Shown here: one piece after another, positions 1 to 64,000 of the stretch
Numbering within the stretch: the first letter of the stretch is position 1
Layout: each line of letters begins with the position of its first letter
Virus record (IMG/VR): IMGVR_UViG_3300045988_058566
Coordinates: 122,600-186,599 of that record
DNA length: 64,000 nucleotides
From: a virus
Direction: 5' to 3' (one strand)
The notes under the pieces: generated by a model
What the model was told of the DNA's origin: nothing
Seen by the model: only the letters and a program-made list of their open reading frames with translations
The model's database searches: none
Program-made: the position numbers and the translations under genes

Positions 1-62
1 CTAAGAACAACAACATTACTCTTTAAGTCACCGTCCTTTACATCATTAACTTTTTTTGCCAT
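1..62 (-). CDS. hypothetical protein, N-terminal fragment running off the window
   Basis: ATG at 62..60 (minus) reads MAKKVNDVKDGDLKSNVVVL to the edge; lies directly downstream of the capsid gene. Confidence 0.35.
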   Translation of the reverse strand, partial: MAKKVNDVKDGDLKSNVVVL

Positions 63-158
63 AATTCATTATAAATTTCTATGAATAGGTAGGAGAGCAC
101 CTCGTCTCCTACCGTATCTTAATATTATTAGATAATCTTTTTAAATCTATTAATTAAA

Positions 159-1580
159 TCAATATTCCTTAGCTTTAAGAATAAATGATTTATAAGGGTT
201 GAATACAGCAATACCTGCATATCCCCAGATTGTCATAAGACCACCTGCTACTGGTGAACTTACAACACCACTTTCACCTCCTGAGCGACCACCAACACCA
301 AGAACTTCATTGAAAATGTAATCCTTACCCTTCAATGAGAACATTTGAATAGGAGGTTGTGTAGATGTCTTACCTGTTGTTAAATCAATACACAAGAAAT
401 ATGGGTCTTGATACTCTCTAGACAATGTTCTATCAACCTTGAAGCTAATAGTATTACCACCCCACTCATATGCGTCGAATGTAGCACCTACTTTGATATA
501 CTTTCCTTCACCTTGCTTAGACCAAAGATAAGCTCCATCAGTCTTTCTAGTAGAAAGGTATTCACCAAGTACTCTCTGTACAATAGCCCAAGCTTTTTCA
601 TTACACATAAAGCAGAAATGATTACCTGTTGGCTTATCTGCTTTTGATACCATATCAGAAATTATTGTGTGGAATGTGCCAATTGTAATTCTGTTTGCAG
701 AATACTTACTTGCAAAACGCTCAATTTGAGGAATTGCACCATCACCAATAAAGATAGGTTGTCCTGTAGCTTTATCAGCTAATGTAGTCTTACCATCAAC
801 ACCTACAGTACCCTTAGCAAGCAAAATCATATTCTCTCTTGCATACAAGAAGTTCTCAATAAGATTCTTATTCATAGGGTCCAGCTTGTAAATCTTTTCA
901 GTAAGGCATCCTTGGTTCTCTCCCTTGCCAATCTTGATAAATGTATCTTCCATCAATGCATACTTAGCACTATATGTATCCTATACACGAATAGTACTCA
1001 TATAGTTACGCATCTTTTCTACATTACTCTAATACTTAACCCAACCAGTCTCGTGCAATTCTGGTTTAGCATTACCAATAAAATAGGTATAATCACCAAT
1101 ATGGGTACCATCAGTATCCAATACAGAAGAGTAATCATCATCAAGCAAGCGAACCATTACTGACCACATATTATCTGCCTTTCTAACACTGTCAGAAACA
1201 ACAAAACACTATTGACCAGTACTCTCGATCTTGAAGATTTCATGCAAACGATAATAATTCTCTGGGAAGATCATTTCAATCTCAGAACCATTTGCCCCAT
1301 CACCAACTGGTTCAGCTGCAAATGGAACACGTTTAATATAATTAGTTTCCACTTCCCACTCGAAGTAAGTAGAATCAATACTTTGATACTTACTTGGCTT
1401 AGAATCACCATAATAAACGTTTCGCAATGCCTCTGTCAAGAATGTAGCTGTCAATTCTGGATAGAGTCTTGAAACTACTCCGAGTCGGTGAGGTCTTTCA
1501 CCTAAAAACTTACTAAAGTCTTCGTAAGTTCTTGTATCTCCCATGGTTGCATGGTTTGTTACAAAATTTGCTACTAACAT
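159..1580 (-). CDS. putative major capsid protein (473 aa with TAG translated)
   Basis: Track fragments 159..956 and 1209..1580 share a frame. The gap has three in-frame TAG (981-983, 1029-1031, 1209-1211) and no TAA/TGA, checked codon by codon. The real stop is TGA at 159-161. Size and position after a scaffold-like gene fit a capsid protein; family not verifiable by eye. Confidence 0.6.
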
Positions 1581-1602
1581 AAATAAAAATTAAATTTAAG
1601 AA

Positions 1603-2637
1603 TTAATCCCAATCGTCTGAATCCCAAATAGATTCATCCTTTTTACTCGTAGTTGGCTTTGTAGGTTTAAATACGAACTTAGATTTGTTAAGAATGTCTC
1701 CTTTACCTGCACTATAACCACGAGTATATGCATCTTGTTGCTACTTCTATAATTCTGCAATTAATTCCTATTCATTAAGTAACCAAAATGCAGCTTTAGT
1801 TAAAAGCTTAGGATCTTGCAATGCCTTACCTAGGGCACTAGAGCCATCCTCATCTAAAGCTAACATAAATTCAGACAAATTGTCCTTATCTTGATTAGAT
1901 AATTGAATAGGTTGTCCTGCAAAACTATTAAAGTTATCAATCTAATTGTTAACCACATTAGCAAATGCCTAATATCTCTGCTGAGCAGCAGCCTATTGTT
2001 GATTTGCAATGTTTTGTTTTTGTTCTTCCTATAATCTATTATATTGTTGTCTTAATCCGTCTACTGTTTTCTTAAATAAAGTTTCATTAGCCTTAGCAGC
2101 TTCTAATGCAGCATCTAGTTCTTCATCTGTAATGTTATCGTTACCAACTTTATTTAAAATATCGAAAGCATATAAATCCTCATCAGACATAGCATCAAAC
2201 TAATTTGTATCCTATGGCTAATTAATCTATGGAGTAATAGTTTGCATATAATCTTGAACACTCATTCCACTATTTCTAATAGCATTAATAAGGTCAATTT
2301 CATCTTCTGCTAAGTCATTATTAGTTTCCTAATGCTCTCTCTAGTCTGCTAAGATATTTATCTACTCCTCTTTAGTTAGAGAATCCCAGGAGCGTTCTGT
2401 AACAGCACCACTCTCATCTTCAAATTTAATCTTGTCTGGGTTACTAATACCTCTAAGTTTTAGTACCTCAGTAGTTAAATCATCTTCCTAATCTCCTTCA
2501 CTTGGAGGAGTAGAATCAGTCTCCTAATTACCTGTTTTTTCTGGTTTTGGATCTGGTTCTTGCTTTTCTTGAGTAGGAGTTTCATCAAACTCATCTACAT
2601 CAAACATTGAGTCATCAAAATTACTTTCCATATTCAT
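1603..2637 (-). CDS. scaffolding-like acidic, Gln-rich coiled-coil protein (344 aa, TAG-containing)
   Basis: ATG 2637..2635 ([19 protein letters not shown]...) and TAA 1603-1605 are in frame. Many in-frame TAG, acidic ends (...WDSDDWD). Sits immediately upstream of the capsid gene. Confidence 0.55.
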
Positions 2638-4505
2638 TACTTCATTTTCATTATAAATATTAAAGAATAAGCATCAAGCTTATATTTATTGTCTTCTGTT
2701 TGTCCTGGGGTTGTTTCTCCAGGAGTTTCTGTAGAACCTACATATTTAGTTAATTCTACAGATTCTTCTTTAAGGGCTGTTCCTGCCTTTATAAATTTAT
2801 CAATTAAGTTAGGGGTTCCGTTAGTTCCGTCACAAATCTACCATTTATCAGGTATATTTTTAGTATTACTAAACATTATAATGGAACCTTTAGGTAAGAA
2901 ATTAGTATCACCTGCATTATCAACAGCTTTCTTAATTTTTTCATTAACTATTTCCATAGTTGGAAACTAATTATCTGCTATTGTCTCTGGTTTTATATCA
3001 GTAAAACTAGGTAATTGTCCAGAAAATTTAGCGCCACTTAATGAAATTCCAGTGACTTTAACATCATCACTATAAAATCCAAATTTATTACTAGTATCAT
3101 CAGATATTCCAAATTCAGATTCCTTATAAGTGCCCATAATAGTATGATAAACATATTTATTATTTACAGAGTCCCATTTACGTAATGCTAAAAACCCCTC
3201 GCCCTAAATAAATTGAGGAACTCTTGCCTGATATATTTTAAACTAAGTAGCTTTTACTAAATCTATCCCTAAATCCTAGTGTACTGGAATTACTGTGATA
3301 CTGTTATTACTTAAACTAACTATTTTTAATTCTTCAGGGTTAACAGAATGTTTAATTTTAGTGCCTATATCTATGTAATAACCATCTATACTAAAATAGG
3401 CAGATTTAATAGATTTATTAGAAGGGTAGGTATAATTACCTATCTCCTAATTAGAATAAGTCTAACTTTCTCCCTCTTCAAAATTAATAGTTAATTGACT
3501 TCCATCTGGAAAGGCTTTATCCAAAATAAAATATTTAGATTCTTCATCCTGTAAATCTGGAGTAAGAAGATAAATATTATAAGTAGTTTCTAAATCAGCA
3601 TCTAAATATCCTTCAACAAAAGTATTAGGATACTTTAATGTAAGTTCATAAGAAGTCTCTCCTGTCTCTTCATTCCTCTCTTTTTCAGATACCTAAGTTA
3701 CAATATTGTATTCTCCTAAAGTTGTATATTTAGTATAGTCCTTTTGGTTTTTTGGTAGTTCTGATTCTATATTTCTCCAATTAATACTATCGATATCTAG
3801 TATTGACTTATTCTACTCCTAATAAATAGAATATCCTGAAGAATTACGGTTATAATTAGAAGATTTAATAGTGTTTACAATTAAATCTAAATTGCATATA
3901 ATAGAATTATTATATAACTAGATATAAGAAATATTATTAATAGATAGATTTAATTGAGTTGAATTTATATTATTTTCTTTTATACTAATATTTCCTATTG
4001 TTAAATCATCAAATTTTCCGGATGATGGTAAATTAGATACTACCTAATATTCATTTATATTTCCGTCTTTAACTAAATAGAGTTTATTAGTATCTTTTAC
4101 ATAAATTAAACCATACTATATTTTTGAATTAGTAACATCTTCTAATGTGTCATAGAATAATCCTATATTAGTTAGAGCTGTTTCTTTCTACTCTGCAGAA
4201 ATATCCTATTCCGTTAAAAAAGAAACATAACTATTTACGGTATCTGCTAACTAAACAGTAACTCCCTCTATATTAACCCAGACGGTCTAATCTGAATTGA
4301 CTAAATAAATACCATTATTATTTATGTCATCCTTACTATCTACAACATAGATAAACTACTTAGCTTCAGAATTTATTTTCCCGTTTTTAATTAAATCTAT
4401 AAATTTGTTTCCCCACTGTAATTTAATTTCTCCATTACTTCTTAGTAATAGTGGGGAGGAAGAGGAACCTGCTTCCTAATAATTTTTACCAAAAAGTTGT
4501 GCCAT
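2637..4505 (-). CDS. fibre protein with C-terminal tail-collar-like motif (622 aa, TAG-containing)
   Basis: ATG 4505..4503 and TAA 2637-2639 are in frame, with a TAATG overlap onto the next gene. The 3' end was checked codon by codon. C-terminal ...[18 protein letters not shown](TAG)[16 protein letters not shown] resembles the phage tail-collar motif. Confidence 0.55.
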
Positions 4506-4912
4506 TATTTAATATTAAGGATTTGTCTTCTATTTCTATTGGAATAACTAACATGTACCCAAGAATAATTATACTCATTAATTAACTAATCAAAAGGGAG
4601 CTTTAACTATTTAATAAGTTCAAACAATTGTTTATTACTTTCTTTAGAATTAGATTTAGTATGAATATCTGCAGCCTATCCAAGTGTGTGCTAGCTAGTT
4701 CTGGCACCTCCAACTGCTTTATTTAATTCAGGACATCTATATCCACTTGACACAATAATTGGCTATCCATAAGCTTTTCTCAATGGATCTAAAATATTAT
4801 CTATTAGCTAATTAAGACAATTTTCTACTTCTTTAGTAGGTTTATTGTCAATTTTTCTTTTATTTGCAGTTTCACTCTTAGTTAACTCTGCAATACTAAA
4901 ATATTTTCCCAT
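4505..4912 (-). CDS. peptidase M15 family (D-Ala-D-Ala carboxypeptidase-like) cell-wall hydrolase, probable endolysin
   Basis: Translation ...VSSGYRCPELNKAVGGARTS(TAG)HTLG(TAG)AADIH matches the SGYR..LN..VGG...SQH..G.A.D zinc-peptidase signature. ATG 4912..4910, TAA 4505-4507, in frame (135 aa). Confidence 0.85.
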
Positions 4913-4977
4913 AGTATTTGTATATTTATTACTTTATGGTCTATATATATTTAATAGAAATATTGCCTCAAAACAAA

Positions 4978-5015
4978 AATAGAGGAACTCCTCAAAATTA
5001 AGAAATTCCTCTATT
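4978..5015 (-). terminator. rho-independent terminator-like hairpin
   Basis: 10-bp stem aatagaggaa/ttcctctatt, followed on the minus strand by a T-rich run; lies downstream of gene 5064..5420. Confidence 0.6.
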
Positions 5016-5063
5016 ACTACTTTTTAATTATTTAATTAGCTATACCATATATGGATTTATTAA

Positions 5064-5420
5064 CTATTCTGTAATATCTCCACTTAGAATAGCTGCATCT
5101 TCTGATTCCGGATTTATATGTAACAACTTACACAGATATATCTCTAGATGATTCTTTTCATGTGCTAATGTATTTGCAGCTTCATAAATAGAATCTGATT
5201 CTCCTACAAATATAACACTGTGATTAGTTTTGTCACAATTATAAATAAATCCAGAATTAATATAATTAGTCAGTCTATTTGTTAATTTATCATAAATTTT
5301 ATTAGGTAAATTATATTTACTAGCTATACAGTCTAAATATTCTAAATCGCGTTTATATTGTATTACATAAATATCAACTGACCAATTATATTTTTCTAAA
5401 CAAGCTTTGTAATGTATCAT
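5064..5420 (-). CDS. small protein with HExxH motif (putative zinc metallopeptidase-like)
   Basis: Intact ORF with no TAG; AHEKNH motif; ATG at 5420 forms an ATGA overlap with the upstream stop. Confidence 0.5.
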   Translation of the reverse strand: MIHYKACLEKYNWSVDIYVIQYKRDLEYLDCIASKYNLPNKIYDKLTNRLTNYINSGFIYNCDKTNHSVIFVGESDSIYEAANTLAHEKNHLEIYLCKLLHINPESEDAAILSGDITE

Positions 5421-5818
5421 ATAAACTCTTCCCAATCTACCATTGTTCCATTAGCTACCATAGTTGCATACCATCTCCTCATAGTAGTACCGTCGCCCGC
5501 ATCTTCATCATCTATTGTGTCTTTAATGTAAAGAGCAAAGTGTTTTTCATCAGTTATACTACTGCCATAGTAATCTGCTTTACACATATTAGCTACGAAT
5601 ATATAGTCACAACCTACATTCTTTTCTAATTGAACATTGTATTGTTCTAAAGTCTTATCTACATATTCTTTAGATACTGGTTCAAGTTTTTGACCTCCTT
5701 TTTCCATCAGGGATACTGCATAATTACATAAAGCTTTGTTGAAATGCCATCCATAATTACGTAAATACTACTTCATATATTTAGGCATATCATCATAAGT
5801 ATCTAAAGCTTGTCTCAT
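5417..5818 (-). CDS. hypothetical protein (133 aa, one in-frame TAG)
   Basis: Track ORF 5417..5707 extends in frame through one TAG to ATG 5818..5816 (MRQALDTYDDMPKYMK(TAG)YLRNYGWHF...). Confidence 0.5.
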
Positions 5819-5820
5819 AA

Positions 5821-6015
5821 TTAGAAATATCTATTATAGTCAGGGTCACGATACTCTTCTCTAGGGTATCTACGTCTTCCATACTTCTCATTGTAATCTT
5901 TAGACTACATCTCTTCAATACAGCGCATTACTTTTCCGCCATAATTGATCATTTTCTCTACATACTCAGAAAGATTGTCTAACTTTGTATCTTGTACTTC
6001 AATTATTGTTGCCAT
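5821..6015 (-). CDS. hypothetical protein (64 aa, TAG-containing)
   Basis: ATG 6015..6013 (MATIIEVQDTKLDNLSEYVEK...) and TAA 5821-5823 are in frame. Confidence 0.4.
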
Positions 6016-6485
6016 GATTTCATAAATTCTTTAAACATTTCTTTTAGAGAATTAACTTCCTCTCTTAAAGCTTTATTCTCTGCTTCCTATCTTTGTCTTT
6101 CCTAGATTTCAGGATTTAATTGCATAAGTATTTCATCACATCCTTTAATAATGTCTTTATGTAACTAAATACTATTAACTATATCTGTACTTCGCTATTT
6201 CATAGAACTAATTTCACTACTCATAGCTTCTTTATTACAAGATATAACTATATTATTACCAAAATCTGCTATCTCACTATTTGCTGGCAATTTCTAGAAA
6301 TTAGTCATAGTTCCATTTACGTCAGCAGTAATATCTAAAATCATCTCTGGATTATACATCCCAGTATTACCATACTTAGGAACAGGAGGTGTTATGTTAG
6401 ACACCTTACCTAATTCCAATGATGGTACATTATCTTTATGTAATATAAATAGTTGATTACCGTTACGTAAATTAGAAAATGCCAT
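6003..6485 (-). CDS. hypothetical protein with C-terminal coiled coil (160 aa, TAG-containing)
   Basis: Track ORF 6294..6485 continues through TAG at 6294, 6195, 6165, 6102 and 6087 to TAA 6003-6005. Every codon was checked; no in-frame TAA/TGA. Confidence 0.6.
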
Positions 6486-6489
6486 AATA

Positions 6490-6813
6490 TTAAGATAATA
6501 ATTGTAATGTATTATTTTCGTAATAAGCTAAATATATACCAGCCTAATTTAAAGTTGCAGAGGTAACAGCGGCTCCACCTAATGTAGTTAAATCCTAATC
6601 CTTTCCATTTGTACTAAATACAATAGGAACTGCTGTAGTAGGAGCTGTAAATCCAGGTAATTTAAATAAAACTAATCCTGAATAAGCTTTATTTAAGAAA
6701 CTATGTGGAGTAAAGGTAAATGTTACATTAGTGGTTCCAACATTTACTGAATTAGCTTCTAATCTAGGAATACCATTTCTATTTGCGTAAACATAAGGAT
6801 TAAGTAATATCAT
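6490..6813 (-). CDS. hypothetical protein (107 aa, TAG-containing)
   Basis: AAGGAGGT then 4 nt then ATG at 6813 (MILLNPYVYANRNG...); reads through TAG at 6595 to TAA 6490-6492. Confidence 0.5.
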
Positions 6814-6827
6814 AGATACCTCCTTTC

Positions 6828-7793
6828 TTATGCCCAAAAACCTGTATTAGCTCCATATAAATTATATGCTAAAGAAGTAGGAACTGCAGTAGCACAAGAA
6901 TATGGCAAAGTTACTGTATTTGGAAGTTTACATTGAATACTAGCTATTTCTTGAGTCAGATTATTAACTGCAGCGTTGATAGGAGTTGTTGCAGCATTTA
7001 ACATCTGAGCAAATAATGCGCTTTGTTGAGAATTATTAATAGCTGTAGCCTGCTCACTATTCTTTTCACGTAAAGACTAAATCTTATCCTATAAAGCCGT
7101 AGTATTAAGAGCATCTAATCTAGCTAAAATAGCGTTAGTATTAATAGTAGATGTATCTTTAATTGTATTCTATAAAGAGCAAGTCTATTGCTAAGTAGCG
7201 TAATTAGTGTCTCGAAATCCGTTCTGAATTACATTATTTACACCATTCAACTAACTAGTTAACTAATAAGTCTGATTCTAGTTGTTAATCTGATTCTCGT
7301 AACCCATTTTAATAATTTCTTTCTGAGTAGAGCAGCAACAGTTGTTAAGAGCCTGGATAATACCACTATCTCCATTATTTACTGCATTAATTATTCTTTC
7401 AGAAGAAAATCCTACCTAACTACCTACATTAGCTATACTAGATTGTACACTCTAAATTGCACTCTAAATAGCATTAGCATCACAACTTAATCTAGTAGAT
7501 AAATCTTGCAGTGCCTAACTATTACCCTTAATAGCCTACATAACTAAATCTGAATTGTGATTATCTTGCATCTAATCCTAGAGAGTTTGAAGCTGTCTTT
7601 GTACTGCGGGATCCCCACCTTGGTCTCCATAACCGTTATTCATCCAGCGCATAATGTACATCCACACAAGATACATAAATGGATTATTCCACATACCTCC
7701 TCCAAAACCTCCGTTCATCATTGCCATAGTAGCAAGATTATCGTTGTTTCCTGTTAAGTTATCAGGAACAACAAAAGTTTTTGTTTCGCTCAT
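6828..7793 (-). CDS. hypothetical Gln-rich protein with Gly/Trp/Met-rich N-terminus (321 aa, many TAG)
   Basis: ATG 7793..7791 and TAA 6828-6830 are in frame; the only track fragment is 7578..7793 because TAG occurs every few dozen codons. Confidence 0.5.
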
Positions 7794-7966
7794 TGCTTTA
7801 AAATTTAAAATACTTAATAATTATCTGTTTATGTTCTAGAACTAAACAATTATATATTTTAAATTCTTAAATTTCGGACATTACTAAAAATAAAAAGAGG
7901 AGATATAGTTAATGGCATTATCAATTGATAATAACCTCTAACTACGTCTCCTCAAACATCAGAACA

Positions 7967-8158
7967 TTACTTATTATTTGAATAAGTGTCTAAATAAAAG
8001 TCAAGATCAGATTTCATCCAAGACAACTCCTTAAACCCATCCTATTTATATCCTTTTGGAATCCATCCGTTCTTAACATAATTGTCAAAAGTAGCACGAC
8101 TAACACCTAAATAATCACATGCTTGTATTTTGCTCATTCTCTAATCCTTATCTGTCAT
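7967..8158 (-). CDS. helix-turn-helix DNA-binding protein (excisionase/AlpA-like HTH)
   Basis: ...MSKIQACDYLGVSRATFDNYVKNGWIPKGYK(TAG)DGF... is a typical Xis/MerR-type HTH. Stop TAA 7967-7969; start at 8158 or 8137. Confidence 0.5.
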
Positions 8159-8225
8159 ATTCTAGATAAAGTGAAGAATTTTGCACTACTCTTCATATGA
8201 TACATTAGAATTGCCTGCATCAATA

Positions 8226-8633
8226 TCATCTATAATCTAATTTAGTAACTTTTTTATAAGCTATAACATATCCTATAATAAATATACCAGTTATTATTAA
8301 ATAAATACAGAGTAATTGCTTATCTGTACATGGGATACCTATATAAGTATCATAAGTTGCTATTAAATTACTTAGAAAGACATAGTATATTGGAAGTCTA
8401 TGTAACTCGCAAAATTTAAACGCAAATGAAGCTAAATATATAAATATTAAAGATAATATAGATATTCCTCCAATTAGTCTTAAAATATCCCCATTTATAT
8501 CATAATAGGATAAGATGGTATGTATAATATCTACTAAAGCTAATAAATAAGGCAGATATTTAAGAGAAATTATTAGCAACTTATAAGTTATTTTACTTAC
8601 ACTTTTTTCCTTTTCCCTTGCCGGTTTTGCCAC
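8226..8633 (-). CDS. multi-pass membrane protein
   Basis: Intact ORF, several hydrophobic helices; GTG start is uncertain. Confidence 0.45.
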   Translation of the reverse strand: MAKPAREKEKSVSKITYKLLIISLKYLPYLLALVDIIHTILSYYDINGDILRLIGGISILSLIFIYLASFAFKFCELHRLPIYYVFLSNLIATYDTYIGIPCTDKQLLCIYLIITGIFIIGYVIAYKKVTKLDYR

Positions 8634-8680
8634 CTTCTGACAAACCAGATGGAGCTGAATTAGGCTTTTTTCTTCCCATA

Positions 8681-8980
8681 TTACTTAGAAATTGTTTGGT
8701 TAGCGAGATAATCTTTAATTAATTGAGTTGCAGTCTGGGTATAATCAATCACTGCATCCAAATTTTCTGGAAGTGCTGTAATATTAATATTAACCATACC
8801 ATCAGTTGGAACATTATAATTATAATAACCAACTTGATTATTCAACTCTCCATCTTTACTTACATTAAAATTAATAGAAGTGCTGCCATTAACTTCCTGA
8901 GTAGCTGAACCTGAAATAGTCCAACCATTAGAAGTTGTATCACTAAGATTAAATGTCTGATTCTGTTTTGTTATTTCCAT
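8681..8980 (-). CDS. hypothetical protein (TAG-free)
   Basis: Intact 99-aa ORF; TAATG junction with the upstream gene. Confidence 0.5.
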   Translation of the reverse strand: MEITKQNQTFNLSDTTSNGWTISGSATQEVNGSTSINFNVSKDGELNNQVGYYNYNVPTDGMVNINITALPENLDAVIDYTQTATQLIKDYLANQTISK

Positions 8981-9432
8981 TACTTAATAAATAATTCATA
9001 AAAAGCTTCCATAAGGTCAGCGGCTTTTACTTTCTGACCATTAATCTCATACTTACCATCAGAATTTACGTCAAGAATATCACTATATTCATCTTCTGTA
9101 AATGTGTCTTCAGGTGCATCTTTAATATCTTCATTACCTTTTTGCATAAGATATTCTTGATACTCTGAATTAGCTTTACTATTAAGTTCATTAAACTTAG
9201 TTTCCTCTTCAGGTGTGCGCTCCGTCTTATTAGCTAAATCTCTCAATTCATCTGAAACAATTTGCTTACTAAACTCTTGGGTATCCTCATCAAACTGTTT
9301 CTTAATCTTATTATAAGACATTCTAATTCTCATAATCTTTACTTTCAACTCCTTAGGGAGTTCTTTGCCATTATTGGCTAATAAAATCTTTGTAATAAGA
9401 TTCTGTTTTGTCAAAACATCATTTAAAGTCAT
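8980..9432 (-). CDS. hypothetical acidic protein (TAG-free)
   Basis: Intact 150-aa ORF. Confidence 0.5.
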   Translation of the reverse strand: MTLNDVLTKQNLITKILLANNGKELPKELKVKIMRIRMSYNKIKKQFDEDTQEFSKQIVSDELRDLANKTERTPEEETKFNELNSKANSEYQEYLMQKGNEDIKDAPEDTFTEDEYSDILDVNSDGKYEINGQKVKAADLMEAFYELFIK

Positions 9433-9500
9433 AAATCATTTATTTTTATTAAACATATATAATTGTATATTATTTATACTAAAGTGAAAGTTAATTAGTG

Positions 9501-12500
9501 TTAATTTTCAAAACTCCATAGAGCAAAGTAGAAAGAACTAGGATTTAGAGTCTCATCATCAGAAGTCCACACATTGATAGCTAAGTAACCACTATAGTTA
9601 CCAGTCATGCCAACCACTTTAACAACACCTCGTGTATCCTATCCTCCAGGACATCCTGTTGCCTATAAGGACATTTTTTCACGATTGTATTTACTTTCTA
9701 AAATATCGGTAAACCATACACGATATTTGCCATTACTATCAAGTAATGCAACTTGAGCATTTCTATTACAAGATATTTGCTACGTTCTCCTACCTGATGC
9801 ATAATCTGGACCATCATATACATATCCACAGGCTATACATATAGGCTATTTATAATATATTGCATCTTTAGCCTAAAGAGTTATAGATGTCATTCGCGCA
9901 TTACCATTAACATCCAGTTTATAAGAAGGAGTACTTTTACCGATTCCTACATTACCCCCACCATTACATAAAGTTATGTTTCCACCATTAAAATAATTTA
10001 AATGCATACTAGAACCACATTCTATTACACTAGAATTAAAACTGCCATCGGACTTACTAGCAATATGAATTATTCCAAATTGAGCAGCTCCAGATGTTTT
10101 TATATTCCATTTATCAGTACCTGAATGAGATGCTATATCTTGAGTATAAACCCATCCATTATTATCAGCACGTCCTATATACAGATTACCGTCACCGTGA
10201 CTTATCCTAGCATTAGCATTCATAGTACCTCCTGCTAAAGGAAGATATGAGTGAGTATGGGATTTGCTAGAATATAAAGTATCAGTTTTTGCTTTTATAT
10301 ACCCCCATAAATGAACAGCTTTTCTTTTATATGGAACATTAACTGCATTAGGGTCTGCAAATCCATTATTAGTAGCATAGGAAGTAATAAGCATAGTACC
10401 ATCTGTTATGGTAGAAGTTGCTTCACTAACCTAACTAATAAAAGTAGAAGTAGTAACTGTCTTAGCAGCAGAACCATCGTATGCTACTCCAAATACATTA
10501 AGTGAATATGGGTTCTTTAAGGATGAGGGTCTTCCACTAACATTACTCCAAGCAACAGAACCCGCGCTACTAGCATATGCTACCCTAAAATTACTAGGAT
10601 TATATACATAATAAGAATGCCGACTATTTCCTCCCCATAGCCAAGTTGGCTAACCGGACTAACCAGACCAATTAAAGGTAGCAACTCCACTATCAGCTCT
10701 TAATAATTGACTTTCAGTACCTCCATTCTTTATAAAACTTGCAGCTTTAAGAGGAGCATATCCTTGATTTCCATTTCCAAAATTATAAACATCAATAGAA
10801 GCTGACTTTGATCTATCATTTATAGGTACATAGTTAAACCATATACTTGCCTTAAATCCAGCATTAACTATATTAAATTCATTACCTCCTACTATTTTAT
10901 CTGTTATAGAAGTCCAAGTGTGGGTATGTGAGGAGGGAGTAAAGGTACTTGGCTTATTAGTCACATTATTCCAAGAAGGAGGGTTTTCTTCTGTATAAAA
11001 TTTCTTCCAGCCCTTATCTGTACCACCTTCTAATCTTCTATAAATTGGAGAACCCCAAAATGGGAAGGCTATAGTCTAAGAATAATATGTACTACCATTA
11101 CCATGATTACATATAATATAGGAAGCCCATCCTGAGCGTCCCATATAAGAAGCATCTGTTTGAAATGCAGTTATTTCCTAATTACCTGTACCAGTATATC
11201 TTAAAGCTCTTGCGTTGTCTGCGCCACCCCCGTTAGCTGGTAAGCTAGTAGGAATATTTTTAGTTAGCGCTACTGTACCTGAATCTAATGGAAATCTAAT
11301 TTGATATGTAGTTGTGTTATTCCCAGTATTATAGTTAGAATCCGTAATATAAGATAATACTGGAACATTATTCCAACTACTTCCTGCAGTATATTCTCCA
11401 AAATCCCAAGAACCATTTGTAGTTTTTAATGACCATAAAGCATGATAACCAGATACAGAAGTTTCTCTTAATAAAGCTCCATCTCTTCCATTAACCCATG
11501 CCTAAGAAGAGCCTCCCCTAATTATTTGTCCTGTAGCCCTAATATTTCCATTTACATCTAACCTTTGTGTAGGGGAACTAGTTCCAATGCCTACCTTACC
11601 TCCCCCAACACACATAGTAACATTACCAGTGTTTCGATAATTTAAATGTAATCCACCATTAGCTCCATTATTAATCTCATCACTATTCTACAAATAAATA
11701 TTACCCATTCTAATAGAATTACTAGAATAAATCTAATTGCCACAATAGAATGACTTACCTCCATAGGTTCTAATCCAAGTAGAGTCAGTCATATTAATAC
11801 CGCCGCCATAAGTCTAACTATACCATCCAGTACTCCCGGTACTTCTAAACCAATTAGAAGTATAAGCTGTACTAAATGTAGGAGAAGTTCCTGAACTAGA
11901 CGAAGCTGATACTTTAATATTAGCCCAGTAATAATTTACTGGATCTTTAAGTTGAGAGGTAAAAGCTACGGTCTGCCATGATCCCCAAGTATTATCATTA
12001 TATGATTTATTCCTATAATAAATACCTCCGGTCTTACCAGCTCCAAACCATAACTGTGGCTGCCAATGATTAGCATTATAACTTAGTATTTCCATCATTT
12101 CTCCATGTCCTGAAGGTCCTCCTGCAGAATTATATATAGTATAGAAATTTACCTTATTGGTTTGAGCAGAGGATGTACCATTTTTGATAGTATTCCATAA
12201 TCCTTTATTAGAAGGAGAACTATCATCCCTACAATAAGTAAGAGTAACATAACTGGCTTTAGTAGCACTTCCTGCAGTTGTTGCATAAGAGACACTTAAT
12301 GAACTCTCCGCTTTATGACTACCTCCTCCTAAAAGAACATAAGCATTAGACGAACCCCCCTTTATAAATCCATTAGAAGCTCTCACATATCCTGAAGAAT
12401 AAATATCCCCGCCTACTTTAAGTTTATAATCAGGATTCACACCATTAGCCCAGCCAGCTCCTACTGCTAAACAATTATTTTTAATCTATACTCCGTTGAT

Positions 12501-15500
12501 TATATCATACCAATGGTTAGAAGTAGCTGCGTAAGTTGCACCATTATAAAATATAATAGAAGTGACTGCACTTTTTGTTTCAAAACAGAGAGCCTCATTT
12601 CCTGCAGTAGAATAGGATAAAGTAGTTTTATAAGATGCTTCGTTTCTAAAGATTATAGATGGGCGAGCATTAATGTTACTGTCTAAGTTAATACCAGCAC
12701 TTGTGTTAAACTAAGCTAATAAATATTGGGCACTAGTAGTATCACCACTTCCAGTTGAGGCGTATATACGGGTATTTGCTGTATATGTTTGTGCCCCATA
12801 TCCTATATATAGGTTATGATCAGTATTTTTACTATTTAAATCAGCATCGATATGCCTCATGGAAGTCTATGTTAAATTAGCATAACTTCCAACATATCTA
12901 TTGGTATGTAATCTCCTATTTTTAGGATTGTAATACAAATCAGCCCAGGACTTATATAATTGGTTGCCTACTGCAGAATTAGTATTAGATTGACTAGACC
13001 ATACCAGCGGATAATTTGCATCCCCTGTAGTATACTAACTAACCATTATATGATTAGTTACACTTGAAAGATCTGAAGTATCAAGTACTCTATATTTACC
13101 TTCCTTTTGATAAAAATACCCATCTAACTACATATATAAAGCACTATTTTTACCACATAATCCATAAGCTCCATTAGAGCCATAATCGTAGCTAGATACA
13201 TTAGTAAAACCATTAGCAGCTGTTAAAGTTCCCCAACCTGGAATACTGCCTCCCTCCAAACGAGATGCATAACCGTCTAAGTTAGCATATATTTTGTTTT
13301 TATTAAAATTAAGACCTGGACAACTAGTATATGGTCCTCCTGTATTCTATGAATAGGAACCACTAGTCCATGTATATTTCTAATCATGAGGAGTAAAAGT
13401 GGCATCAAAATCAGTATAGACTCTGTATCTAGAGCCCCCTCTTAAAAAGAGTACTCCTAATGATGGATTACCTAACTGCATCCAACCACAAGGATTCTGT
13501 GAACAAAATTTATAAGTATAATTTAAACATATAGTATCAGAATCAGTAGTTCCCCATCCACTGGCTGTTGCCCATATTTCCATATTACAAGTAATTCCAG
13601 AATTATGAGTAGCCCAAGAAGGTTTATCTCCACTATTTAGCTACACTGAGACTTTAATTTTATTATATCCAGTATAAGGTAACTCTACTGTAACAGGATG
13701 CCAGTAACTTCCACTATAATTACGCATATCGATAATCTAGGACTTCCAAGTTAATACCTGTGACGTTAATGCTAGAGTGCCACTTGCTGATGGGAGATAA
13801 ACAATATTGCTATAATTACCCTAACACATAAGAGCTGTTGAGTAATCTGACCCAGTAGAGTTATCATAATGAAACTCTAGATGTTTTCCTATATCCATAT
13901 ATCCATTAGTGGTAATAGCTGGAATAGTACCCCAAGGCTTATTATTTCCACTAGTGGCGTGCAAGCCATCTACCTTGTCAGAGTTAGTGGCATTATCCAC
14001 TTGAGTTATAGTAGTACCATTAATAACCCCTTTACCATTAGAAGTATAAGTAGAAGATGTATCAAGAATAGTATAAAGAACAGACTAATTAGAAGTCCAT
14101 CTCTAAAACTATTTATCCTTAGCACTACTATTTAATCCTATATATCCATATACATTTGATTTGCCTCTAAATTGAATAGAAGCACCATTAACATCATCGT
14201 TTCTTTTTATAGTTAATGCTCCGAAATTTGCAGTGTCAATAGTTAAAACACCAGACATAGTATCTCCTGACTTCTTAACATAACGTCCATCAGCAGTACC
14301 ACTACTATATACAGTAATACTATTATTATTAATTTTAATAGTAGAACCATTTATATAACTATTTCCACTATGTAAAATATTACTGCCTCTCCATTTAAAT
14401 TCAGAATCTCTAATTCTTAATAATTCAGTTACATACTCTTTACCATTTAAAGTGCCACGTTCATCAATAATTAATCCACCATCACATATCTTATCATTGT
14501 TATCAAGCAGAGATATTATTCTAGCGTCAGCATTAGTACCAAAGTAATTATTGTCAGCATGGAATTTAAGACCATCTCCTAATTGCATAATGCCTCCTGT
14601 AAGCTTCAAATAACGGTCATCGTGATTATGTCCACTAGTAGCAGCTCCTATAGAACTAGGTGTAATATTTATATTCTTAGCAGCACTTCCATCGTAAGGA
14701 CCCTGACTTGTTCCATTTAAGCTAATAGTTAAAGCATGTGGATTTTTTAAAGAACTAGGAATATCTGTAGAATACACTAATCTGTGTTGGGAAAAAGAAC
14801 CATTAGAAATTCCTATATAATAAGCAGCATCGTAGTGGGCAACAAAAAATCCTCCATAGGGATTGTTTTCATAGCCATATAAGAAATATCCCATATAATA
14901 ACTACCGTTACCATATGCAGAACTAAGCATAGATATAAACTTATTTCTAGGAATTGAGGTTTTATTTTTATTAAATACAGATTTTAATGCAGCAGCGTGA
15001 GAATCTCCATTTATATGTGAAGCCCAAGGTTCTAGACTATTATGAGTGTGATTTTTAGCAGCTGCACCTACATTATCATATGTAAGATTAACTATTTTGG
15101 AAACACTGCCGTCATAAGTTGCTAGGGTAGTGCCATTCGCCTATAAGGTTAAGGAGTACGGATTTTTTAAAGAAGAAGGAAGGTCACTTTTAAGAGCTAT
15201 AGGTTTACCATCTAACTTAAGAGTATTTTTAGCTATAAATAAACCTACAGTGCCTGACCAGGGAGCTTCACTTGTTTTGTAAGGAACAATAGCTATAGAG
15301 CCTGTGGAATCATTTCCCCCTGTATTATGTAATCCAATTTCTCTTCCATATTGTTTAGTCTCTCCATCAACAGACCAGCTTACTATAGAATCATAATTAG
15401 AAGTAGAACGTAAAGGTTTAATTATATCGACGTTTGGGCTAAGAATAATATTACCAGTCATTGTACCTCCTGTTAACTTGAGGTATCTATCATCATGTGT

Positions 15501-15860
15501 ATGACCTGAGTTAGACTTACCATCAATTAAACCCTTTAATACTTTACCTTGTTTAGCAGAAAGAGAACTAGTAGTGGAATCACTAGTTAAGTTATCCACT
15601 ACTGGTCTCCAAGTAGAATTGATAGTTACTACACCATTAGTATTAGTTAATGTAGTATTACTACCATTTCGTAAGTCTAAGGTATGAGAACCTATACTTA
15701 CATTATTTATTTTTATATCTCTCCAAGTATTAGTATCTGTACCATAAAATTTAACCCCTCGTGCAAATATATTTCGCCCTCTGAGGTCAAATGTAATATC
15801 TTTGTTATTTGGTGGAGCTGTTAAAGCTGCCACTGTAGAGGGATTAAATGCTATTCTCAT
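9501..15860 (-). CDS. giant tail fibre protein (about 2119 aa, TAG-containing)
   Basis: Six track fragments (9873, 10659, 11814, 13380, 14109, 15141) share one frame. Gaps 12441-13379, 13584-14108 and 14931-15143 were checked codon by codon and contain only TAG. Start ATG 15860, stop TAA 9501-9503. Repeated SSLKNPxxL and GH(T/N)HDDRYLKLTGG modules. Confidence 0.7.
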
Positions 15861-15866
15861 TATTTA

Positions 15867-16973
15867 TTAAACATGTTCATATTCATTTGTATCTAAATTA
15901 TACCATGCAATTCCAAAATCTATTGTTACTGTATCATTGGTTTCAGCTTTGGAAACATATATATCCCCTGAAGCATCTATATTTAAAGCCTTGCTACCTA
16001 TAGATACATTACCTATCTTAATATCTCTCCAAGTATTTTCATCACTTATTTTACCCCCATAAGCATTTTCTAAGTTAGCTCTAGTCAGGAAGATTTTACC
16101 ATTACTATCTACTGATATTGTAGGTTTAGTAGCATTATCAATGCTTACACCTCCAATACTAGAAGTTGTAGCAGGGGCTAAGTTTATTTTTACAGCAGTA
16201 GAACCATCATAAGAAAACTTTAATAGTCCTACTCCATTAGTCAAAGCGTTGGCTACTTTAGAAGCAGTTCCTATAACTATACTTGCAGGATTTGCCCAAG
16301 TAGGTGCGCTTCCAGTCCCTCCAGAAACTAAAATATTTCCAGAAGTGCCTGCACTTACTGGAGCGAACATAGTTAAACCAGAGGTATCATTAGAATATAT
16401 TTTATGTACTTTACCGTTAATTACGAAGTCAACAGTACCATTAATATTAGTCTAAGCTACTGTCCATTTTGCAGCTTTATTAGTACCACTGGCAGTAATA
16501 CACATTAATAAGTCTCCTGCTTCGCATTGAAATCCTTCATAATTACCTGATTTAGTAACTCTATAAGTATCACCCACCTATGCAGACGGTATGTCAGATT
16601 TTACATCATTAACTAAGTATTTATTTGTATCTGAGGTACCATTATATGTAGGATTTAATCCAATAGTACCCTTAAATCGCATTGCTGAATTAAGCACATA
16701 ACTATCATTAATTTTCTAATTAATGGTTGCAGAATCCCACAAATGCTTATTATCTGGATTTTTACCATCTGTTATAGGTAGTTTATCAATAGGAATAGTT
16801 CCGTTCCCCCAAGGAATATAGTCAACTCCATGAGTAATAATATGCCCATCCTTAGTAAAAATCAATTTAACATAATCATTTTCCTAAGAACCTTCAAGGC
16901 TAGGAGAACTCACTGTCAAATCCTTATATTTAACTACATCTTTATATTGTGTTATAAAATTAAGTAGTGCCAT
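15867..16973 (-). CDS. tail fibre protein (367 aa, TAG-containing)
   Basis: ATG 16973..16971 and TAA 15867-15869 are in frame; the C-terminal part is track ORF 15867..16370; shares the NTWRDIKI.NVSIGS motif with the giant fibre. Confidence 0.6.
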
Positions 16974-17304
16974 TTCCCCAAGTTAATTTAATATTATTAT
17001 TTTCATTAATGAAATCATCTCCAAAATTTAGATTAGTCTCTGTATTACCATCGTATTTAACACACTGCACTCCGTTTATAAATATATTTAATTTTTCAAC
17101 AGGCTCTGTATTAATTATTTCTCCCTATTTATTATATTGAACTTTTAAATTCTATGGAGATGTATTAGGAGTAATTACTGTTCTTTCTATATAATCTCCT
17201 AAAGTCTATACTTTATTTTTATAATTAACCAATACTGCTTCTTGTGATGTTCTTGGGAATATAAGTGTAGTACCGTGCTTAAGTTGTTCAATTTGTTGTG
17301 ACAT
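16960..17304 (-). CDS. hypothetical virion protein (114 aa, TAG-containing)
   Basis: ATG 17304..17302 (MSQQIEQLKHGTT...) and TAA 16960-16962 are in frame. Confidence 0.45.
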
Positions 17305-17869
17305 TACTTCCACTCATTAAATTATCATATAAATCTTTAGGAATTTCATAATTAACCCTAATTATAGTTCCACTACTATTAGTTACTGGAATACTAGTTA
17401 TGTAATCTGATAAATCAATAGTAGTTTTGGATTCTCCTAGTTTTTCCCATTTGTAAGTTTCGCCTACTTTAACGCATAGCCACTCTACAAATATATTTGC
17501 TCCATCTTCAGTATTATCTGAAGTTCCTGGAACTAAGTATAAAGTATTAGTTACTTCTGCAGATGCTTGTGGTAATGTAGAAACAATTTTATAAATATCT
17601 CCAATATTGGCAGTGGTACTAATTACTCCATCTTTAATAACTATACCATTACCGGCAGTTAATTTATCCTATTTAGTGTCCTATAAATTTTTAATATTTA
17701 TAGTATTGGTACCAACTACTCCTGTTAAACTATATAAGACTCGATCAAGAGTCGTTATCTTTAAGGAATTAAATCCAGGAAGATTATTAGTATTAACTAC
17801 AATTGCTTCTGCTAAAGAAATAGGAACAAATTCTTTACCTTGTTGAAATAATCTTCTAATTTCTGTCAT
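17288..17869 (-). CDS. hypothetical virion protein (193 aa, TAG-containing)
   Basis: Track ORF 17681..17869 extends through TAG to TGA 17288-17290, in frame. Confidence 0.5.
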
Positions 17870-18309
17870 AAACCAAATAATTGTTCAGGAATTTCATAAT
17901 CTATATTTGCTTTAATAGCAGAGTTAACAAAGTCTAAATTCTCAACCAAATTATATACTTCTTTTTTGGTAATAAAAATAGATGTGTCTAGATTTGCAAC
18001 TGCATCTGCTAAAACTTTACCTACTTCATCTTTACTATAAACTCCTAAATTATTCCTAGCTAATGCCTTCTCAGATTCCTCTTTAAATTCTCCTAAATAA
18101 TTTTCTTTACAAAGATGAGTATGTAGCTCAGGTTTAGGACAATTTGTAGTTAATTTATCATCACAGCTAAATCCACTATCTATAGTTGTCTTTTTAAATT
18201 CTACTTTATCAGGAATTTCGATAGGAATAGAAGGAGGTTTTTCAGGTTGTGGTGGAACAAAAATGGACCAGGAGGAATTATCTCCCAGTCCAATCTTTAT
18301 GTCATTCAT
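17866..18309 (-). CDS. hypothetical protein (TAG-free)
   Basis: Intact 147-aa ORF; ATGA overlaps at both ends. Confidence 0.5.
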   Translation of the reverse strand: MNDIKIGLGDNSSWSIFVPPQPEKPPSIPIEIPDKVEFKKTTIDSGFSCDDKLTTNCPKPELHTHLCKENYLGEFKEESEKALARNNLGVYSKDEVGKVLADAVANLDTSIFITKKEVYNLVENLDFVNSAIKANIDYEIPEQLFGL

Positions 18310-18773
18310 TGTAATCTTATTTTCTTAGGATAATTTGCTGTAAAATCATAATTAAGTAATTCTTCTGTAGATTTTAACTAGTTAATAGCTACTCTGTGTT
18401 TAGCAGTTACTGCAAAGCACTCTCCTGCATAAACTTCTAACTTATTTAAGAATTCTTTTAATTTGTCAGCAGAAATATCTAATAGTTCAGAACCTAACTA
18501 AACAGTTATAGTCTAAGCTCCACAATTAATTAAATTCTGTAATCCAATTCTAGTATCTTTGTCCAACCACTTCTTATCTTCTTTATAATAGAAAGAATTT
18601 ACATTAGTAGACTTATCATAAGATGTTAATTTAGCTTGCAAAATATCTTTTAACTAAAAATCAAAACAAGCCCCATCTTTTTCTATTAATAATTCTTTCC
18701 ATTTAGGGAGAGGAAGGGCTAATAAGTCCTCCCTCTCTAACATATTATTTAAAGATAAATTTTTATCAACCAT
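18306..18773 (-). CDS. hypothetical protein (155 aa, TAG-containing)
   Basis: ATG 18773..18771 and TGA 18306-18308 are in frame. Confidence 0.45.
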
Positions 18774-21700
18774 TCTAAGTATCTTTATTATAAGTAAATT
18801 GTGTAAATGGAACTCCCTAATGTTTAGTTACCCTCCAAGCAGCTATATACTAATACATATTAGCATCATATGCATTATTGCTAAAGGTTCTACCTGGAAT
18901 CCACTCATATCTATGTGCGGTGCAATTATAATCTGTACACATACTCTAATATGAGTAACTATTATAATTAGAAGAAGCATTTATAGTAGTAGATGTATTC
19001 TAATTACTAGCTATATTAGCCCATACAGAAGGGAAGTTAGTTCCCATAACTGATTTAGCATTAGAGAATATTGCTTTATTCTTAGCCTCAGTACCAGAAC
19101 TTTGTTTAGTAATAGTTTCTGCAACAGAAGTGCTATCAATAAAGTTAGTACCTTTAGCACTATAACCTCTATAATACATAATTCTTGCTAACTATTTAGC
19201 AGATGGAATATACCAATTACCCTAAGCAAACTAATTATAAATAGCACTTTCAGCAGACTTTAATGTAGGCTGGTATAAAGCGGCAGCGTAATAATAAGGA
19301 TAAATTACACAACTAGATAACTCATCAGAAGTCACATTAGTAATTTTTAATCCTTTGCACAAAGCTACTAACTTATCCATACTTTTTATACTATAAGTCT
19401 AAGTAGTACTATCATAAGTGATATAACTCTTAACCTAATTCTAAAAACTAGAATATAATTTACTAAGGACAGAAGTATTTACTGTATTTACATAAATAGC
19501 AGTATCTTCCTTACCTGTAAATCCATTCGTAGTAAAGTCAGTATAAGATTTATATGTAATCTAATCTGCAGGTTTATCAGTAGATACACCCAGCATAGCT
19601 ATATAATCATTAGAATCAGAACTATTAGCACTTGTCATCAATCCCTGATTTTTAAGCCAATCACCTATATAATATAGTTCTTTAAGAGTTAAGTCATCAC
19701 CACCATTAATACCTTCTGGACTAAATCCAAGATAGAATGAGGCATTCTCAGTCATATTCTCCTTACCTATAACATAGGCTGTTCCACTAGTATCATTAGT
19801 AATCTCTACAGCATATACCATACCTACACAAGTCTTATTAGCATTATAGTTATTAGAGTATGAACCATCATAATAAACAAAGTCTCCAATTTGAGGAGCT
19901 GTCCACTAGATTTTAACTTTACATGTAAGTTTAGTAGGAGTAGAATTTCCAATTCTATATACTAAAATATTAATTACTGGCTATACGGTAACACTTTCTT
20001 TAATTAAAGTGATGTTACCTGTCTTTGAGTCTACTTTTAAGTACTACTCATAAGTAGAACTAGCTAACTAATAATCAATATGTAATCTAGGAGTTGGGTC
20101 ACTTACTATTTCTACCTAGTTACTATTAATCTAAAGATTAAATTTACCAGTTCCCTTATCACCTAATCCAAATACAGTTATTTCAGAATCACAAGTGGCA
20201 GAGAAAGCTGAACTAGATGCTTTATAATTAACTTTTGGATTATTAGTCGCACTGTCAATATTTCCAAACTATTCTACTAAACTCTTCTTAGTGTCATAAC
20301 TAATCTCTACTAAATCACCTGTACTATCTACAATATTAATTGTTCCAGTAATATTGTTTTTAACAGAGAGTAACTTAGAAAGAGTTTGCTCAGTTACATT
20401 AATAGTTAAGTTACGTAAAGAAACAGATTCGAGACTGTTACAATCAACTAACTATTCTAAGAAAGAATCTACATCGAACTGTCCAACATTAGATAAATCT
20501 ACTGTCTTTAAATTACTAATTCCCTCTAGTCTAAGTTCTTTAACTGGATTATATAATTCCAATGTCTCAATAGTTTCAGGAAGAATTACAGTTTCAGCCT
20601 TGCTTGGTAATATGACTCTCTTGAATGTAGTTCCACTTAAATTGACCTCTTTTAACTTATTAAAGTCTGTAAGATTAAGAGTTTCAAGTGTAGTCATATT
20701 ATTAAGAGTCAAACTTTCCAATACAGGACCTCTCATTACAAACTCATCTAATCTATATTTAGGATAATCAGCTCCAAAGAAATCTTTATAAGTCTTTAAG
20801 TTATTATTATCAATAGTAAAGTTAGTTAATCTAGTATAGGAATCTTTAGGTTTAATACTATAGTTAACTAAACCAGTTATATTAAGTTTCTTATATAATA
20901 CTGTAGAAATTAAACCCTCGTTAATAGCTGGACCTGTTTCTTTCAGATTAACTACATAATTCTAATCTGCTTTAACTAAGTACTTAATTATATCAGGTCT
21001 ATAATCAGCATTATCATTAGGCATTAAATACTTAGTGCCGTCATAGTAATATGTAGGATAGAAATCCTAGAAAGGAGTGAACTCCAATCTTAACTACAGA
21101 GGTCTTTCATTACCTCCAGCAGAAGAACCTGTTGGATAATCAGGAGTAGTACTCTACTTAGTATATGAAGCTAAGAAGTTCTTTCTCTTTTCCATAAACT
21201 ATTGCTCACCTTCTAAGCATGAACCATGGCTCTACTCAATAGGTTCAATCTAGTTATTATCATAGTACTCAATAGCACCTGCATTCTTAATTATCTGAGC
21301 ATTCTCATAATAAATTTGAGCAGTGTGATTATAAGCAATAGCAGGATACTTATCTGCCTAAATACTATAGAAATATTTATAGAAATTGGTATTCTCTCCT
21401 GAAGCTGTTCCAAATGCTTGATTAATTACTGTATAAAGTTTATTTTTAATAATATCTTCAAACTACAAATCAAACATATAGAAGAAAGCATTTAATCCAC
21501 TATCACCCCATTGAGAAGCAGTCTCTGGGACATAAGATGGTTCAAGTAAATTATAAGGTTTAGACTGTAAACCATTATTATCAGTTGCAATAACAGTATC
21601 CAAATCATCACCGTATAATCTAATTAAGTAATCACCTTTATCTGATGGCTACCAATTATCAGCTTCGTCAGTCTATGCTTTATTTTCATAGATTTTACCA

Positions 21701-24700
21701 AATATCTAGAAGTAAGTGTTTTTAGCTCTATTATCAGTACCTGATAAGAATCTAATTACTGCTTGATGCATAGCTACATCATTTACGTCTATATACTTAG
21801 TTATGCCCTTCTTAAATAAAGATTTGAGTTCATCAATAGCTATATCAAGCTAATTAATACTAGAATCCATTTCAAAGTCTTCGTAGATATTAAGTCTTGA
21901 CCAACCAGTAGTAGGATCGTATATAGTACCTCCTCTTACCCAGCCTCCAACAGCTTCTCCAGTAGCACTTGTACTTCCTGCAAACTCATCATAACGATAA
22001 ATATCACCTTCTCTAGAACCAGTAAATGCTGGAATAGCTTTAGTAGCTATATATCTATTTAATGTATTCCATTTAGTAATATCTGTTTCACCAGTCTTAA
22101 CTAAATTAAAGTTGTATTTATAAACAAAGTCTACAAACTCTCCAAACTTATTTAATGATTTACGAGCAGGCTCTGTGAAATCAGTAGCATCCTCATTTAA
22201 TCCAAAGTCCACATCCCAAGAACCACGATTCTAGTAAACAATAGATTCATCCTAAATCCAAAGATTCTTTGTATAATCTCTATTAGGTGATTTCTATTCT
22301 GCTACTGTTACTGTAGGGAAATTAGTTAATGTTTTAGAACCTGCTGCATTTAATCCTACACGTTGTAAAGCAGCCCAAGGTCTTCTAAAGTTAACATGAG
22401 GGTCAGAGTTTTCACCACCCTCTATTAAGATATATTCAGGAGTTTTATCATCATCGTAACCAAAAGTAGCCTTATCTCCTTTAGCTGAACCAAATGTCTA
22501 GAATCCCATAAACTAAACATTAGGATTCTTAAGTAAGTCCGCTAATTCATAGTTAGCTACAGACTCTAAATCAGTAATTAAATAGAAGTATAGGAAAGCT
22601 TCTTCATGTACTGCCTTACGACCTCCCATAAGTAACCCGGTCTAGTCAGAGTCTGATTTATATGCATCATTATAAAGTTTACAAGCACCCTCTTTATGAG
22701 ACTACATAGAAGAGGCAAAATTAACCTTACCTACGAGTTTAGTTACCCTTAAATCTTTTTCAGAAGAGTCATACTAACCACTATAAGGAGGCATGTTGTA
22801 GTAACCTTTCTTTTCATGGGTAGGTTTAGCTATGAATTTATTAGTAGTAGTATCTAAATCTTCATAAGGAGTAAATATACTCTTTACTTTAGTTTCTCCA
22901 TCCTTAAACTTATTTAACTAGAATGCTGTATTCCAAATTAAATAACGCATAGCAGAAGAACCCTAACCCTTAACAAGACCATTATTTATTCTACCGCCAT
23001 ATATTTTATTAATTGCCTAATCAGCATAGTTAATAAATAATGTGCATCTAATTTTCTTAGCTGCTTTATCTTGATCTCCAGGTTTATTATTTTCACCTTG
23101 CCAAGTTCTATTTGGTAACTTACCTCCTTTAGGGAATACATATACTAATGTATTGTATTTACCAAAACTCTTAGCAAATGAGATAGCACCATTGGTTCCT
23201 AAGATATTATTTCTATCATAGAACTTATCCTTCTACTCTCTAGTAGCTAAGAAAGAAATATAATTATGCTAAATCTAATCAAAGGTAAGTGCTGTAGAAT
23301 TATAAACTCTTAACAGATATAAGTCTAGGTCAGAACCCTTAGGATTTATTTGTAACTAAGCTTCCTTCTACAAGGCGAGTAAAGTAGCATCATCAATAGA
23401 TATTTCTCTGTTAATTACCCCATTAACATAGATTCTTACTAAGTTAAACTTGGCACTTTCCAAATTAGCTTTTAATGTATTATAAGAATCCTATGCCAAG
23501 AAATAATTAGGGTAATATGGATCATTCTAATTAAGAGTAAATCCTTTTTGTACAGTAATAGTAATATGAGTATCTGTGTCTTCTTTGAATTGTGCAAATC
23601 TAGCATTATAAAGCTATGCTGCTGATGTATTCCAGCATACTACAGTTGGTTTAATTAACATTTGACCAAATGTAATTACTGGGGACTCTTCATTACTTAT
23701 ATTATAGGATTTAAATCCAAATTCAAGAGTAAAGTTATTACTTAACTATAAATCAACAGGAGTTTCAAATACTTTATCAGTGTTAGACTCTACTCTATAT
23801 ATTATCTTACCGTCTGAAGCTGTCCAATAATCTGGACTAGTATTAAACAAAGTAGTAGTTCTGCCATTTATCTAATCAAAGTTAATTGTAGGTCTAGGAC
23901 TAGCAGTATATAGATAGTTAGCATTTGCTTTAGAGATAGATAAGGTCTGATAATTAGACATAAATACCTTATCAGAACTAGTTGACTGGAACTAATAAAG
24001 CTTGCCATTTACCTCTACTTGTAAATACTATTTAGCATCATCACTATTTACTTCTATATATTTCTTATAAGTAACATCATACTTATTATTAGCATCATAA
24101 TTCTGAGCATTAACTACTACAGTATCAAGTAAGTTCTATCTGTCATCTGCTGAGTCAGAATTTAGATATGTATTAATAGTTACTGACTCTTTAGTAGGAC
24201 TATAAACAGTAAGTGTATACAACTTTACTGTATCGTGATTATTAATAGAACCAGTAATTCCATTTACTGCCACAGCAACTCCACTAAATCCAGAAGGATT
24301 AATTACACAAACATTTATATAATTTGTTGCAATGTTTTGAGTTTTATGTACTGCTTTAACAGTTAATAAATTTAATCCAGGCTATAATCCTCCAAAAGAC
24401 AAATTACCATCAGTGGTATTTGTAGGTTTTGCATTTAAATAACCCTCTAAGTGATATTCTGAAGCCAAACCTCCTTCAAGGGTAAACTAAGCAGTAGTAG
24501 AAATAACATTGCCTGTATACGACAGAGCTATTTTCTAGCTTTTAATAGATACATTAAGAATGCTAGATTTTTGTGGATAATCTACAAGGGTAGCAGTAAT
24601 TTTACTTTCCTATGAATCATTAAATAATTCTGTGATATTAACCCATCTTAATTCACTGTCAGCTTTATTGAGGTGCTCAATTTTTGTACCAGAGGAATCT

Positions 24701-25140
24701 AATGTAAAATCTTTTAATGCGTAAGGAGCAACAGTAGTTTCCATACTATTAACTCCATATTGTATCTTAACTTTTACGGCACCAGCTGCATCCTAAACAC
24801 CAAAAGACTAGGTAGTGGAAGTATGACTTGTAGCTACTGCTAATTCTACTTTGCTCTTAGAATTACACTACATAACTACTTCTCCAGTTTTATAAATAGT
24901 ACCATTAATTCTAACAGCAACAATCAATACATCCTAATCATAGGATGGAGTTTCTACAGTAACTCTAGTAGAAGTAATTGCATCTCCGTTATAATCTCTT
25001 AATGTAAGTGTACTATTAGCGAAGTCCATGGAATTAACAAGATGGCGAGAGATTAAATCTTCAACCTATTGACCGGTCTTTTCATTCCAAGGTGTCTCAA
25101 GTGATTCAATTTTATTTTCTAAATCTTTAAAGATTGCCAT
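18766..25140 (-). CDS. giant tail/host-interaction protein with leucine-rich-repeat segment (about 2124 aa, TAG-containing)
   Basis: Start ATG 25140, track fragments 21850, 20452 and 19561, and stop TGA 18766-18768 all share one frame. LRR-like LTLNNMTTLETLNLTDFNKLKEVNLSG... at about 20450-20740. Continuity only spot-checked. Confidence 0.55.
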
Positions 25141-25145
25141 TTTAT

Positions 25146-25367
25146 TTATTTATTTTTCCAATAATCGTTATCTAACCAATTTTTATCTGAAAGCCAAGAA
25201 CCACTACCATAACAGCTCTTTATAGCATTTAGCACAGTTAAAAACACTAACTAGGAACCTTTATATACAGCTCCTATACTTCTCTGTGCTACCTATTCAA
25301 TTGTATCAATTAGTTCTGAAAGATTTTTATTAATTTCAGAAACTAACTTGCCATTTCTATATATCAT
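25146..25367 (-). CDS. hypothetical protein (73 aa, TAG-containing)
   Basis: ATG 25367..25365 and TAA 25146-25148 are in frame. Confidence 0.4.
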
Positions 25368-25387
25368 TTAAAATCTAATGTAATTTA

Positions 25388-25996
25388 TTAGGCTTTTATC
25401 TAAGTATTAGTCTCAGTATGCTTGGCTTCAAGTGCTGCAATACGAGCCTCAAGTGCTGTAAGAGCTGTAACGTCAGCCTTAGCAGCAATCTATTCAGCAA
25501 TTTCACTTTTCTTAGCATACTCTTCAAGAGATTGGTGCTCTGTAAGATAATTACCCTTGGGCTGCTTTGCATCAATAGAAGCCTTTAACATATCAACCTA
25601 CTAATTAAGTGCTGTTGTAAGAACATAGTCATTAAGTACAGTAGTGTCTGCCTTCTGTGCAAGCTTTTCTGTAACATCTGATGTAATAGACGCTTCTGCT
25701 GTTTTAGCTCTTGTAATCTCTTCATTAAGGGCAACTGTAGTAGCTTTAGTAGCAATAGTATTACTAATAGCTGTATATAAATCATCATTATTCTTGAGTT
25801 TATCTGCAATCTCCTTCAATGTATCATAAGCTTCAGGGGCTCCTCCAATTAAGTCTTTTATAGTTTTTCTAAAGGAACCTTTAGTATTGGAATCCCCATT
25901 TATAATATTTACAAGGTTAGATAATAGTTTAAAATCTTTATTAGTGACATACTTAATTAAAGGCTAGTATTTTCCGTTTTTCCAAATTGTTGACAT
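25388..25996 (-). CDS. coiled-coil fibre-like protein (202 aa, TAG-containing)
   Basis: ATG 25996..25994, fragment 25601..25819 and TAA 25388-25390 share a frame; Ala/Thr/Lys heptad-like sequence. Confidence 0.5.
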
Positions 25997-26053
25997 AATA
26001 AATAAGTTTTAGTTTAATAAATAATAGGAAAAGACAACAATATAAGAATATTA

Positions 26054-27169
26054 TTAAACTTTAAATTTATCTATTATTTCATTTACTTTAGAAATACAAT
26101 CTGCTAAAGTCGCTGAATCTTGTAGTTTAGTTACACCCTGCATAATAGATTTTACCTATCTTTCCAATAAGTCTGCAGTTACAAACCCTGAATCATCTGT
26201 ATTTTTACCATATGTTAAATAGTAAGTGTCATCTTGTAAAGTACCATCTGTCTCTAACTATTTATATTCTTCTTGAGATAAACACATCCACTTAGGTACT
26301 TCTGAAACTTTAGCTAACCTCTCTACACCATAGAATATACCGTCAGTTTTGATACTCATGATATTACCTGAAGTATTCTAGATAGTATTTACTATTAAGC
26401 TTTCTAAGGTAGCTCTAGAGTTTTTAGTTATTTTGGTTTCTAACTATTCTGTGACTGTAGACTTGTATTCCTCAAAAGTTGTAGTATTTAAAAATGAAAA
26501 CTAGGTGTTTACATCACTCACTCCAAAATTTGAAGGCTTTAAATATTTAGAATCAGATGTTTCTGCTGTTTGATACTTATCTGTTACTTCTTTTAAAGTA
26601 GTTTCTGCAGTACCTTCTAAAAATGATTTATTTACATAAGTATTTGTGGCATCTTTTTTAGTTAAGTAGTTAGTAGTAATGTTAGTATTATTACTTTCTA
26701 CTTTCTTTTGTAAAGCTAGGAAACTAGTATTATCAGCTTTAGAAGATGCTAAGTTCCAAACACGTTGATACTATTCTTGATTTACATAATATGTATCTTT
26801 GTTCTCAATACTATCCTCATAAATATAATAGTAAGTATCATTATGTAAATAAGGCTTTTCAGAATCTATTGCAGTTCCCTGTTCTGTAGTATTTTTCTTC
26901 CATTCTGTATATTCAGCTTCTGTACAACTAACTAACTAAAGAGCTTTATAAGAAGCTACCCATCCATCAGAATTAGTTATATTAGTTTTATCTACTAACA
27001 TATAAATATAACCATCTTCAAGATTAGAAACTGACATACCTTCATATGCTATTTCAGCAGGAATAGTATATAATTCCTAAGTAGTATCTACTACAGTTCT
27101 ACAATCTAATGGTTTAGGAGTCTTTACTGAAAATGAAACTCCTAACAACGAATCACCTGTATATTTCAT
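26054..27169 (-). CDS. hypothetical virion protein (371 aa, TAG-containing)
   Basis: ATG 27169..27167 and TAA 26054-26056 are in frame. Confidence 0.45.
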
Positions 27170-28488
27170 GCTAATGTGAATTGAATTTGATGAGGTAGTT
27201 CAGAAGCATAAGAATCATTCTTAGTCCATACCTAATATGTGTAATTATTTATCTGTTCAGTAGTTTTAGTCCATCCAGACATATCGACATCTAAGAATCC
27301 TAAACCACCATTTACTTTTAAACTATTTAAAGTCGAATTAGTACCAGGTATTTTAATAACAGCTTTGCCTGATAAATTAATTTCCATTACCTTAGATTGA
27401 GTGCCATACTTAACTAGGGTACCTTTATTAGTGTTATAATACCAAGGATATGTTGCAGAAATAGTAGCCACAGTTTTATTTATAGAACCTGCTTCAATTC
27501 TTTTATCAGTAGTCTATCCTCTATCATCAACCAAATATTCCCCAGCAGAGTAATTAATTACTACCTTATAAATATAATCCCCTAATTCTGTATATGTGGA
27601 TTCTGTATAAGCCTAATTATTATGGGTTATAGAATCTGTTTTAGAGGTTGCATCTCCAGCGTCTCCCTTGATAAAAGTTGTACTTGCTGGAATAATAGGA
27701 CTGCCTACTTCTACTAACTAACTAGATACATTAGATACTACATAAGGTTGAACTAATTCTCTAACTAATACAGGGAATAATAGTTTATCTAATATAGTAG
27801 AGAATGCCTTACCCTTTAAATCAGATACCTTAGTTCCCTATTTAAGTCCTCCTACAGAAGTATTCATTTTAATATTATCAGATAACTCTGACTTATATAC
27901 AGCTGCAGAGGAGCTTTCTACATAGAGACCATCTTCTTTAGACTTAATAGCATTACCCTCAGCTTGAGATATAGCAAAATCTAACTTAGATTCCCCATTT
28001 AAGGCTACTGAACCTGAGTGTGTTCTAATCCAAGCTTCTATTTTATCATCTACATTTAAATTAGCTAATTGACCATTTAAGGTTCCTACCTATGTATTAA
28101 TAGTATCAACTAATTCCTGTAAAGTAGATAACTCTTCTCCCTAATTAGTAACAGTACTGGTTAACTAATTTATATTAGCTTTAATAGTTTCTATCTATTC
28201 TTCTATCTTTTTATCTTGATAAGATTTAGCTAGAGTTAAAGCATAGTCAAGTGCCTCATATATAGATGTAATCTATTCTATATTTGTTATATGATCACTA
28301 TCAGGTTTATATGTATATTTACCTGTGACAGTTACACCTATACTTTCTCTAGCTAATTTCTTTTCTAGTTCTGTTTGAAATTCTCCTAAAAAATTACTCT
28401 TTAAAAGAGGTATAAGTTGTTTAGGTCTTTCTTTAGAACATGGTGTTAAACCTACCTTCCCTACCTAATTGTAAATAGAGTGTATCAT
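27166..28488 (-). CDS. hypothetical virion protein (440 aa, TAG-containing)
   Basis: ATG 28488..28486, fragment 27232..27471 and TGA 27166-27168 are in frame; ATGA overlap with the next gene. Confidence 0.5.
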
Positions 28489-28489
28489 T

Positions 28490-28663
28490 CTAATTTAGTA
28501 AGTTCTCTTTAATAAATTCTTTGTTATCTATATCTATAGGTAAACTAATAAAACAAATGATATTTAACAATAATGAATAATCATCTTGATAACCTTTCTT
28601 TGCTCTATTTAATAAATCTCTATAAAGTTCTATTGCTTTACGCTTTAGAACATCCACATCCAT
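28490..28663 (-). CDS. small hypothetical protein ending at a TAG
   Basis: Track ORF 28490..28708; likely start MDVDVLKRK at 28663. It ends at TAG 28490-28492 in a TAGAATG stop-start arrangement; readthrough would add 19 codons up to TAA 28433-28435. Confidence 0.35.
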   Translation of the reverse strand: MDVDVLKRKAIELYRDLLNRAKKGYQDDYSLLLNIICFISLPIDIDNKEFIKENLLN

Positions 28664-29417
28664 GAGCTGTATGCTATCCATATTCATTATTATGACAGAA
28701 GCCTCCACAAGTATTAAATTCTTCTACTATTTTTTCAGCTTCCATAAATTGTTCAAACTAGATTAAATAATCTATTATATTAAGAGTCATCCAAATGAAG
28801 TCTCTAGCATATAAATCTTCATTATATGCAGAAGTTCGACATTTATTTAATAATGCATTAAATAATTTCTTACAATAATTAATATAACATTGTTGCATAT
28901 TTCCTGTAAAGAAAGTATTTATATGTTCCTACTAAATAGGAGTTCCTTCTAGATTCATTTCTAGTACTTCTCTAAGAGTAGTTTCTTTTAATACTCCATC
29001 TACTTCTTTTTTAATAACTCCCTCATCTATTATATATACTCTATTTATTTTATCTTTATATTCTTGTGAAGCTTTATTTTTATACCAATTATACCAATCT
29101 ATATTCGGAAATATATAATGGTCAATAGTATAAAAACCATCTTCTTTAAGGTTGAAAGTACACGCATCATCTTTATATACCCCATTTTCTAACTAATTGT
29201 GTTCATGTATTAATGCATCTAAGAATGTTATTTCAGTAGTTCCTATTTTCATTAATACATTTACAGTCACTGATTTACTGTATTTAAATAATAATGTATC
29301 TTCATAAGTACTAGCTACTTCTTCCTCCTCTGGCAAATATTGACCGTACTCTTTAGATAAATCTAACACAGTTAAATCACCTTGTACTGAATTACAAATA
29401 TCTATTTTAAATTCCAT
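28638..29417 (-). CDS. hypothetical protein with Cys/His-rich C-terminus (259 aa, TAG-containing)
   Basis: Track ORF 29193..29417 continues in frame through TAG to TAA 28638-28640; C-terminal ...CGGFCHNNEYG(TAG)HTAHGCGCSKA. Confidence 0.5.
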
Positions 29418-30307
29418 TACTTAACTATTGAAATTAATTGAGGTTCACTCCATATATTCTTATTGTCGTCTAAAACATAATTATTATTATTCTAGGAAGC
29501 AGAAATCATCCATAGATAACCAGTGAACTCCTATTCGTTAGTATCTGTCCACTAGTTACCTGGATTTATTGCAGTTTTAGTTAATTGAGGTTTTTTAAAA
29601 GTACTAGTTACTGTAAATTTAGTAACAAGTCTACTATCATAAGCCCATTTAGAATATAATGCAACTTTAAATAAACTCCAGGCACCACTTACTCTCTATC
29701 GTACTGCCATAAATCCATAAGGATTAGACGCAGTTATTTCTGATGGATATTTACTCCAATTATTTTTACCTGCTTCACTAGCTTTAATTATTTCATCTAT
29801 AGAAGCATCTGTATCATCTACATTCTATAGTTCCCCATCTACTTCTACTGCTTTCTATGGATATATTACCTTAGGCTACTAAGAATTATCTTTTACCATA
29901 TATAGAGTCTAACTAATCTCAGCAATATCTGCAGTTACAATTTCATAAAATTTCTAACCATCTTTAAGATTCTATCCTTCAAAATACACAATAGTCCTTT
30001 TCCAGGTATAAGGAGTCTTTACAGAAGGTAATACAAAGTTTTCACCCCACTAATTAGTTTCAGGCTAATTTTCTAACTCCTTCACTTTAGCAACATCTGC
30101 TGTATTTGTAGCTAAATAATCTATTTTAAACTTTAAAGATTTAGCTACTTCATCAGCTCCCTATTTTTCTGAGATCTATCTAGCAAGGTCTGCTAAATAT
30201 ATATCAAGTGTAGTGTTTTTAGCTAGAACTGTAACTGCTTTATCTGCTGTCTCTGGATAAATCTAATCACCGGTTCCAGAGTATACTTTTTCACAACTGA
30301 TTGCCAT
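29417..30307 (-). CDS. hypothetical virion protein (296 aa, TAG-containing)
   Basis: ATG 30307..30305 and TAA 29417-29419 are in frame; TAATG overlaps at both ends. Confidence 0.45.
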
Positions 30308-32478
30308 TATGATTGTCTAATTTTATCATTATAAGGATTACCATCGTTTAACTAAGCTAATTCAACCTTAGTTCTCTAATCCTCTATATCTAATTGTCTA
30401 TCTTTATAAGTTCTATCTGTTTGAGCCTTATACCAATTAACTTGATATTCTAATTGAATCTTCTGCTAATCAAGCTGCATTCTTTGTTCATTAAGAGACT
30501 CTGCTTTCTATTGAGCTTTCTATAATTCTTGCTAAGCCTATTGTAGCTACTAACTGGTTTCTTCTAACTTCTACTACAGCTACTATAACTAATTGTTTTC
30601 AGCTTTCTATTTTTCTATAGCTTTCTTAACAGTATATTTAAGTTCAGTTAAACTCTTAGCAGTAAGAGCTTCAAATATAATATCGGCACTAACTAATCCA
30701 GACTTAATTAAATCAGGCAATGTAGATTTAATTGTCTGCATATCCTACATAATCTCAGTACTAGATATTACATGTATATCATAGTCTGTAACTGTAAAAT
30801 ATTCAGGAAGTGCCGTAAATATTTTCTAGTACTTATCTCCCAGAGTAATAGTACCAGTTAGTCCTTTCTTATAAACTATTTTAGCCTAATTGAGGCTATC
30901 TAATAAGACTTCTCGCACAACTAAATCCATTTGCTAATAGATAGGTTTAGTTACAGTATAAGAATTAGTTACTCCCTATTTAACATTAGTTACAGCATCT
31001 CTCTATTCAATGCCATTAAGTCTTTCTCTAAATACACCTGTAATAGATGATACAGTAGATTCAATAGATTGTATAGCCAAATCAATTGCTTGTATTACCT
31101 ATGCTGGTAAAGATTCATCATAGCCATTAAATATAGTATTTAAAGGAGCCTATCCATCTTCCATTCTTCCCTCTTGAGAAGAATCAATCAACATTTCTCC
31201 TTGTTTCTTATAAGCTCTCCATTTCTTTACCCTAGCTCCAAAATCTGGACCTAATACTTTAGGAATCATAGAAATGTCAATAATACTACCCTTAACACCA
31301 CTATTTGCTACGATAGCATCTCTATAATAGTGTAGGAGATCATAACGATCCTACAAATGGGCACATTTTAAGATTAAACTATAAGGCTAACGTGCTCTAT
31401 TTAAAAAATAGACACCATTTACTGATAATCCACAATAATTAGGATTATCATGACTTCTAATTACCTATTTATCAATTCCCCTAAGAATATAATATTCATC
31501 ACCGATTCTAATTGTATTATATCTCTACATAATAAATTTATCATCAGTTTCTATCCATTCTACTTCGTATACTGGAATTAGATTATATCTATGGGAATCA
31601 TCTTCAGGATAACCTGGGAGTAAATCTTGTTCTTCATCATCGTCACTGGCTTCATCTATATCTACAACTGGACCAAAGGCTCTTCTATATCTAGCTGTAT
31701 CATCGTCTGTCCAGTTCTATTTAAAATTACGTAAGTCTTCTTTACTTAATTCATTTCCATATTTAGCTAATATCTAACTTTTAGAAAGCCATTGTCTCAC
31801 AACTGACCTATAAGATTTTTTAACATAAGGAGATTCAGGATTTCTATCTACAAAAGTATTTAAAGGATTTAATACTTCTATTTCAATATTAGTTTTACTA
31901 AATGATGGCTTTACTCTGTAAAAACAATAACCTGTAACTAATAAGTCTATAAATAATTGTCTAAGTTTAGTTACAAAATCAATTTCTTCAGACTACATAA
32001 TGTATTGAAGAATATTCTAAGCAGCAATTTCATATTGAGAAACAAATTGCTAATCCTACTCTTCAATTATTTTATCTAACTACTATTTAATAGATTTATC
32101 AGTAATATCCTAGTTATTAGCAAATTTAAGTAAGGAATTATTTAAATGAGTTTTTAAAAATCCTATTATTTGTGTCTATATTAATAGCTATTTTTCTCTA
32201 TCCATATTACTGATAGTCCCTGCATCTTTACAGGATATTTTTGGTAATATAGGAGTTCCTAGAAATTCACCAACTAAAGCATCTACATGTTTTCTTAGTA
32301 AAGGTGTAAATTCAACAGAAGTAGGACTTCCTATACCAAAATTTTCTTCTAAATAACGAAACTATTCCTTATCTCTTTTTCCATTATAATAATTATAAGC
32401 TTTCTATAGCTTAGTTTTATCATATACAAGTTCAGAAATAGTTTCGTTAGTCTTATCTATAAGCTCTTTGTCTGTCAT
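30307..32478 (-). CDS. putative portal protein (723 aa, TAG-dense)
   Basis: ATG 32478..32476 and TAA 30307-30309 are in frame. No track ORF because TAG is so frequent. Follows the large terminase; size fits a portal. The C-terminal Q-rich coil has TAG interleaved with CAA/CAG (30547-30609, checked). Confidence 0.55.
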
Positions 32479-32716
32479 AACATAGTTTAGGTTCTGGAGG
32501 TTGTATTTTAATTGCTTTAAAATACTTTACTCTATGTAATTTACTTCTTCTTAATTCCTCTTTTATAAAATCTACAAATTTATCATCAGGTAAATCTGCC
32601 ATTAATACAAAGGGGTTCTCGGCATGGTCTAGATTAAGAGAAACTTTATATCCTATAGGGTCTAAATCTTCAATACGAATATCTCCTATAAAGTCTATCT
32701 AAAACTGTGTTCTCAT
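32453..32716 (-). CDS. possible small overlapping gene (87 aa)
   Basis: ATG 32716..32714 and TAA 32453-32455 are in frame; overlaps the terminase 3' end and the portal 5' end. Confidence 0.3.
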
Positions 32717-35030
32717 ATAATCTAGGATCACTTGTTTCAATTCGGTATGGGTCATTATTTTCCTCCTATTTAATTACTATTTGATTTGGTTGTTTCTTTG
32801 GAATAACCCCAAATTCTCTATAACCTTTGTCATTTATATAATATCCGTAGTCCTAAAATTCTTCAACTTCTTTGTCAACTTTTGTAGGTTGTCTTCCTGA
32901 TAATTCCTAATCTGCAAGTTCAACCATTCCAAGTGCAGCTATAATATCAAATTTTGTTTTATTCTCATCATTATAACCATTTAACTACACCAACATGTCT
33001 TCAAACCAGATATTATGTCCATAGTCTTCTACATAATCAGCTATAAGGTCTGTTTGTTGCTCTATAATAGTTTTAGTTGCAGGGGTGCCGTACTATTTAG
33101 TAGTACCATGTTTGATATCCGTTAAAGTCGCTCTAGGTCTCTTCATAAAGTATTGTAGACATTTATTTTCTCTAGCCCAAGTAATCATACCTACACGGGT
33201 AGCCTCTATATTAATTCTACAATTATAATATCTGCACATACACATAGCTATCTTATAAGCTTCTCTAATATTTTGAGGTCTGTCTTTATACATAGCTACA
33301 TATTGTGGTTCATTAAGACCGAAGGCTCTACGTTTAATTACAATACAAAAATCAGAAGGGTCTCTAGTTTCTTTAGAAGTCTAAGCAGCACCAATATCAA
33401 TACCATCAATACCCGCTACATATAAATCATTCATTTCTGTATATACAGGAGCTTCAAAATCAATCCCCTATTCTTCAGCTTCTTTCTTCTACTTCTCAAT
33501 CTGTTCTTTATATAAATCAGACCATACTGGATGCTCTAATATCTAAACTTTACCAGAATTAAGAAGCCATCTAAATCCATTTATATTTTCTAAAGAATGC
33601 TTATTAGATTTGTAAGTATAATCAATAGTTCCCACTTGTGGTCTAGGTCCAATTTTATGAAGACGTATTTTAGCTAACTAATCTGCTATCTTCATTTTAT
33701 TAAATTTATTCTAACCTTCAAGAGTAAATGCTTCTTCTGCATTCCAGCAACGCTCAGCACACTTTTTAAGGTAGTCTTCAGGAACAGCTAACAGATTATT
33801 TCTTTCTTCTTGTAATATCTTCTTATATTCTGTCTAATTACAAACTCCTCTAGAATCCATGTATTCAGGATTCAAAGATTGCAGAAAATAAGGAAGAAAG
33901 AATCCACTCTCTATAGTAGTTCCGTCTTGTGTCCATTTATGTCTAAATGGTAGAATCTTAAAAGCCTTAGGATTATAATAAATCTTTTTTAATCCTTCAA
34001 GAGGAGGACCGAAATCACCTCCAGTACCACCAAATAACATAATACCTCTAGGAACACCTTGTACTTCACATAACTCTTGTCCTTGTACTACAGCAGTGGT
34101 TAAATCAGGCCACGAACCAGCCTCATCATAAATAAGAAGATCAACACGGTCACCACGAATATTAGAAGGCTTGCTTCCATTAATTCCTATTACAACAGAA
34201 CGCCATCCAAAGTCTGTGAACTGACCATCTATTTTAACTTGGTATCCTGATTTCTTTTCTAGGGCTTTATCTGTTAATCTAGGCTTAAAAAATCCATCAG
34301 CATTCGTATTAATAAATGTGAGAGCATGGTCTAACTTACTAAAGGTACCATTTAAATAGGTATCTTTAAAGCAGGTAATCATAGTTCTACTTCTCTTTAT
34401 AGTAGTGTATAGTCTAGCTGCAAGAGAAGCATTTATCTCACTGAAACCAATTGAACGGGCTTTCATTAAAGCAGCATTTTTATGTAGTACTCTACACATC
34501 TATAAATAATGAAAGAACATATATTGAGAAGCAAAGAATACCGGAAAACTTTCATTAGTACCTTCACCTGATGCTTTATCCATATCTACTACTGGTAACT
34601 AATAAAAATTTAAGAAGAAATAGTTATCTCCAGTAATAGTATATCCATGTGAGGTCATACCATATTTACATCTAGTATATTGTTCTTTCCAAAATGCATC
34701 CCATCTTTTACTTCTAGGTAAATAAGAACAATATCTTCCAGTTCTTAGAAATGTTTCTCTAACTTCGGTAAACCATGAGGGGTCAAAATCTAAACCATGA
34801 GTTTCATCTATAGGTCTATAACCAGTTAATTCATAAGATAAAGTAGGATCAAAACATTCTATTTTCATATCCTTAGTAATATCCCAATATGTCTTATCAT
34901 TAGAACGTTCAATTCTATATTCATCAACTAATTTCTTAGCTTCTTTAGTGTCTTCTTCCTACTATTTCTTTTTTACTTCATCTACAATTAACTAGATTTC
35001 ATCAGGTAATACTTTCTTCTTTCTAGGCAT
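32670..35030 (-). CDS. terL: terminase large subunit (786 aa, TAG-containing)
   Basis: Fragments 33093, 33834 and 34599 and start ATG 35030 share a frame. Gaps 33294-33836 and 34500-34601 were checked and contain only TAG. Motifs MKARSIGFS (Walker A-like), DLLIYDEAG (Walker B) and VAGIDGID (nuclease Asp). Stop TGA 32670-32672. Confidence 0.8.
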
Positions 35031-35035
35031 ATTAA

Positions 35036-35596
35036 TTAAAAATTACCTGGGTCATATCCAGTATTAACTCCACCTCTAGTTGCAGATTCTTGTGATACAG
35101 ACTCTTTAACTTCTTTCTCTAAAGTAATTAATTGCTCATGGACATTACTTAACTAAGCCATCTCCTTCATTACTTTTTCTGCAGAGAAAATAGGTTTACC
35201 ATTAATATCTCGTTCATTTAAATCTACAATAGTCTCAAAATAATCTATAAACTAGTCTGCTGCCCTTCGAGCTGCTTCTAATAATTTCACAGATTTATTG
35301 GATTCTTGTAATTTCCTATATTTTCGACAAGCTTCTCTAAATATAGGGTCGTTAAACTAAGCTTCGGTCAAACCACTATCAGCTAAGGCTTCTTCATGTC
35401 TTTCCTATTCTAAATAATTAGAATAAGGAGACTTCCAATCTAAAGCCAAATAAATATAAGTTAGTTCTTTATTTACTCTAGTCTTAGTTTTCGTTTTATC
35501 TCTATCTAGAAGAGCCTTAAATTCTCTAATTAAAAGAATCTCAGGCTCATTTAACTCTAGAATAAGATGATCACTATCATAATTAAATACATTCAT
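35036..35596 (-). CDS. hypothetical protein in the small-terminase position (186 aa, TAG-containing)
   Basis: Track ORF 35405..35596 continues in frame through TAG to TAA 35036-35038; lies directly upstream of terL. Confidence 0.45.
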
Positions 35597-35623
35597 AAAT
35601 CATTAACATTCAACATCAGTATT

Positions 35624-37042
35624 TTATTTCATCTTTTTCTTTTTCTTAAAGTTTTTAATAGGGTCAGATTTTCCTCCATCTTGCATCTTTTTACCTGCAC
35701 ACATTTTACAGATTTCTCCACCCTTTTTAAAATATACTACTTCTTGACCTTCAGGGCATTCTCCAATAGACTATTTAATATAATCTAACTTAGCGCCGAG
35801 TCTTGCCTTACGAGACCCCTTCATTTGTTGAACAATAGCCTGCAATAATTTAGCTACTTGAGCGGCTTGCTAATCACCTTGTTGTGCTGCCTACATAATT
35901 TTCTAAATAGTCTAGTTGGCTTTTGTATCACCCTACATAGCTGCCTAAACTAAAGCCATTGCCTACTATTCTATTCCCTATTGTCCACTTGCCTATTGTG
36001 GTTGTACCATTTGTGCTCCTGCTTGATATTTATACATCTATCCTCCTTGTTTAAATTTTAAATTAACTAACTAATTATTCAATTTATTTGTATCAGTTTC
36101 TGGTTTTAATAACTAATTAGTTCCAATACTATTTACCATTTTCTAAGTACGCTAATTCTGTACCTAATTAATAAATGGCTGGTACTTAGAGTCCATAGAC
36201 CCAGGATTATTTAAATATGTTCTTAAAGCTTTTCGTTCACCTCCTGAATAATCATATGGATTCATACCTATAGAACGCATATAATCTCTAGTCTAGCTTC
36301 TATTATAAGTAGGAGTTGGTGCAGTAGGTAACTCTACAGTTGGAGTAATTTCCTTTACTGGAGATTTTGGCACTACATTATCTAACGTCTATAAAGTCAT
36401 AGTATTAACTGCAGGAGTCTGTGTAGACTAATTGAACTAGTTACCTCCTCTCTTACTATAAACATTATTTAAGTAACTAGCTAAATCTTTGTGCTGGGAT
36501 AAATAACTTCCCACTTTACTAAAGTCTCCAGTCTTATAAGCATTTGCTACATCTGCCTGAGATACTCCATTATAATTCCATATTCCTCTACCCTTATTAA
36601 TCCATGAATTAGATGCAGGAGCTTTTGGAGCTAATGCAGCTCTTGGTCCACTAGTTGCAGGAGGTGTACTAGTATTAGGTTTATCTGTAGAAACGGTAGG
36701 AGAGCCAGATTTTTTAGTAGCCTAAGATTTAGTGGATTCATTTTGGTTATTAGGAATAGTTGGATTATTCCATGAATAAGAATAATTTTTAGTATTCCAT
36801 GTACCTGTTTGTCCCTTTCTATTAAACATAGTACCATTTATATTCCACGTAATTCCTGTAGTTGGATCATATAAGGAATTTTGTTTCTAGTTGAATAAAT
36901 AATTAGCATTCAGTTTACCATTACTAAATCTTTTATTTAAAAAGTGATGAAATGTAGTAGGAACTGCTCCCTATGTAGTATAATAGTCACTTCCGTGAAC
37001 TTTCATTCCTGGATTTCTAATAATTTTAGTAAAATTTGCCAT
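35624..37042 (-). CDS. hypothetical protein, read as one 472-aa ORF across TAG 36038-36040
   Basis: ATG 37042..37040 reads in frame to TAA 35624-35626. At 36035-36049 the sequence is AAGGAGGA-TAG-ATG, so under the standard code it would be two genes. C-terminal CPEGQEV...CKMC zinc-ribbon-like motif. Confidence 0.45.
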
Positions 37043-37044
37043 AA

Positions 37045-37230
37045 TTATACAAGTATTAAATCCTTAGTGTTGAATACTGCTTCCTACATTAAACCTGAAT
37101 CAGTAAACCATCTGCATCTCAATCCTTTCATTTCATCTTTAAATATTGCTTGCTCTTTTCTAATAACAAGCATAGCCGGACAATGCATTTTGTCACGCTA
37201 ACGTAACTAAACTACATCTCCCGGCTGCAT
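37045..37230 (-). CDS. DUF2158/YodC-like small protein (61 aa, TAG-containing)
   Basis: MQPGDVV(TAG)LR(TAG)RDKMHCPAMLV...LRCRWFTDSG pattern; ATG 37230..37228 and TAA 37045-37047 are in frame. Confidence 0.4.
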
Positions 37231-37240
37231 GTAAACTTTA

Positions 37241-37846
37241 TTACTTGTTTCCATTATCTTTAATTTGATTCTTTCTTTCTGTTAATTTCTCATTAACTAT
37301 TGCCATAATTCGTGATTCATTAACTACTACAAATCCTTGCTTGAAAAATGGAACAGTAGCTTCACTAGCTTTAGTAAAGAATACTACATCACCTTCTTTC
37401 AAGAACTCACACTTGAATCCAGTTTCAATTACAGTACCAACACGAATAAACTGTTCCAGTTCGTGAATTTGACCATCTTCTTCACTCTTATATTGAGGAG
37501 TAAATCCGCCCAAGTCTGTAATAATTCCACTCTCTACTGTTACCTTTTGGAAAGGATTCTCCTCAAAAGGTTTAATCAATGCATAAGAACCCATTGGTAA
37601 TATCTCTAAACCATTGATGTCCTTTGAGATTTCTTTAGCATAGTCTTCAAGTGCTTTATTGTGTTTTTCAAATTTATCTACATATTCATCTACTTTAGTA
37701 TTAAATTTAGACTTCTTCTCATTAGCTAAAATAACGTCTGCTCTTTGTCCATTAACTACAATAGGAGTTCCTGTACTTTCCATACCAATAAGTGATTGAG
37801 CTACTTTCTCTTTTCCATTTAATTCACTTCTAAAATCCATAGTCAT
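37241..37846 (-). CDS. protein with C-terminal GroES-like co-chaperonin domain (TAG-free)
   Basis: Intact ORF; ...ILPMGSYALIKP...GTVIETG...LKEGDVVFF...IMAIVNE resembles the GroES / T4 gp31-type fold signature. Confidence 0.45.
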   Translation of the reverse strand: MTMDFRSELNGKEKVAQSLIGMESTGTPIVVNGQRADVILANEKKSKFNTKVDEYVDKFEKHNKALEDYAKEISKDINGLEILPMGSYALIKPFEENPFQKVTVESGIITDLGGFTPQYKSEEDGQIHELEQFIRVGTVIETGFKCEFLKEGDVVFFTKASEATVPFFKQGFVVVNESRIMAIVNEKLTERKNQIKDNGNK

Positions 37847-37868
37847 TTACATTAATTTATGGCAATAA

Positions 37869-38114
37869 TTACCATTTACCTTGTTCACAAAATTCATCTT
37901 CAATTCTAGTTTTATTATCTAATACGCATCCACATAAATCACATAAGTCACCGAAGTTAGTATCTAATTTATGGTCACATCTATGACATATACCTAATCT
38001 TGTAATAGCTAAATCTTGATGTTTATTCTTAATATTATAATATATGCTTTTTAATATAGTTAATGGCTTAGTTAAAATACCATGTAACCATTTAATTAAT
38101 ATGTTTAATTTCAT
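37869..38114 (-). CDS. Cys-rich zinc-binding-like small protein
   Basis: Intact ORF; CHRCDH...CDLCGC; ATGA overlap with the upstream gene. Confidence 0.45.
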   Translation of the reverse strand: MKLNILIKWLHGILTKPLTILKSIYYNIKNKHQDLAITRLGICHRCDHKLDTNFGDLCDLCGCVLDNKTRIEDEFCEQGKW

Positions 38115-38332
38115 TCTGCTTCCCATTTATTACAAGGACAATGTGAGTTCTTATTATTAATCTTCCATTTTAGGTGGCATCCGCACCCCTTTAAGTATCC
38201 TTTCTTAGGTGTTGTACTTACATCATTATTTTCAGGATTTAAATATAAATGTGCATTACAAATCTCATTTTCTTGGTCACAAATAGGACAAGCTCTACAT
38301 ATTTTAGTACGTTTAGTTATATATTCTTCCAT
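38111..38332 (-). CDS. Cys-rich zinc-binding-like small protein
   Basis: Intact ORF; CRACPICD...GCGCH...CPC. Confidence 0.45.
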   Translation of the reverse strand: MEEYITKRTKICRACPICDQENEICNAHLYLNPENNDVSTTPKKGYLKGCGCHLKWKINNKNSHCPCNKWEAE

Positions 38333-38423
38333 ATATTAATGTGTATATTAGTTCTTAGTTAATTCCATTATAGTGCTATAAATTAAATAGGCTATTAGTA
38401 ATAATGCTATACATAGTATCATA

Positions 38424-39338
38424 TTAATATTCAATTCGTTTATTCTTTAATCTACGTTCTTGTAGAAGATGTTCCTTTTCATAATAAGATAACATACGTT
38501 CTACTTCTTTTCTAAGATAAGGTAGATGATAAACAGTCATATTGTCATTGTGATCAAAATGTACTAATACTAAATCTTCTATACTAAAGTCAGGATTATA
38601 TGATTCAATTATATAAGCATAAGTACTAAGCTGAAGACAATAATGATAATAATTACAATCATCCAGATTATTTAGAGGAAACTTCATCTTAACAGAACTT
38701 CTTACTTTAGAATCAAAATAACTCTTGGTATCAATCTTCTTATTTGTTTTCCAGTCTCCAATTACGATGGAATTGCCTTTTTTAACTAATAAATCAATCT
38801 GACCTGCAATATGTAATTTACCAGATGGAGAATCCCAATGAATTAAATACTCAGGGTATACTGCATTCTCCAAATCTAGAGAAGTTCTATCTTTTTGGCA
38901 CTCAAATTTACCTCCTATTTGATATTTATCTAGAGTAATATTCTTTTTCTTAGTATAAAAGGAATTCTCTAATCCTGCATGTATTTTAGTGCCTCTTTCA
39001 CAAGACCTTCTATTTTCCTCATCCCAAGAGTCTAATATTTCTTGCTGTGCTTTATTAAAATCTAGCTCAGTAATATTATGTAACTCTAACAGAACAGGGT
39101 CAAATTTCTTAGTATTTAAAAGAGACTTCTTCTCAATCTTAAATTCATCAGCAGGTAACAATTTCTCTAAGGCTTTATATGCTGACCAAAATTCTTTATC
39201 AAATGGCTGACCAAATTGTTCAATCATAGTAGTTACAGAAGTGAACTTGATAGATGAGTCGTTAACATCCCAGTAACGATGTGCTTCTTCATTAAAAGCT
39301 ACTGTTCCGTTTTGTTTATCAATACTTAAATTTTCCAT
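38424..39338 (-). CDS. PD-(D/E)XK nuclease (RecB/Cas4/lambda-exo-like exonuclease)
   Basis: Intact 304-aa ORF with GQIDLL...IGDWKT (D...DxK) and QLSTYAYI (QxxxY) motifs. Confidence 0.7.
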   Translation of the reverse strand: MENLSIDKQNGTVAFNEEAHRYWDVNDSSIKFTSVTTMIEQFGQPFDKEFWSAYKALEKLLPADEFKIEKKSLLNTKKFDPVLLELHNITELDFNKAQQEILDSWDEENRRSCERGTKIHAGLENSFYTKKKNITLDKYQIGGKFECQKDRTSLDLENAVYPEYLIHWDSPSGKLHIAGQIDLLVKKGNSIVIGDWKTNKKIDTKSYFDSKVRSSVKMKFPLNNLDDCNYYHYCLQLSTYAYIIESYNPDFSIEDLVLVHFDHNDNMTVYHLPYLRKEVERMLSYYEKEHLLQERRLKNKRIEY

Positions 39339-39461
39339 ATAACATTAACATTTTACATTTATTTTATATTTATCTAAACTAATTTTTAACTTTTCAATAA
39401 TAATATATAATTAGGTGTATAACAAATTAATTAGTAATATAAACTCTTAAATTTAATTAAA

Positions 39462-40184
39462 ATGGAAGATTTAGAAATATTTGGTATTCCTTATCTAGCT
39501 AAAGGTTCCGGAATACACATTAAAAAGGAAAATAGAGGGAAATTTACTGAAACTAAAAAGAGAACAGGTAAAACTACTGAAGAATTAACTCACAGTAAAA
39601 ATCCTCTAACTAGAAAGAGAGCCATATTTGCTTAGAATGCAAAGAAATGGAAACATGAAGATGGTGGCGAAGTACATAAGCCAAATGGTCATAGATCAAT
39701 ATTAGATAATGGATGGTTTAAAACAAAGGATTTAAAGAAGAATCATCCTCTTACATATTAGTAGGGTGGACCTTTTTAGATTAGTAATTCATAGCCTCAA
39801 GTATTACAAAGATATATTTCCTTAGTTAATTAGGGTATTCCATAGCAGGCTGCTTTTGACACTTCACACTTATCTATGATAGAAGATGGCAGACCTGGAA
39901 AATATTATTCATTCGGAAGAAGGGCATCTAACTTAGGTGGATGGACTAAAAATGCAACTGATAGTCTAACTAATGGTAGATATAGAAATTTATAGAATGC
40001 CTAGAACTTTGGATAGTTTAAGCAGGGATTAAAATAGAAGAACTATAATACAAGACCTGCTTTCTATAATACAGAAATGAATAGAGGAAGAAATAGGGAT
40101 AAATAGATTATTAATTAGTGGAATAAACAATAGGGTTTGAATCCAATCGCTCAAATATATAATTAGAATATTAACTAGGTATGA
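39462..40184 (+). CDS. hypothetical protein (240 aa, TAG-containing, plus strand)
   Basis: ATG 39462; codon-by-codon read MEDLEIFGIPYLAKGSGIHIKKENRGKFTE...RAIFA(TAG)NAKKWKHEDGG... with many in-frame TAG; ends at TGA 40182-40184. Confidence 0.55.
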
Positions 40185-40603
40185 GAAAAGCATAGTTATT
40201 AAAATATTAGCAAGGGGGTAAAAATAAATGGCATCTTGATAATCCTTATTTAGATGCAGCTGTAGAATTAACTCCACTGGGCGATGTTAGAGATATTTAT
40301 GAAGGTATGCAATCAGGTAATTACTAGCAATCTGTAGGAGGTGTAATAGGATTAGGAGGATCTATAATTGGAATTTCTGTCTTACCTAAATTAATAAAAG
40401 GCTATAAAGCATATAAAAAACTAAGTAAAGCTAATAAGATAGTTAGAACTAGTCCATTTAGAATAGTTAGAAATTAGGCTTATAATGAAGGAAGGGCTGC
40501 TTATAATACATTACACAGAATACCTTATTATAAAATTGCTGGTTCTGCGGTGGCTAAAGGAATAGATGGAATAAATGACCTAAAATCGATATTTAGTAAA
40601 TGA
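40181..40603 (+). CDS. hypothetical protein (140 aa, TAG-containing)
   Basis: ATGA overlap with the previous gene; in-frame TAG; stop TGA 40601-40603. Confidence 0.5.
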
Positions 40604-40701
40604 AAGATATAAATATACAATTGAATGAACTACAAGAATTTTTAGATTTTGTAGATGAAAGAGATAAGTAGTTGTGGAATAAATATTTAAGAACTAAATA
40701 A
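40600..40701 (+). CDS. small hypothetical protein (33 aa, one TAG)
   Basis: ATGA overlap; MKDINIQLNELQEFLDFVDERDK(TAG)LWNKYLRTK; stop TAA. Confidence 0.35.
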
Positions 40702-40710
40702 AGAATAATT

Positions 40711-41172
40711 ATGGGTAATATAAGAGATTTAATTAACAGTACTAGAGATTTTTTATTTTCTAATAGAACCCCCATTTAGAATATAACAGCATTAGCTATG
40801 GCTTATTAGAAATATAATCCTAATAGTCAGTATAATAAATAGAAAGGTAAATTCGGAGGTAGTAAATCTTTTAATGGTGGAGGTTCAGGCGGTTACTGGA
40901 CTTCCGTAAGGCATTCTGTTAAAAAATTTAATAACTTTAATGATGCCTTCGATGATGCAGTAGATAGAAAAGCTTCTACATTTACCTTTGGTAATAAATT
41001 ATATAATACCAAGAAAGAAGCAAATCCAATTAGAGAATTTAATAACAGAACTGTAGGTTCTTACAGAGATACTGTTATGGTTAATGATAGAGGTAAAAAT
41101 TATGGCGTAGATTTTGGTCCTATAAAAGGTCCTGCTAGTTTAATACCCTTAGTTTATGATACTGATAAATGA
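40711..41172 (+). CDS. hypothetical protein (153 aa, three in-frame TAG)
   Basis: Every codon read: MGNIRDLINSTRDFLFSNRTPI(TAG)NITALAMAY(TAG)KYNPNSQYNK(TAG)KGKFGG...; stop TGA 41170-41172. Confidence 0.6.
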
Positions 41173-41378
41173 AATAGTTTTTAATTAAATTAATAACAGC
41201 ACATACTGGAGTAAGTAGTAAAAGAGTGTGTGGAATATTAGGATGGATAGTTAGTTTAATAGTACTTATATATTGTAGTATTGTAACTAAACAAGCACCA
41301 GATATGATAGATACAGTTTTATATTGTTGTATGGGATTATTAGGTATAGATAGTATAACTAGTATATGGAGAAAATAA
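41169..41378 (+). CDS. small membrane protein, holin-like (69 aa, one TAG)
   Basis: ATGA overlap; MK(TAG)FLIKLITAHTGVSSKRVCGILGWIVSLIVLIYCSIV...; two hydrophobic segments; last gene of the cassette. Confidence 0.45.
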
Positions 41379-41407
41379 TTAATTATAGTAATTAATAGAT
41401 ACAATAA

Positions 41408-41439
41408 AAGGCGGCTTAGCTTAATTGCTAGGTCGCCTT
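41408..41439. terminator. bidirectional terminator hairpin between convergent genes
   Basis: aaggcggcttagc / gctaggtcgcctt stem (about 13 bp with G-U pairs) and T-rich flanks. Confidence 0.6.
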
Positions 41440-41461
41440 AAATATTTTATAATTTATAAAC

Positions 41462-41773
41462 TTAAATTGAAATATTAATCTTATTATTTTCACGTTTCTT
41501 AGCTACATCAGTACAATTCACTGAATTACCTATAGTGTGGTCTGTTTCTAATTGCAGAGAATATAGTGTATCTGAAACAAATGGAGATTTCAATTTTGAA
41601 TTTAACAAAACATTATCCATACTAGGATATGTGTAACCTCCGCTATTAATGTGTACAGAATTATTATAACTAGGAATCTCTTTAATACAATCAAGTATAA
41701 TTAATAATTCATCTATATTTAAATCAGACAATGCTGAGTGTATATTTTTAATAGTTGCTTTATAATCAATCAT
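41462..41773 (-). CDS. hypothetical protein (TAG-free)
   Basis: Intact 103-aa ORF; TAA stop. Confidence 0.5.
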   Translation of the reverse strand: MIDYKATIKNIHSALSDLNIDELLIILDCIKEIPSYNNSVHINSGGYTYPSMDNVLLNSKLKSPFVSDTLYSLQLETDHTIGNSVNCTDVAKKRENNKINISI

Positions 41774-41788
41774 TGTTTTAGAATTACA

Positions 41789-41974
41789 TTAGTATCTTAC
41801 CGATTGTTTGTTTAATTCATCTAGATAATTAAGAAACCATTGCTTATCTCTAAATGGTTCTGCTAGTACTTTATCTACTGTTTCCTCTGCTTTATTTAAA
41901 GACCGCATAGCATTTCTATTTAAATAGTCTTCGTAAATATTATAATTTTTAGTCAATTTGCTCATAACCTTCAT
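41789..41974 (-). CDS. hypothetical protein (TAG-free)
   Basis: Intact 61-aa ORF. Confidence 0.4.
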   Translation of the reverse strand: MKVMSKLTKNYNIYEDYLNRNAMRSLNKAEETVDKVLAEPFRDKQWFLNYLDELNKQSVRY

Positions 41975-42269
41975 TTATTATTCTTATATCATTATCATAT
42001 ATACTAGTGTGTGTATAACCAGTTTGTCTATTGACATAGTGATGTAAAATCACACTACTAGTATCATCTACATTGTCATCTATTACATAGTTCTTTTTAA
42101 TTATGTAATCTAAATAATTCTCAGCCTCTTTTAAATCCCCCTCATAATCCTCTTGGAAAAGGATTTGTATTTTACTATCTAATTTAGACTTTTTCAACTT
42201 CTTAAGTTTCTTTTCTAAATTAGTTGTTTTTAACAGCTTGTCATTTAATTTATAAATTGCTATAATCAT
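41949..42269 (-). CDS. hypothetical protein (TAG-free)
   Basis: Intact 106-aa ORF. Confidence 0.5.
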   Translation of the reverse strand: MIIAIYKLNDKLLKTTNLEKKLKKLKKSKLDSKIQILFQEDYEGDLKEAENYLDYIIKKNYVIDDNVDDTSSVILHHYVNRQTGYTHTSIYDNDIRIINEGYEQID

Positions 42270-42295
42270 AATATGTATCTTTTATAATTAAATTG

Positions 42296-42367
42296 TTCTC
42301 TCACAAGGATTCGAACCCTGACTAAAAGATTTAGAGTCTTCTGTGCTAACCATTACACCATAAGAGA
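42296..42367 (-). tRNA. amber suppressor tRNA, anticodon CTA, Gln-like body
   Basis: Minus-strand cloverleaf: tctctta tg gtgt aatggtta gcac a gaaga CT-CTA-AA tcttt tagt caggg ttcgaat ccttg tgagaga a. All four stems pair and the T-loop is canonical. It shares U1-A72, the D-arm (gtgt..gcac) and the variable loop (tagt) with the phage tRNA-Gln(TTG) at 53486. Confidence 0.9.
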
Positions 42368-42414
42368 ATATTAGCTAGCTATTAAAAGAACTAGCTAAAT
42401 GTGTATTTAAGTTA

Positions 42415-42813
42415 TTAGTTAAATTTAACTAATTGCTCATTTAAGTATTTAGTTTTATCTGCAATGAACTTTCGTGCGTGTGCTTTAAAATAAGAAATAG
42501 CAGAACGAACAGATTCAATATTTTCTGAGTCTAAACAATTTTGAATCTTTTGTAAACCATCATTACCAATCTGCTCGCAAATGTCTACAAACAACTCATC
42601 ATCCAAACCATTCAAGAAATCTGTAAACTTCTCTACTTCAGATTGTACTGGATTAGTGTATTTAACACTAAGTTCAAAACCATTATCTGAACTATTCATT
42701 GAAATATCTAAACCATTTTTATTAAATTTATAATCTTCATTATTTTCAGAAGCTTTCATAAGCTCTTGAAATTCTTCATTTGTCATTATTCCTTCTAACA
42801 AGTTTTCAACCAT
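42415..42813 (-). CDS. hypothetical acidic protein (TAG-free)
   Basis: Intact 132-aa ORF; first gene of the leftward unit. Confidence 0.5.
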   Translation of the reverse strand: MVENLLEGIMTNEEFQELMKASENNEDYKFNKNGLDISMNSSDNGFELSVKYTNPVQSEVEKFTDFLNGLDDELFVDICEQIGNDGLQKIQNCLDSENIESVRSAISYFKAHARKFIADKTKYLNEQLVKFN

Positions 42814-43024
42814 ATTAATTAATATTTTAAAATTGTTTTAATTTAGTTCTTTTTAATCACATTCTACAATAGATTAAATGTCAAAAATATAAAAGTTAAA
42901 ATAATTTAAAATGTGACAATAAAAGCTTTATACCTAAATTATTGTCAAAAATCATTGTTTTAATCCCCCCCCCCTGATTTAGTCTGATGTTAAAAATTTA
43001 GAGAGTTATTTAAGCTACGGTAGA

Positions 43025-43290
43025 CTACTCGTTTTAGCCCCCGGGGCATCGAGTAGGAAAAATAAATATTAAAATAGCCAGTTATTAGCAACTATTAAAA
43101 CATAGATATAAATAATTATATCGAAACCGAGCACGTCAAGCTCGTCTGGGGCAACTGGCAAAAGTACCTCATCGTCGGTCACGCATTCAGTCTGACCTTA
43201 AGCTACTGAATGATTTTGCCCATTTCCAAGAAAATGGGATAGTCTCGTCCACTCCGAAAGAGTGGTCGGCGTAATGTTGCGCCTAATCCT
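43025..43290 (+). other. GC-rich multi-hairpin region upstream of the first rightward gene (candidate structured leader or ncRNA)
   Basis: Hairpins ctactcg..gcccc/ggggc..cgagtag (43025-43056), cgagc/gctcg, cattcagt/actgaatg, cccattt/aaatggg, ccactc-cgaaa-gagtgg and ggcg/cgcc. Clearly more GC-rich than the flanks. Confidence 0.4.
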
Positions 43291-43299
43291 AATTTAATT

Positions 43300-43812
43300 A
43301 TGGCTACAGTAATCGTAAACAATGACGCTAATGTACAGGTTGCAAATGGTGGTGAGAATATGCGCTTACGCAATTCTATGTCCATCGACAACTTGTTGGT
43401 GGCATTCCCAGACAGTCTCCCTACAGACTTTATGCTCAAATTCCATAATGATTTGCGCTATCAGCGCAATAGAACAGAGTGGAGCGATAAGTGCTATTGC
43501 GGTTTGGTTCCATTCTACAACGGAGTTGAGCATATAGAGTTTGCTATGTTGCAATGGGATTTACTTGTCGCTGATATTGCAACATTCAATGCAAAAGGCG
43601 AGTTCGCTGGGTTTGTTACACCTAACGATGAACTTCACACCTATGCTCGTTCCACAGCTTCTGCCGACATCACGATAGAAGCTTGGATGCAGGGCATTGC
43701 AAAACACTTCAATGATAATGCAAAGGATTACAAGTTCACCAAGTTGAGCTATCTCTGCAAATATGAGGAGCGACTCTATACTCGTGTTCTACTTGGCATT
43801 ATCAAGAAGTAA
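43300..43812 (+). CDS. hypothetical early protein
   Basis: Intact 170-aa ORF; higher GC; terminator follows. Confidence 0.6.
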   Translation: MATVIVNNDANVQVANGGENMRLRNSMSIDNLLVAFPDSLPTDFMLKFHNDLRYQRNRTEWSDKCYCGLVPFYNGVEHIEFAMLQWDLLVADIATFNAKGEFAGFVTPNDELHTYARSTASADITIEAWMQGIAKHFNDNAKDYKFTKLSYLCKYEERLYTRVLLGIIKK

Positions 43813-43820
43813 ACTCTTAA

Positions 43821-43848
43821 AGAGGGATTTCCACTTGGATTTCCCTCT
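43821..43848 (+). terminator. terminator hairpin
   Basis: agaggga..tcca/tgga..tccctct followed by ttctttatt. Confidence 0.55.
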
Positions 43849-43894
43849 TTCTTTATTATTAATTTTATTATTAACTCTTTAATATTTTTACATT

Positions 43895-44233
43895 ATGATT
43901 ACCAACATTATTAAGAATTTGATTAAGGATATTCCTTCAGTTGCTAACTCCTCTATTCGTCTTATGAACGAAAATAGAGATAACGGTCAGGTCACCTTTG
44001 TAACTACTGATGCAAGCGCAGTTGCTATTGTGCTAACTAATGTACCAAAAGGTGCTCCGAAATCTATCTCTGCTTATAAAAAGCAGATGATAGCAGATTT
44101 TCTCTATTTAGTTGCTGTTGAGGGCGACCATATGCGTACCTCAGAAGGAAAGGGGTACACTCTTGCAGATATGGCAAAAGAGATTGACCTTATCATCTCA
44201 CAAGATGTTGTCTTGTGGGATATGAAAGGATAA
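43895..44233 (+). CDS. hypothetical early protein
   Basis: Intact 112-aa ORF preceded by TAACTCTTTAAT. Confidence 0.55.
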   Translation: MITNIIKNLIKDIPSVANSSIRLMNENRDNGQVTFVTTDASAVAIVLTNVPKGAPKSISAYKKQMIADFLYLVAVEGDHMRTSEGKGYTLADMAKEIDLIISQDVVLWDMKG

Positions 44234-44277
44234 TCTTCACGACCCAAGCAAGTCGTTAAACTGCTTATTAACATTAT

Positions 44278-44288
44278 TAACACATTAA
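44278..44288 (+). promoter_or_regulatory. TAAC-N4-TAAC-type motif upstream of an ATG
   Basis: TAACACATTAA, 12 nt before ATG 44301. Confidence 0.45.
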
Positions 44289-44300
44289 ATCAAACAAATT

Positions 44301-44822
44301 ATGATTACATTACATTTCACAGTTTCTAATTATTCAGAGGATTTCATTGAGTTAACACTTTGTGCTGAAGATAAGGTGTTGACTTCTCAGCAAGTCTCTA
44401 AGTACGCTTGGGAAAAGAACGAGAATGGTCTCCAAGACTATTGGAGATTTAAATTAATTACTGAAGTCCAAAAGGACATTGAAGGTTGGCAACCAAAATA
44501 TGAACTTCCAAAGGACATCTATGATGCTTGGTACAAATGGTACTACTTCATAGATGGGGAGGATGCTTCAGAGTTCATACGTGAAATAGGACGCTCTCAG
44601 CATACACTCAATTTTCAGTCTAGCTATGCCATTCTGTTAGGCTGGAAGTACTTCAAGAAGTTAAAGGCTGCAAAGTTCAAGACTAGCACAGCTGCTATTC
44701 TAGCTTATACTCGTGGTTATCTTGGAGGAATGGATGCTAACAATAGATACGAACAGGAGGGCACTGAAGCTCTCGGTTTGCTTGGTTTACAAACCCTACC
44801 AAATACAAATTTAGTTGATTAA
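44301..44822 (+). CDS. hypothetical early protein
   Basis: Intact 173-aa ORF preceded by TAACACATTAA. Confidence 0.6.
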   Translation: MITLHFTVSNYSEDFIELTLCAEDKVLTSQQVSKYAWEKNENGLQDYWRFKLITEVQKDIEGWQPKYELPKDIYDAWYKWYYFIDGEDASEFIREIGRSQHTLNFQSSYAILLGWKYFKKLKAAKFKTSTAAILAYTRGYLGGMDANNRYEQEGTEALGLLGLQTLPNTNLVD

Positions 44823-44881
44823 TCATAAACTTTTTAAAGCCGTTCTCAATTCAGCTCTAGTGTGGTGGAATTGTGTTCAAT

Positions 44882-45046
44882 ATGATTACTTACATTGTTT
44901 ATCTTTGGAAATATAATAACGACAGTCACGCTATGCTTTCCCGCAATGGCGAGTCTTTTGAAGAGTTCAAAAATAGAGTAAAGACTATCTATCCATATAC
45001 GGAGGGATGGCACCACCGATATTCAGAGTTCAAAGAGATATACTAA
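44882..45046 (+). CDS. small hypothetical protein (54 aa)
   Basis: ATG..TAA read by hand (MITYIVYLWKYNNDSHAML...); terminator follows. Confidence 0.4.
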   Translation: MITYIVYLWKYNNDSHAMLSRNGESFEEFKNRVKTIYPYTEGWHHRYSEFKEIY

Positions 45047-45050
45047 CTAA

Positions 45051-45090
45051 AAAATAACCCTAACATCATTAAATTGGTGTTGGGTTATTT
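45051..45090 (+). terminator. terminator hairpin
   Basis: aaaataaccctaaca / tgttgggttatttt stem followed by T-rich sequence. Confidence 0.55.
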
Positions 45091-45114
45091 TCTTATATAA
45101 ATATAAATAAAATT

Positions 45115-45300
45115 ATGAAAAAGGAAAACATTTTAAAATTGTTAGAAATCATTTATGATGAGACTAACAACTGCATAACTGAAAGTCGGGCTAATAACTA
45201 CTGGTGCACAGTTAATGAAATGAGTGAAGAGAATTTTCAAAAGGTTAAGAGTTTCTATATTGATTTTGTTAATGAAACTCTTCCAAGATTACTAAAATAA
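45115..45300 (+). CDS. hypothetical early protein
   Basis: Intact 61-aa ORF. Confidence 0.5.
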   Translation: MKKENILKLLEIIYDETNNCITESRANNYWCTVNEMSEENFQKVKSFYIDFVNETLPRLLK

Positions 45301-45302
45301 GA

Positions 45303-45342
45303 AAGGCTAACCTAGGGAAATAACTTCCTTGGGTTAGCCCTT
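45303..45342 (+). terminator. strong terminator hairpin
   Basis: aaggctaacc...gggttagccctt stem followed by tattttttt. Confidence 0.65.
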
Positions 45343-45356
45343 ATTTTTTAATTAGC

Positions 45357-45428
45357 TTTTCTCCCTTAAAATCTTCCCTCAGAACTCCCTAACTTCTCCC
45401 TCAACTCTTCCCTCTATTTTCTCCTCTC
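45357..45428. repeat. six tandem CT-rich iterons (consensus about AACTYYTCCCTC, 11-13 nt period)
   Basis: ttttctccctt, atcttccctc, gaactccct, aacttctccctc, aactcttccctc, tattttctcctctc; followed by two AAAATAGCC copies (45432-45440, 45452-45460). Confidence 0.7.
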
Positions 45429-45571
45429 ATAAAAATAGCCATAAATAGGTAGAAAATAGCCGTGTATAAGCACCTATTGTAACTTAGCAACAAGTATAAG
45501 TGTTGTGGTAGCAAATCTTGCATACTTAATGTATAGTAAGAGACTACATAATTAAATAAATAGATAAAACA

Positions 45572-46138
45572 ATGACAGTTATTGAAAGAATTAATGCCAA
45601 TAAGGCAGATGGTGCAATTAAGATGGGTCTTAGTGTGTTTACATCAGGTATGAAGCCTGTGTTTGATGGGGGTGCTGCTCTCAATGAGGGTGATATTCTC
45701 ATCTTCCCAACTTTGGAAGAGATGAAGGATCGCATCGGCTCACGTACATTCAATGGTAATGACTATGAGTTTATGGTCATTGATGTAGAGGCACCTGATG
45801 GTACTAAGCGTGCTATCAACTGGTTCCCAACTACATTCCAGAACCCATTGTTCGTATGGGCTGAGGATAGTGACAAGAAACCATATCGTACATCAGATGT
45901 GCTCTATCCAGAAGGTACAGCTGTTACTGAGTTCCTCAAAGTACGTGGTCAGTCTGACCTTGATGCTAATGGTAACATCATCAAGAGTGATACTCAGAAG
46001 GGTGTTGAGCTCTTGGCAGGTAAGAAAGTCAAGGTAAGCTCCAAAGTCTTGTATAAGACTACTGGCTTCAAGAATGGTGTGCAAGACACATCAAAGCTTA
46101 TCGATAAGGCACTCTTCAAGTACGACCTGGTAGCTTAG
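45572..46138 (+). CDS. hypothetical early protein (stops at TAG then TAA)
   Basis: Intact 188-aa ORF; higher GC; stop TAG 46136-46138 followed immediately by an in-frame TAA. Confidence 0.65.
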   Translation: MTVIERINANKADGAIKMGLSVFTSGMKPVFDGGAALNEGDILIFPTLEEMKDRIGSRTFNGNDYEFMVIDVEAPDGTKRAINWFPTTFQNPLFVWAEDSDKKPYRTSDVLYPEGTAVTEFLKVRGQSDLDANGNIIKSDTQKGVELLAGKKVKVSSKVLYKTTGFKNGVQDTSKLIDKALFKYDLVA

Positions 46139-46147
46139 TAAGTTAAG

Positions 46148-46381
46148 ATGATAATCTGCAAAGGTCGCCATCTTAATCCTCTATCTCGGAAACTAATAAC
46201 TGTAAAAGCTCATAAAAAGGCTTCAAGGTTATTAGTTTCTGAGTATAAGTACTATAAAGTTCGAGAAGACATCACCAAGTATCCAGCTTGTGATTGTTGG
46301 TGGCAACTAGAACTATTAGAAGTACTTAGAAATGGAGAACGCCGATATTCTGTTAGACAGTGTTATTTATGCAAAACATAA
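46148..46381 (+). CDS. hypothetical basic Cys-containing protein
   Basis: Intact 77-aa ORF. Confidence 0.45.
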   Translation: MIICKGRHLNPLSRKLITVKAHKKASRLLVSEYKYYKVREDITKYPACDCWWQLELLEVLRNGERRYSVRQCYLCKT

Positions 46382-46722
46382 GCGGATAACACAATCGAGA
46401 CGGAAACGGCTGCAAGGTGGCGCTGGAGTGGGAGAGTGGTTTTTACTACTTTCCCATTACAAGTGAATTTTCAAACATTGGGGGCATAAGTAACTCACAC
46501 TCCAATGTTTTAGTGAAACATAAATTAAAGTCATAATTAAATAGGGATTAGAAACCTTTTAGTGTATAGGTTAACTAATAATAGCTTATGCAAAAATAAA
46601 ACTCAGCTAGGGAGAGTATAAAATTCATGTTGATGAGACCTAGACGAAACACAGAGGAAAATTATTAATTACAAGATAGTATTAGTAATGACTCTGTGTC
46701 CATAAACTAAAATAAGTAAAAA

Positions 46723-46734
46723 TAACACATTAAC
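46723..46734 (+). promoter_or_regulatory. TAACACATTAAC motif
   Basis: 3 nt before ATG 46738. Confidence 0.45.
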
Positions 46735-46737
46735 AAT

Positions 46738-47073
46738 ATGGAAAAGAATTTAAAAAACTTTATTACTACTGTAATTAACACAGTGGACATGTTTGAAGAA
46801 GCAAAGAAAGCTCTTCTAACAAATGATTTATGGATGAACTGTGTTATTACACAAATATCCAATAGACTCCCAAAAGAGAATATTAAGAAACATTTAGCAA
46901 ATGTTATCAACAATATTGCTAATTATTCTAGAGAAAATTATCCATATCCAGGATACTTAGATATCGTGGATACTCCAAATAAAGTAGCTATCATAGTGGC
47001 GACTAATTACATTAACTATGTAATAAGTTTAAGAGTTCCTGGATCTGATATGGATATTGATATTCATCGATAA
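46738..47073 (+). CDS. hypothetical early protein
   Basis: Intact 111-aa ORF; TAACACATTAAC lies 3 nt upstream of the ATG. Confidence 0.55.
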   Translation: MEKNLKNFITTVINTVDMFEEAKKALLTNDLWMNCVITQISNRLPKENIKKHLANVINNIANYSRENYPYPGYLDIVDTPNKVAIIVATNYINYVISLRVPGSDMDIDIHR

Positions 47074-47750
47074 ACTAAAAACACCTGAGCAAGTGTATAA
47101 ACTGCTGTGTTTAATCTAAAAAATCTGGCTAGGATATATCTAGCTATAGGTTGCCGTACTACAGTCGGAAAGTAATACAGGGTATTGTGTAAAACCTGTT
47201 CCTATTTAATATGTTTTAAATTAAGTTAAAAAATCATCCTAATATATAGCTAAATAGTAGAACGGGTGTTTATCCTTTTATAGGTTTGTGCAGGAAGTAT
47301 TTAGCGCGTCGTAACACATTGAAAGTATTACTGGTAGAACTAAAGTATTAAAAGACTTTAGAAGTAAGAAAGCGTAAAGACAGTTAGTAGAGGGGATAGT
47401 AAGTGTTGAAGGACTCTACAAAAGCGAGGAGATTGCTTTAATATCTCTTCTCGTGCATGGGATAGAACGTGTACTAAGTTAGAGCATGATAGACTATAAA
47501 GCTCATTTTTTAAATTATTTACAGATGTATTTGCCACAGATATATTCTTTCGATGTCTATATAAGAAAGAACAAAATATATCTGGTTACACGGCTTAGTA
47601 AACTTGATAGACTACCTAACTAGGGTAAAAACTAATTCGTCATCCAGAAGACGTTAAAAATCATACTGATGAGGCTGGACGAAATAGTTAATAACAGTTG
47701 TACGTTATTAACTATCTATGAACAATTAAATAAGTAATTTAAAATTTGAT

Positions 47751-47903
47751 ATGGAAAATTTGGATAAAGCATTTATGCCTGGTTACATAACTACCTCTTT
47801 GAATGGTAAAGTTATCGAGGTAGCCAAAGCTGAAGTAACTGAGGCTGAACAGAATATGGTTGGTAATTACCACAAAACTGTTCTTAGAACATGTAAAAAA
47901 TAA
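47751..47903 (+). CDS. small hypothetical protein (50 aa)
   Basis: Hand-read ATG..TAA: MENLDKAFMPGYITTSLNGKVIEVAK... Confidence 0.4.
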   Translation: MENLDKAFMPGYITTSLNGKVIEVAKAEVTEAEQNMVGNYHKTVLRTCKK

Positions 47904-47931
47904 TATTAAATAACTCTTTAACAAATGAATT

Positions 47932-48324
47932 ATGACGTTTCAGATTATTAACACAACAACAAAACAGCCAATTAATTTGGCAGAGTTTGACAGTAAATAT
48001 TGTACATTTACTGGTATTCCCGAACTTATTAATGAGTTTGCTGAGTGGTTTCCCTGGTTGGAAAGTGTATTTAACACCTACGCAGACATTGCAGATAATA
48101 CTAAGGGTTCTTTAATATATAGACAAGTGGTACATAACCACAGCAATCGTATGATAACTTGTGATCAGGTAGTACAGTGTCTCATTATATGTGAAGGTAA
48201 ATTAGTATTACCTACCGATGATTTTGAGTCTCTTAACTATGAACTTGAACAGGTAAAAAGGCTTATTAAGTTCTTCTTATCAGAGGGTATTCGTAAAAAG
48301 TACTATTTTGAGTTTCATTATTAA
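47932..48324 (+). CDS. hypothetical early protein
   Basis: Intact 130-aa ORF preceded by TAACTCTTTAAC. Confidence 0.55.
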   Translation: MTFQIINTTTKQPINLAEFDSKYCTFTGIPELINEFAEWFPWLESVFNTYADIADNTKGSLIYRQVVHNHSNRMITCDQVVQCLIICEGKLVLPTDDFESLNYELEQVKRLIKFFLSEGIRKKYYFEFHY

Positions 48325-48333
48325 CACATTAAC
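48322..48333 (+). promoter_or_regulatory. TAACACATTAAC motif
   Basis: 9 nt before ATG 48343. Confidence 0.45.
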
Positions 48334-48342
48334 AACAAAATT

Positions 48343-48543
48343 ATGAACAAGGTGAATAAAATAACAGCACTTATTATGTTAGTATTAGTAAGTGCAATAG
48401 TTGTATTGTCAATTAATTTAGTTAATTGTCATACAGCTAACAAGCAGCTGAGAAAAGTTGTATCTATGCAGGCTAATCAGTTGGACGAAATGGATTCAGT
48501 ACTTTATAATTCTAATGTTATGAATGTAGGATTCGTTAAGTAA
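48343..48543 (+). CDS. small membrane-anchored protein
   Basis: Intact 66-aa ORF with an N-terminal hydrophobic helix; preceded by TAACACATTAAC. Confidence 0.5.
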   Translation: MNKVNKITALIMLVLVSAIVVLSINLVNCHTANKQLRKVVSMQANQLDEMDSVLYNSNVMNVGFVK

Positions 48544-48624
48544 CATATTCGCACATTTTTATTAAGACAAGCTCCTGAGCATGAGTTTAAACTGCTCACT
48601 TTTACTAATTACACACTTAACAAA

Positions 48625-48924
48625 ATGATTACAGGTAGTTCAACCCTTATTCAGGTATTCCAGTTGTACCAGAATAAGATAAAAGAAAAAGAACACAAGA
48701 ACTGGAGATTTAACGCTGCTAAGTATCATAACATAGCAGTGGCTAATAGAAAATCTCATAATTATGCGGTAAATCAGCTTATTAAAGAATCTGGTTTAGA
48801 GTATACTCCAGAGATATTTAAGTTGATGTCTCTCGTAATTAATGAGAAATTCTCGATTAGAAAGATGTCTATTGTTAAAGTAGATATTGCTCTATTTAAA
48901 TTAGCTAATAATGTATTAATTTAA
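48625..48924 (+). CDS. hypothetical early protein
   Basis: Intact 99-aa ORF. Confidence 0.5.
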   Translation: MITGSSTLIQVFQLYQNKIKEKEHKNWRFNAAKYHNIAVANRKSHNYAVNQLIKESGLEYTPEIFKLMSLVINEKFSIRKMSIVKVDIALFKLANNVLI

Positions 48925-48935
48925 ATTAATTAGTA

Positions 48936-49145
48936 ATGAAAAGATTTTATTTTTACTTTACAATATTCTATACCCTTATTTATGTGAGTGGCGTAGATTA
49001 CATTGCTCATATGTCACTCTTTGTGGCACTTTTTATGGGCTTTGGGGCATTCGCTCTCTGTGTTCTTTGTTCTACCTTTATGAACGAAGAACTGTTTAAG
49101 GAGTATACAGGTTGGAATTGGCTCAATAAATGGGCTAATTCCTAG
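48936..49145 (+). CDS. small membrane protein (TAG stop)
   Basis: Intact 69-aa ORF with two hydrophobic helices. Confidence 0.5.
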   Translation: MKRFYFYFTIFYTLIYVSGVDYIAHMSLFVALFMGFGAFALCVLCSTFMNEELFKEYTGWNWLNKWANS

Positions 49146-49357
49146 TTATTAACAATATAAATAGTAATAAAATGAAACAGTTTAAGAAAAGTCGTGAGCC
49201 TACTAAGTTTGAAACTAATGTAAGGATTTTGCCATAAAATTCAATGGTTTTAGTCTAATTAAGCGTAATTAGATGTGTTCAGGTATCAATTCACAATTAG
49301 ATAAATAAAGACAGACATAGTGTCTGTTTATAGATTCACAATTTTAGATTTACAACA

Positions 49358-49867
49358 ATGAAAAATGGAATTTTTTCTTGGACATCTGAGGGTGTCAAAG
49401 TGACTACCGAGACAGAGGTAGCTAACGGAGTGCAAAGAACTGAGATCATCTTGAACTCAAATGGCGATTACAAGCCACACGAATTTGATGACATTGAGTT
49501 GTTGCATCTGTTTAAGGACGACATTATCTATGCACTTAAAGAGCGTATAGATAAGTGTGAGCATGAGCTTGTTAACGCTAAGGAGCGTGGCGAGCGTAAG
49601 GAAGACTCTTGGGATTATAAAACCAAGGGCGATTGTGATGATACCTTTGAGTTGAAATCACATCAGGCTATGCTTGATGCTATTAAGTTAGCAGAAGAGG
49701 AGAAGTTTGATGAGTTTACAGCTCATATGTGGTGCCAGTTGGAGAAAGCACTTGCTTATGTTCCTAAGAAATGGCATCGTAAGCCATACACATTTGGTAC
49801 GTTGTTTGGCTTCGTAATGGAGAAGGCACAGTATGCTATGCATCTCCTCTATAACGAAAAGAAGTGA
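49358..49867 (+). CDS. hypothetical early protein
   Basis: Intact 169-aa ORF; higher GC. Confidence 0.6.
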   Translation: MKNGIFSWTSEGVKVTTETEVANGVQRTEIILNSNGDYKPHEFDDIELLHLFKDDIIYALKERIDKCEHELVNAKERGERKEDSWDYKTKGDCDDTFELKSHQAMLDAIKLAEEEKFDEFTAHMWCQLEKALAYVPKKWHRKPYTFGTLFGFVMEKAQYAMHLLYNEKK

Positions 49868-49965
49868 TTTTTTCTGTTAAGTTCCATAATCAATAGACCT
49901 AATTAGACTTTAATTATTTATATAGTTATTGTTTAGTTAGGTCTTTACTATTTAATTAGAAAGTT

Positions 49966-50193
49966 ATGGAACTTACTAATTATGGAACAATTATGAAAAT
50001 AACAGAAGCAGAGAAAATTGCAGAACAAGTAGAGACTATGTTAATGGGTGTAGATATTAAGCCAGATACAATGACTATCGAACCTAATATTGTAGTTTCT
50101 ATTCAGTATGGGGATAAGGGGGTGAATCAGTATGTAATATCTGATTTACAAGGAACTTGTGTAGTAGATGGACGTTCCCTTAATTGTAAGTAA
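49966..50193 (+). CDS. hypothetical early protein
   Basis: Intact 75-aa ORF. Confidence 0.45.
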   Translation: MELTNYGTIMKITEAEKIAEQVETMLMGVDIKPDTMTIEPNIVVSIQYGDKGVNQYVISDLQGTCVVDGRSLNCK

Positions 50194-50326
50194 ATACGAA
50201 TAAAGATAAAATAGGACTCTAGTACTATAGAGTATAAATAAATAGTTGACATCTTGGAAAGTAAATTGGTTAATCATAAGACAAGACTTATGTATTTTTT
50301 AGATAATTAATTAAATAGATAAGATT

Positions 50327-50725
50327 ATGGATTTTACAAAGAAAGTAAACGAATTTGGTTTATTCGGTAACGTATTGGTAGTTAACAATGACGTTATGGA
50401 GAGTGTCAGTGTTGTTAAGACTGACGAGGATGAGAAAGTCCTTATGGCAGCTGCTCACATTACTAGTGAAGCTATTAGAAATCAGGTTAACGACGGAAAG
50501 CTTTCCGCTTTTGAGGGTCTAATTACTGGTATTAATGCTACCGATTCAACAACCATTACCTTGGTTACTCCAGACCTCAAGGACATCAAGATCTTCACCG
50601 AGGCAGTAATTAAGACTGCTGAGGATGGCAATATGTGCCATATGAAGGATTATGTGCATGAGACTGGTAACAATATCCCTCAAGAAATCTGGGATTATAT
50701 CTATAAGTTAACTAACGACAAATAG
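50327..50725 (+). CDS. hypothetical early protein (TAG stop)
   Basis: Intact 132-aa ORF. Confidence 0.55.
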   Translation: MDFTKKVNEFGLFGNVLVVNNDVMESVSVVKTDEDEKVLMAAAHITSEAIRNQVNDGKLSAFEGLITGINATDSTTITLVTPDLKDIKIFTEAVIKTAEDGNMCHMKDYVHETGNNIPQEIWDYIYKLTNDK

Positions 50726-50881
50726 TTATGACACTATTGAATATAATTTGTGGAGCAATTCCTATTATTATTATTTTAGCATTAAGGAGTAAAGAATAAT
50801 GGAATTTCTTAGAATTGTTTGGGCTGTAGTATTTGGATTAATATTTGTAGCCATTATAGGTTCTGAAATGAGTAAGTAAGA

Positions 50882-51211
50882 ATGATTATCGACAAAGATA
50901 ATTTCAAATTACTAATTGAAGCTTTAGATTTCTGGGTTAAGGATAGTGTCCTTCCAGTAATTCCTAAGAATAGAATAAGTGTTAGAAAAACCAATACTTG
51001 GACTACTAGCTATTTATGCTGTACTAAGGAATGGAAGAAGAGATACAAAACTAACCCAGCTAAAGCTTTGTGCGAGTTAGTAATAGACCATTATAAATAT
51101 ATTTATATTAAGGACTATCCAATTATTGAGTTAGTTAATAATTATAAGTATCTTTACTATTGGTTAATAGGAAATGAGTATAAACAAAATAGAGAAGCAC
51201 CTCTATTGTAG
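50882..51211 (+). CDS. hypothetical early protein (TAG then TAA stop)
   Basis: Intact 109-aa ORF. Confidence 0.5.
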   Translation: MIIDKDNFKLLIEALDFWVKDSVLPVIPKNRISVRKTNTWTTSYLCCTKEWKKRYKTNPAKALCELVIDHYKYIYIKDYPIIELVNNYKYLYYWLIGNEYKQNREAPLL

Positions 51212-51225
51212 TAATTAATTAGATT

Positions 51226-51678
51226 ATGGTAATAACAGGAATAGTATTAGTAGCACTAATTATATTTATTATAGTTGGGGTTACTGCGAAGAAAAATCAA
51301 GAGAAAAAGGATGAGATTAATAAATTAGAACATCAAATTTGCCAACTAAATAAGTTCAAAGGTGAATTGATGTCTCATCACACTCTTGAAGACACTTTTA
51401 AGGTTCATAGACAGTTAGGAGCAATGCATTTAGCATGGAATCATGCAATATGCCCTGATAAGTATGGAATGTTCAGGACATCTAACATTGCGACTATGTC
51501 TATGGATGAAGTATTTCTTGGTGATATTTATGGGTTATGGACACACTCTCTTTCATTTTGGTTATCCTATCAAGATGAAGATGCAGTTTCTGAAATAACT
51601 AATCAATATTATCATCAAGTGCTCAGTGGTATTGAAGCTGAGATAGAGGAATTGGTGAAGAAAATTCATTCCATATAA
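51226..51678 (+). CDS. membrane-anchored hypothetical protein
   Basis: Intact 150-aa ORF with an N-terminal transmembrane helix. Confidence 0.55.
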   Translation: MVITGIVLVALIIFIIVGVTAKKNQEKKDEINKLEHQICQLNKFKGELMSHHTLEDTFKVHRQLGAMHLAWNHAICPDKYGMFRTSNIATMSMDEVFLGDIYGLWTHSLSFWLSYQDEDAVSEITNQYYHQVLSGIEAEIEELVKKIHSI

Positions 51679-51818
51679 TTCATCCATACCTAAGACAAGA
51701 ATTGGTAAGTTTTTAAGTGTTGATTATAAATTAACATTTATTAACTACCAATTCTAAATAACTGACTATATAGTTAGTTCACTTGGCAAGGTTGATGAAA
51801 GAATGCTAATTATCAGCA

Positions 51819-51892
51819 GCTCCCATAGCTCAATTGAATAGAGCAACAGCCTTCTAAGCTGTGGGTTTCCAGTTTGAATCTGGATGGGAGCA
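51819..51892 (+). tRNA. tRNA-Arg (TCT)
   Basis: gctccca ta gctc aattgaata gagc a acagc CT-TCT-AA gctgt gggtt tccag tttgaat ctgga tgggagc a; all stems pair. Confidence 0.9.
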
Positions 51893-51975
51893 CAACTACA
51901 AGTTACAACAAAGATATTTAAAATATTTTCAAGTTGTAATAATTGTGAATTAAAATAGGTCGACAAAATATTGTT

Positions 51976-52004
51976 CTACAATGGTTTGTGATAAATAGTT
52001 GTAG
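51976..52004 (+). repeat. conserved-loop hairpin, copy a
   Basis: Stem ctacaa/ttgtag, loop tggtttgtgataaatag. Confidence 0.7.
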
Positions 52005-52584
52005 GTTTCTTCAAAGATAAGTTTAGTGGATAACTAGAGTATTACTTAGGATGTACTATTTAATATATCTAGCACTCAAAGTCCACTAAACTTTCTTACT
52101 TAAATTGATATTTATGTTAGTTATATTGACACTCTCCTCCCAGAGGAAGTATGGGGCACTATCTGTCTAATCTATCAGCTGTAAAAGGTGATTAGAAGAG
52201 ATGTTTAGTTTCAAAATATTGCGCAAGCTTACTTAGGTAAGATTAATATGAAATAACTGTTAGTTAAGATAGCTAATTGATTAACAGCCTGTAATCAATA
52301 TAACCCTTTAAATATAGTGATAGAAACAGAGGTTCGAATCCTCTAATTATTTATAGTTAAGATAGCTAATTAATTATAAAGATTTCGTCCAAACTGGGAA
52401 GTAACAGGAGAAAAATGATTCTCTTAGTGCCTCACGTATGTAGAGTTTCTACAATCACCAGCCATGATGTGAGAAGACGCTATCACTTTAATTTGAATTC
52501 ATTTTATAATCATATTTTGTTAGTGTGTTATGCCTATCTGGGCAAAGTTCTTACCACTATTCTACTTATAGAAATGTGGGCTAT

Positions 52585-52657
52585 GGAGATATAGCTTAGA
52601 AGGTCAGAGCGCGGGACTGAAAATCCCGAGATTGTGGTTCGATTCCACGTATCTCCA
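52585..52657 (+). tRNA. tRNA-Phe (GAA)
   Basis: ggagata ta gctt..gagc g cggga CT-GAA-AA tcccg ... tgtgg ttcgatt ccacg tatctcc a. Confidence 0.9.
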
Positions 52658-52661
52658 CTAT

Positions 52662-52751
52662 ATACGGATGCCTGAGTGGTCGAAAGGATAGGTCTCCAAA
52701 ACCTATAGAGACGAAAGTTGAACAACGTGGGTTCGAATCCTACTCCGTGTG
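52662..52751 (+). tRNA. class II (long variable arm) tRNA with anticodon CCA, Ser-like body
   Basis: atacgga tg cct gagtggtcgaa agg a taggt CT-CCA-AA accta [21-nt variable region] gtggg ttcgaat cctac tccgtgt g. The D-loop is identical to that of the phage tRNA-Ser(GCT); discriminator G. Confidence 0.7.
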
Positions 52752-52768
52752 CAAATTAATTATAATTA

Positions 52769-52854
52769 GTTCCCTTAGCTCAGTTGGTTCCGCAAGGCTA
52801 GAGAGCATCGGACTTTTAATCCGAGGGTCATGGGTTCGAACCCCATAGGGAACA
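52769..52854 (+). tRNA. tRNA-Lys (TTT) with a 21-nt D-loop
   Basis: gttccct ta gctc [agttggttccgcaaggctaga] gagc a tcgga CT-TTT-AA tccga gggtc atggg ttcgaac cccat agggaac a; otherwise canonical. Confidence 0.75.
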
Positions 52855-52889
52855 CCTCATGTTATTCAAAGGTTAAAGAAACATTATAA

Positions 52890-52918
52890 CTCTACTGGTT
52901 TGTGATAAATAGGTAGAG
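52890..52918 (+). repeat. conserved-loop hairpin, copy b (ends 4 nt before tRNA-Asn)
   Basis: Stem ctctac/gtagag, loop tggtttgtgataaatag. Confidence 0.7.
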
Positions 52919-52922
52919 ATTT

Positions 52923-52997
52923 GTACCCTTAGTTCAGTTGGTCTAGAACGCAAAACTGTTAATTTTGATGTCGCAGGTTCGAATCCTGCAGGGTGCG
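52923..52997 (+). tRNA. tRNA-Asn (GTT)
   Basis: gtaccct ta gttc agttggtcta gaac g caaaa CT-GTT-AA ttttg atgtc gcagg ttcgaat cctgc agggtgc g. Confidence 0.9.
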
Positions 52998-53030
52998 CAA
53001 ATATTATTATTTTTAAATTTATTAATTTTG

Positions 53031-53060
53031 AGATTCTTGGTCTGTGAAGATAGAGAATCT
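53031..53060 (+). repeat. conserved-loop hairpin, copy c (ends 4 nt before tRNA-Glu)
   Basis: Stem agattct/agaatct, loop tggtctgtgaagatag. Confidence 0.7.
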
Positions 53061-53064
53061 ACTT

Positions 53065-53137
53065 GGCACTATCGTCTACCTGGTTAGGACGCCACTCTTT
53101 CAAGGTGGAAAAACGAGTCTGAGTCTCGTTAGTGCTG
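53065..53137 (+). tRNA. tRNA-Glu (TTC)
   Basis: ggcacta tc gtc tacctggttag gac g ccact CT-TTC-AA ggtgg aaaa acgag tctgagt ctcgt tagtgct g. Confidence 0.85.
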
Positions 53138-53222
53138 CTCATTCATAAAAATTGTATAATTAAAGTTATTTTAAGGTTATTCATAATCAGCGGATTATGT
53201 AAAATCGTTAAAGAGTTGGAAA

Positions 53223-53250
53223 GGCTTCTGGTCTGTGAAGATAGGAAGTC
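53223..53250 (+). repeat. conserved-loop hairpin, copy d (ends 5 nt before tRNA-His)
   Basis: Stem ggcttc/gaagtc, loop tggtctgtgaagatag. Confidence 0.7.
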
Positions 53251-53255
53251 ATTAT

Positions 53256-53328
53256 GGTCCGTCTAGTGTAACTGGTAACACGGTAGTTTGTGAGACTACA
53301 ATACAGGGTTCGAATCCCTAGCGTGACC
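53256..53328 (+). tRNA. tRNA-His (GTG) with G-1:C73 but three acceptor-stem mismatches
   Basis: g gtccgtc ta gtgt aactggta acac g gtagt TT-GTG-AG actac ... aggg ttcgaat ccct a gcgtgac c; positions 4-6 (cgt) face cgt. Confidence 0.6.
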
Positions 53329-53333
53329 CTATT

Positions 53334-53421
53334 GGAGAAATGACTGAGTGGTCGAAAGTGGCACCCTGCTAAGGTGCTAGTCATGTTATGTGGCTCGAAG
53401 GTTCGAATCCTTCTTTCTCCG
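53334..53421 (+). tRNA. tRNA-Ser (GCT)
   Basis: ggagaaa tg act gagtggtcgaa agt g gcacc CT-GCT-AA ggtgc [19-nt variable arm] gaagg ttcgaat ccttc tttctcc g. Confidence 0.9.
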
Positions 53422-53455
53422 CAACATTTATGACAAATTGTGAACTTGTAGTTGG

Positions 53456-53483
53456 AAAATATGGTTCGTGAGAATAGTATTTT
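53456..53483 (+). repeat. conserved-loop hairpin, copy e (ends 2 nt before tRNA-Gln)
   Basis: Stem aaaata/tatttt, loop tggttcgtgagaatag. Confidence 0.65.
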
Positions 53484-53485
53484 AT

Positions 53486-53556
53486 TGGACTATGGTGTAA
53501 CGGTAGCACCACAGATTTTGGTTCTGTTAGTCCCAGTTCGAATCTGGGTAGTCCAA
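53486..53556 (+). tRNA. tRNA-Gln (TTG)
   Basis: tggacta tg gtgt aacggta gcac c acaga TT-TTG-GT tctgt tagt cccag ttcgaat ctggg tagtcca a. Confidence 0.9.
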
Positions 53557-53561
53557 CAATC

Positions 53562-53662
53562 ACAGGCGACTTACGGTGAGGGAACCGTCATCTACGAGGG
53601 GTTAGATTGGTGAATAGCTCGTACGGGAATAAGCCTAAGGAGTTCGAATCTCTAAGCCTGAC
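53562..53662 (+). ncRNA. tRNA-like element (T-arm and partial acceptor, non-canonical core)
   Basis: ggag ttcgaat ctct T-arm; acceptor caggc/gcctg; D-like acgg tgagggaa ccgt; central 6-bp stem tacgag/ctcgta enclosing a 19-nt loop. Confidence 0.3.
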
Positions 53663-53824
53663 AATTTTAATAGGTACTAAACAGCTCTCAGTAACTCTAT
53701 TAAATAGCGTAATTACCTTAAAATTAATCATTTGGGTTAAAAAGAGAAAGAACGTTAGATAGCTGAGGACAATGGAATAGTTTAAATATAACCAGTGAAA
53801 ATCGCTATTATTTAAATAGATTAT

Positions 53825-53836
53825 TAACACATTAAT
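53825..53836 (+). promoter_or_regulatory. TAACACATTAAT motif
   Basis: 5 nt before ATG 53842. Confidence 0.45.
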
Positions 53837-53841
53837 AGATT

Positions 53842-54231
53842 ATGAATAGACAAGAACATTTTATTAAAAAGGCTAATTTATTGGCACAAATAGATAGTGC
53901 TGAGAAGTTAGGTTGCAAGAATGTACTTAAATGTGCACGAGCAGAGTTAGCTAAATTGGAGAAGAAATTTTGGGATGAACATTTTTCTAATCCATTATTT
54001 AGTTATATGGTAACTAGAGAAGAGACAGATAAACTCATAGAAGATGAGGTAAATCCTACTTTTCAGATACGTGTAACTTTTAAGAGCGGTGAAGTATATG
54101 ACTTAATGTTTTATCACGAAATTGCTCCAGGTGTTAAACATTCTGCCATTGAAAAATGGGCAGTAAAAGGATTGGCTAAGACTATTCATCACCCTGAGAA
54201 TATCGTGAGTGCTCATTTTATTATGGGTTAA
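53842..54231 (+). CDS. hypothetical early protein
   Basis: Intact 129-aa ORF preceded by TAACACATTAAT. Confidence 0.55.
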   Translation: MNRQEHFIKKANLLAQIDSAEKLGCKNVLKCARAELAKLEKKFWDEHFSNPLFSYMVTREETDKLIEDEVNPTFQIRVTFKSGEVYDLMFYHEIAPGVKHSAIEKWAVKGLAKTIHHPENIVSAHFIMG

Positions 54232-54243
54232 CTAAATAGGCAT

Positions 54244-54423
54244 ATGAATAGACAAGAGTATAATTTGAAGATTCTTGATATAATTAGGGCAAAGGCTCAA
54301 GAATATCCTGATATGAGATTTCATCAATTACTATGGGCATTTGGTGCAACTATTGAAGGAGAGCAATTTTATGAAGAATCTGAAGTGACATTTAATAGAC
54401 TTTTAGAAACATTACATAAATAA
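54244..54423 (+). CDS. small hypothetical protein (59 aa)
   Basis: Hand-read MNRQEYNLKILDIIRAKAQEYPDMRFHQLLWAFG...; TAATG overlap with the next gene. Shares the MNRQE start with the preceding gene. Confidence 0.45.
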   Translation: MNRQEYNLKILDIIRAKAQEYPDMRFHQLLWAFGATIEGEQFYEESEVTFNRLLETLHK

Positions 54424-54782
54424 TGGAGATAAAGACAATACAGATTGATACTGACACATTTCTTGTATTTAAAGGTATTGAGTACAGACAAATAAATATA
54501 GAAGATATAGTTAGTTTAGAGGCACTGAATAAATATGTCCTAATAGTAACTAAAGATTGCAGGAAATTTGTTATTGGTTGCTCTTTAACTGCTATCCTTA
54601 AGAAATTGTGTATAGAATATATAATAGTAACTAAAGGTTTCTTAATTAATAAAAAGTATTTACTTGAATTAACTAAAGAAGTGAGCAATAAGGATAAGTA
54701 TAATTTAGTACTCAATGATTCTGAGCATACTACTAAAGAAGTATCCTCATATATTGCAAAGAATATTTTAGAACAATTATAA
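54423..54782 (+). CDS. hypothetical early protein
   Basis: Intact 119-aa ORF. Confidence 0.5.
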   Translation: MEIKTIQIDTDTFLVFKGIEYRQINIEDIVSLEALNKYVLIVTKDCRKFVIGCSLTAILKKLCIEYIIVTKGFLINKKYLLELTKEVSNKDKYNLVLNDSEHTTKEVSSYIAKNILEQL

Positions 54783-54936
54783 TATTGAACTGATTTATTT
54801 AAATGGTTATACAATAGAGACTACATGTTGGTTTTTACCAAAATATTGTTGGCAACTAGCAGATAATTAGTTGCTCCTTTTTGTCTAAAGGTTGGCAGTA
54901 TATTCCACCAGACGTTAAAGACTAAAACTGCCAAAT

Positions 54937-55020
54937 GGCTCAGTATCCGAATTGGTATAGGAGATGGTCTTAAACACCATTGGACATTTGTCCGTACGGG
55001 TTCGAGTCCCGTCTGAGCTA
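54937..55020 (+). tRNA. tRNA-Leu (TAA)
   Basis: ggctcag ta tcc gaattggtata gga g atggt CT-TAA-AC accat t-ggac-attt-gtcc-gt acggg ttcgagt cccgt ctgagct a. Confidence 0.9.

Positions 55021-64000: not shown

Follow-up and report, generated by a model that had tools for sequence, protein, structure and literature searches.

We analysed a 64,000-nt stretch of viral DNA, hereafter the window, with a GC content of 31.5%. Its features are listed in Table 1. The left-hand part is occupied by a long minus-strand array of genes that are open only when TAG is read as a sense codon. Next to it lie TAG-free genes on the same strand, a short plus-strand cassette that again contains in-frame TAG, and a second group of TAG-free minus-strand genes surrounding a tRNA with the anticodon CUA. 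A plus-strand region compatible with the standard code fills the remainder. We refer to the TAG-containing genes as late and to the plus-strand region as early, a probable timing of expression that is read from gene order only.

Table 1. Genes, gene groups and tRNAs of the window, in order of position.
Feature	Position	Strand	Details
TAG-recoded late gene array	159..37254	-	33 genes; TAG is the majority Gln codon
Major head protein	159..1580	-	473 aa; 3 TAG, only 23% of its Gln codons; phrog_11589, 1.4e-7
Tail fibre/collar-like protein	2637..4505	-	622 aa; 19 TAG; phrog_5795 and phrog_1800, about 5e-6
Endolysin, peptidase M15/D-Ala-D-Ala carboxypeptidase type	4505..4912	-	135 aa; 6 TAG; phrog_894, 2.2e-39; PDB 1LBU alignment
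TAG-depleted island in the recoded block	8226..9432	-	three genes: 8226-8684, 8681-8980, 8980-9432
Giant protein	9501..15860	-	2,119 aa; 28 TAG; "fibre" is the label of the preliminary description
Giant protein	18766..25140	-	2,124 aa; 66 TAG; same 2,124-aa gene called in the public record
Portal protein	30307..32478	-	723 aa; 40 TAG; phrog_6547, 3.7e-37; crAss001 gp20 (PDB 7QOG), 2.4e-16
Terminase large subunit (TerL)	32670..35030	-	786 aa; 17 TAG; phrog_6681, 4e-64; codon alignment with relatives
First TAG-containing gene of the array	37045..37254	-	69 aa; 3 TAG; 14-nt overlap with upstream TAG-free gene
TAG-free, standard-code-compatible genes	37241..39338	-	GroES-like gene, two small genes, PD-(D/E)XK exonuclease
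TAG-recoded plus cassette	39462..41378	+	four genes with 16, 4, 3 and 1 TAG
TAG-free small genes flanking the suppressor tRNA	41462..42813	-
Amber-suppressor tRNA, anticodon CUA	42296..42367	-	ARAGORN; Rfam tRNA, 63.5 bits
Early standard-code region	43300..63888	+	small orphan genes
Phage tRNA-Gln(UUG)	53486..53557	+	inside the 51.8-55.9 kb tRNA cluster, on the strand opposite the suppressor

Family matches for TerL, the portal, the major head protein and the M15 endolysin all run across TAG positions. The match of TerL to its PHROG is unbroken over residues 88-711, crossing the TAG codons within that span; residues 451 and 682 are among the TAG positions of TerL. Its best annotated tblastn matches are all crAss-like phages (25-28% identity, E 1e-33 to 1e-46). 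The gp20 portal of crAss001 is the sole significant PDB sequence match of the portal. The major head protein has no PDB sequence match, and in tblastn it matches solely crAss-like proteins annotated as major head protein, and these weakly (21-24% identity, E 1e-4 to 1e-6). In the endolysin, TAG codons occur upstream of and inside the catalytic motif, two of them within the SxHxxGxAxD zinc motif, which reads SQHTLGQAAD here, and TAG makes up 75% of the Gln codons. The larger giant protein has no Pfam match, and megablast of 30-37 kb returned no GenBank phage.

The first gene of the plus cassette resembles the virion cargo protein gp45 of crAss001. Its second gene encodes a single hydrophobic segment long enough to span a membrane. 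The fourth encodes a strongly hydrophobic stretch and matches a PHROG membrane-protein family; beyond this, genes 2-4 have no informative matches in Pfam or PHROGs. The preliminary description of this DNA had counted a lysis module among the recoded genes. Pfam and PHROGs gave almost nothing on the cassette, and no lysis family, so the lysis label was moved to the M15 endolysin, the identifiable lysis gene, which is indeed recoded. With its cargo-like first gene, the cassette itself no longer carries that label.

TAG is a glutamine codon in the late genes

With TAG as sense, the minus strand from 159 to 37254 and the plus cassette resolve into 37 genes, which comprise 12,721 codons and 59.6% of the window. 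They hold 344 in-frame TAG codons and not a single in-frame TAA or TGA; 26 genes end in TAA, 11 in TGA and none in TAG. TAA and TGA together number 0 in the coding frame and 579 and 1,729 in the two other frames, whereas TAG is not depleted in the coding frame (344, against 460 and 351). ORFs of at least 150 aa cover 20.7% of positions 1-41378 under the standard code and 87.4% when TAG is sense; reading TGA as sense brings the figure to just 23.7%. With TAG as sense the longest ORF has 2,127 codons in place of 343, and the coding density of 1-41400 reaches 96.5%. Frame counts and ORF coverage thus place the in-frame TAG pattern far beyond chance.

These results confirm in detail the observation of the preliminary description, which had joined the minus-strand ORF fragments through TAG alone and read the plus cassette in the same way. 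All of its codon counts were reproduced, for the capsid stretch 957-1211 (3 TAG, no TAA or TGA), the gene at 6003-6485 (5 TAG), the terminase stretches 33294-33836 and 34500-34601 (7 and 2 TAG) and the giant-gene stretches 12441-13379, 13584-14108 and 14931-15143 (6, 5 and 1 TAG, no TAA or TGA). The gene ends it proposed are also present, with six ATGA and five TAATG junctions verified, and its estimate that a standard-code caller would lose about 60% of the window agrees with the recoded fraction. Its claim that TAG is sense throughout the late modules stands for the reading of the codon and falls short for the word throughout: the three island genes and a further gene inside the recoded block, at 17866-18309, contain no TAG.

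TAG is the commonest Gln codon of the late block and plus cassette, accounting for 55% of the total (344 TAG, 222 CAA, 64 CAG). It shares its following-base usage with CAA and CAG and has no position bias along genes. When codons are aligned with those of about 50 related IMG/VR genomes, TAG swaps almost exclusively with CAG and CAA. Where a window TAG has changed in relatives of at least 90% identity, it has become CAG (92) or CAA (39) in 131 of 153 cases, and never TAT, TAC, TGG, TTG or TAA. Maximum likelihood assigns Gln to TAG in each of the three divergence bins, with a lead of more than 300 log units on every other residue over about 2,500 aligned positions. A separate set of 76 distant TerL homologues also favors Gln, with Glu 13 log units behind, and two TerL TAG columns are conserved Gln in 62 and 45 of these 76. 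The pattern extends beyond close kin: in every relative, the most distant having 46% TerL identity, the TerL gene contains 7-31 in-frame TAG and no TAA or TGA. TAG is therefore an ordinary Gln codon in the late (virion, packaging and endolysin) genes.

Two other readings of the late TAG codons were weighed against these data. If they were true stops, the late genes would be fragmented, pseudogenised or products of assembly or sequencing error, which is how a standard-code caller reads the region. The relatives' TerL genes, the substitution pattern and the frame counts refute this reading, and we assign it practically no probability: the frames are interrupted by TAG alone, the same pattern recurs in dozens of independent assemblies as well as in the distant relatives, TAG positions are either kept or replaced by Gln codons, and TerL, portal and major head protein, all essential, would have to be dead together. 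It is also very improbable that TAG is sense and specifies Glu, Lys or pyrrolysine. ARAGORN labels the tRNA-CUA "Pyl", the distant TerL homologues taken by themselves separate Glu from Gln by a modest interval, and the sequence of the tRNA is by itself no proof of Gln identity. The Pyl label, however, follows from an anticodon rule only. Against another residue stand the close-relative substitutions to CAG and CAA, the likelihood lead over the full alignment, the descent of a second suppressor in a sister clade from tRNA-Gln(CUG), and the Gln found by proteomics in related phages (PMC9523058). The 39 changes from TAG to CAA are two-step.

The preliminary description had named in advance three observations that would speak against sense TAG, and none of them was made. 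TAG-sense proteins are both longer and more homologous than their standard-code counterparts, as the ORF coverage and the TerL, portal, head and endolysin matches show; a search of the reconstructed genes for in-frame TAA or TGA found none in any; and homologue alignments do not end at TAG, with the 76 distant TerL homologues aligning at full length across the TAG columns.

The code boundary, the suppressor tRNA and TAG as a stop

The four TAG-free genes at 37241-39338 lie directly upstream of the recoded array on the same strand, and the code changes within the overlap 37254/37241. The change is abrupt, and the boundary is kept throughout the clade: orthologues of the upstream genes contain 7 TAG against 1,000 CAA/CAG, and those downstream use TAG for about 45-50%. 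Since TAG-free and TAG-rich genes overlap here, gating at this point would have to be translational, and such gating is plausible. Scans for sigma-70 promoters and terminators, and for a Bacteroides-type promoter pattern, stayed at chance level. Pfam and PHROGs returned almost nothing for the TAG-free and early genes.

Recoding is limited to the late genes, and the early ones can be read with the standard code. In the early region TAG as sense brings no gain, and 13 of the 43 listed standard-code ORFs end in TAG (10 of 38 when nested or overlapping ORFs are left out). Terminal TAG codons at 50725, 51211 and 56333 swap with TAA in relatives and never with CAA or CAG, so that TAG is a working terminator there. 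In the early plus-strand genes TAG is a true stop. Backup stops lie somewhat nearer after early TAG than after TAA or TGA (median 3.5 versus 7.5 codons), a difference that is not significant (one-sided p=0.053).

The tRNA-CUA sits among TAG-free genes, apart from the other phage tRNAs, and keeps this position in relatives with 72-97% TerL identity. The window holds no second suppressor tRNA, including among tRNAs missed by ARAGORN, and no HDV-like, theta or other ribozyme adjoins the tRNA-CUA. The 64-kb window yielded neither a release factor nor GlnRS nor any other code-change gene; about 125 kb of the genome lies outside it. Resemblance of the tRNA-CUA to the phage tRNA-Gln(UUG) had been considered as proof of Gln identity. 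At 67%, it falls within the 53-72% similarity to other phage tRNAs; it is not distinctive and therefore was not counted as evidence.

A clearer origin is seen in a sister clade (73% identity), where a second tRNA-CUA is the orthologue of tRNA-Gln(CUG) in L044, with a one-base anticodon change and a few other substitutions. E. coli supE, an amber suppressor inserting Gln, is likewise a tRNA-Gln(CUA) derived from tRNA-Gln(CUG), and the same CUG-to-CUA change separates the sister-clade tRNA from its orthologue. The window suppressor, in contrast, is a different and older tRNA with no evident descent from tRNA-Gln, and it serves hundreds of sense codons instead of leaky suppression. Agate, Jade and some Zeta crAss-like phages recode TGA to Trp. 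They too make a stop codon sense in late genes by means of a suppressor tRNA, but with another codon and amino acid; TGA as sense brings no gain here.

Kinship and possible roles of the code switch

The homologies support a crAss-like gut phage of roughly 185-192 kb as the source, most likely from the Zeta group of Yutin et al. 2021. Contigs of relatives measure 177-193 kb and come from human gut samples, in keeping with the 145-192 kb human gut genomes of that group (PMC7886860). Human gut origin, genome size (185-192 kb in relatives), late-only TAG-to-Gln recoding, a suppressor tRNA and many phage tRNAs are shared, and we see no essential difference; TerL, portal and major head protein of the window are distantly related to those of crAss-like phages. 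A search of the 64 kb recognised none of the hallmark crAss-like genes (a giant multidomain RNAP with DxDxD motif, IHF, the conserved structural block, primase/helicase); roughly two thirds of the genome is outside the window, and the RNAP, IHF and replication genes would lie there. Five relatives carry 0.3-1.2 kb intron-like TerL insertions that hold in-frame TAA or TGA and match no Rfam intron family; in the window TerL, portal and major head protein are intact.

The phenomenon is already known, as the preliminary description had noted for crAss-like and other gut phages, so that the finding is correct but not novel. TAG-to-Gln recoding in late genes of crAss-like phages, Zeta included, was described by Yutin et al. 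(2021, PMC7886860), regulation of late and lysis genes by stop-codon recoding was proposed by Borges et al. (2021, bioRxiv 10.1101/2021.08.26.457843), and metaproteomics confirmed TAG as Gln in crAss-like phages (Peters et al. 2022, PMC9523058). Publicly available gene calls for the same genome already treat TAG as sense, and ENA ERZ28573039 scaffold_8 is 99.996% identical over the 22.4 kb compared. The code 15 gut phages of Borges and Peters share with the window recoded structural and lysis genes, standard-code early genes, a suppressor tRNA, low GC and a strongly recoded endolysin. A "code change module" of release factor or aminoacyl-tRNA synthetase, in contrast, is not seen in this window, and here TAG actively terminates about a quarter of the early genes and is not merely avoided. 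For the field, the locus adds a further well-resolved case to a strategy already on record. The choice of code decides its annotation, since all head, portal, terminase, fibre and endolysin genes are unreadable to a standard-code caller. It adds, modestly, a genome in which TAG is both terminator and Gln codon, each use backed by substitutions, together with a sharp clade-wide boundary, a suppressor tRNA isolated among TAG-free genes and a conserved TAG-depleted island within the recoded array.

Very probably this is a two-code crAss-like phage that reads late TAG as Gln through its own tRNA-CUA and keeps the standard code for early genes; it would thereby gate its late genes translationally. 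The rightward early genes (43-64 kb) and the leftward blocks at 37241-39338 and 41462-42813, in which TAG is absent or a real terminator, would be readable by the host's standard machinery. The tRNA-CUA, at the head of the leftward gene array, would be charged by the host glutaminyl-tRNA synthetase, as for E. coli supE, build up during infection and outcompete release factor 1. Only after this accumulation would full-length virion and lysis proteins be made from the recoded set (head, portal, terminase, tail fibres, two giant proteins, cargo-like proteins and endolysin), and the code switch would thus act as a translational gate on the late genes.

No bacterium is known to read TAG as Gln, and we give very little credence to a host that itself decodes TAG as an amino acid, with the phage matching it and no switch in infection. 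Phages that infect recoded hosts have been described, among them cases with codes 4 and 25 (bioRxiv 10.1101/2021.08.26.457843). Here, however, early ORFs end in TAG codons that exchange with TAA, TAG-free blocks and a sharp boundary are conserved, the phage has its own tRNA-CUA, and the Bacteroidota that crAss-like phages infect have the standard code (PMC7886860). A more serious contender, possible though still doubtful, accepts TAG as Gln through the phage tRNA and replaces the late or lysis timer by an anti-host or anti-defence purpose or by neutral low-GC drift. The low GC content, the ordinary behavior of sense TAG with respect to context and position, and the overlap of TAG-free and TAG-rich genes in one co-directional array are in its favor, and an anti-defence role was proposed by Yutin et al. 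(PMC7886860). A gating role is in keeping with the division into early and late genes, the conserved boundary and the location of the suppressor among TAG-free genes, and with the high TAG share of the endolysin, which Borges et al. also saw for lysis genes. Anti-host or anti-defence variants include read-through of host TAG stops and protection from competing phages.

The TAG-depleted island

The three island genes use 17 CAA/CAG and no TAG. Their orthologues across the clade contain 30 TAG against 682 CAA/CAG, compared with roughly 20-60% TAG in neighbouring genes. The translational gating model leaves this island without explanation. No family or fold match was found for the island proteins; the AlphaFold model of the protein at 8983-9432 is confident (pLDDT 90.8) and all-helical, and it has no fold match in the PDB. 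The conserved island could point to proteins required before the code switch. In an extended version, which we consider a long shot, the island and the 37254/37241 boundary would mark proteins needed before or independently of suppression, possibly parts of the switch itself, and TAG content would serve as a timer acting solely through translation on one transcription unit. Were this so, the island and boundary proteins might include an RF1 antagonist or a factor that helps to mature or charge the tRNA. Lineages with just 46% TerL identity share 89% identity in the 150-aa island protein.

TAG as a sense codon in the late genes

Read with the standard code, the window (31.5% GC) holds short ORFs only. 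With TAG taken as sense, ORFs of 100 aa or more add up to 20,664 aa instead of 9,310 aa, over twice the total, and the longest ORF has 2,128 codons instead of 344; taking TGA as sense brings little gain among ORFs of that size. The share of 1-41378 covered by ORFs of at least 150 aa is 20.7% with the standard code; it climbs to 87.4% when TAG is read as sense but only to 23.7% when TGA is. Over 41379-64000, the TAG-as-sense reading alters almost nothing. Mapped from stop to stop with only TAA and TGA as terminators, the minus-strand late block (159-37254) and the plus-strand cassette (39462-41378) are tiled by 37 genes, which comprise 12,721 codons (59.6% of the window), contain 344 in-frame TAG codons, and terminate in TAA (26) or TGA (11). 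TAA and TGA are absent from the coding frame, against 579 and 1,729 occurrences in the two other frames, and TAG is similarly common in frame (344) and out of frame (460 and 351). The sense TAG codons have no special sequence context or positional bias, which argues that TAG is an ordinary codon once the tRNA is present. The preliminary description had proposed from the sequence alone that TAG is sense throughout the virion, packaging and lysis modules in 1-41378. Recounting every stretch it named gave exact agreement, and the overlapping gene ends it reported are there (six ATGA and five TAATG). The pattern is genuine and lies far outside chance expectation, and TAG recoding decides the annotation of the window.

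Late proteins were matched to families with TAG masked as X (see table). The terminase large subunit (TerL), portal, head, tail fibre and endolysin matches bear out the earlier proposal that virion, packaging and lysis genes are recoded. Among solved structures, the portal has one significant relative, Bacteroides phage crAss001 gp20 (7QOG, 2.4e-16). The major head protein is sparing with TAG (23% of its Gln codons). By type a zinc D-Ala-D-Ala carboxypeptidase (PDB 1LBU), the endolysin has six TAG codons, the first at codon 35 and two within the SxHxxGxAxD metal-binding motif; judged from this gene sequence, the standard code could not yield an active endolysin. The proposed recoded lysis module thus stands for one identifiable lysis gene, at 4.5-4.9 kb, and not for the plus cassette. 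There, residues 14-70 of the TAG-rich first gene resemble the crAss001 virion cargo protein gp45 (PDB 7QOG chain M, 8.8e-6), so the cassette looks virion-associated rather than lytic. PHROG and Pfam scans gave no informative match for its other genes; a segment in one of them is hydrophobic and of transmembrane length, and the last combines a strongly hydrophobic stretch with a weak match to a PHROG membrane-protein family. Elsewhere in the late block, a 130-aa protein has an HExxH motif (AHEKNH) that suggests a small metallopeptidase.

Coordinates of features in the window and, for the second tRNA-CUA and its orthologue, in IMG/VR loci of relatives
Feature	Position	Strand	Match or remark
Major head protein	159-1580	-	phrog_11589, 1.4e-7
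Tail fibre families	2637-4505 and 25388-25996	-	
Endolysin	4505-4912	-	phrog_894, 2.2e-39
HExxH protein	5028-5420	-	sole match: weak, PHROG of unknown function
TAG-depleted island	8226-8684, 8681-8980, 8980-9432	-	
Portal	30307-32478	-	phrog_6547, 3.7e-37
TerL	32670-35030	-	phrog_6681, 4e-64, single stretch, residues 88-711
First gene past the code boundary	37045-37254	-	
TAG-free array	37241-39338	-	GroES-like, two small genes, PD-(D/E)XK exonuclease
Plus cassette, first gene	39462-40184	+	
Hairpin	41408-41439		13-bp stem, between convergent genes
tRNA-CUA	42296-42367	-	72 nt, ARAGORN and Rfam
RAGATH-1 hammerhead ribozymes	46600-46705; 47637-47721	+	68.1 bits; 62.0 bits (gathering score 56.3)
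tRNA cluster	51819-55926	+	13-14 tRNAs
tRNAs with insertions	52662-52752; 52769-52856; 55106-55210	+	91 nt, Trp; 88 nt, anticodon UUU by eye; 105 nt
tRNA with odd anticodon loop	55561-55633	+	ARAGORN reading AUA
Tandem paralogues	56921-58682	+	four genes
Second tRNA-CUA (sister clade)	L012:1597-1667, L013:1119-1189, L022:964-1035, L032, L038	-	
tRNA-Gln(CUG)	L044:116-186	-	orthologue of second tRNA-CUA

Glutamine at TAG positions

When TAG is counted, 4.9% of late-gene codons are for Gln, and TAG (344) is the commonest of these, ahead of CAA (222) and CAG (64). Translated with Gln at TAG, TerL is identical end to end to a protein in a public collection (P0001). Its source is an ENA human-gut scaffold 99.996% identical to window 22670-45031, with the same gene calls as ours (786, 723, 296, 259, 440, 371, 202, 73 and 2,124 aa). 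Public gene calls are annotation and not evidence, so we tested the Gln assignment independently.

We compared 50 IMG/VR loci around TerL (46-97% identity, genomes of ~177-193 kb). TerL has 7-31 in-frame TAG codons and no TAA or TGA in all 50, and the TAG codons of the window's TerL align to TAG, CAA or CAG. Across all genes covered by these loci, window TAG codons are kept 1,750 times and replaced 153 times in relatives of at least 90% identity; the replacements are CAG (92), CAA (39) and other codons (22), never TAT, TAC, TGG, TTG or TAA. A likelihood test based on how each of the 20 amino acids is substituted in the same alignments ranks Gln first in every one of the three divergence bins, with a lead of more than 300 log units. 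An exhaustive profile search gave 76 full-length distant TerL homologues that align through the TAG columns. Two of these columns are a conserved Gln (62/76 and 45/76), and Gln again scores best, 13 log units above Glu.

Early TAG stops, the code boundary and a TAG-depleted island

The plus strand of 43-64 kb carries small orphan genes. The 43 standard-code ORFs listed there end in TAA (25), TAG (13) or TGA (5), and TAG ends 10 of 38 once nested and overlapping ORFs are excluded. In close relatives, terminal TAG is exchanged for TAA (at 50725 in 1/14, at 51211 in 6/14 and at 56333 in 4/10) and never for CAA or CAG. This exchange is opposite to the late-gene pattern and argues that TAG is a working terminator in early genes. 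Backup TAA or TGA codons follow early TAG stops at a median of 3.5 codons, versus 7.5 after other stops, a difference that is not significant (p=0.053).

The four genes of the TAG-free array have orthologues across the clade with 7 TAG versus 1,000 CAA/CAG. The next gene shares 14 nt with this array, and all that follows it downstream is ~45-50% TAG. This places a sharp, conserved code boundary within an uninterrupted co-directional array. GC skew is negative in 1-40 kb and mostly positive in 40-64 kb; its sign changes at ~38000-42000, coinciding with the switch in gene orientation.

Within the late block, three adjacent genes form an island with 0 TAG and 17 CAA/CAG. Across 43-64 loci, the orthologues of these genes total 30 TAG versus 682 CAA/CAG, against roughly 20-60% TAG in the flanking genes. 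By these alignments the depletion is conserved. The 150-aa protein encoded by 8983-9432 keeps 89% identity in a lineage that has only 46% in TerL. Its predicted fold is helical and confident (pLDDT 90.8), the model has no PDB relative, and family-library searches returned no match.

Suppressor tRNAs, proposed mechanism and known systems

The tRNA-CUA is set apart from the other phage tRNAs (51.8-55.9 kb). It lies between TAG-free genes 41462-42269 and 42415-42813(-), with the leftward gene array downstream, and its position 6-9 kb upstream of TerL is kept in relatives with 72-97% TerL identity. The upstream gene, 42415-42813, is TAG-free in the window, but its orthologues below 90% identity carry 71 TAG versus 87 CAA/CAG; TAG-free surroundings of the tRNA are thus not universal. 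ARAGORN labels the tRNA 'Pyl', which we set aside as an anticodon rule only, and amino-acid identity is not readable from the tRNA's own sequence. The window has no recognisable gene for a release factor or a synthetase.

A second tRNA-CUA, absent from the window, occurs on the opposite strand in a sister clade (73% TerL identity). It is near-identical to its tRNA-Gln(CUG) orthologue, with a one-base CUG-to-CUA anticodon change and a few other substitutions, and looks to have arisen by that single anticodon mutation. The same CUG-to-CUA route is that of supE, an amber suppressor recognised by GlnRS through U35.

Alongside the observed codon usage, Gln correspondence, conserved placement of the tRNA-CUA, early/late partition and early TAG stops, a mechanism may be proposed from supE and from the model in bioRxiv 10.1101/2021.08.26.457843. 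Host GlnRS would charge the phage tRNA-CUA, whose build-up would overcome release factor 1, and late proteins, endolysin included, could be completed only after that point. The recoding may serve such timing, act against the host through read-through (PMC7886860) or reflect drift.

The phage is probably of the Zeta group of crAss-like phages (Yutin et al., PMC7886860), to judge by its TerL, portal and head protein relationships, the 177-193 kb genomes of relatives, the human-gut samples, the many tRNAs and the intron-like TerL insertions in relatives. The insertions (0.3-1.2 kb; L030, L044, L047, L049 and L051) contain in-frame TAA/TGA and so look like introns, and matched no Rfam intron family; TerL of the window is uninterrupted. 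Yutin et al. described late-gene TAG-to-Gln or TGA-to-Trp reassignment with suppressor tRNAs (PMC7886860). Borges et al. generalised the pattern (bioRxiv 10.1101/2021.08.26.457843), and the proteomics of Peters et al. verified TAG-to-Gln in crAss-like phages (PMC9523058), one of which is Zeta according to a review (PMC10136315). The TAG recoding finding is correct and already known. The new details refine a known kind of system and do not make up another: substitutions support each role of TAG within a single genome, the boundary is conserved, the suppressor tRNA stands apart from the others, and an island is depleted of TAG.

The clustered tRNAs include no second suppressor; three have insertions and one an odd anticodon loop. 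Two RAGATH-1 ribozymes occupy intergenic gaps among the small early genes. Further along, the first of four tandem paralogues (56921-57355, the only one scanned) matched no family; the four products, of 143-147 aa, share 31-44% mutual identity and all begin MCW.

Follow-up and report, generated by a model that had tools for sequence, protein, structure and literature searches.

The window analyzed here (64,000 nucleotides) is the junction of two divergent arms in a large crAss-like gut phage in whose late genes TAG is read as glutamine. The late arm (159..37042, minus strand) carries structural and packaging genes, including the large terminase (32670-35030) and the portal (30307-32478), both with matches to crAss-type PHROGs. 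As the first-pass annotation had stated, TAG is a sense codon on this side of the window, with 314 TAG among the 12,048 codons of 31 late ORFs. The first TAG-sense gene of the arm (37045..37230, minus strand) encodes a 61-aa DUF2158-like protein with three TAGs, which, with TAG translated as Q, scores 22.0 bits to PF09926 (cutoff 22.3). Among the TAG sites of late genes, 116 of 246 align to Q in unrecoded relatives, which, together with the resemblance of the suppressor tRNA to the phage tRNA-Gln, indicates that TAG stands for Gln there. On the plus strand, the standard-code early/replication arm and its tRNA array (43300..63888) comprise 42 ORFs, ending in TAA (26), TAG (11) or TGA (5); only two of the 11 TAG stops are TAG-TAA tandems. 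The crAss-type PHROG matches, DNA matches of the window to crAss-like genomes, contigs of ~160-225 kb, and the intein and interrupted tRNA present in one relative mark the phage as a Zeta-type candidate.

An amber suppressor tRNA with anticodon CUA (42295..42367, minus strand; predicted by ARAGORN, Rfam tRNA match of 63.5 bits) opens the leftward recoded strand at its 5' end, with the divergent junction ~500 nt away. It has U1-A72, A73 and the D-arm in common with the phage tRNA-Gln(UUG) at 53486-53557, and is probably charged with Gln. A co-oriented copy of the suppressor tRNA occurs upstream of the nuclease in 23 of 38 lineage representatives. The tRNA belongs to a 1.4-kb, terminator-bounded operon with four small ORFs of no assigned function. 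The first of these (42415..42813, minus strand, stop TAA) has an acidic product of 132 aa, from a family confined to phages, for which we found no Pfam or PHROG match, 91 homologues that all lack annotation, and no fold match in the PDB for the AF2 model (pLDDT 88.6). Between this gene and the tRNA is a hairpin with a terminator-like match (42371..42398, minus strand), which may serve in processing or as a weak terminator. Downstream of the tRNA are three further small minus-strand ORFs (41949-42269, 41789-41974 and 41462-41773, all with TAA stops). Gene content in this stretch differs between relatives: orthologues of the three ORFs were found in only 4-6 lineages, and 41789-41974 is replaced by another gene in many close relatives. 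Neither a release factor nor an aminoacyl-tRNA synthetase was detected beside the suppressor tRNA by Pfam or PHROG matches of genes 41462-42813. A bidirectional intrinsic terminator (41408..41439; 13-bp stem with seven GC pairs, T-runs on both sides) ends both the tRNA operon and a convergent plus-strand cassette.

This inverted cassette (39462..41378, plus strand) consists of five late-type ORFs that need TAG suppression, and shows the highest TAG density of the stretches examined. In-frame TAGs number 16 in 39462-40184, four in 40181-40603, one in 40600-40701, three in 40711-41172 and one in 41169-41378, with ATGA start/stop overlaps within the cassette. The N-terminal domain of the 39462-40184 product matches a crAss-like small structural-module gene annotated as 'transcriptional regulator', and the last ORF encodes a small membrane protein matching phrog_1322. 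The cassette was omitted from the first-pass annotation, which read the order leftward as divergent junction, TAG-free gene, suppressor tRNA, TAG-free genes and then TAG-sense genes. Because the TAG-dense cassette is situated between two TAG-free blocks, TAG-sense genes in fact precede the second of these, the nuclease block.

The nuclease block comprises four minus-strand genes. The first encodes a PD-(D/E)XK exonuclease (38424..39338, stop TAA; phrog_298, 6e-25), whose PF12705 score of 25.7 bits exceeds the cutoff of 22 and whose tblastn matches are to the PD-(D/E)XK nuclease of the crAssphage replication module. Its residues D182, D195 and K197 are invariant across the alignment, and the D...(D/E)xK motif is conserved. 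Two Cys-rich paralogues follow (38111-38332, stop TGA; 37869-38126, stop TAA), both matching phrog_13558, with a weak DUF6171 match besides. The last gene (37241..37846, stop TAA) encodes a GroES/Cpn10-like co-chaperonin candidate with a match to PHROG 3188 (E = 3.7e-6, residues 82-185) and a PF00166 score of 20.7 bits, slightly below the cutoff of 21.1. The names given to these genes in the first pass are thus backed by PHROG and Pfam matches, with PF00166 marginally sub-threshold. The family of the nuclease suggests a role in replication or recombination, and the GroES-like protein points to one in assembly; for five of the eight TAG-free genes no function could be assigned. Only 10 nt separate the GroES-like stop from the first TAG-sense gene, and the block is late-like in GC3 and codon usage. 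This suggests co-transcription with the late genes, even if codon usage is a weak discriminator of early and late genes and places the four tRNA-operon genes in between. Unrecoded relatives likewise have the nuclease, Cys-rich and GroES-like genes in this order beside the head genes and the cassette on the other strand, and orthologues of the first and last cassette ORFs lie on the strand opposite to the nuclease in relatives, unrecoded ones included. The layout is therefore older than the recoding.

All eight minus-strand genes of the two TAG-free blocks were recovered as ORFs with the boundaries originally proposed, and they contain no in-frame TAG among 1065 codons and no TAG stop (seven TAA, one TGA at 38111). 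Their proteins are identical in codes 11 and 15 alike. The claim that they can be translated before and after the suppressor appears is hence true by construction, since the product is the same whether TAG is a stop or Gln. The lack of in-frame TAG is in itself the default state of any standard-code gene. Measured against the late-gene rate (2.6% TAG per codon), the complete lack of TAG has P ~1e-12, and position-specific base composition predicts 13.7 in-frame TAGs over the pooled genes where none is seen (P = 1e-6), while out-of-frame TAGs are plentiful (48 and 23). For single genes the deficit lacks significance in seven of the eight, owing to their small size (P 0.14-0.53). The lack of TAG as a stop falls short of significance in the window alone, where 0/8 compares with 11/42 in the early arm (Fisher p = 0.11). 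In the early arm, 67 in-frame TAGs are expected and none is seen, because TAG is a stop there. Moreover, a TAG-free state is not peculiar to the tRNA flank. It is shared by 31 of the 42 genes in the early arm and, within the late arm, by 8226-9432 and 17866-18309.

These window counts agree with an explanation in which the eight are plain standard-code early or middle genes and their TAA/TGA stops are the default of an AT-rich genome; the membership of the nuclease in the crAssphage replication module fits it as well. The relatives and the late-like composition of the nuclease block make this explanation unlikely. Among 32 recoded lineages, which are not phylogenetically independent and were counted with a home-made gene caller and BLAST-defined orthologues, the TAG share of Gln codons was 43.6% for late genes and 62.9% for the inverted cassette; for the tRNA-flank genes and the early arm it was 4.9% and 0.7%, respectively. 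TAG stops were absent from the tRNA-flank gene families of recoded relatives (0/118); in the early arm they made up 15-26% of stops (7/39 when counted by orthology, 18/123 with de novo calling, 11/42 in the window). Within the nuclease block, we counted at least 11 independent TAA/TGA stop switches and none to TAG (P ~0.002). The minor stop of the tRNA-flank families is TGA rather than TAG; in the early arm of the window it is the other way round.

The same families do contain sense TAGs, which would be impossible if they were translated under the standard code only. In 7 of 13 lineages the homologue of 42415-42813, upstream of the tRNA and in the same orientation, bears one to four of them, and one or more tRNA-operon genes contain TAG in 12 of 23. 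Homologues of 38111, 37241 and 38424 carry sense TAG in 8, 3 and 2 of 32 lineages, respectively. In a 98%-identical relative (L007/L018), the GroES-like gene has two, at codon 132 (CAG>TAG) and codon 186 (GAG>TAG). It follows from these codons that the GroES-like, Cys-rich, nuclease and 42415 proteins of the relatives are made during active suppression. Comparison with related phages therefore upholds the rarity of TAG as sense codon and its absence as stop, but not a strictly kept TAG-free state: an intermediate TAG-use class is present, and it is leaky.

The first-pass annotation had interpreted the arrangement as a built-in temporal buffer, that is, an ordered series evolved around the suppressor (TAG as stop, TAG absent, TAG as sense) that renders the code switch harmless. 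We consider this quite improbable. The position of the tRNA at the head of the recoded strand and the scarcity of TAG in the eight gene families, here and across the clade, speak for such a buffer. However, the order is broken by the TAG-dense cassette, the operon's gene upstream of the tRNA itself requires suppression in the seven lineages mentioned above, and TAG-bearing operon genes are found in about half of the lineages compared. The nuclease block adjoins TAG-sense genes and has late-like codon usage, pointing to co-expression with the late genes, which the first-pass annotation had itself named as refuting its model. The layout of the block predates recoding, most early-arm genes are equally TAG-free, and the lack of TAG stops in the window is not significant. 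That the small tRNA-operon ORFs are code-switch machinery (e.g., an RF1 or tRNA-charging modulator) translatable before suppression is very hard to credit: the 42415 family goes together with the suppressor tRNA in 13 lineages and standard-code code-change modules are known from Jade phages, but the ORFs resemble neither release factors nor aminoacyl-tRNA synthetases nor any other known family or fold, the 42415 homologues with sense TAGs cannot act before suppression, and the other three ORFs are poorly conserved.

We favor, as the probable explanation, that the eight are ordinary dual-coded genes of a Zeta-type phage, expressed in the middle class or throughout infection, in which TAG is rare but not forbidden. 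The suppressor tRNA operon heads the recoded strand, followed by the inverted TAG-dense cassette and then by a block of helper genes (nuclease, two Cys-rich, GroES-like) that passes unbroken into TAG-sense genes for head and packaging. The eight genes would retain the ancestral state without sense TAG; like every gene of the recoded strand they lack TAG stops, so that their protein is the same at any suppressor level. If they are expressed while the suppressor is present but unsaturated, a sense TAG would be mildly harmful and a TAG stop unreliable, and for this reason TAG would be rare, yet not forbidden, in these genes across the clade. Anatomy, TAG statistics and the pattern over relatives are the observations from which we infer timing and selection, the timing from spacing, codon usage and analogy with crAss001, in which three temporal classes are distinguished, with replication and recombination genes middle and a chaperone late. 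The low sense-TAG rate could also come from a lack of selection for TAG rather than from selection against it.

Dual-coded genes and the position of the suppressor tRNA represent a published kind of arrangement, found here in one more genome. The first-pass claim that it had not been spelled out before does not hold, as Pfennig, Lomsadze and Borodovsky (Mgcod; 10.1101/2022.06.29.495998) already described dual-coded genes, a 'soft switch' and a Sup-CTA tRNA heading the recoded strand at its 5' end in phages of codes 11 and 15, where the code switch leaves dual-coded genes undisturbed. Our window is alike in that the genes yield the same protein under either code and the TAG-reassigned strand has its Sup-CTA tRNA at the 5' end. 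It differs in that the dual-coded part described with Mgcod is the whole non-recoded block, enriched in early genes, whereas the eight genes here lie on the recoded strand itself and, clade-wide, are unlike the early arm in that TAG never ends them and now and then serves as a sense codon.

Borges et al. (10.1101/2021.08.26.457843) proposed that stop-codon recoding regulates late and lysis genes. Their model resembles our reading in its succession in time, with standard-code-compatible genes expressed first, the suppressor tRNA next and structural genes rich in the recoded codon last; a heavily recoded cassette of small genes is common to both. Unlike their code-change module, no release factor or aminoacyl-tRNA synthetase lies next to the suppressor tRNA in the window, and hints of lysis for the cassette are limited to the predicted membrane protein and the structural-module domain. 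The Zeta crAss-like phages (PMC12386605; Yutin et al., PMC7886860) are similar in size (160-225 kb), many tRNAs, the intein and interrupted tRNA of the relative, code use that switches within the clade, and recoding limited to late genes. Near the suppressor, TAG stops are avoided or placed in TAG-TAA tandems (PMC12386605). In those phages TAG stops are absent or TAA-backed genome-wide, in contrast to the early arm here, where over a quarter of the genes end in TAG.

For annotation, our results imply that the region requires two genetic codes, as the plus-strand cassette and the DUF2158-like gene are found only when TAG is read as Gln. In late genes, TAG seems to occur at about the share expected of a neutral synonymous codon under AT pressure. 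It is conceivable, although we regard it as rather doubtful, that TAG use constitutes a graded, selection-kept readout of expression time, with TAG used only as stop in early genes, as neither stop nor sense in middle genes of the recoded strand (the tRNA operon and the nuclease block), and freely as Gln in late genes. If the intermediate class is real, a gradual ('soft') code switch would be favored over an abrupt one, and TAG use could provide a sequence-only clock by which the genes of uncultured recoded phages are sorted into early, middle and late.

In DNA and protein searches the phage groups with the crAss-like gut phages, and its close IMG/VR relatives are contigs of 160-225 kb. Contigs of this length, like the intein and the interrupted tRNA of one relative, would be compatible with the Zeta group (Yutin et al., PMC7886860). 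The window has a GC content of ~31% and consists of two divergent arms. The minus-strand late arm (159-37042), which carries the large terminase (32670-35030, minus strand) and the portal (30307-32478, minus strand), comprises 31 ORFs and 12048 codons, 314 of them in-frame TAGs (2.6% of codons); these ORFs are open solely with TAG as sense, and TAG is their commonest Gln codon. The plus-strand ORFs from 43300 on, with a tRNA array among them, are open in the standard code. When late genes were aligned to unrecoded relatives, TAG codons fell on Q in 116 of 246 cases, with E next, and the suppressor tRNA (anticodon CUA; 42295-42367, minus strand) has U1-A72, A73 and the D-arm in common with the phage's own tRNA-Gln(UUG). 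Because TAG aligns mostly to Q and the CUA tRNA resembles tRNA-Gln(UUG), we infer that TAG is reassigned to Gln.

The first-pass annotation had singled out eight minus-strand ORFs as TAG-free, and all eight hold up at the stated coordinates: no in-frame TAG occurs in any of them, and the stop codon is TAA in seven and TGA in the eighth. Four of them surround the suppressor tRNA (42415-42813, 41949-42269, 41789-41974 and 41462-41773), form the tRNA operon with it, and are without a match to any known family in Pfam or PHROG. The remaining four had been labelled nuclease, Cys-rich and GroES-like, which is borne out by PHROG and Pfam matches: a PD-(D/E)XK exonuclease (38424-39338; phrog_298 at 6e-25, PF12705 above its cutoff), two Cys-rich paralogues (38111-38332 and 37869-38126; phrog_13558) and a putative GroES-like gene (37241-37846; phrog_3188 at 3.7e-6, with a Pfam match just below cutoff), all on the minus strand. 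Just 10 nt separate the GroES-like gene from a DUF2158-like ORF that contains three TAGs (37045-37230, minus strand), and the late genes run on directly from this ORF. The tRNA operon contains neither a release factor nor an aminoacyl-tRNA synthetase. The family of 42415-42813 is confined to these phages (91 homologues, all unannotated phage proteins; no Pfam or PHROG match). Its AF2 model (pLDDT 88.6) predicts a small beta-sheet with a helical bundle, for which no structural relative was found in PDB (best E = 0.23, TM 0.3).

Is the absence of TAG from these genes beyond chance? At the late-gene rate, ~28 TAGs would be expected in their 1065 codons (P ~1e-12), and position-specific base composition predicts 13.7 (P = 1e-6); out-of-frame TAGs are not avoided. 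The deficit of the pooled genes lies beyond chance, but singly it is significant for the nuclease alone, and the early arm behaves alike (67 TAGs expected by the same composition model, 0 seen). Absence of in-frame TAG is simply the normal look of any standard-code gene, and the single property that a "code-neutral" gene adds is not ending in TAG. Within the window, none of the 8 genes stops at TAG, compared with 11 of the 42 early-arm genes, a difference short of significance (Fisher p = 0.11). Equally TAG-free genes occur elsewhere, namely 31 of the 42 early-arm genes and four minus-strand late-arm genes (8226-9432 and 17866-18309). These four late-arm genes have no family match and may have a different timing or be recent arrivals; the three adjacent ones at 8226-9432 span 384 codons (P of no TAG ~5e-5 at the late-gene rate), and 8226-8633 resembles a multi-pass membrane protein by its hydrophobic sequence. 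Unusually close back-up stops behind early-gene TAG stops were considered and rejected (median extension 4 codons; Mann-Whitney p = 0.13 against TAA/TGA-ending genes). In codon usage the contrast between early and late genes is weak; the nuclease block groups with the late ones, and the four tRNA-operon genes are undecided. For the early arm, the eight genes and the late genes, respectively, GC3 is 0.26, 0.20 and 0.19, and CAG/(CAA+CAG) is 43%, 18% and 21%.

The leftward order had been described as divergent junction, TAG-free gene, suppressor tRNA, TAG-free genes and then TAG-sense genes. Its first part is correct, but a plus-strand TAG-sense cassette (39462-41378) was overlooked, so that the three TAG-free genes left of the tRNA are followed by a terminator, the inverted cassette, the four TAG-free genes of the nuclease block and only then the TAG-sense late genes. 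The five cassette ORFs, tightly packed with start/stop overlaps of ATGA, contain 16, 4, 1, 3 and 1 in-frame TAGs, making the cassette, which sits between two TAG-free blocks, the TAG-densest of the stretches examined. Cassette and tRNA operon converge on a strong bidirectional terminator (41408-41439, both strands), and cassette and nuclease block diverge from 39339-39461. The first cassette ORF has an N-terminal domain matching a small structural-module gene of other crAss-like phages, and the final one encodes a small membrane protein. Gene turnover is concentrated in the cassette. Among the 14 closest relatives, the cassette is shorter, its first gene ranges from 85 to 379 aa, and the TAG-sense ORFs 40181-40603 and 40711-41172 (plus strand) have no orthologue. 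A sigma-70 promoter scan of 36800-43400 returned 44 sites versus 43 in shuffled sequence, i.e., no excess. Immediately 5' of the first early-arm gene, 43000-43299 (plus strand) is GC-rich and strongly structured (MFE -82 kcal/mol, z = -3.2); conservation of its 43024-43299 part reaches 94-95% among close relatives and 77% in L030. This stretch may serve as a 5' leader or encode a small RNA; an Rfam search of the junction region 42780-43420 gave no match.

Using the nuclease as anchor, we compared 80 loci from IMG/VR and two records from GenBank, which collapsed at 95% nucleotide identity into 38 lineages, 32 of them TAG-recoded. Unrecoded relatives (L015, L085, L087-L096) have the same nuclease, Cys-rich, GroES-like and head/packaging order and likewise carry the cassette in inverted orientation; their late genes contain no TAG, and no suppressor was found within the stretch fetched. 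The layout of nuclease block and cassette is therefore older than recoding. In 23 lineages the suppressor tRNA lies upstream of the nuclease and co-oriented with it, in agreement with the Sup-CTA tRNA at the recoded strand's 5' end reported by Pfennig et al. (10.1101/2022.06.29.495998).

Across recoded lineages, the TAG share of Gln codons is highest for the inverted cassette (62.9%) and the late genes (43.6%), against 4.9% for the eight genes, where 38 TAGs were counted over 21871 codons, and 0.7% for the early arm. The TAG-free state is leaky in related recoded phages, with sense TAGs in several homologues. The homologue of 42415-42813, on the same strand and upstream of the tRNA, carries one to four sense TAGs in 7 of 13 lineages, with EEFQEL of the window aligned to EDqFREL in L032 and qDqFKqL in L033. 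The GroES-like gene of a 98% identical relative shows CAG>TAG and GAG>TAG, its other changes being mostly synonymous. TAG also occurs in the Cys-rich gene (8/32 lineages), in the nuclease (2/32) and, by de novo gene calls, in at least one tRNA-operon gene in 12 of 23 lineages. As a stop, TAG terminates none of 118 orthologues of the eight genes (93 TAA, 25 TGA); its early-arm frequency is 7/39 by orthology and 18/123 by de novo calls. Stop codons of the nuclease block switched independently between TAA and TGA at least 11 times, but never to TAG (P ~0.002 given the early-arm TAG share of non-TAA stops). These counts, which are not fully independent and come from a home-made gene caller, are taken as moderate evidence.

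In the recoded relative L016 (MT835539.1), the suppressor tRNA gene (10157-11232) is split between anticodon bases 2 and 3 by an insertion of ~990 nt, which contains the gene for an HNH endonuclease of 272 aa (10207-11025). The insertion resembles an anticodon-loop intron, and Rfam gave no match to it, including no group I model. In the same phage, an intein bearing LAGLIDADG motifs interrupts the nuclease orthologue (20001-21950) at its catalytic D-x-K site (VDHK | intein | TNEKID). The first intein residue is Gly instead of Cys, Ser or Ala, and the entire ORF of ~650 codons lacks TAG. In the window, intergenic gaps of the early arm contain two matches to the RAGATH-1 hammerhead ribozyme that exceed the Rfam gathering score (46600-46705, 68.1 bits; 47637-47721, 62.0 bits; plus strand). 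The window's tRNA array holds no second suppressor. Several plus-strand tRNAs of the array are odd (52662-52752, 52769-52854, 53065-53137, 53257-53328 and 55561-55633): a 91-nt tRNA-Trp, a tRNA-Lys(UUU) that has a 14-nt D-loop insertion and is misread by ARAGORN, one called Tyr with anticodon ATA and, detected by Rfam only, a tRNA-Glu(UUC) and a weakly scoring His-like one. The odd ARAGORN calls correspond to the Lys, Glu and His-like tRNAs. Sister lineages (the L033-L061 group) have a second suppressor-like tRNA in the early-arm tRNA region (~4150-5800, minus strand in the locus), of which the window has no copy; the anticodon called by ARAGORN is CTA in part of these genomes but TTA (ochre) in others that are nearly identical.

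With the order interrupted, conservation leaky and the layout ancestral, the proposal of a purpose-built, ordered temporal buffer for the code switch is not sustained. By the definition of Pfennig et al., the eight genes count as "dual-coded", and the comparison shows that they belong to the recoded regime: TAG never serves them as a stop and is occasionally sense, at a level roughly ten-fold under that of late genes. The most economical reading is that they would be made with the suppressor present but not saturating, either as a middle class or with expression spanning the whole infection. Among crAss001 genes, those for replication and recombination belong to the middle class and that for the chaperone to the late class. 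Co-transcription of the nuclease block with the late genes is suggested by its late-like codon usage and GC3 and by the first TAG-sense gene following without a gap; co-expression of this kind would count against the first-pass proposal.

The three-tier arrangement, thought to be new, is essentially in print already. Borges et al. (10.1101/2021.08.26.457843) described standard-code-compatible genes leading to the suppressor and then to recoded late and lysis genes, with code-change modules in standard code; Pfennig et al. described a "soft switch" sparing dual-coded genes; and the Zeta crAss paper (PMC12386605) reported that suppressor-bearing phages avoid TAG stops or add a TAA back-up. What our analysis adds is modest, namely clade-level evidence that the genes heading the recoded strand form an intermediate class.

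Follow-up and report, generated by a model that had tools for sequence, protein, structure and literature searches.

The window (the whole 64,000-nt stretch of viral DNA analysed here) contains 11 tRNA genes as called by ARAGORN, and one of them carries a tryptophan anticodon on a tRNA of class II shape. This tRNA(CCA) gene occupies positions 52662–52751 on the plus strand, is 90 nt long and does not encode the 3′ CCA; its extent is supported by ARAGORN, by Rfam and by the covariation of its family described below. ARAGORN called it tRNA-Trp(cca) at 52662–52752 (+) with the anticodon at position 35, and the Rfam tRNA model matched 52662–52751 from end to end with 50.2 bits (gathering score, 29; E = 2.2e-8). 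A tRNA-Phe(GAA) gene, also called by ARAGORN (52585–52658, +), ends 3 nt upstream, and the two genes are probably co-transcribed. The Phe–Trp pair of tRNA genes is kept in relatives.

When TAG was read as sense, open reading frames of at least 100 aa, taken from stop to stop, covered 62.0 kb of the window, compared with 27.9 kb under the standard code. The structural genes on the minus strand (159–39338) are rich in TAG, while the plus-strand genes near the tRNA cluster have few or no TAG codons; a tRNA(CUA) gene was called by ARAGORN on the minus strand at 42295–42367. The ORFs that neighbour the tRNA(CCA) gene encode small proteins of hypothetical status. The closest record to the tRNA cluster is MT835539.1, a human faecal phage contig, and the cluster is similar to that of the Prevotella Lak megaphages at 72–88% identity. 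The gene for a terminase-like protein (32670–35030, minus strand) has at least 120 near-identical copies, with 99–100% identity among the matches listed, and many of these copies lie on contigs of ~185–195 kb. The window thus belongs to a gut phage that is abundant, recodes TAG and has a genome of ~190 kb, and that is a relative of the 540-kb Lak phages but not a member of that group.

In the tRNA(CCA) gene, the 5′ strand of the acceptor stem, ATACGGA (52662–52668), pairs with TCCGTGT (52744–52750) over 7 bp, including A1-U72, A3-U70 and the only U·G pair of this stem, U2·G71. T8 and G9 lie between the acceptor and D stems. The D arm (52671–52687) has the class II, Ser-like form, in which a 3-bp stem (CCT/AGG) closes the 11-nt loop GAGTGGTCGAA, and this loop is identical to that of the tRNA-Ser(GCT) at 53334–53422. 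Position 26 is an A. In the anticodon arm (52689–52705), the 5-bp stem TAGGT/ACCTA carries the 7-nt loop CTCCAAA (52694–52700) with U33, the anticodon CCA at 52696–52698 and A37. The variable region (52706–52726) is 21 nt long and by folding forms a marginal hairpin, GAC-GAAA-GUU. The T arm (52727–52743) reads GTGGG-TTCGAAT-CCTAC and includes a G51·U63 wobble, and the discriminator at 52751 is G73, as in the whole family. An earlier, sequence-only reading of the locus had described the length, the D stem, the D loop shared with tRNA-Ser(GCT), the variable region and G73, all of them correctly, and the CT-CCA-AA loop on a perfect 5-bp stem that it reported is confirmed by the sequence and by ARAGORN, which found the same anticodon.

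By the standard rule, long variable arms are found only on the tRNAs for Leu, Ser, Tyr (in bacteria) and Sec. The criterion for a class I tRNA is a variable loop of 4–5 nt and a D stem of 4 bp, and the window tRNA fails it with 21 nt and 3 bp. The sequence-only reading had left the charging of this tRNA ambiguous between a Trp tRNA with an unusual architecture, a decoder that inserts Ser at UGG and a decaying gene.

The anticodon of orthologs, which had been suggested as a check, is CCA in MT835539, Lak-A1, Lak-B1 and Lak-C1, where the genes are 91–92 nt long and share 72–92% identity. When the window tRNA(CCA) was compared with these orthologs, compensatory changes were seen in every stem. 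In the tRNA table of the Lak report, the entry for the Lak copy is “Trp CCA” (tRNAscan-SE scores, 55.57 and 56.95), and its shape receives no comment (Devoto 2019, Supplementary Table 2). A scan of IMG/VR with a pattern that required a class II D loop and the CTCCAAA loop returned 64 loci, among which were 53 long (84–92 nt) tRNA(cca) genes representing ~40 distinct sequences, many of them on viral contigs of 100–550 kb. All 53 long-armed copies carry CCA, but the pattern could return CCA only, and its D-loop element skews the family sample toward Ser-like D arms. Long-armed tRNA(CCA) genes are a widespread phage family.

To a 30-member alignment of this family we imposed the cloverleaf. The paired cells amounted to 99.3% and both sides had changed in 18 of the 20 pairs, and the covariation score was 0.898, against 0.214 for shuffled alignments and 0.08–0.19 when the pairing partners were slid. 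Judged by pairing and covariation against the shuffled and slid controls, the structure is far beyond chance. The anticodon loop is invariant in 30/30 aligned members, and across the long CCA family the anticodon loop, U33, A37, the T loop, G18-G19 and the 7/5 acceptor/T branch are strictly kept.

A combined pattern applied to 185,579 species genomes gave 11 matches only. Five of them adjoin other tRNA genes, three within arrays of 10–17 tRNAs and two with one to three neighbours, and all five have A1-U72 and G73. The remaining matches have either acceptors of the Ser type (in metagenome-assembled genomes of Saccharibacteria and Alphaproteobacteria) or degenerate acceptor stems. A cellular origin of the family was considered and rejected on this scarcity and on the Ser-like or degenerate character of the rest. 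As sampled by a pattern that demands a D loop of the window type, the family is essentially phage-borne.

One of the cellular look-alikes, L073 from an alphaproteobacterium, combines a Ser-type acceptor with a mismatched anticodon stem, and its anticodon is CCA in place of the expected CGA. Such rare genes are what a pseudogene, that is, a decaying copy of tRNA-Ser with a mutated anticodon, would look like, and defects occur in the phage family as well: a 7-nt deletion in the variable region is seen in two relatives, L022 and L024, the second of which has an A5·C68 mismatch besides. For the window gene, the probability of such an origin is nevertheless close to nil, in view of the near-perfect pairing and covariation in ~40 distinct sequences, the invariant CCA loop and the good Rfam and tRNAscan scores. 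The decaying gene of the sequence-only reading is thus refuted by conservation and covariation.

We compared the acceptor end of the long CCA tRNAs with that of the tRNA-Ser genes on the same contigs. [quoted passage not shown] The earlier statement that the bacterial Trp discriminator is G73 agrees with this source. Among the long CCA tRNAs and the four short tRNA-Trp found on family contigs, G73 was present without exception (39/39 and 4/4, respectively). The 1:72 pair in the 39 distinct long CCA tRNAs was A-U in 24, G·U in 12 and U-A in three, and in none was it G-C. G2-C71 was found in 4/39; the window tRNA has U2·G71, and in the alignment the commonest 2:71 pair in the family is C2-G71, which is the pair of Lak-A, -B and -C. 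In the tRNA-Ser genes of the same contigs, G1-C72 (27/30), G2-C71 (28/30) and A3-U70 (26/30) predominate. The four short tRNA-Trp, which are of class I shape, have the same acceptor pattern as the long copies, and in L005 and L044 the first three acceptor pairs are identical between the short and the long tRNA-Trp. By these marks, the acceptor end of the window tRNA(CCA) is Trp-type, unlike that of the tRNA-Ser of the family contigs. Position 9 of the window tRNA(CCA) is G, which counts against the Trp reading. A9 has been reported for Trp identity in B. subtilis.

The T stem provides a second mark. G51·U63 was found in 30/37 long CCA tRNAs and in 3/4 short tRNA-Trp, and was rare elsewhere (Ser, 1/30; Leu, 0/31; Tyr, 0/11; other tRNAs, 17/317). 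By way of the T-stem pairs 49:65, 50:64 and 51:63, the affinity of a tRNA for EF-Tu is adjusted to the amino acid esterified to it, so that a T stem specific to Trp would fit a tRNA that carries Trp.

The meaning of UGG in the window phage was approached through the terminase-like gene. In 79 homologs of 26–61% identity, which came from a search of 50%-cluster representatives, the residues opposite its 12 TGG codons are W, Y, F or H and in no case S; at position 114, for instance, 58 of 78 residues are W and 14 are Y. A PDB sequence search with the terminase-like protein gave chance matches only. TGG is used at 13.2 per 1000 codons in the window ORFs. By this alignment, UGG stands for an aromatic residue in the window phage.

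A crude motif scan for HIGH and KMSKS in one ORF found no such pair in the window or in the complete Lak-A1 genome, and synthetases are not mentioned in the main text of the Lak paper (Devoto 2019). Both observations suggest that charging is presumably carried out by host enzymes, and we infer that the charging enzyme is the host TrpRS.

Within the window clade, 6 of the 21 sites of the variable region differ, compared with 5/69 elsewhere in the tRNA. The arm of phage tRNA-Ser is nearly uniform, with one unpaired nucleotide, a stem of 5–7 bp and another unpaired nucleotide. The arms of the long CCA tRNAs are mixed: eight are Ser-like (the Lak copies included), about nine are Tyr-like with a 3–5-bp stem followed by three unpaired 3′ nucleotides, and 10 are without a stable hairpin. 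Such a variable, non-conserved geometry is not expected of an arm selected for recognition by SerRS. The 7-nt deletion in L022 and L024 was considered as proof that the arm is dispensable, but we gave it little weight because these contigs have other tRNA defects; in L022, part of the T arm of tRNA-Ser is missing.

Folding of the variable arm, another check suggested from the sequence, had a divided outcome. In the window clade no hairpin other than GAC-GAAA-GUU can form; in the window tRNA it has 3 bp and a stability of −0.2 kcal/mol and leaves 4 nt unpaired 5′ of the stem and 7 nt 3′ of it. The arms of Lak-A, -B and -C fold into a good helix of 6–8 bp in Ser-like geometry, with one unpaired nucleotide per side. 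The “hallmarks of a seryl tRNA” attributed to the window gene are overstated: its D arm, its long variable region and its G73 are Ser-like, and its acceptor stem and the helix of its variable arm are not. These features bear on a dual identity, in which both TrpRS and SerRS would charge the tRNA and a fraction of UGG would be read as Ser during infection. The long variable region together with G73, the D loop identical to that of tRNA-Ser and the tRNA-Ser-like arms of the Lak orthologs all speak for it, and Lak-A, -B and -C, with their arm geometry, would be where it is likeliest. We nevertheless regard a dual identity as unlikely, since G1-C72 and G2-C71 are missing, the Lak copies have the antideterminant C2-G71, the window arm is a marginal 3-bp hairpin with 4 and 7 unpaired nucleotides, and the TGG positions are aromatic in homologs.

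The long arm is not confined to tRNA(CCA). On the family contigs we found long-armed versions of 16 other anticodon types that are normally short-armed (given as 15 amino acids), among them Ala, Arg(UCU), Asn, Asp, Cys, Gln, Glu, His, Ile, Lys, Met, Pro and Thr. These long-armed tRNAs keep the discriminator of their own isotype (e.g., U73 in Cys, C73 in His, A73 in Pro and G73 in Asn), and most of them keep the 1:72 pair of the isotype too (e.g., C1-G72 in Pro and U1-A72 in Asn), with exceptions in Met, Ile and one His copy. Given this retention of the cognate marks, a long arm is no signal of Ser identity in these phages.

This pattern weighs on the Ser-inserting decoder of UGG, a tRNA that SerRS alone would charge through the extra arm for a deliberate recoding or mistranslation of UGG. 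The class II shape, the Ser-like D arm and G73 are what such a tRNA would have, and there are precedents, as allo-tRNAs and the nev-tRNAs of nematodes carry non-cognate anticodons on class II bodies. The proposal conflicts with the alignment of TGG to W, Y, F or H, never S, in the 79 homologs; in addition, the acceptor end and T stem match tRNA-Trp, the geometry of the variable arm is not conserved, and the long-armed tRNAs of the 16 other anticodon types hold the cognate discriminator. A Ser-inserting decoder is, in our estimate, highly improbable.

Structural oddities were also seen in other tRNA genes. The tRNA-Lys of the window (52769–52856) has a 14-nt insert in the D loop that is not present in close relatives, and the tRNA body at 55561–55633 has an anticodon loop that varies among close relatives. 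Two kinds of gene occupy the Arg(UCU) slot in the window clade, one of 75 nt and the other long-armed and of 85 nt.

CCA is one substitution from CTA or TCA, and the window tRNA had been proposed as a former or latent suppressor. We obtained no support for this proposal. The UCA version of the family pattern gave 32 matches in IMG/VR, none of which was a tRNA. The CUA version gave seven class II tRNAs, all of them with A at position 73 in ARAGORN's calls. In L124, the only tRNA(CUA) whose acceptor was read by eye, the first pairs are G1-C72, G2·U71 and G3-C70, and its anticodon stem and T arm are in common with a member of the CCA family, to which it may be related.

Ordinary short tRNA-Trp genes are present alongside the long copy in the phages L018, L044, L064 and L005, which suggests that the long copy is not simply redundant. 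This coexistence would suit a non-translational role, either as a decoy or sponge for a tRNA-targeting nuclease or toxin of the host or as a regulatory RNA, and there are documented cases of phage tRNAs counteracting defences that cleave tRNAs (PMC10264068, PMC11464382, PMC11555353). On the other hand, the strictly kept anticodon loop, U33, A37, T loop, G18-G19 and 7/5 branch and the retained Trp-type T stem are expected of a translating tRNA. So is the situation in the complete Lak-A1 genome (541,664 bp), where the long-armed copy is the sole CCA anticodon among 32 tRNAs called by ARAGORN. A role outside translation thus seems improbable to us, if a little less so than charging by SerRS alone.

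Taken together, five independent lines, namely the acceptor end, the T stem, the variable arm, the meaning of UGG and the wider pattern of long arms, favor the Trp reading. We consider it likely that the window gene is a functional phage tRNA-Trp of class II shape that reads UGG as Trp and is charged by the host TrpRS. Of the options left by the sequence-only reading, it is the Trp tRNA with an unusual architecture that the acceptor end, the T stem and the meaning of UGG support.

As a functional tRNA-Trp, the tRNA(CCA) would be transcribed with the upstream tRNA-Phe and then processed, and its 3′ CCA would be added by a CCA-adding enzyme of the host or the phage. The bacterial-type TrpRS of the host would charge it by recognising three features: its CCA anticodon, G73 and the weak A1-U72 pair that begins the acceptor stem. 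SerRS would be excluded by the missing G1-C72 and G2-C71, with C2-G71 adding to the exclusion in many members, and LeuRS and TyrRS would be excluded by G73. For the extra arm, our leading guess is that it may alter how tRNA-targeting nucleases or tRNA-binding factors view the tRNA, with its amino-acid identity unchanged. Such a “structural disguise” seems a reasonable hypothesis, since phage tRNAs are known to evade tRNA-cleaving defences. We know of no nuclease that targets tRNA-Trp in these hosts. A broader reading, which we put forward only tentatively, is that phages systematically add long arms or other expansions to class I tRNAs, with cognate charging kept and escape from tRNA nucleases gained, or else that the Lak copies are partly serylated and produce a programmed Ser/Trp ambiguity at UGG. 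In the expansion reading, the additions would set these tRNAs apart in structure from the tRNAs of the host, and the nucleases escaped may belong to host defences or to the phage's own host shut-off.

The window tRNA resembles several known tRNAs in part. With bacterial-type tRNA-Trp (E. coli, B. subtilis) it shares the CUCCAAA loop with CCA, G73 and A1-U72, and with the short phage tRNA-Trp the T stem GUGGG/CCUAC with G51·U63; it differs from bacterial-type tRNA-Trp in the 21-nt variable region instead of 4–5 nt, the 3-bp D stem, the 11-nt D loop and G9. Bacterial and phage tRNA-Ser have the class II D arm, the long variable region and G73 in common with it, whereas the window tRNA is without G1-C72, G2-C71, a Ser anticodon (NGA or GCU) and a stable arm of Ser geometry, and has G51·U63. 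The tRNA-Sec, with the anticodon UCA, an 8/5 branch and a 6-bp D stem, is unlike the window tRNA with its CCA and 7/5 branch.

The allo-tRNAs, or (8/4) tRNAs, of bacteria and phages have a long arm, G73 and non-Ser anticodons as well, and some of them are phage-borne; however, they show an 8/4 or 9/3 branch and a long D stem with a tetraloop (PMC5389517), in place of the 7/5 branch, 3-bp D stem and 11-nt loop seen here. The nearest conceptual parallel is provided by the nev-tRNAs, which, as outlined by Hamashima et al. (2012; PMC3333845), have class II bodies with class I anticodons, are specific to nematodes and decode an alternative code for leucine. In that outline the nev-tRNAs keep a class II identity, whereas the acceptor-end marks of the window phage tRNA follow its Trp anticodon. 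Phage tRNAs that escape defences, such as the T5 tRNA-Lys against PARIS (PMC11464382), tRNA-Tyr against retron/Septu (PMC11555353) and those of van den Berg 2023 (PMC10264068), are likewise structurally unlike the host version and keep their decoding. The known cases involve changes in the anticodon loop or small changes in sequence, whereas here a whole extra arm is present, and the link to defence is hypothetical.

In the literature that we searched, neither a phage tRNA-Trp of class II shape nor a general set of phage class I isoacceptors with long arms is described, and we found no experimental demonstration that TrpRS tolerates a long variable arm. The conserved long-armed phage tRNA-Trp and its sister cases imply that cognate synthetases such as TrpRS do tolerate the arm, and the family implies that antideterminants in the acceptor stem suffice against SerRS. 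It offers a natural test set for the rules of Ser/Trp identity. It also gives reason for caution where an annotation pipeline marks genes of this kind as pseudogenes or as mismatches between Ser and Trp. For the phages themselves, the family implies that there is some reason to maintain the arm, possibly as a new form of tRNA “disguise” against tRNA-cleaving defences.

Long variable arms of 10-25 nt were found in related loci on tRNAs whose usual form is class I, namely those for Ala, Arg(UCU), Asn, Asp, Cys, Gln, Glu, His, Ile, Lys, Met, Pro and Thr. The loci that carry them (L-numbers denote related loci or contigs from pattern scans, mostly in IMG/VR) are L012, L015, L018, L034, L035, L037, L045, L048, L053, L054, L066, L070 and L077, together with L001, L002, L022, L058 and L065. 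Every one of these long-armed class I-type tRNAs kept the discriminator of its own isotype and most kept its own first pair. Judging from these sequences, long arms on class I isotypes appear to characterize these phage tRNA arrays in general.

The Arg(UCU) gene upstream of the tRNA-Phe(GAA) gene and its neighboring long-armed tRNA(CCA) gene gives a direct comparison. In the window this slot holds an ordinary tRNA-Arg(UCU) of 75 nt (51819-51893, +), as it does in L006 and L032, whereas in the sister contigs it is occupied by an unrelated long-armed tRNA-Arg(UCU) of 85-86 nt (L001 2242-2327, L022 7080-7164, L058 6637-6721 and L065 1269-1353). The difference between the window and the sister contigs is a cassette replacement rather than an indel.

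Other tRNAs of the window cluster were also unusual. The tRNA-Lys(UUU) at 52769-52856 (+; Rfam, 65.9 bits), whose anticodon was wrongly read by ARAGORN, carries a 14-nt insertion in its D-loop; among close relatives, the same insert is present in L065, an insert of 5 nt in L032 and none in L010 and L058 (74 nt). The tRNA body at 55561-55633 (+), 73-76 nt long, is conserved in L058 (767-840), L032 (6574-6648), L065 (7249-7324) and L022 (3320-3393), yet the anticodon loops differ among these closely related phages: the anticodon is AUA in the window, GUA in L058 (Tyr, without the long arm) and CCU in L065, and the loops of the L032 and L022 copies are of odd length. The anticodon loop of this body looks hypervariable. 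Three further tRNA matches on the plus strand (55106-55210, 53065-53137 and 53257-53328) were found by Rfam without an ARAGORN call: a 105-nt match of 34.6 bits, which may contain an intron or insert, a Glu(UUC)-like tRNA of 49.2 bits and a His(GUG)-like tRNA of 34.9 bits.

IMG/VR contigs of up to 435 kb (L124 8838-8923, L126, L129, L132, L133 and L137) contain class II tRNAs that carry an amber (CUA) anticodon. Position 73 is A in ARAGORN's calls, and the acceptor of L124, the sole one read among them, has the pairs G1-C72, G2·U71 and G3-C70. The L124 tRNA has its anticodon stem and T arm in common with a member of the phage-borne class II-shaped tRNA(CCA) family.

Cellular genomes also contained look-alikes with the CCA anticodon. 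Solitary class II tRNAs whose acceptor is of the Ser type (G1-C72, G2-C71, G73) were found in the Saccharibacteria chromosome OZ246406.1 (L071 3421-3512) and in an Alphaproteobacteria MAG (L073 684-774). The latter has a mismatch in the anticodon stem and looks, from its sequence, like a mutated tRNA-Ser(CGA); both would be either true Ser-bodied UGG readers or pseudogenes. In class-II-shaped tRNA(CCA)-like sequences from MAGs of Ferruginibacter (two), Alistipes and Prevotellaceae (L072, L075, L079 and L074), acceptor pairing was limited to the inner four pairs, and these may have arisen by truncation, for instance as remnants left at an integration site.

The TAG-poor region that precedes the tRNA cluster contains two Rfam matches to the RAGATH-1 hammerhead ribozyme (46600-46705 and 47637-47721, both +; 68.1 and 62.0 bits versus a gathering score of 56.3). 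At 56921-59778 (+), five paralogous ORFs lie in tandem; they are 133-147 aa long, all start with MCW and have motifs in common including YKV, GYHSY and ATFIIPKGS.

The window itself encodes a 73-nt tRNA with the anticodon CUA (42295-42367, -), labeled "Pyl" by ARAGORN, whose D arm is similar to that of the phage tRNA-Gln(UUG). This tRNA is consistent with TAG-to-Gln recoding, because reading TAG as a sense codon gives the window far more coding sequence (62.0 kb in long ORFs versus 27.9 kb otherwise). In-frame TAG occurs mostly in the minus-strand structural block (159-39338, -), with up to 66 per gene, and is almost absent from the plus-strand genes around the tRNA cluster (43210-63745, +), a distribution that agrees with the late-gene recoding reported in recoded gut phages.
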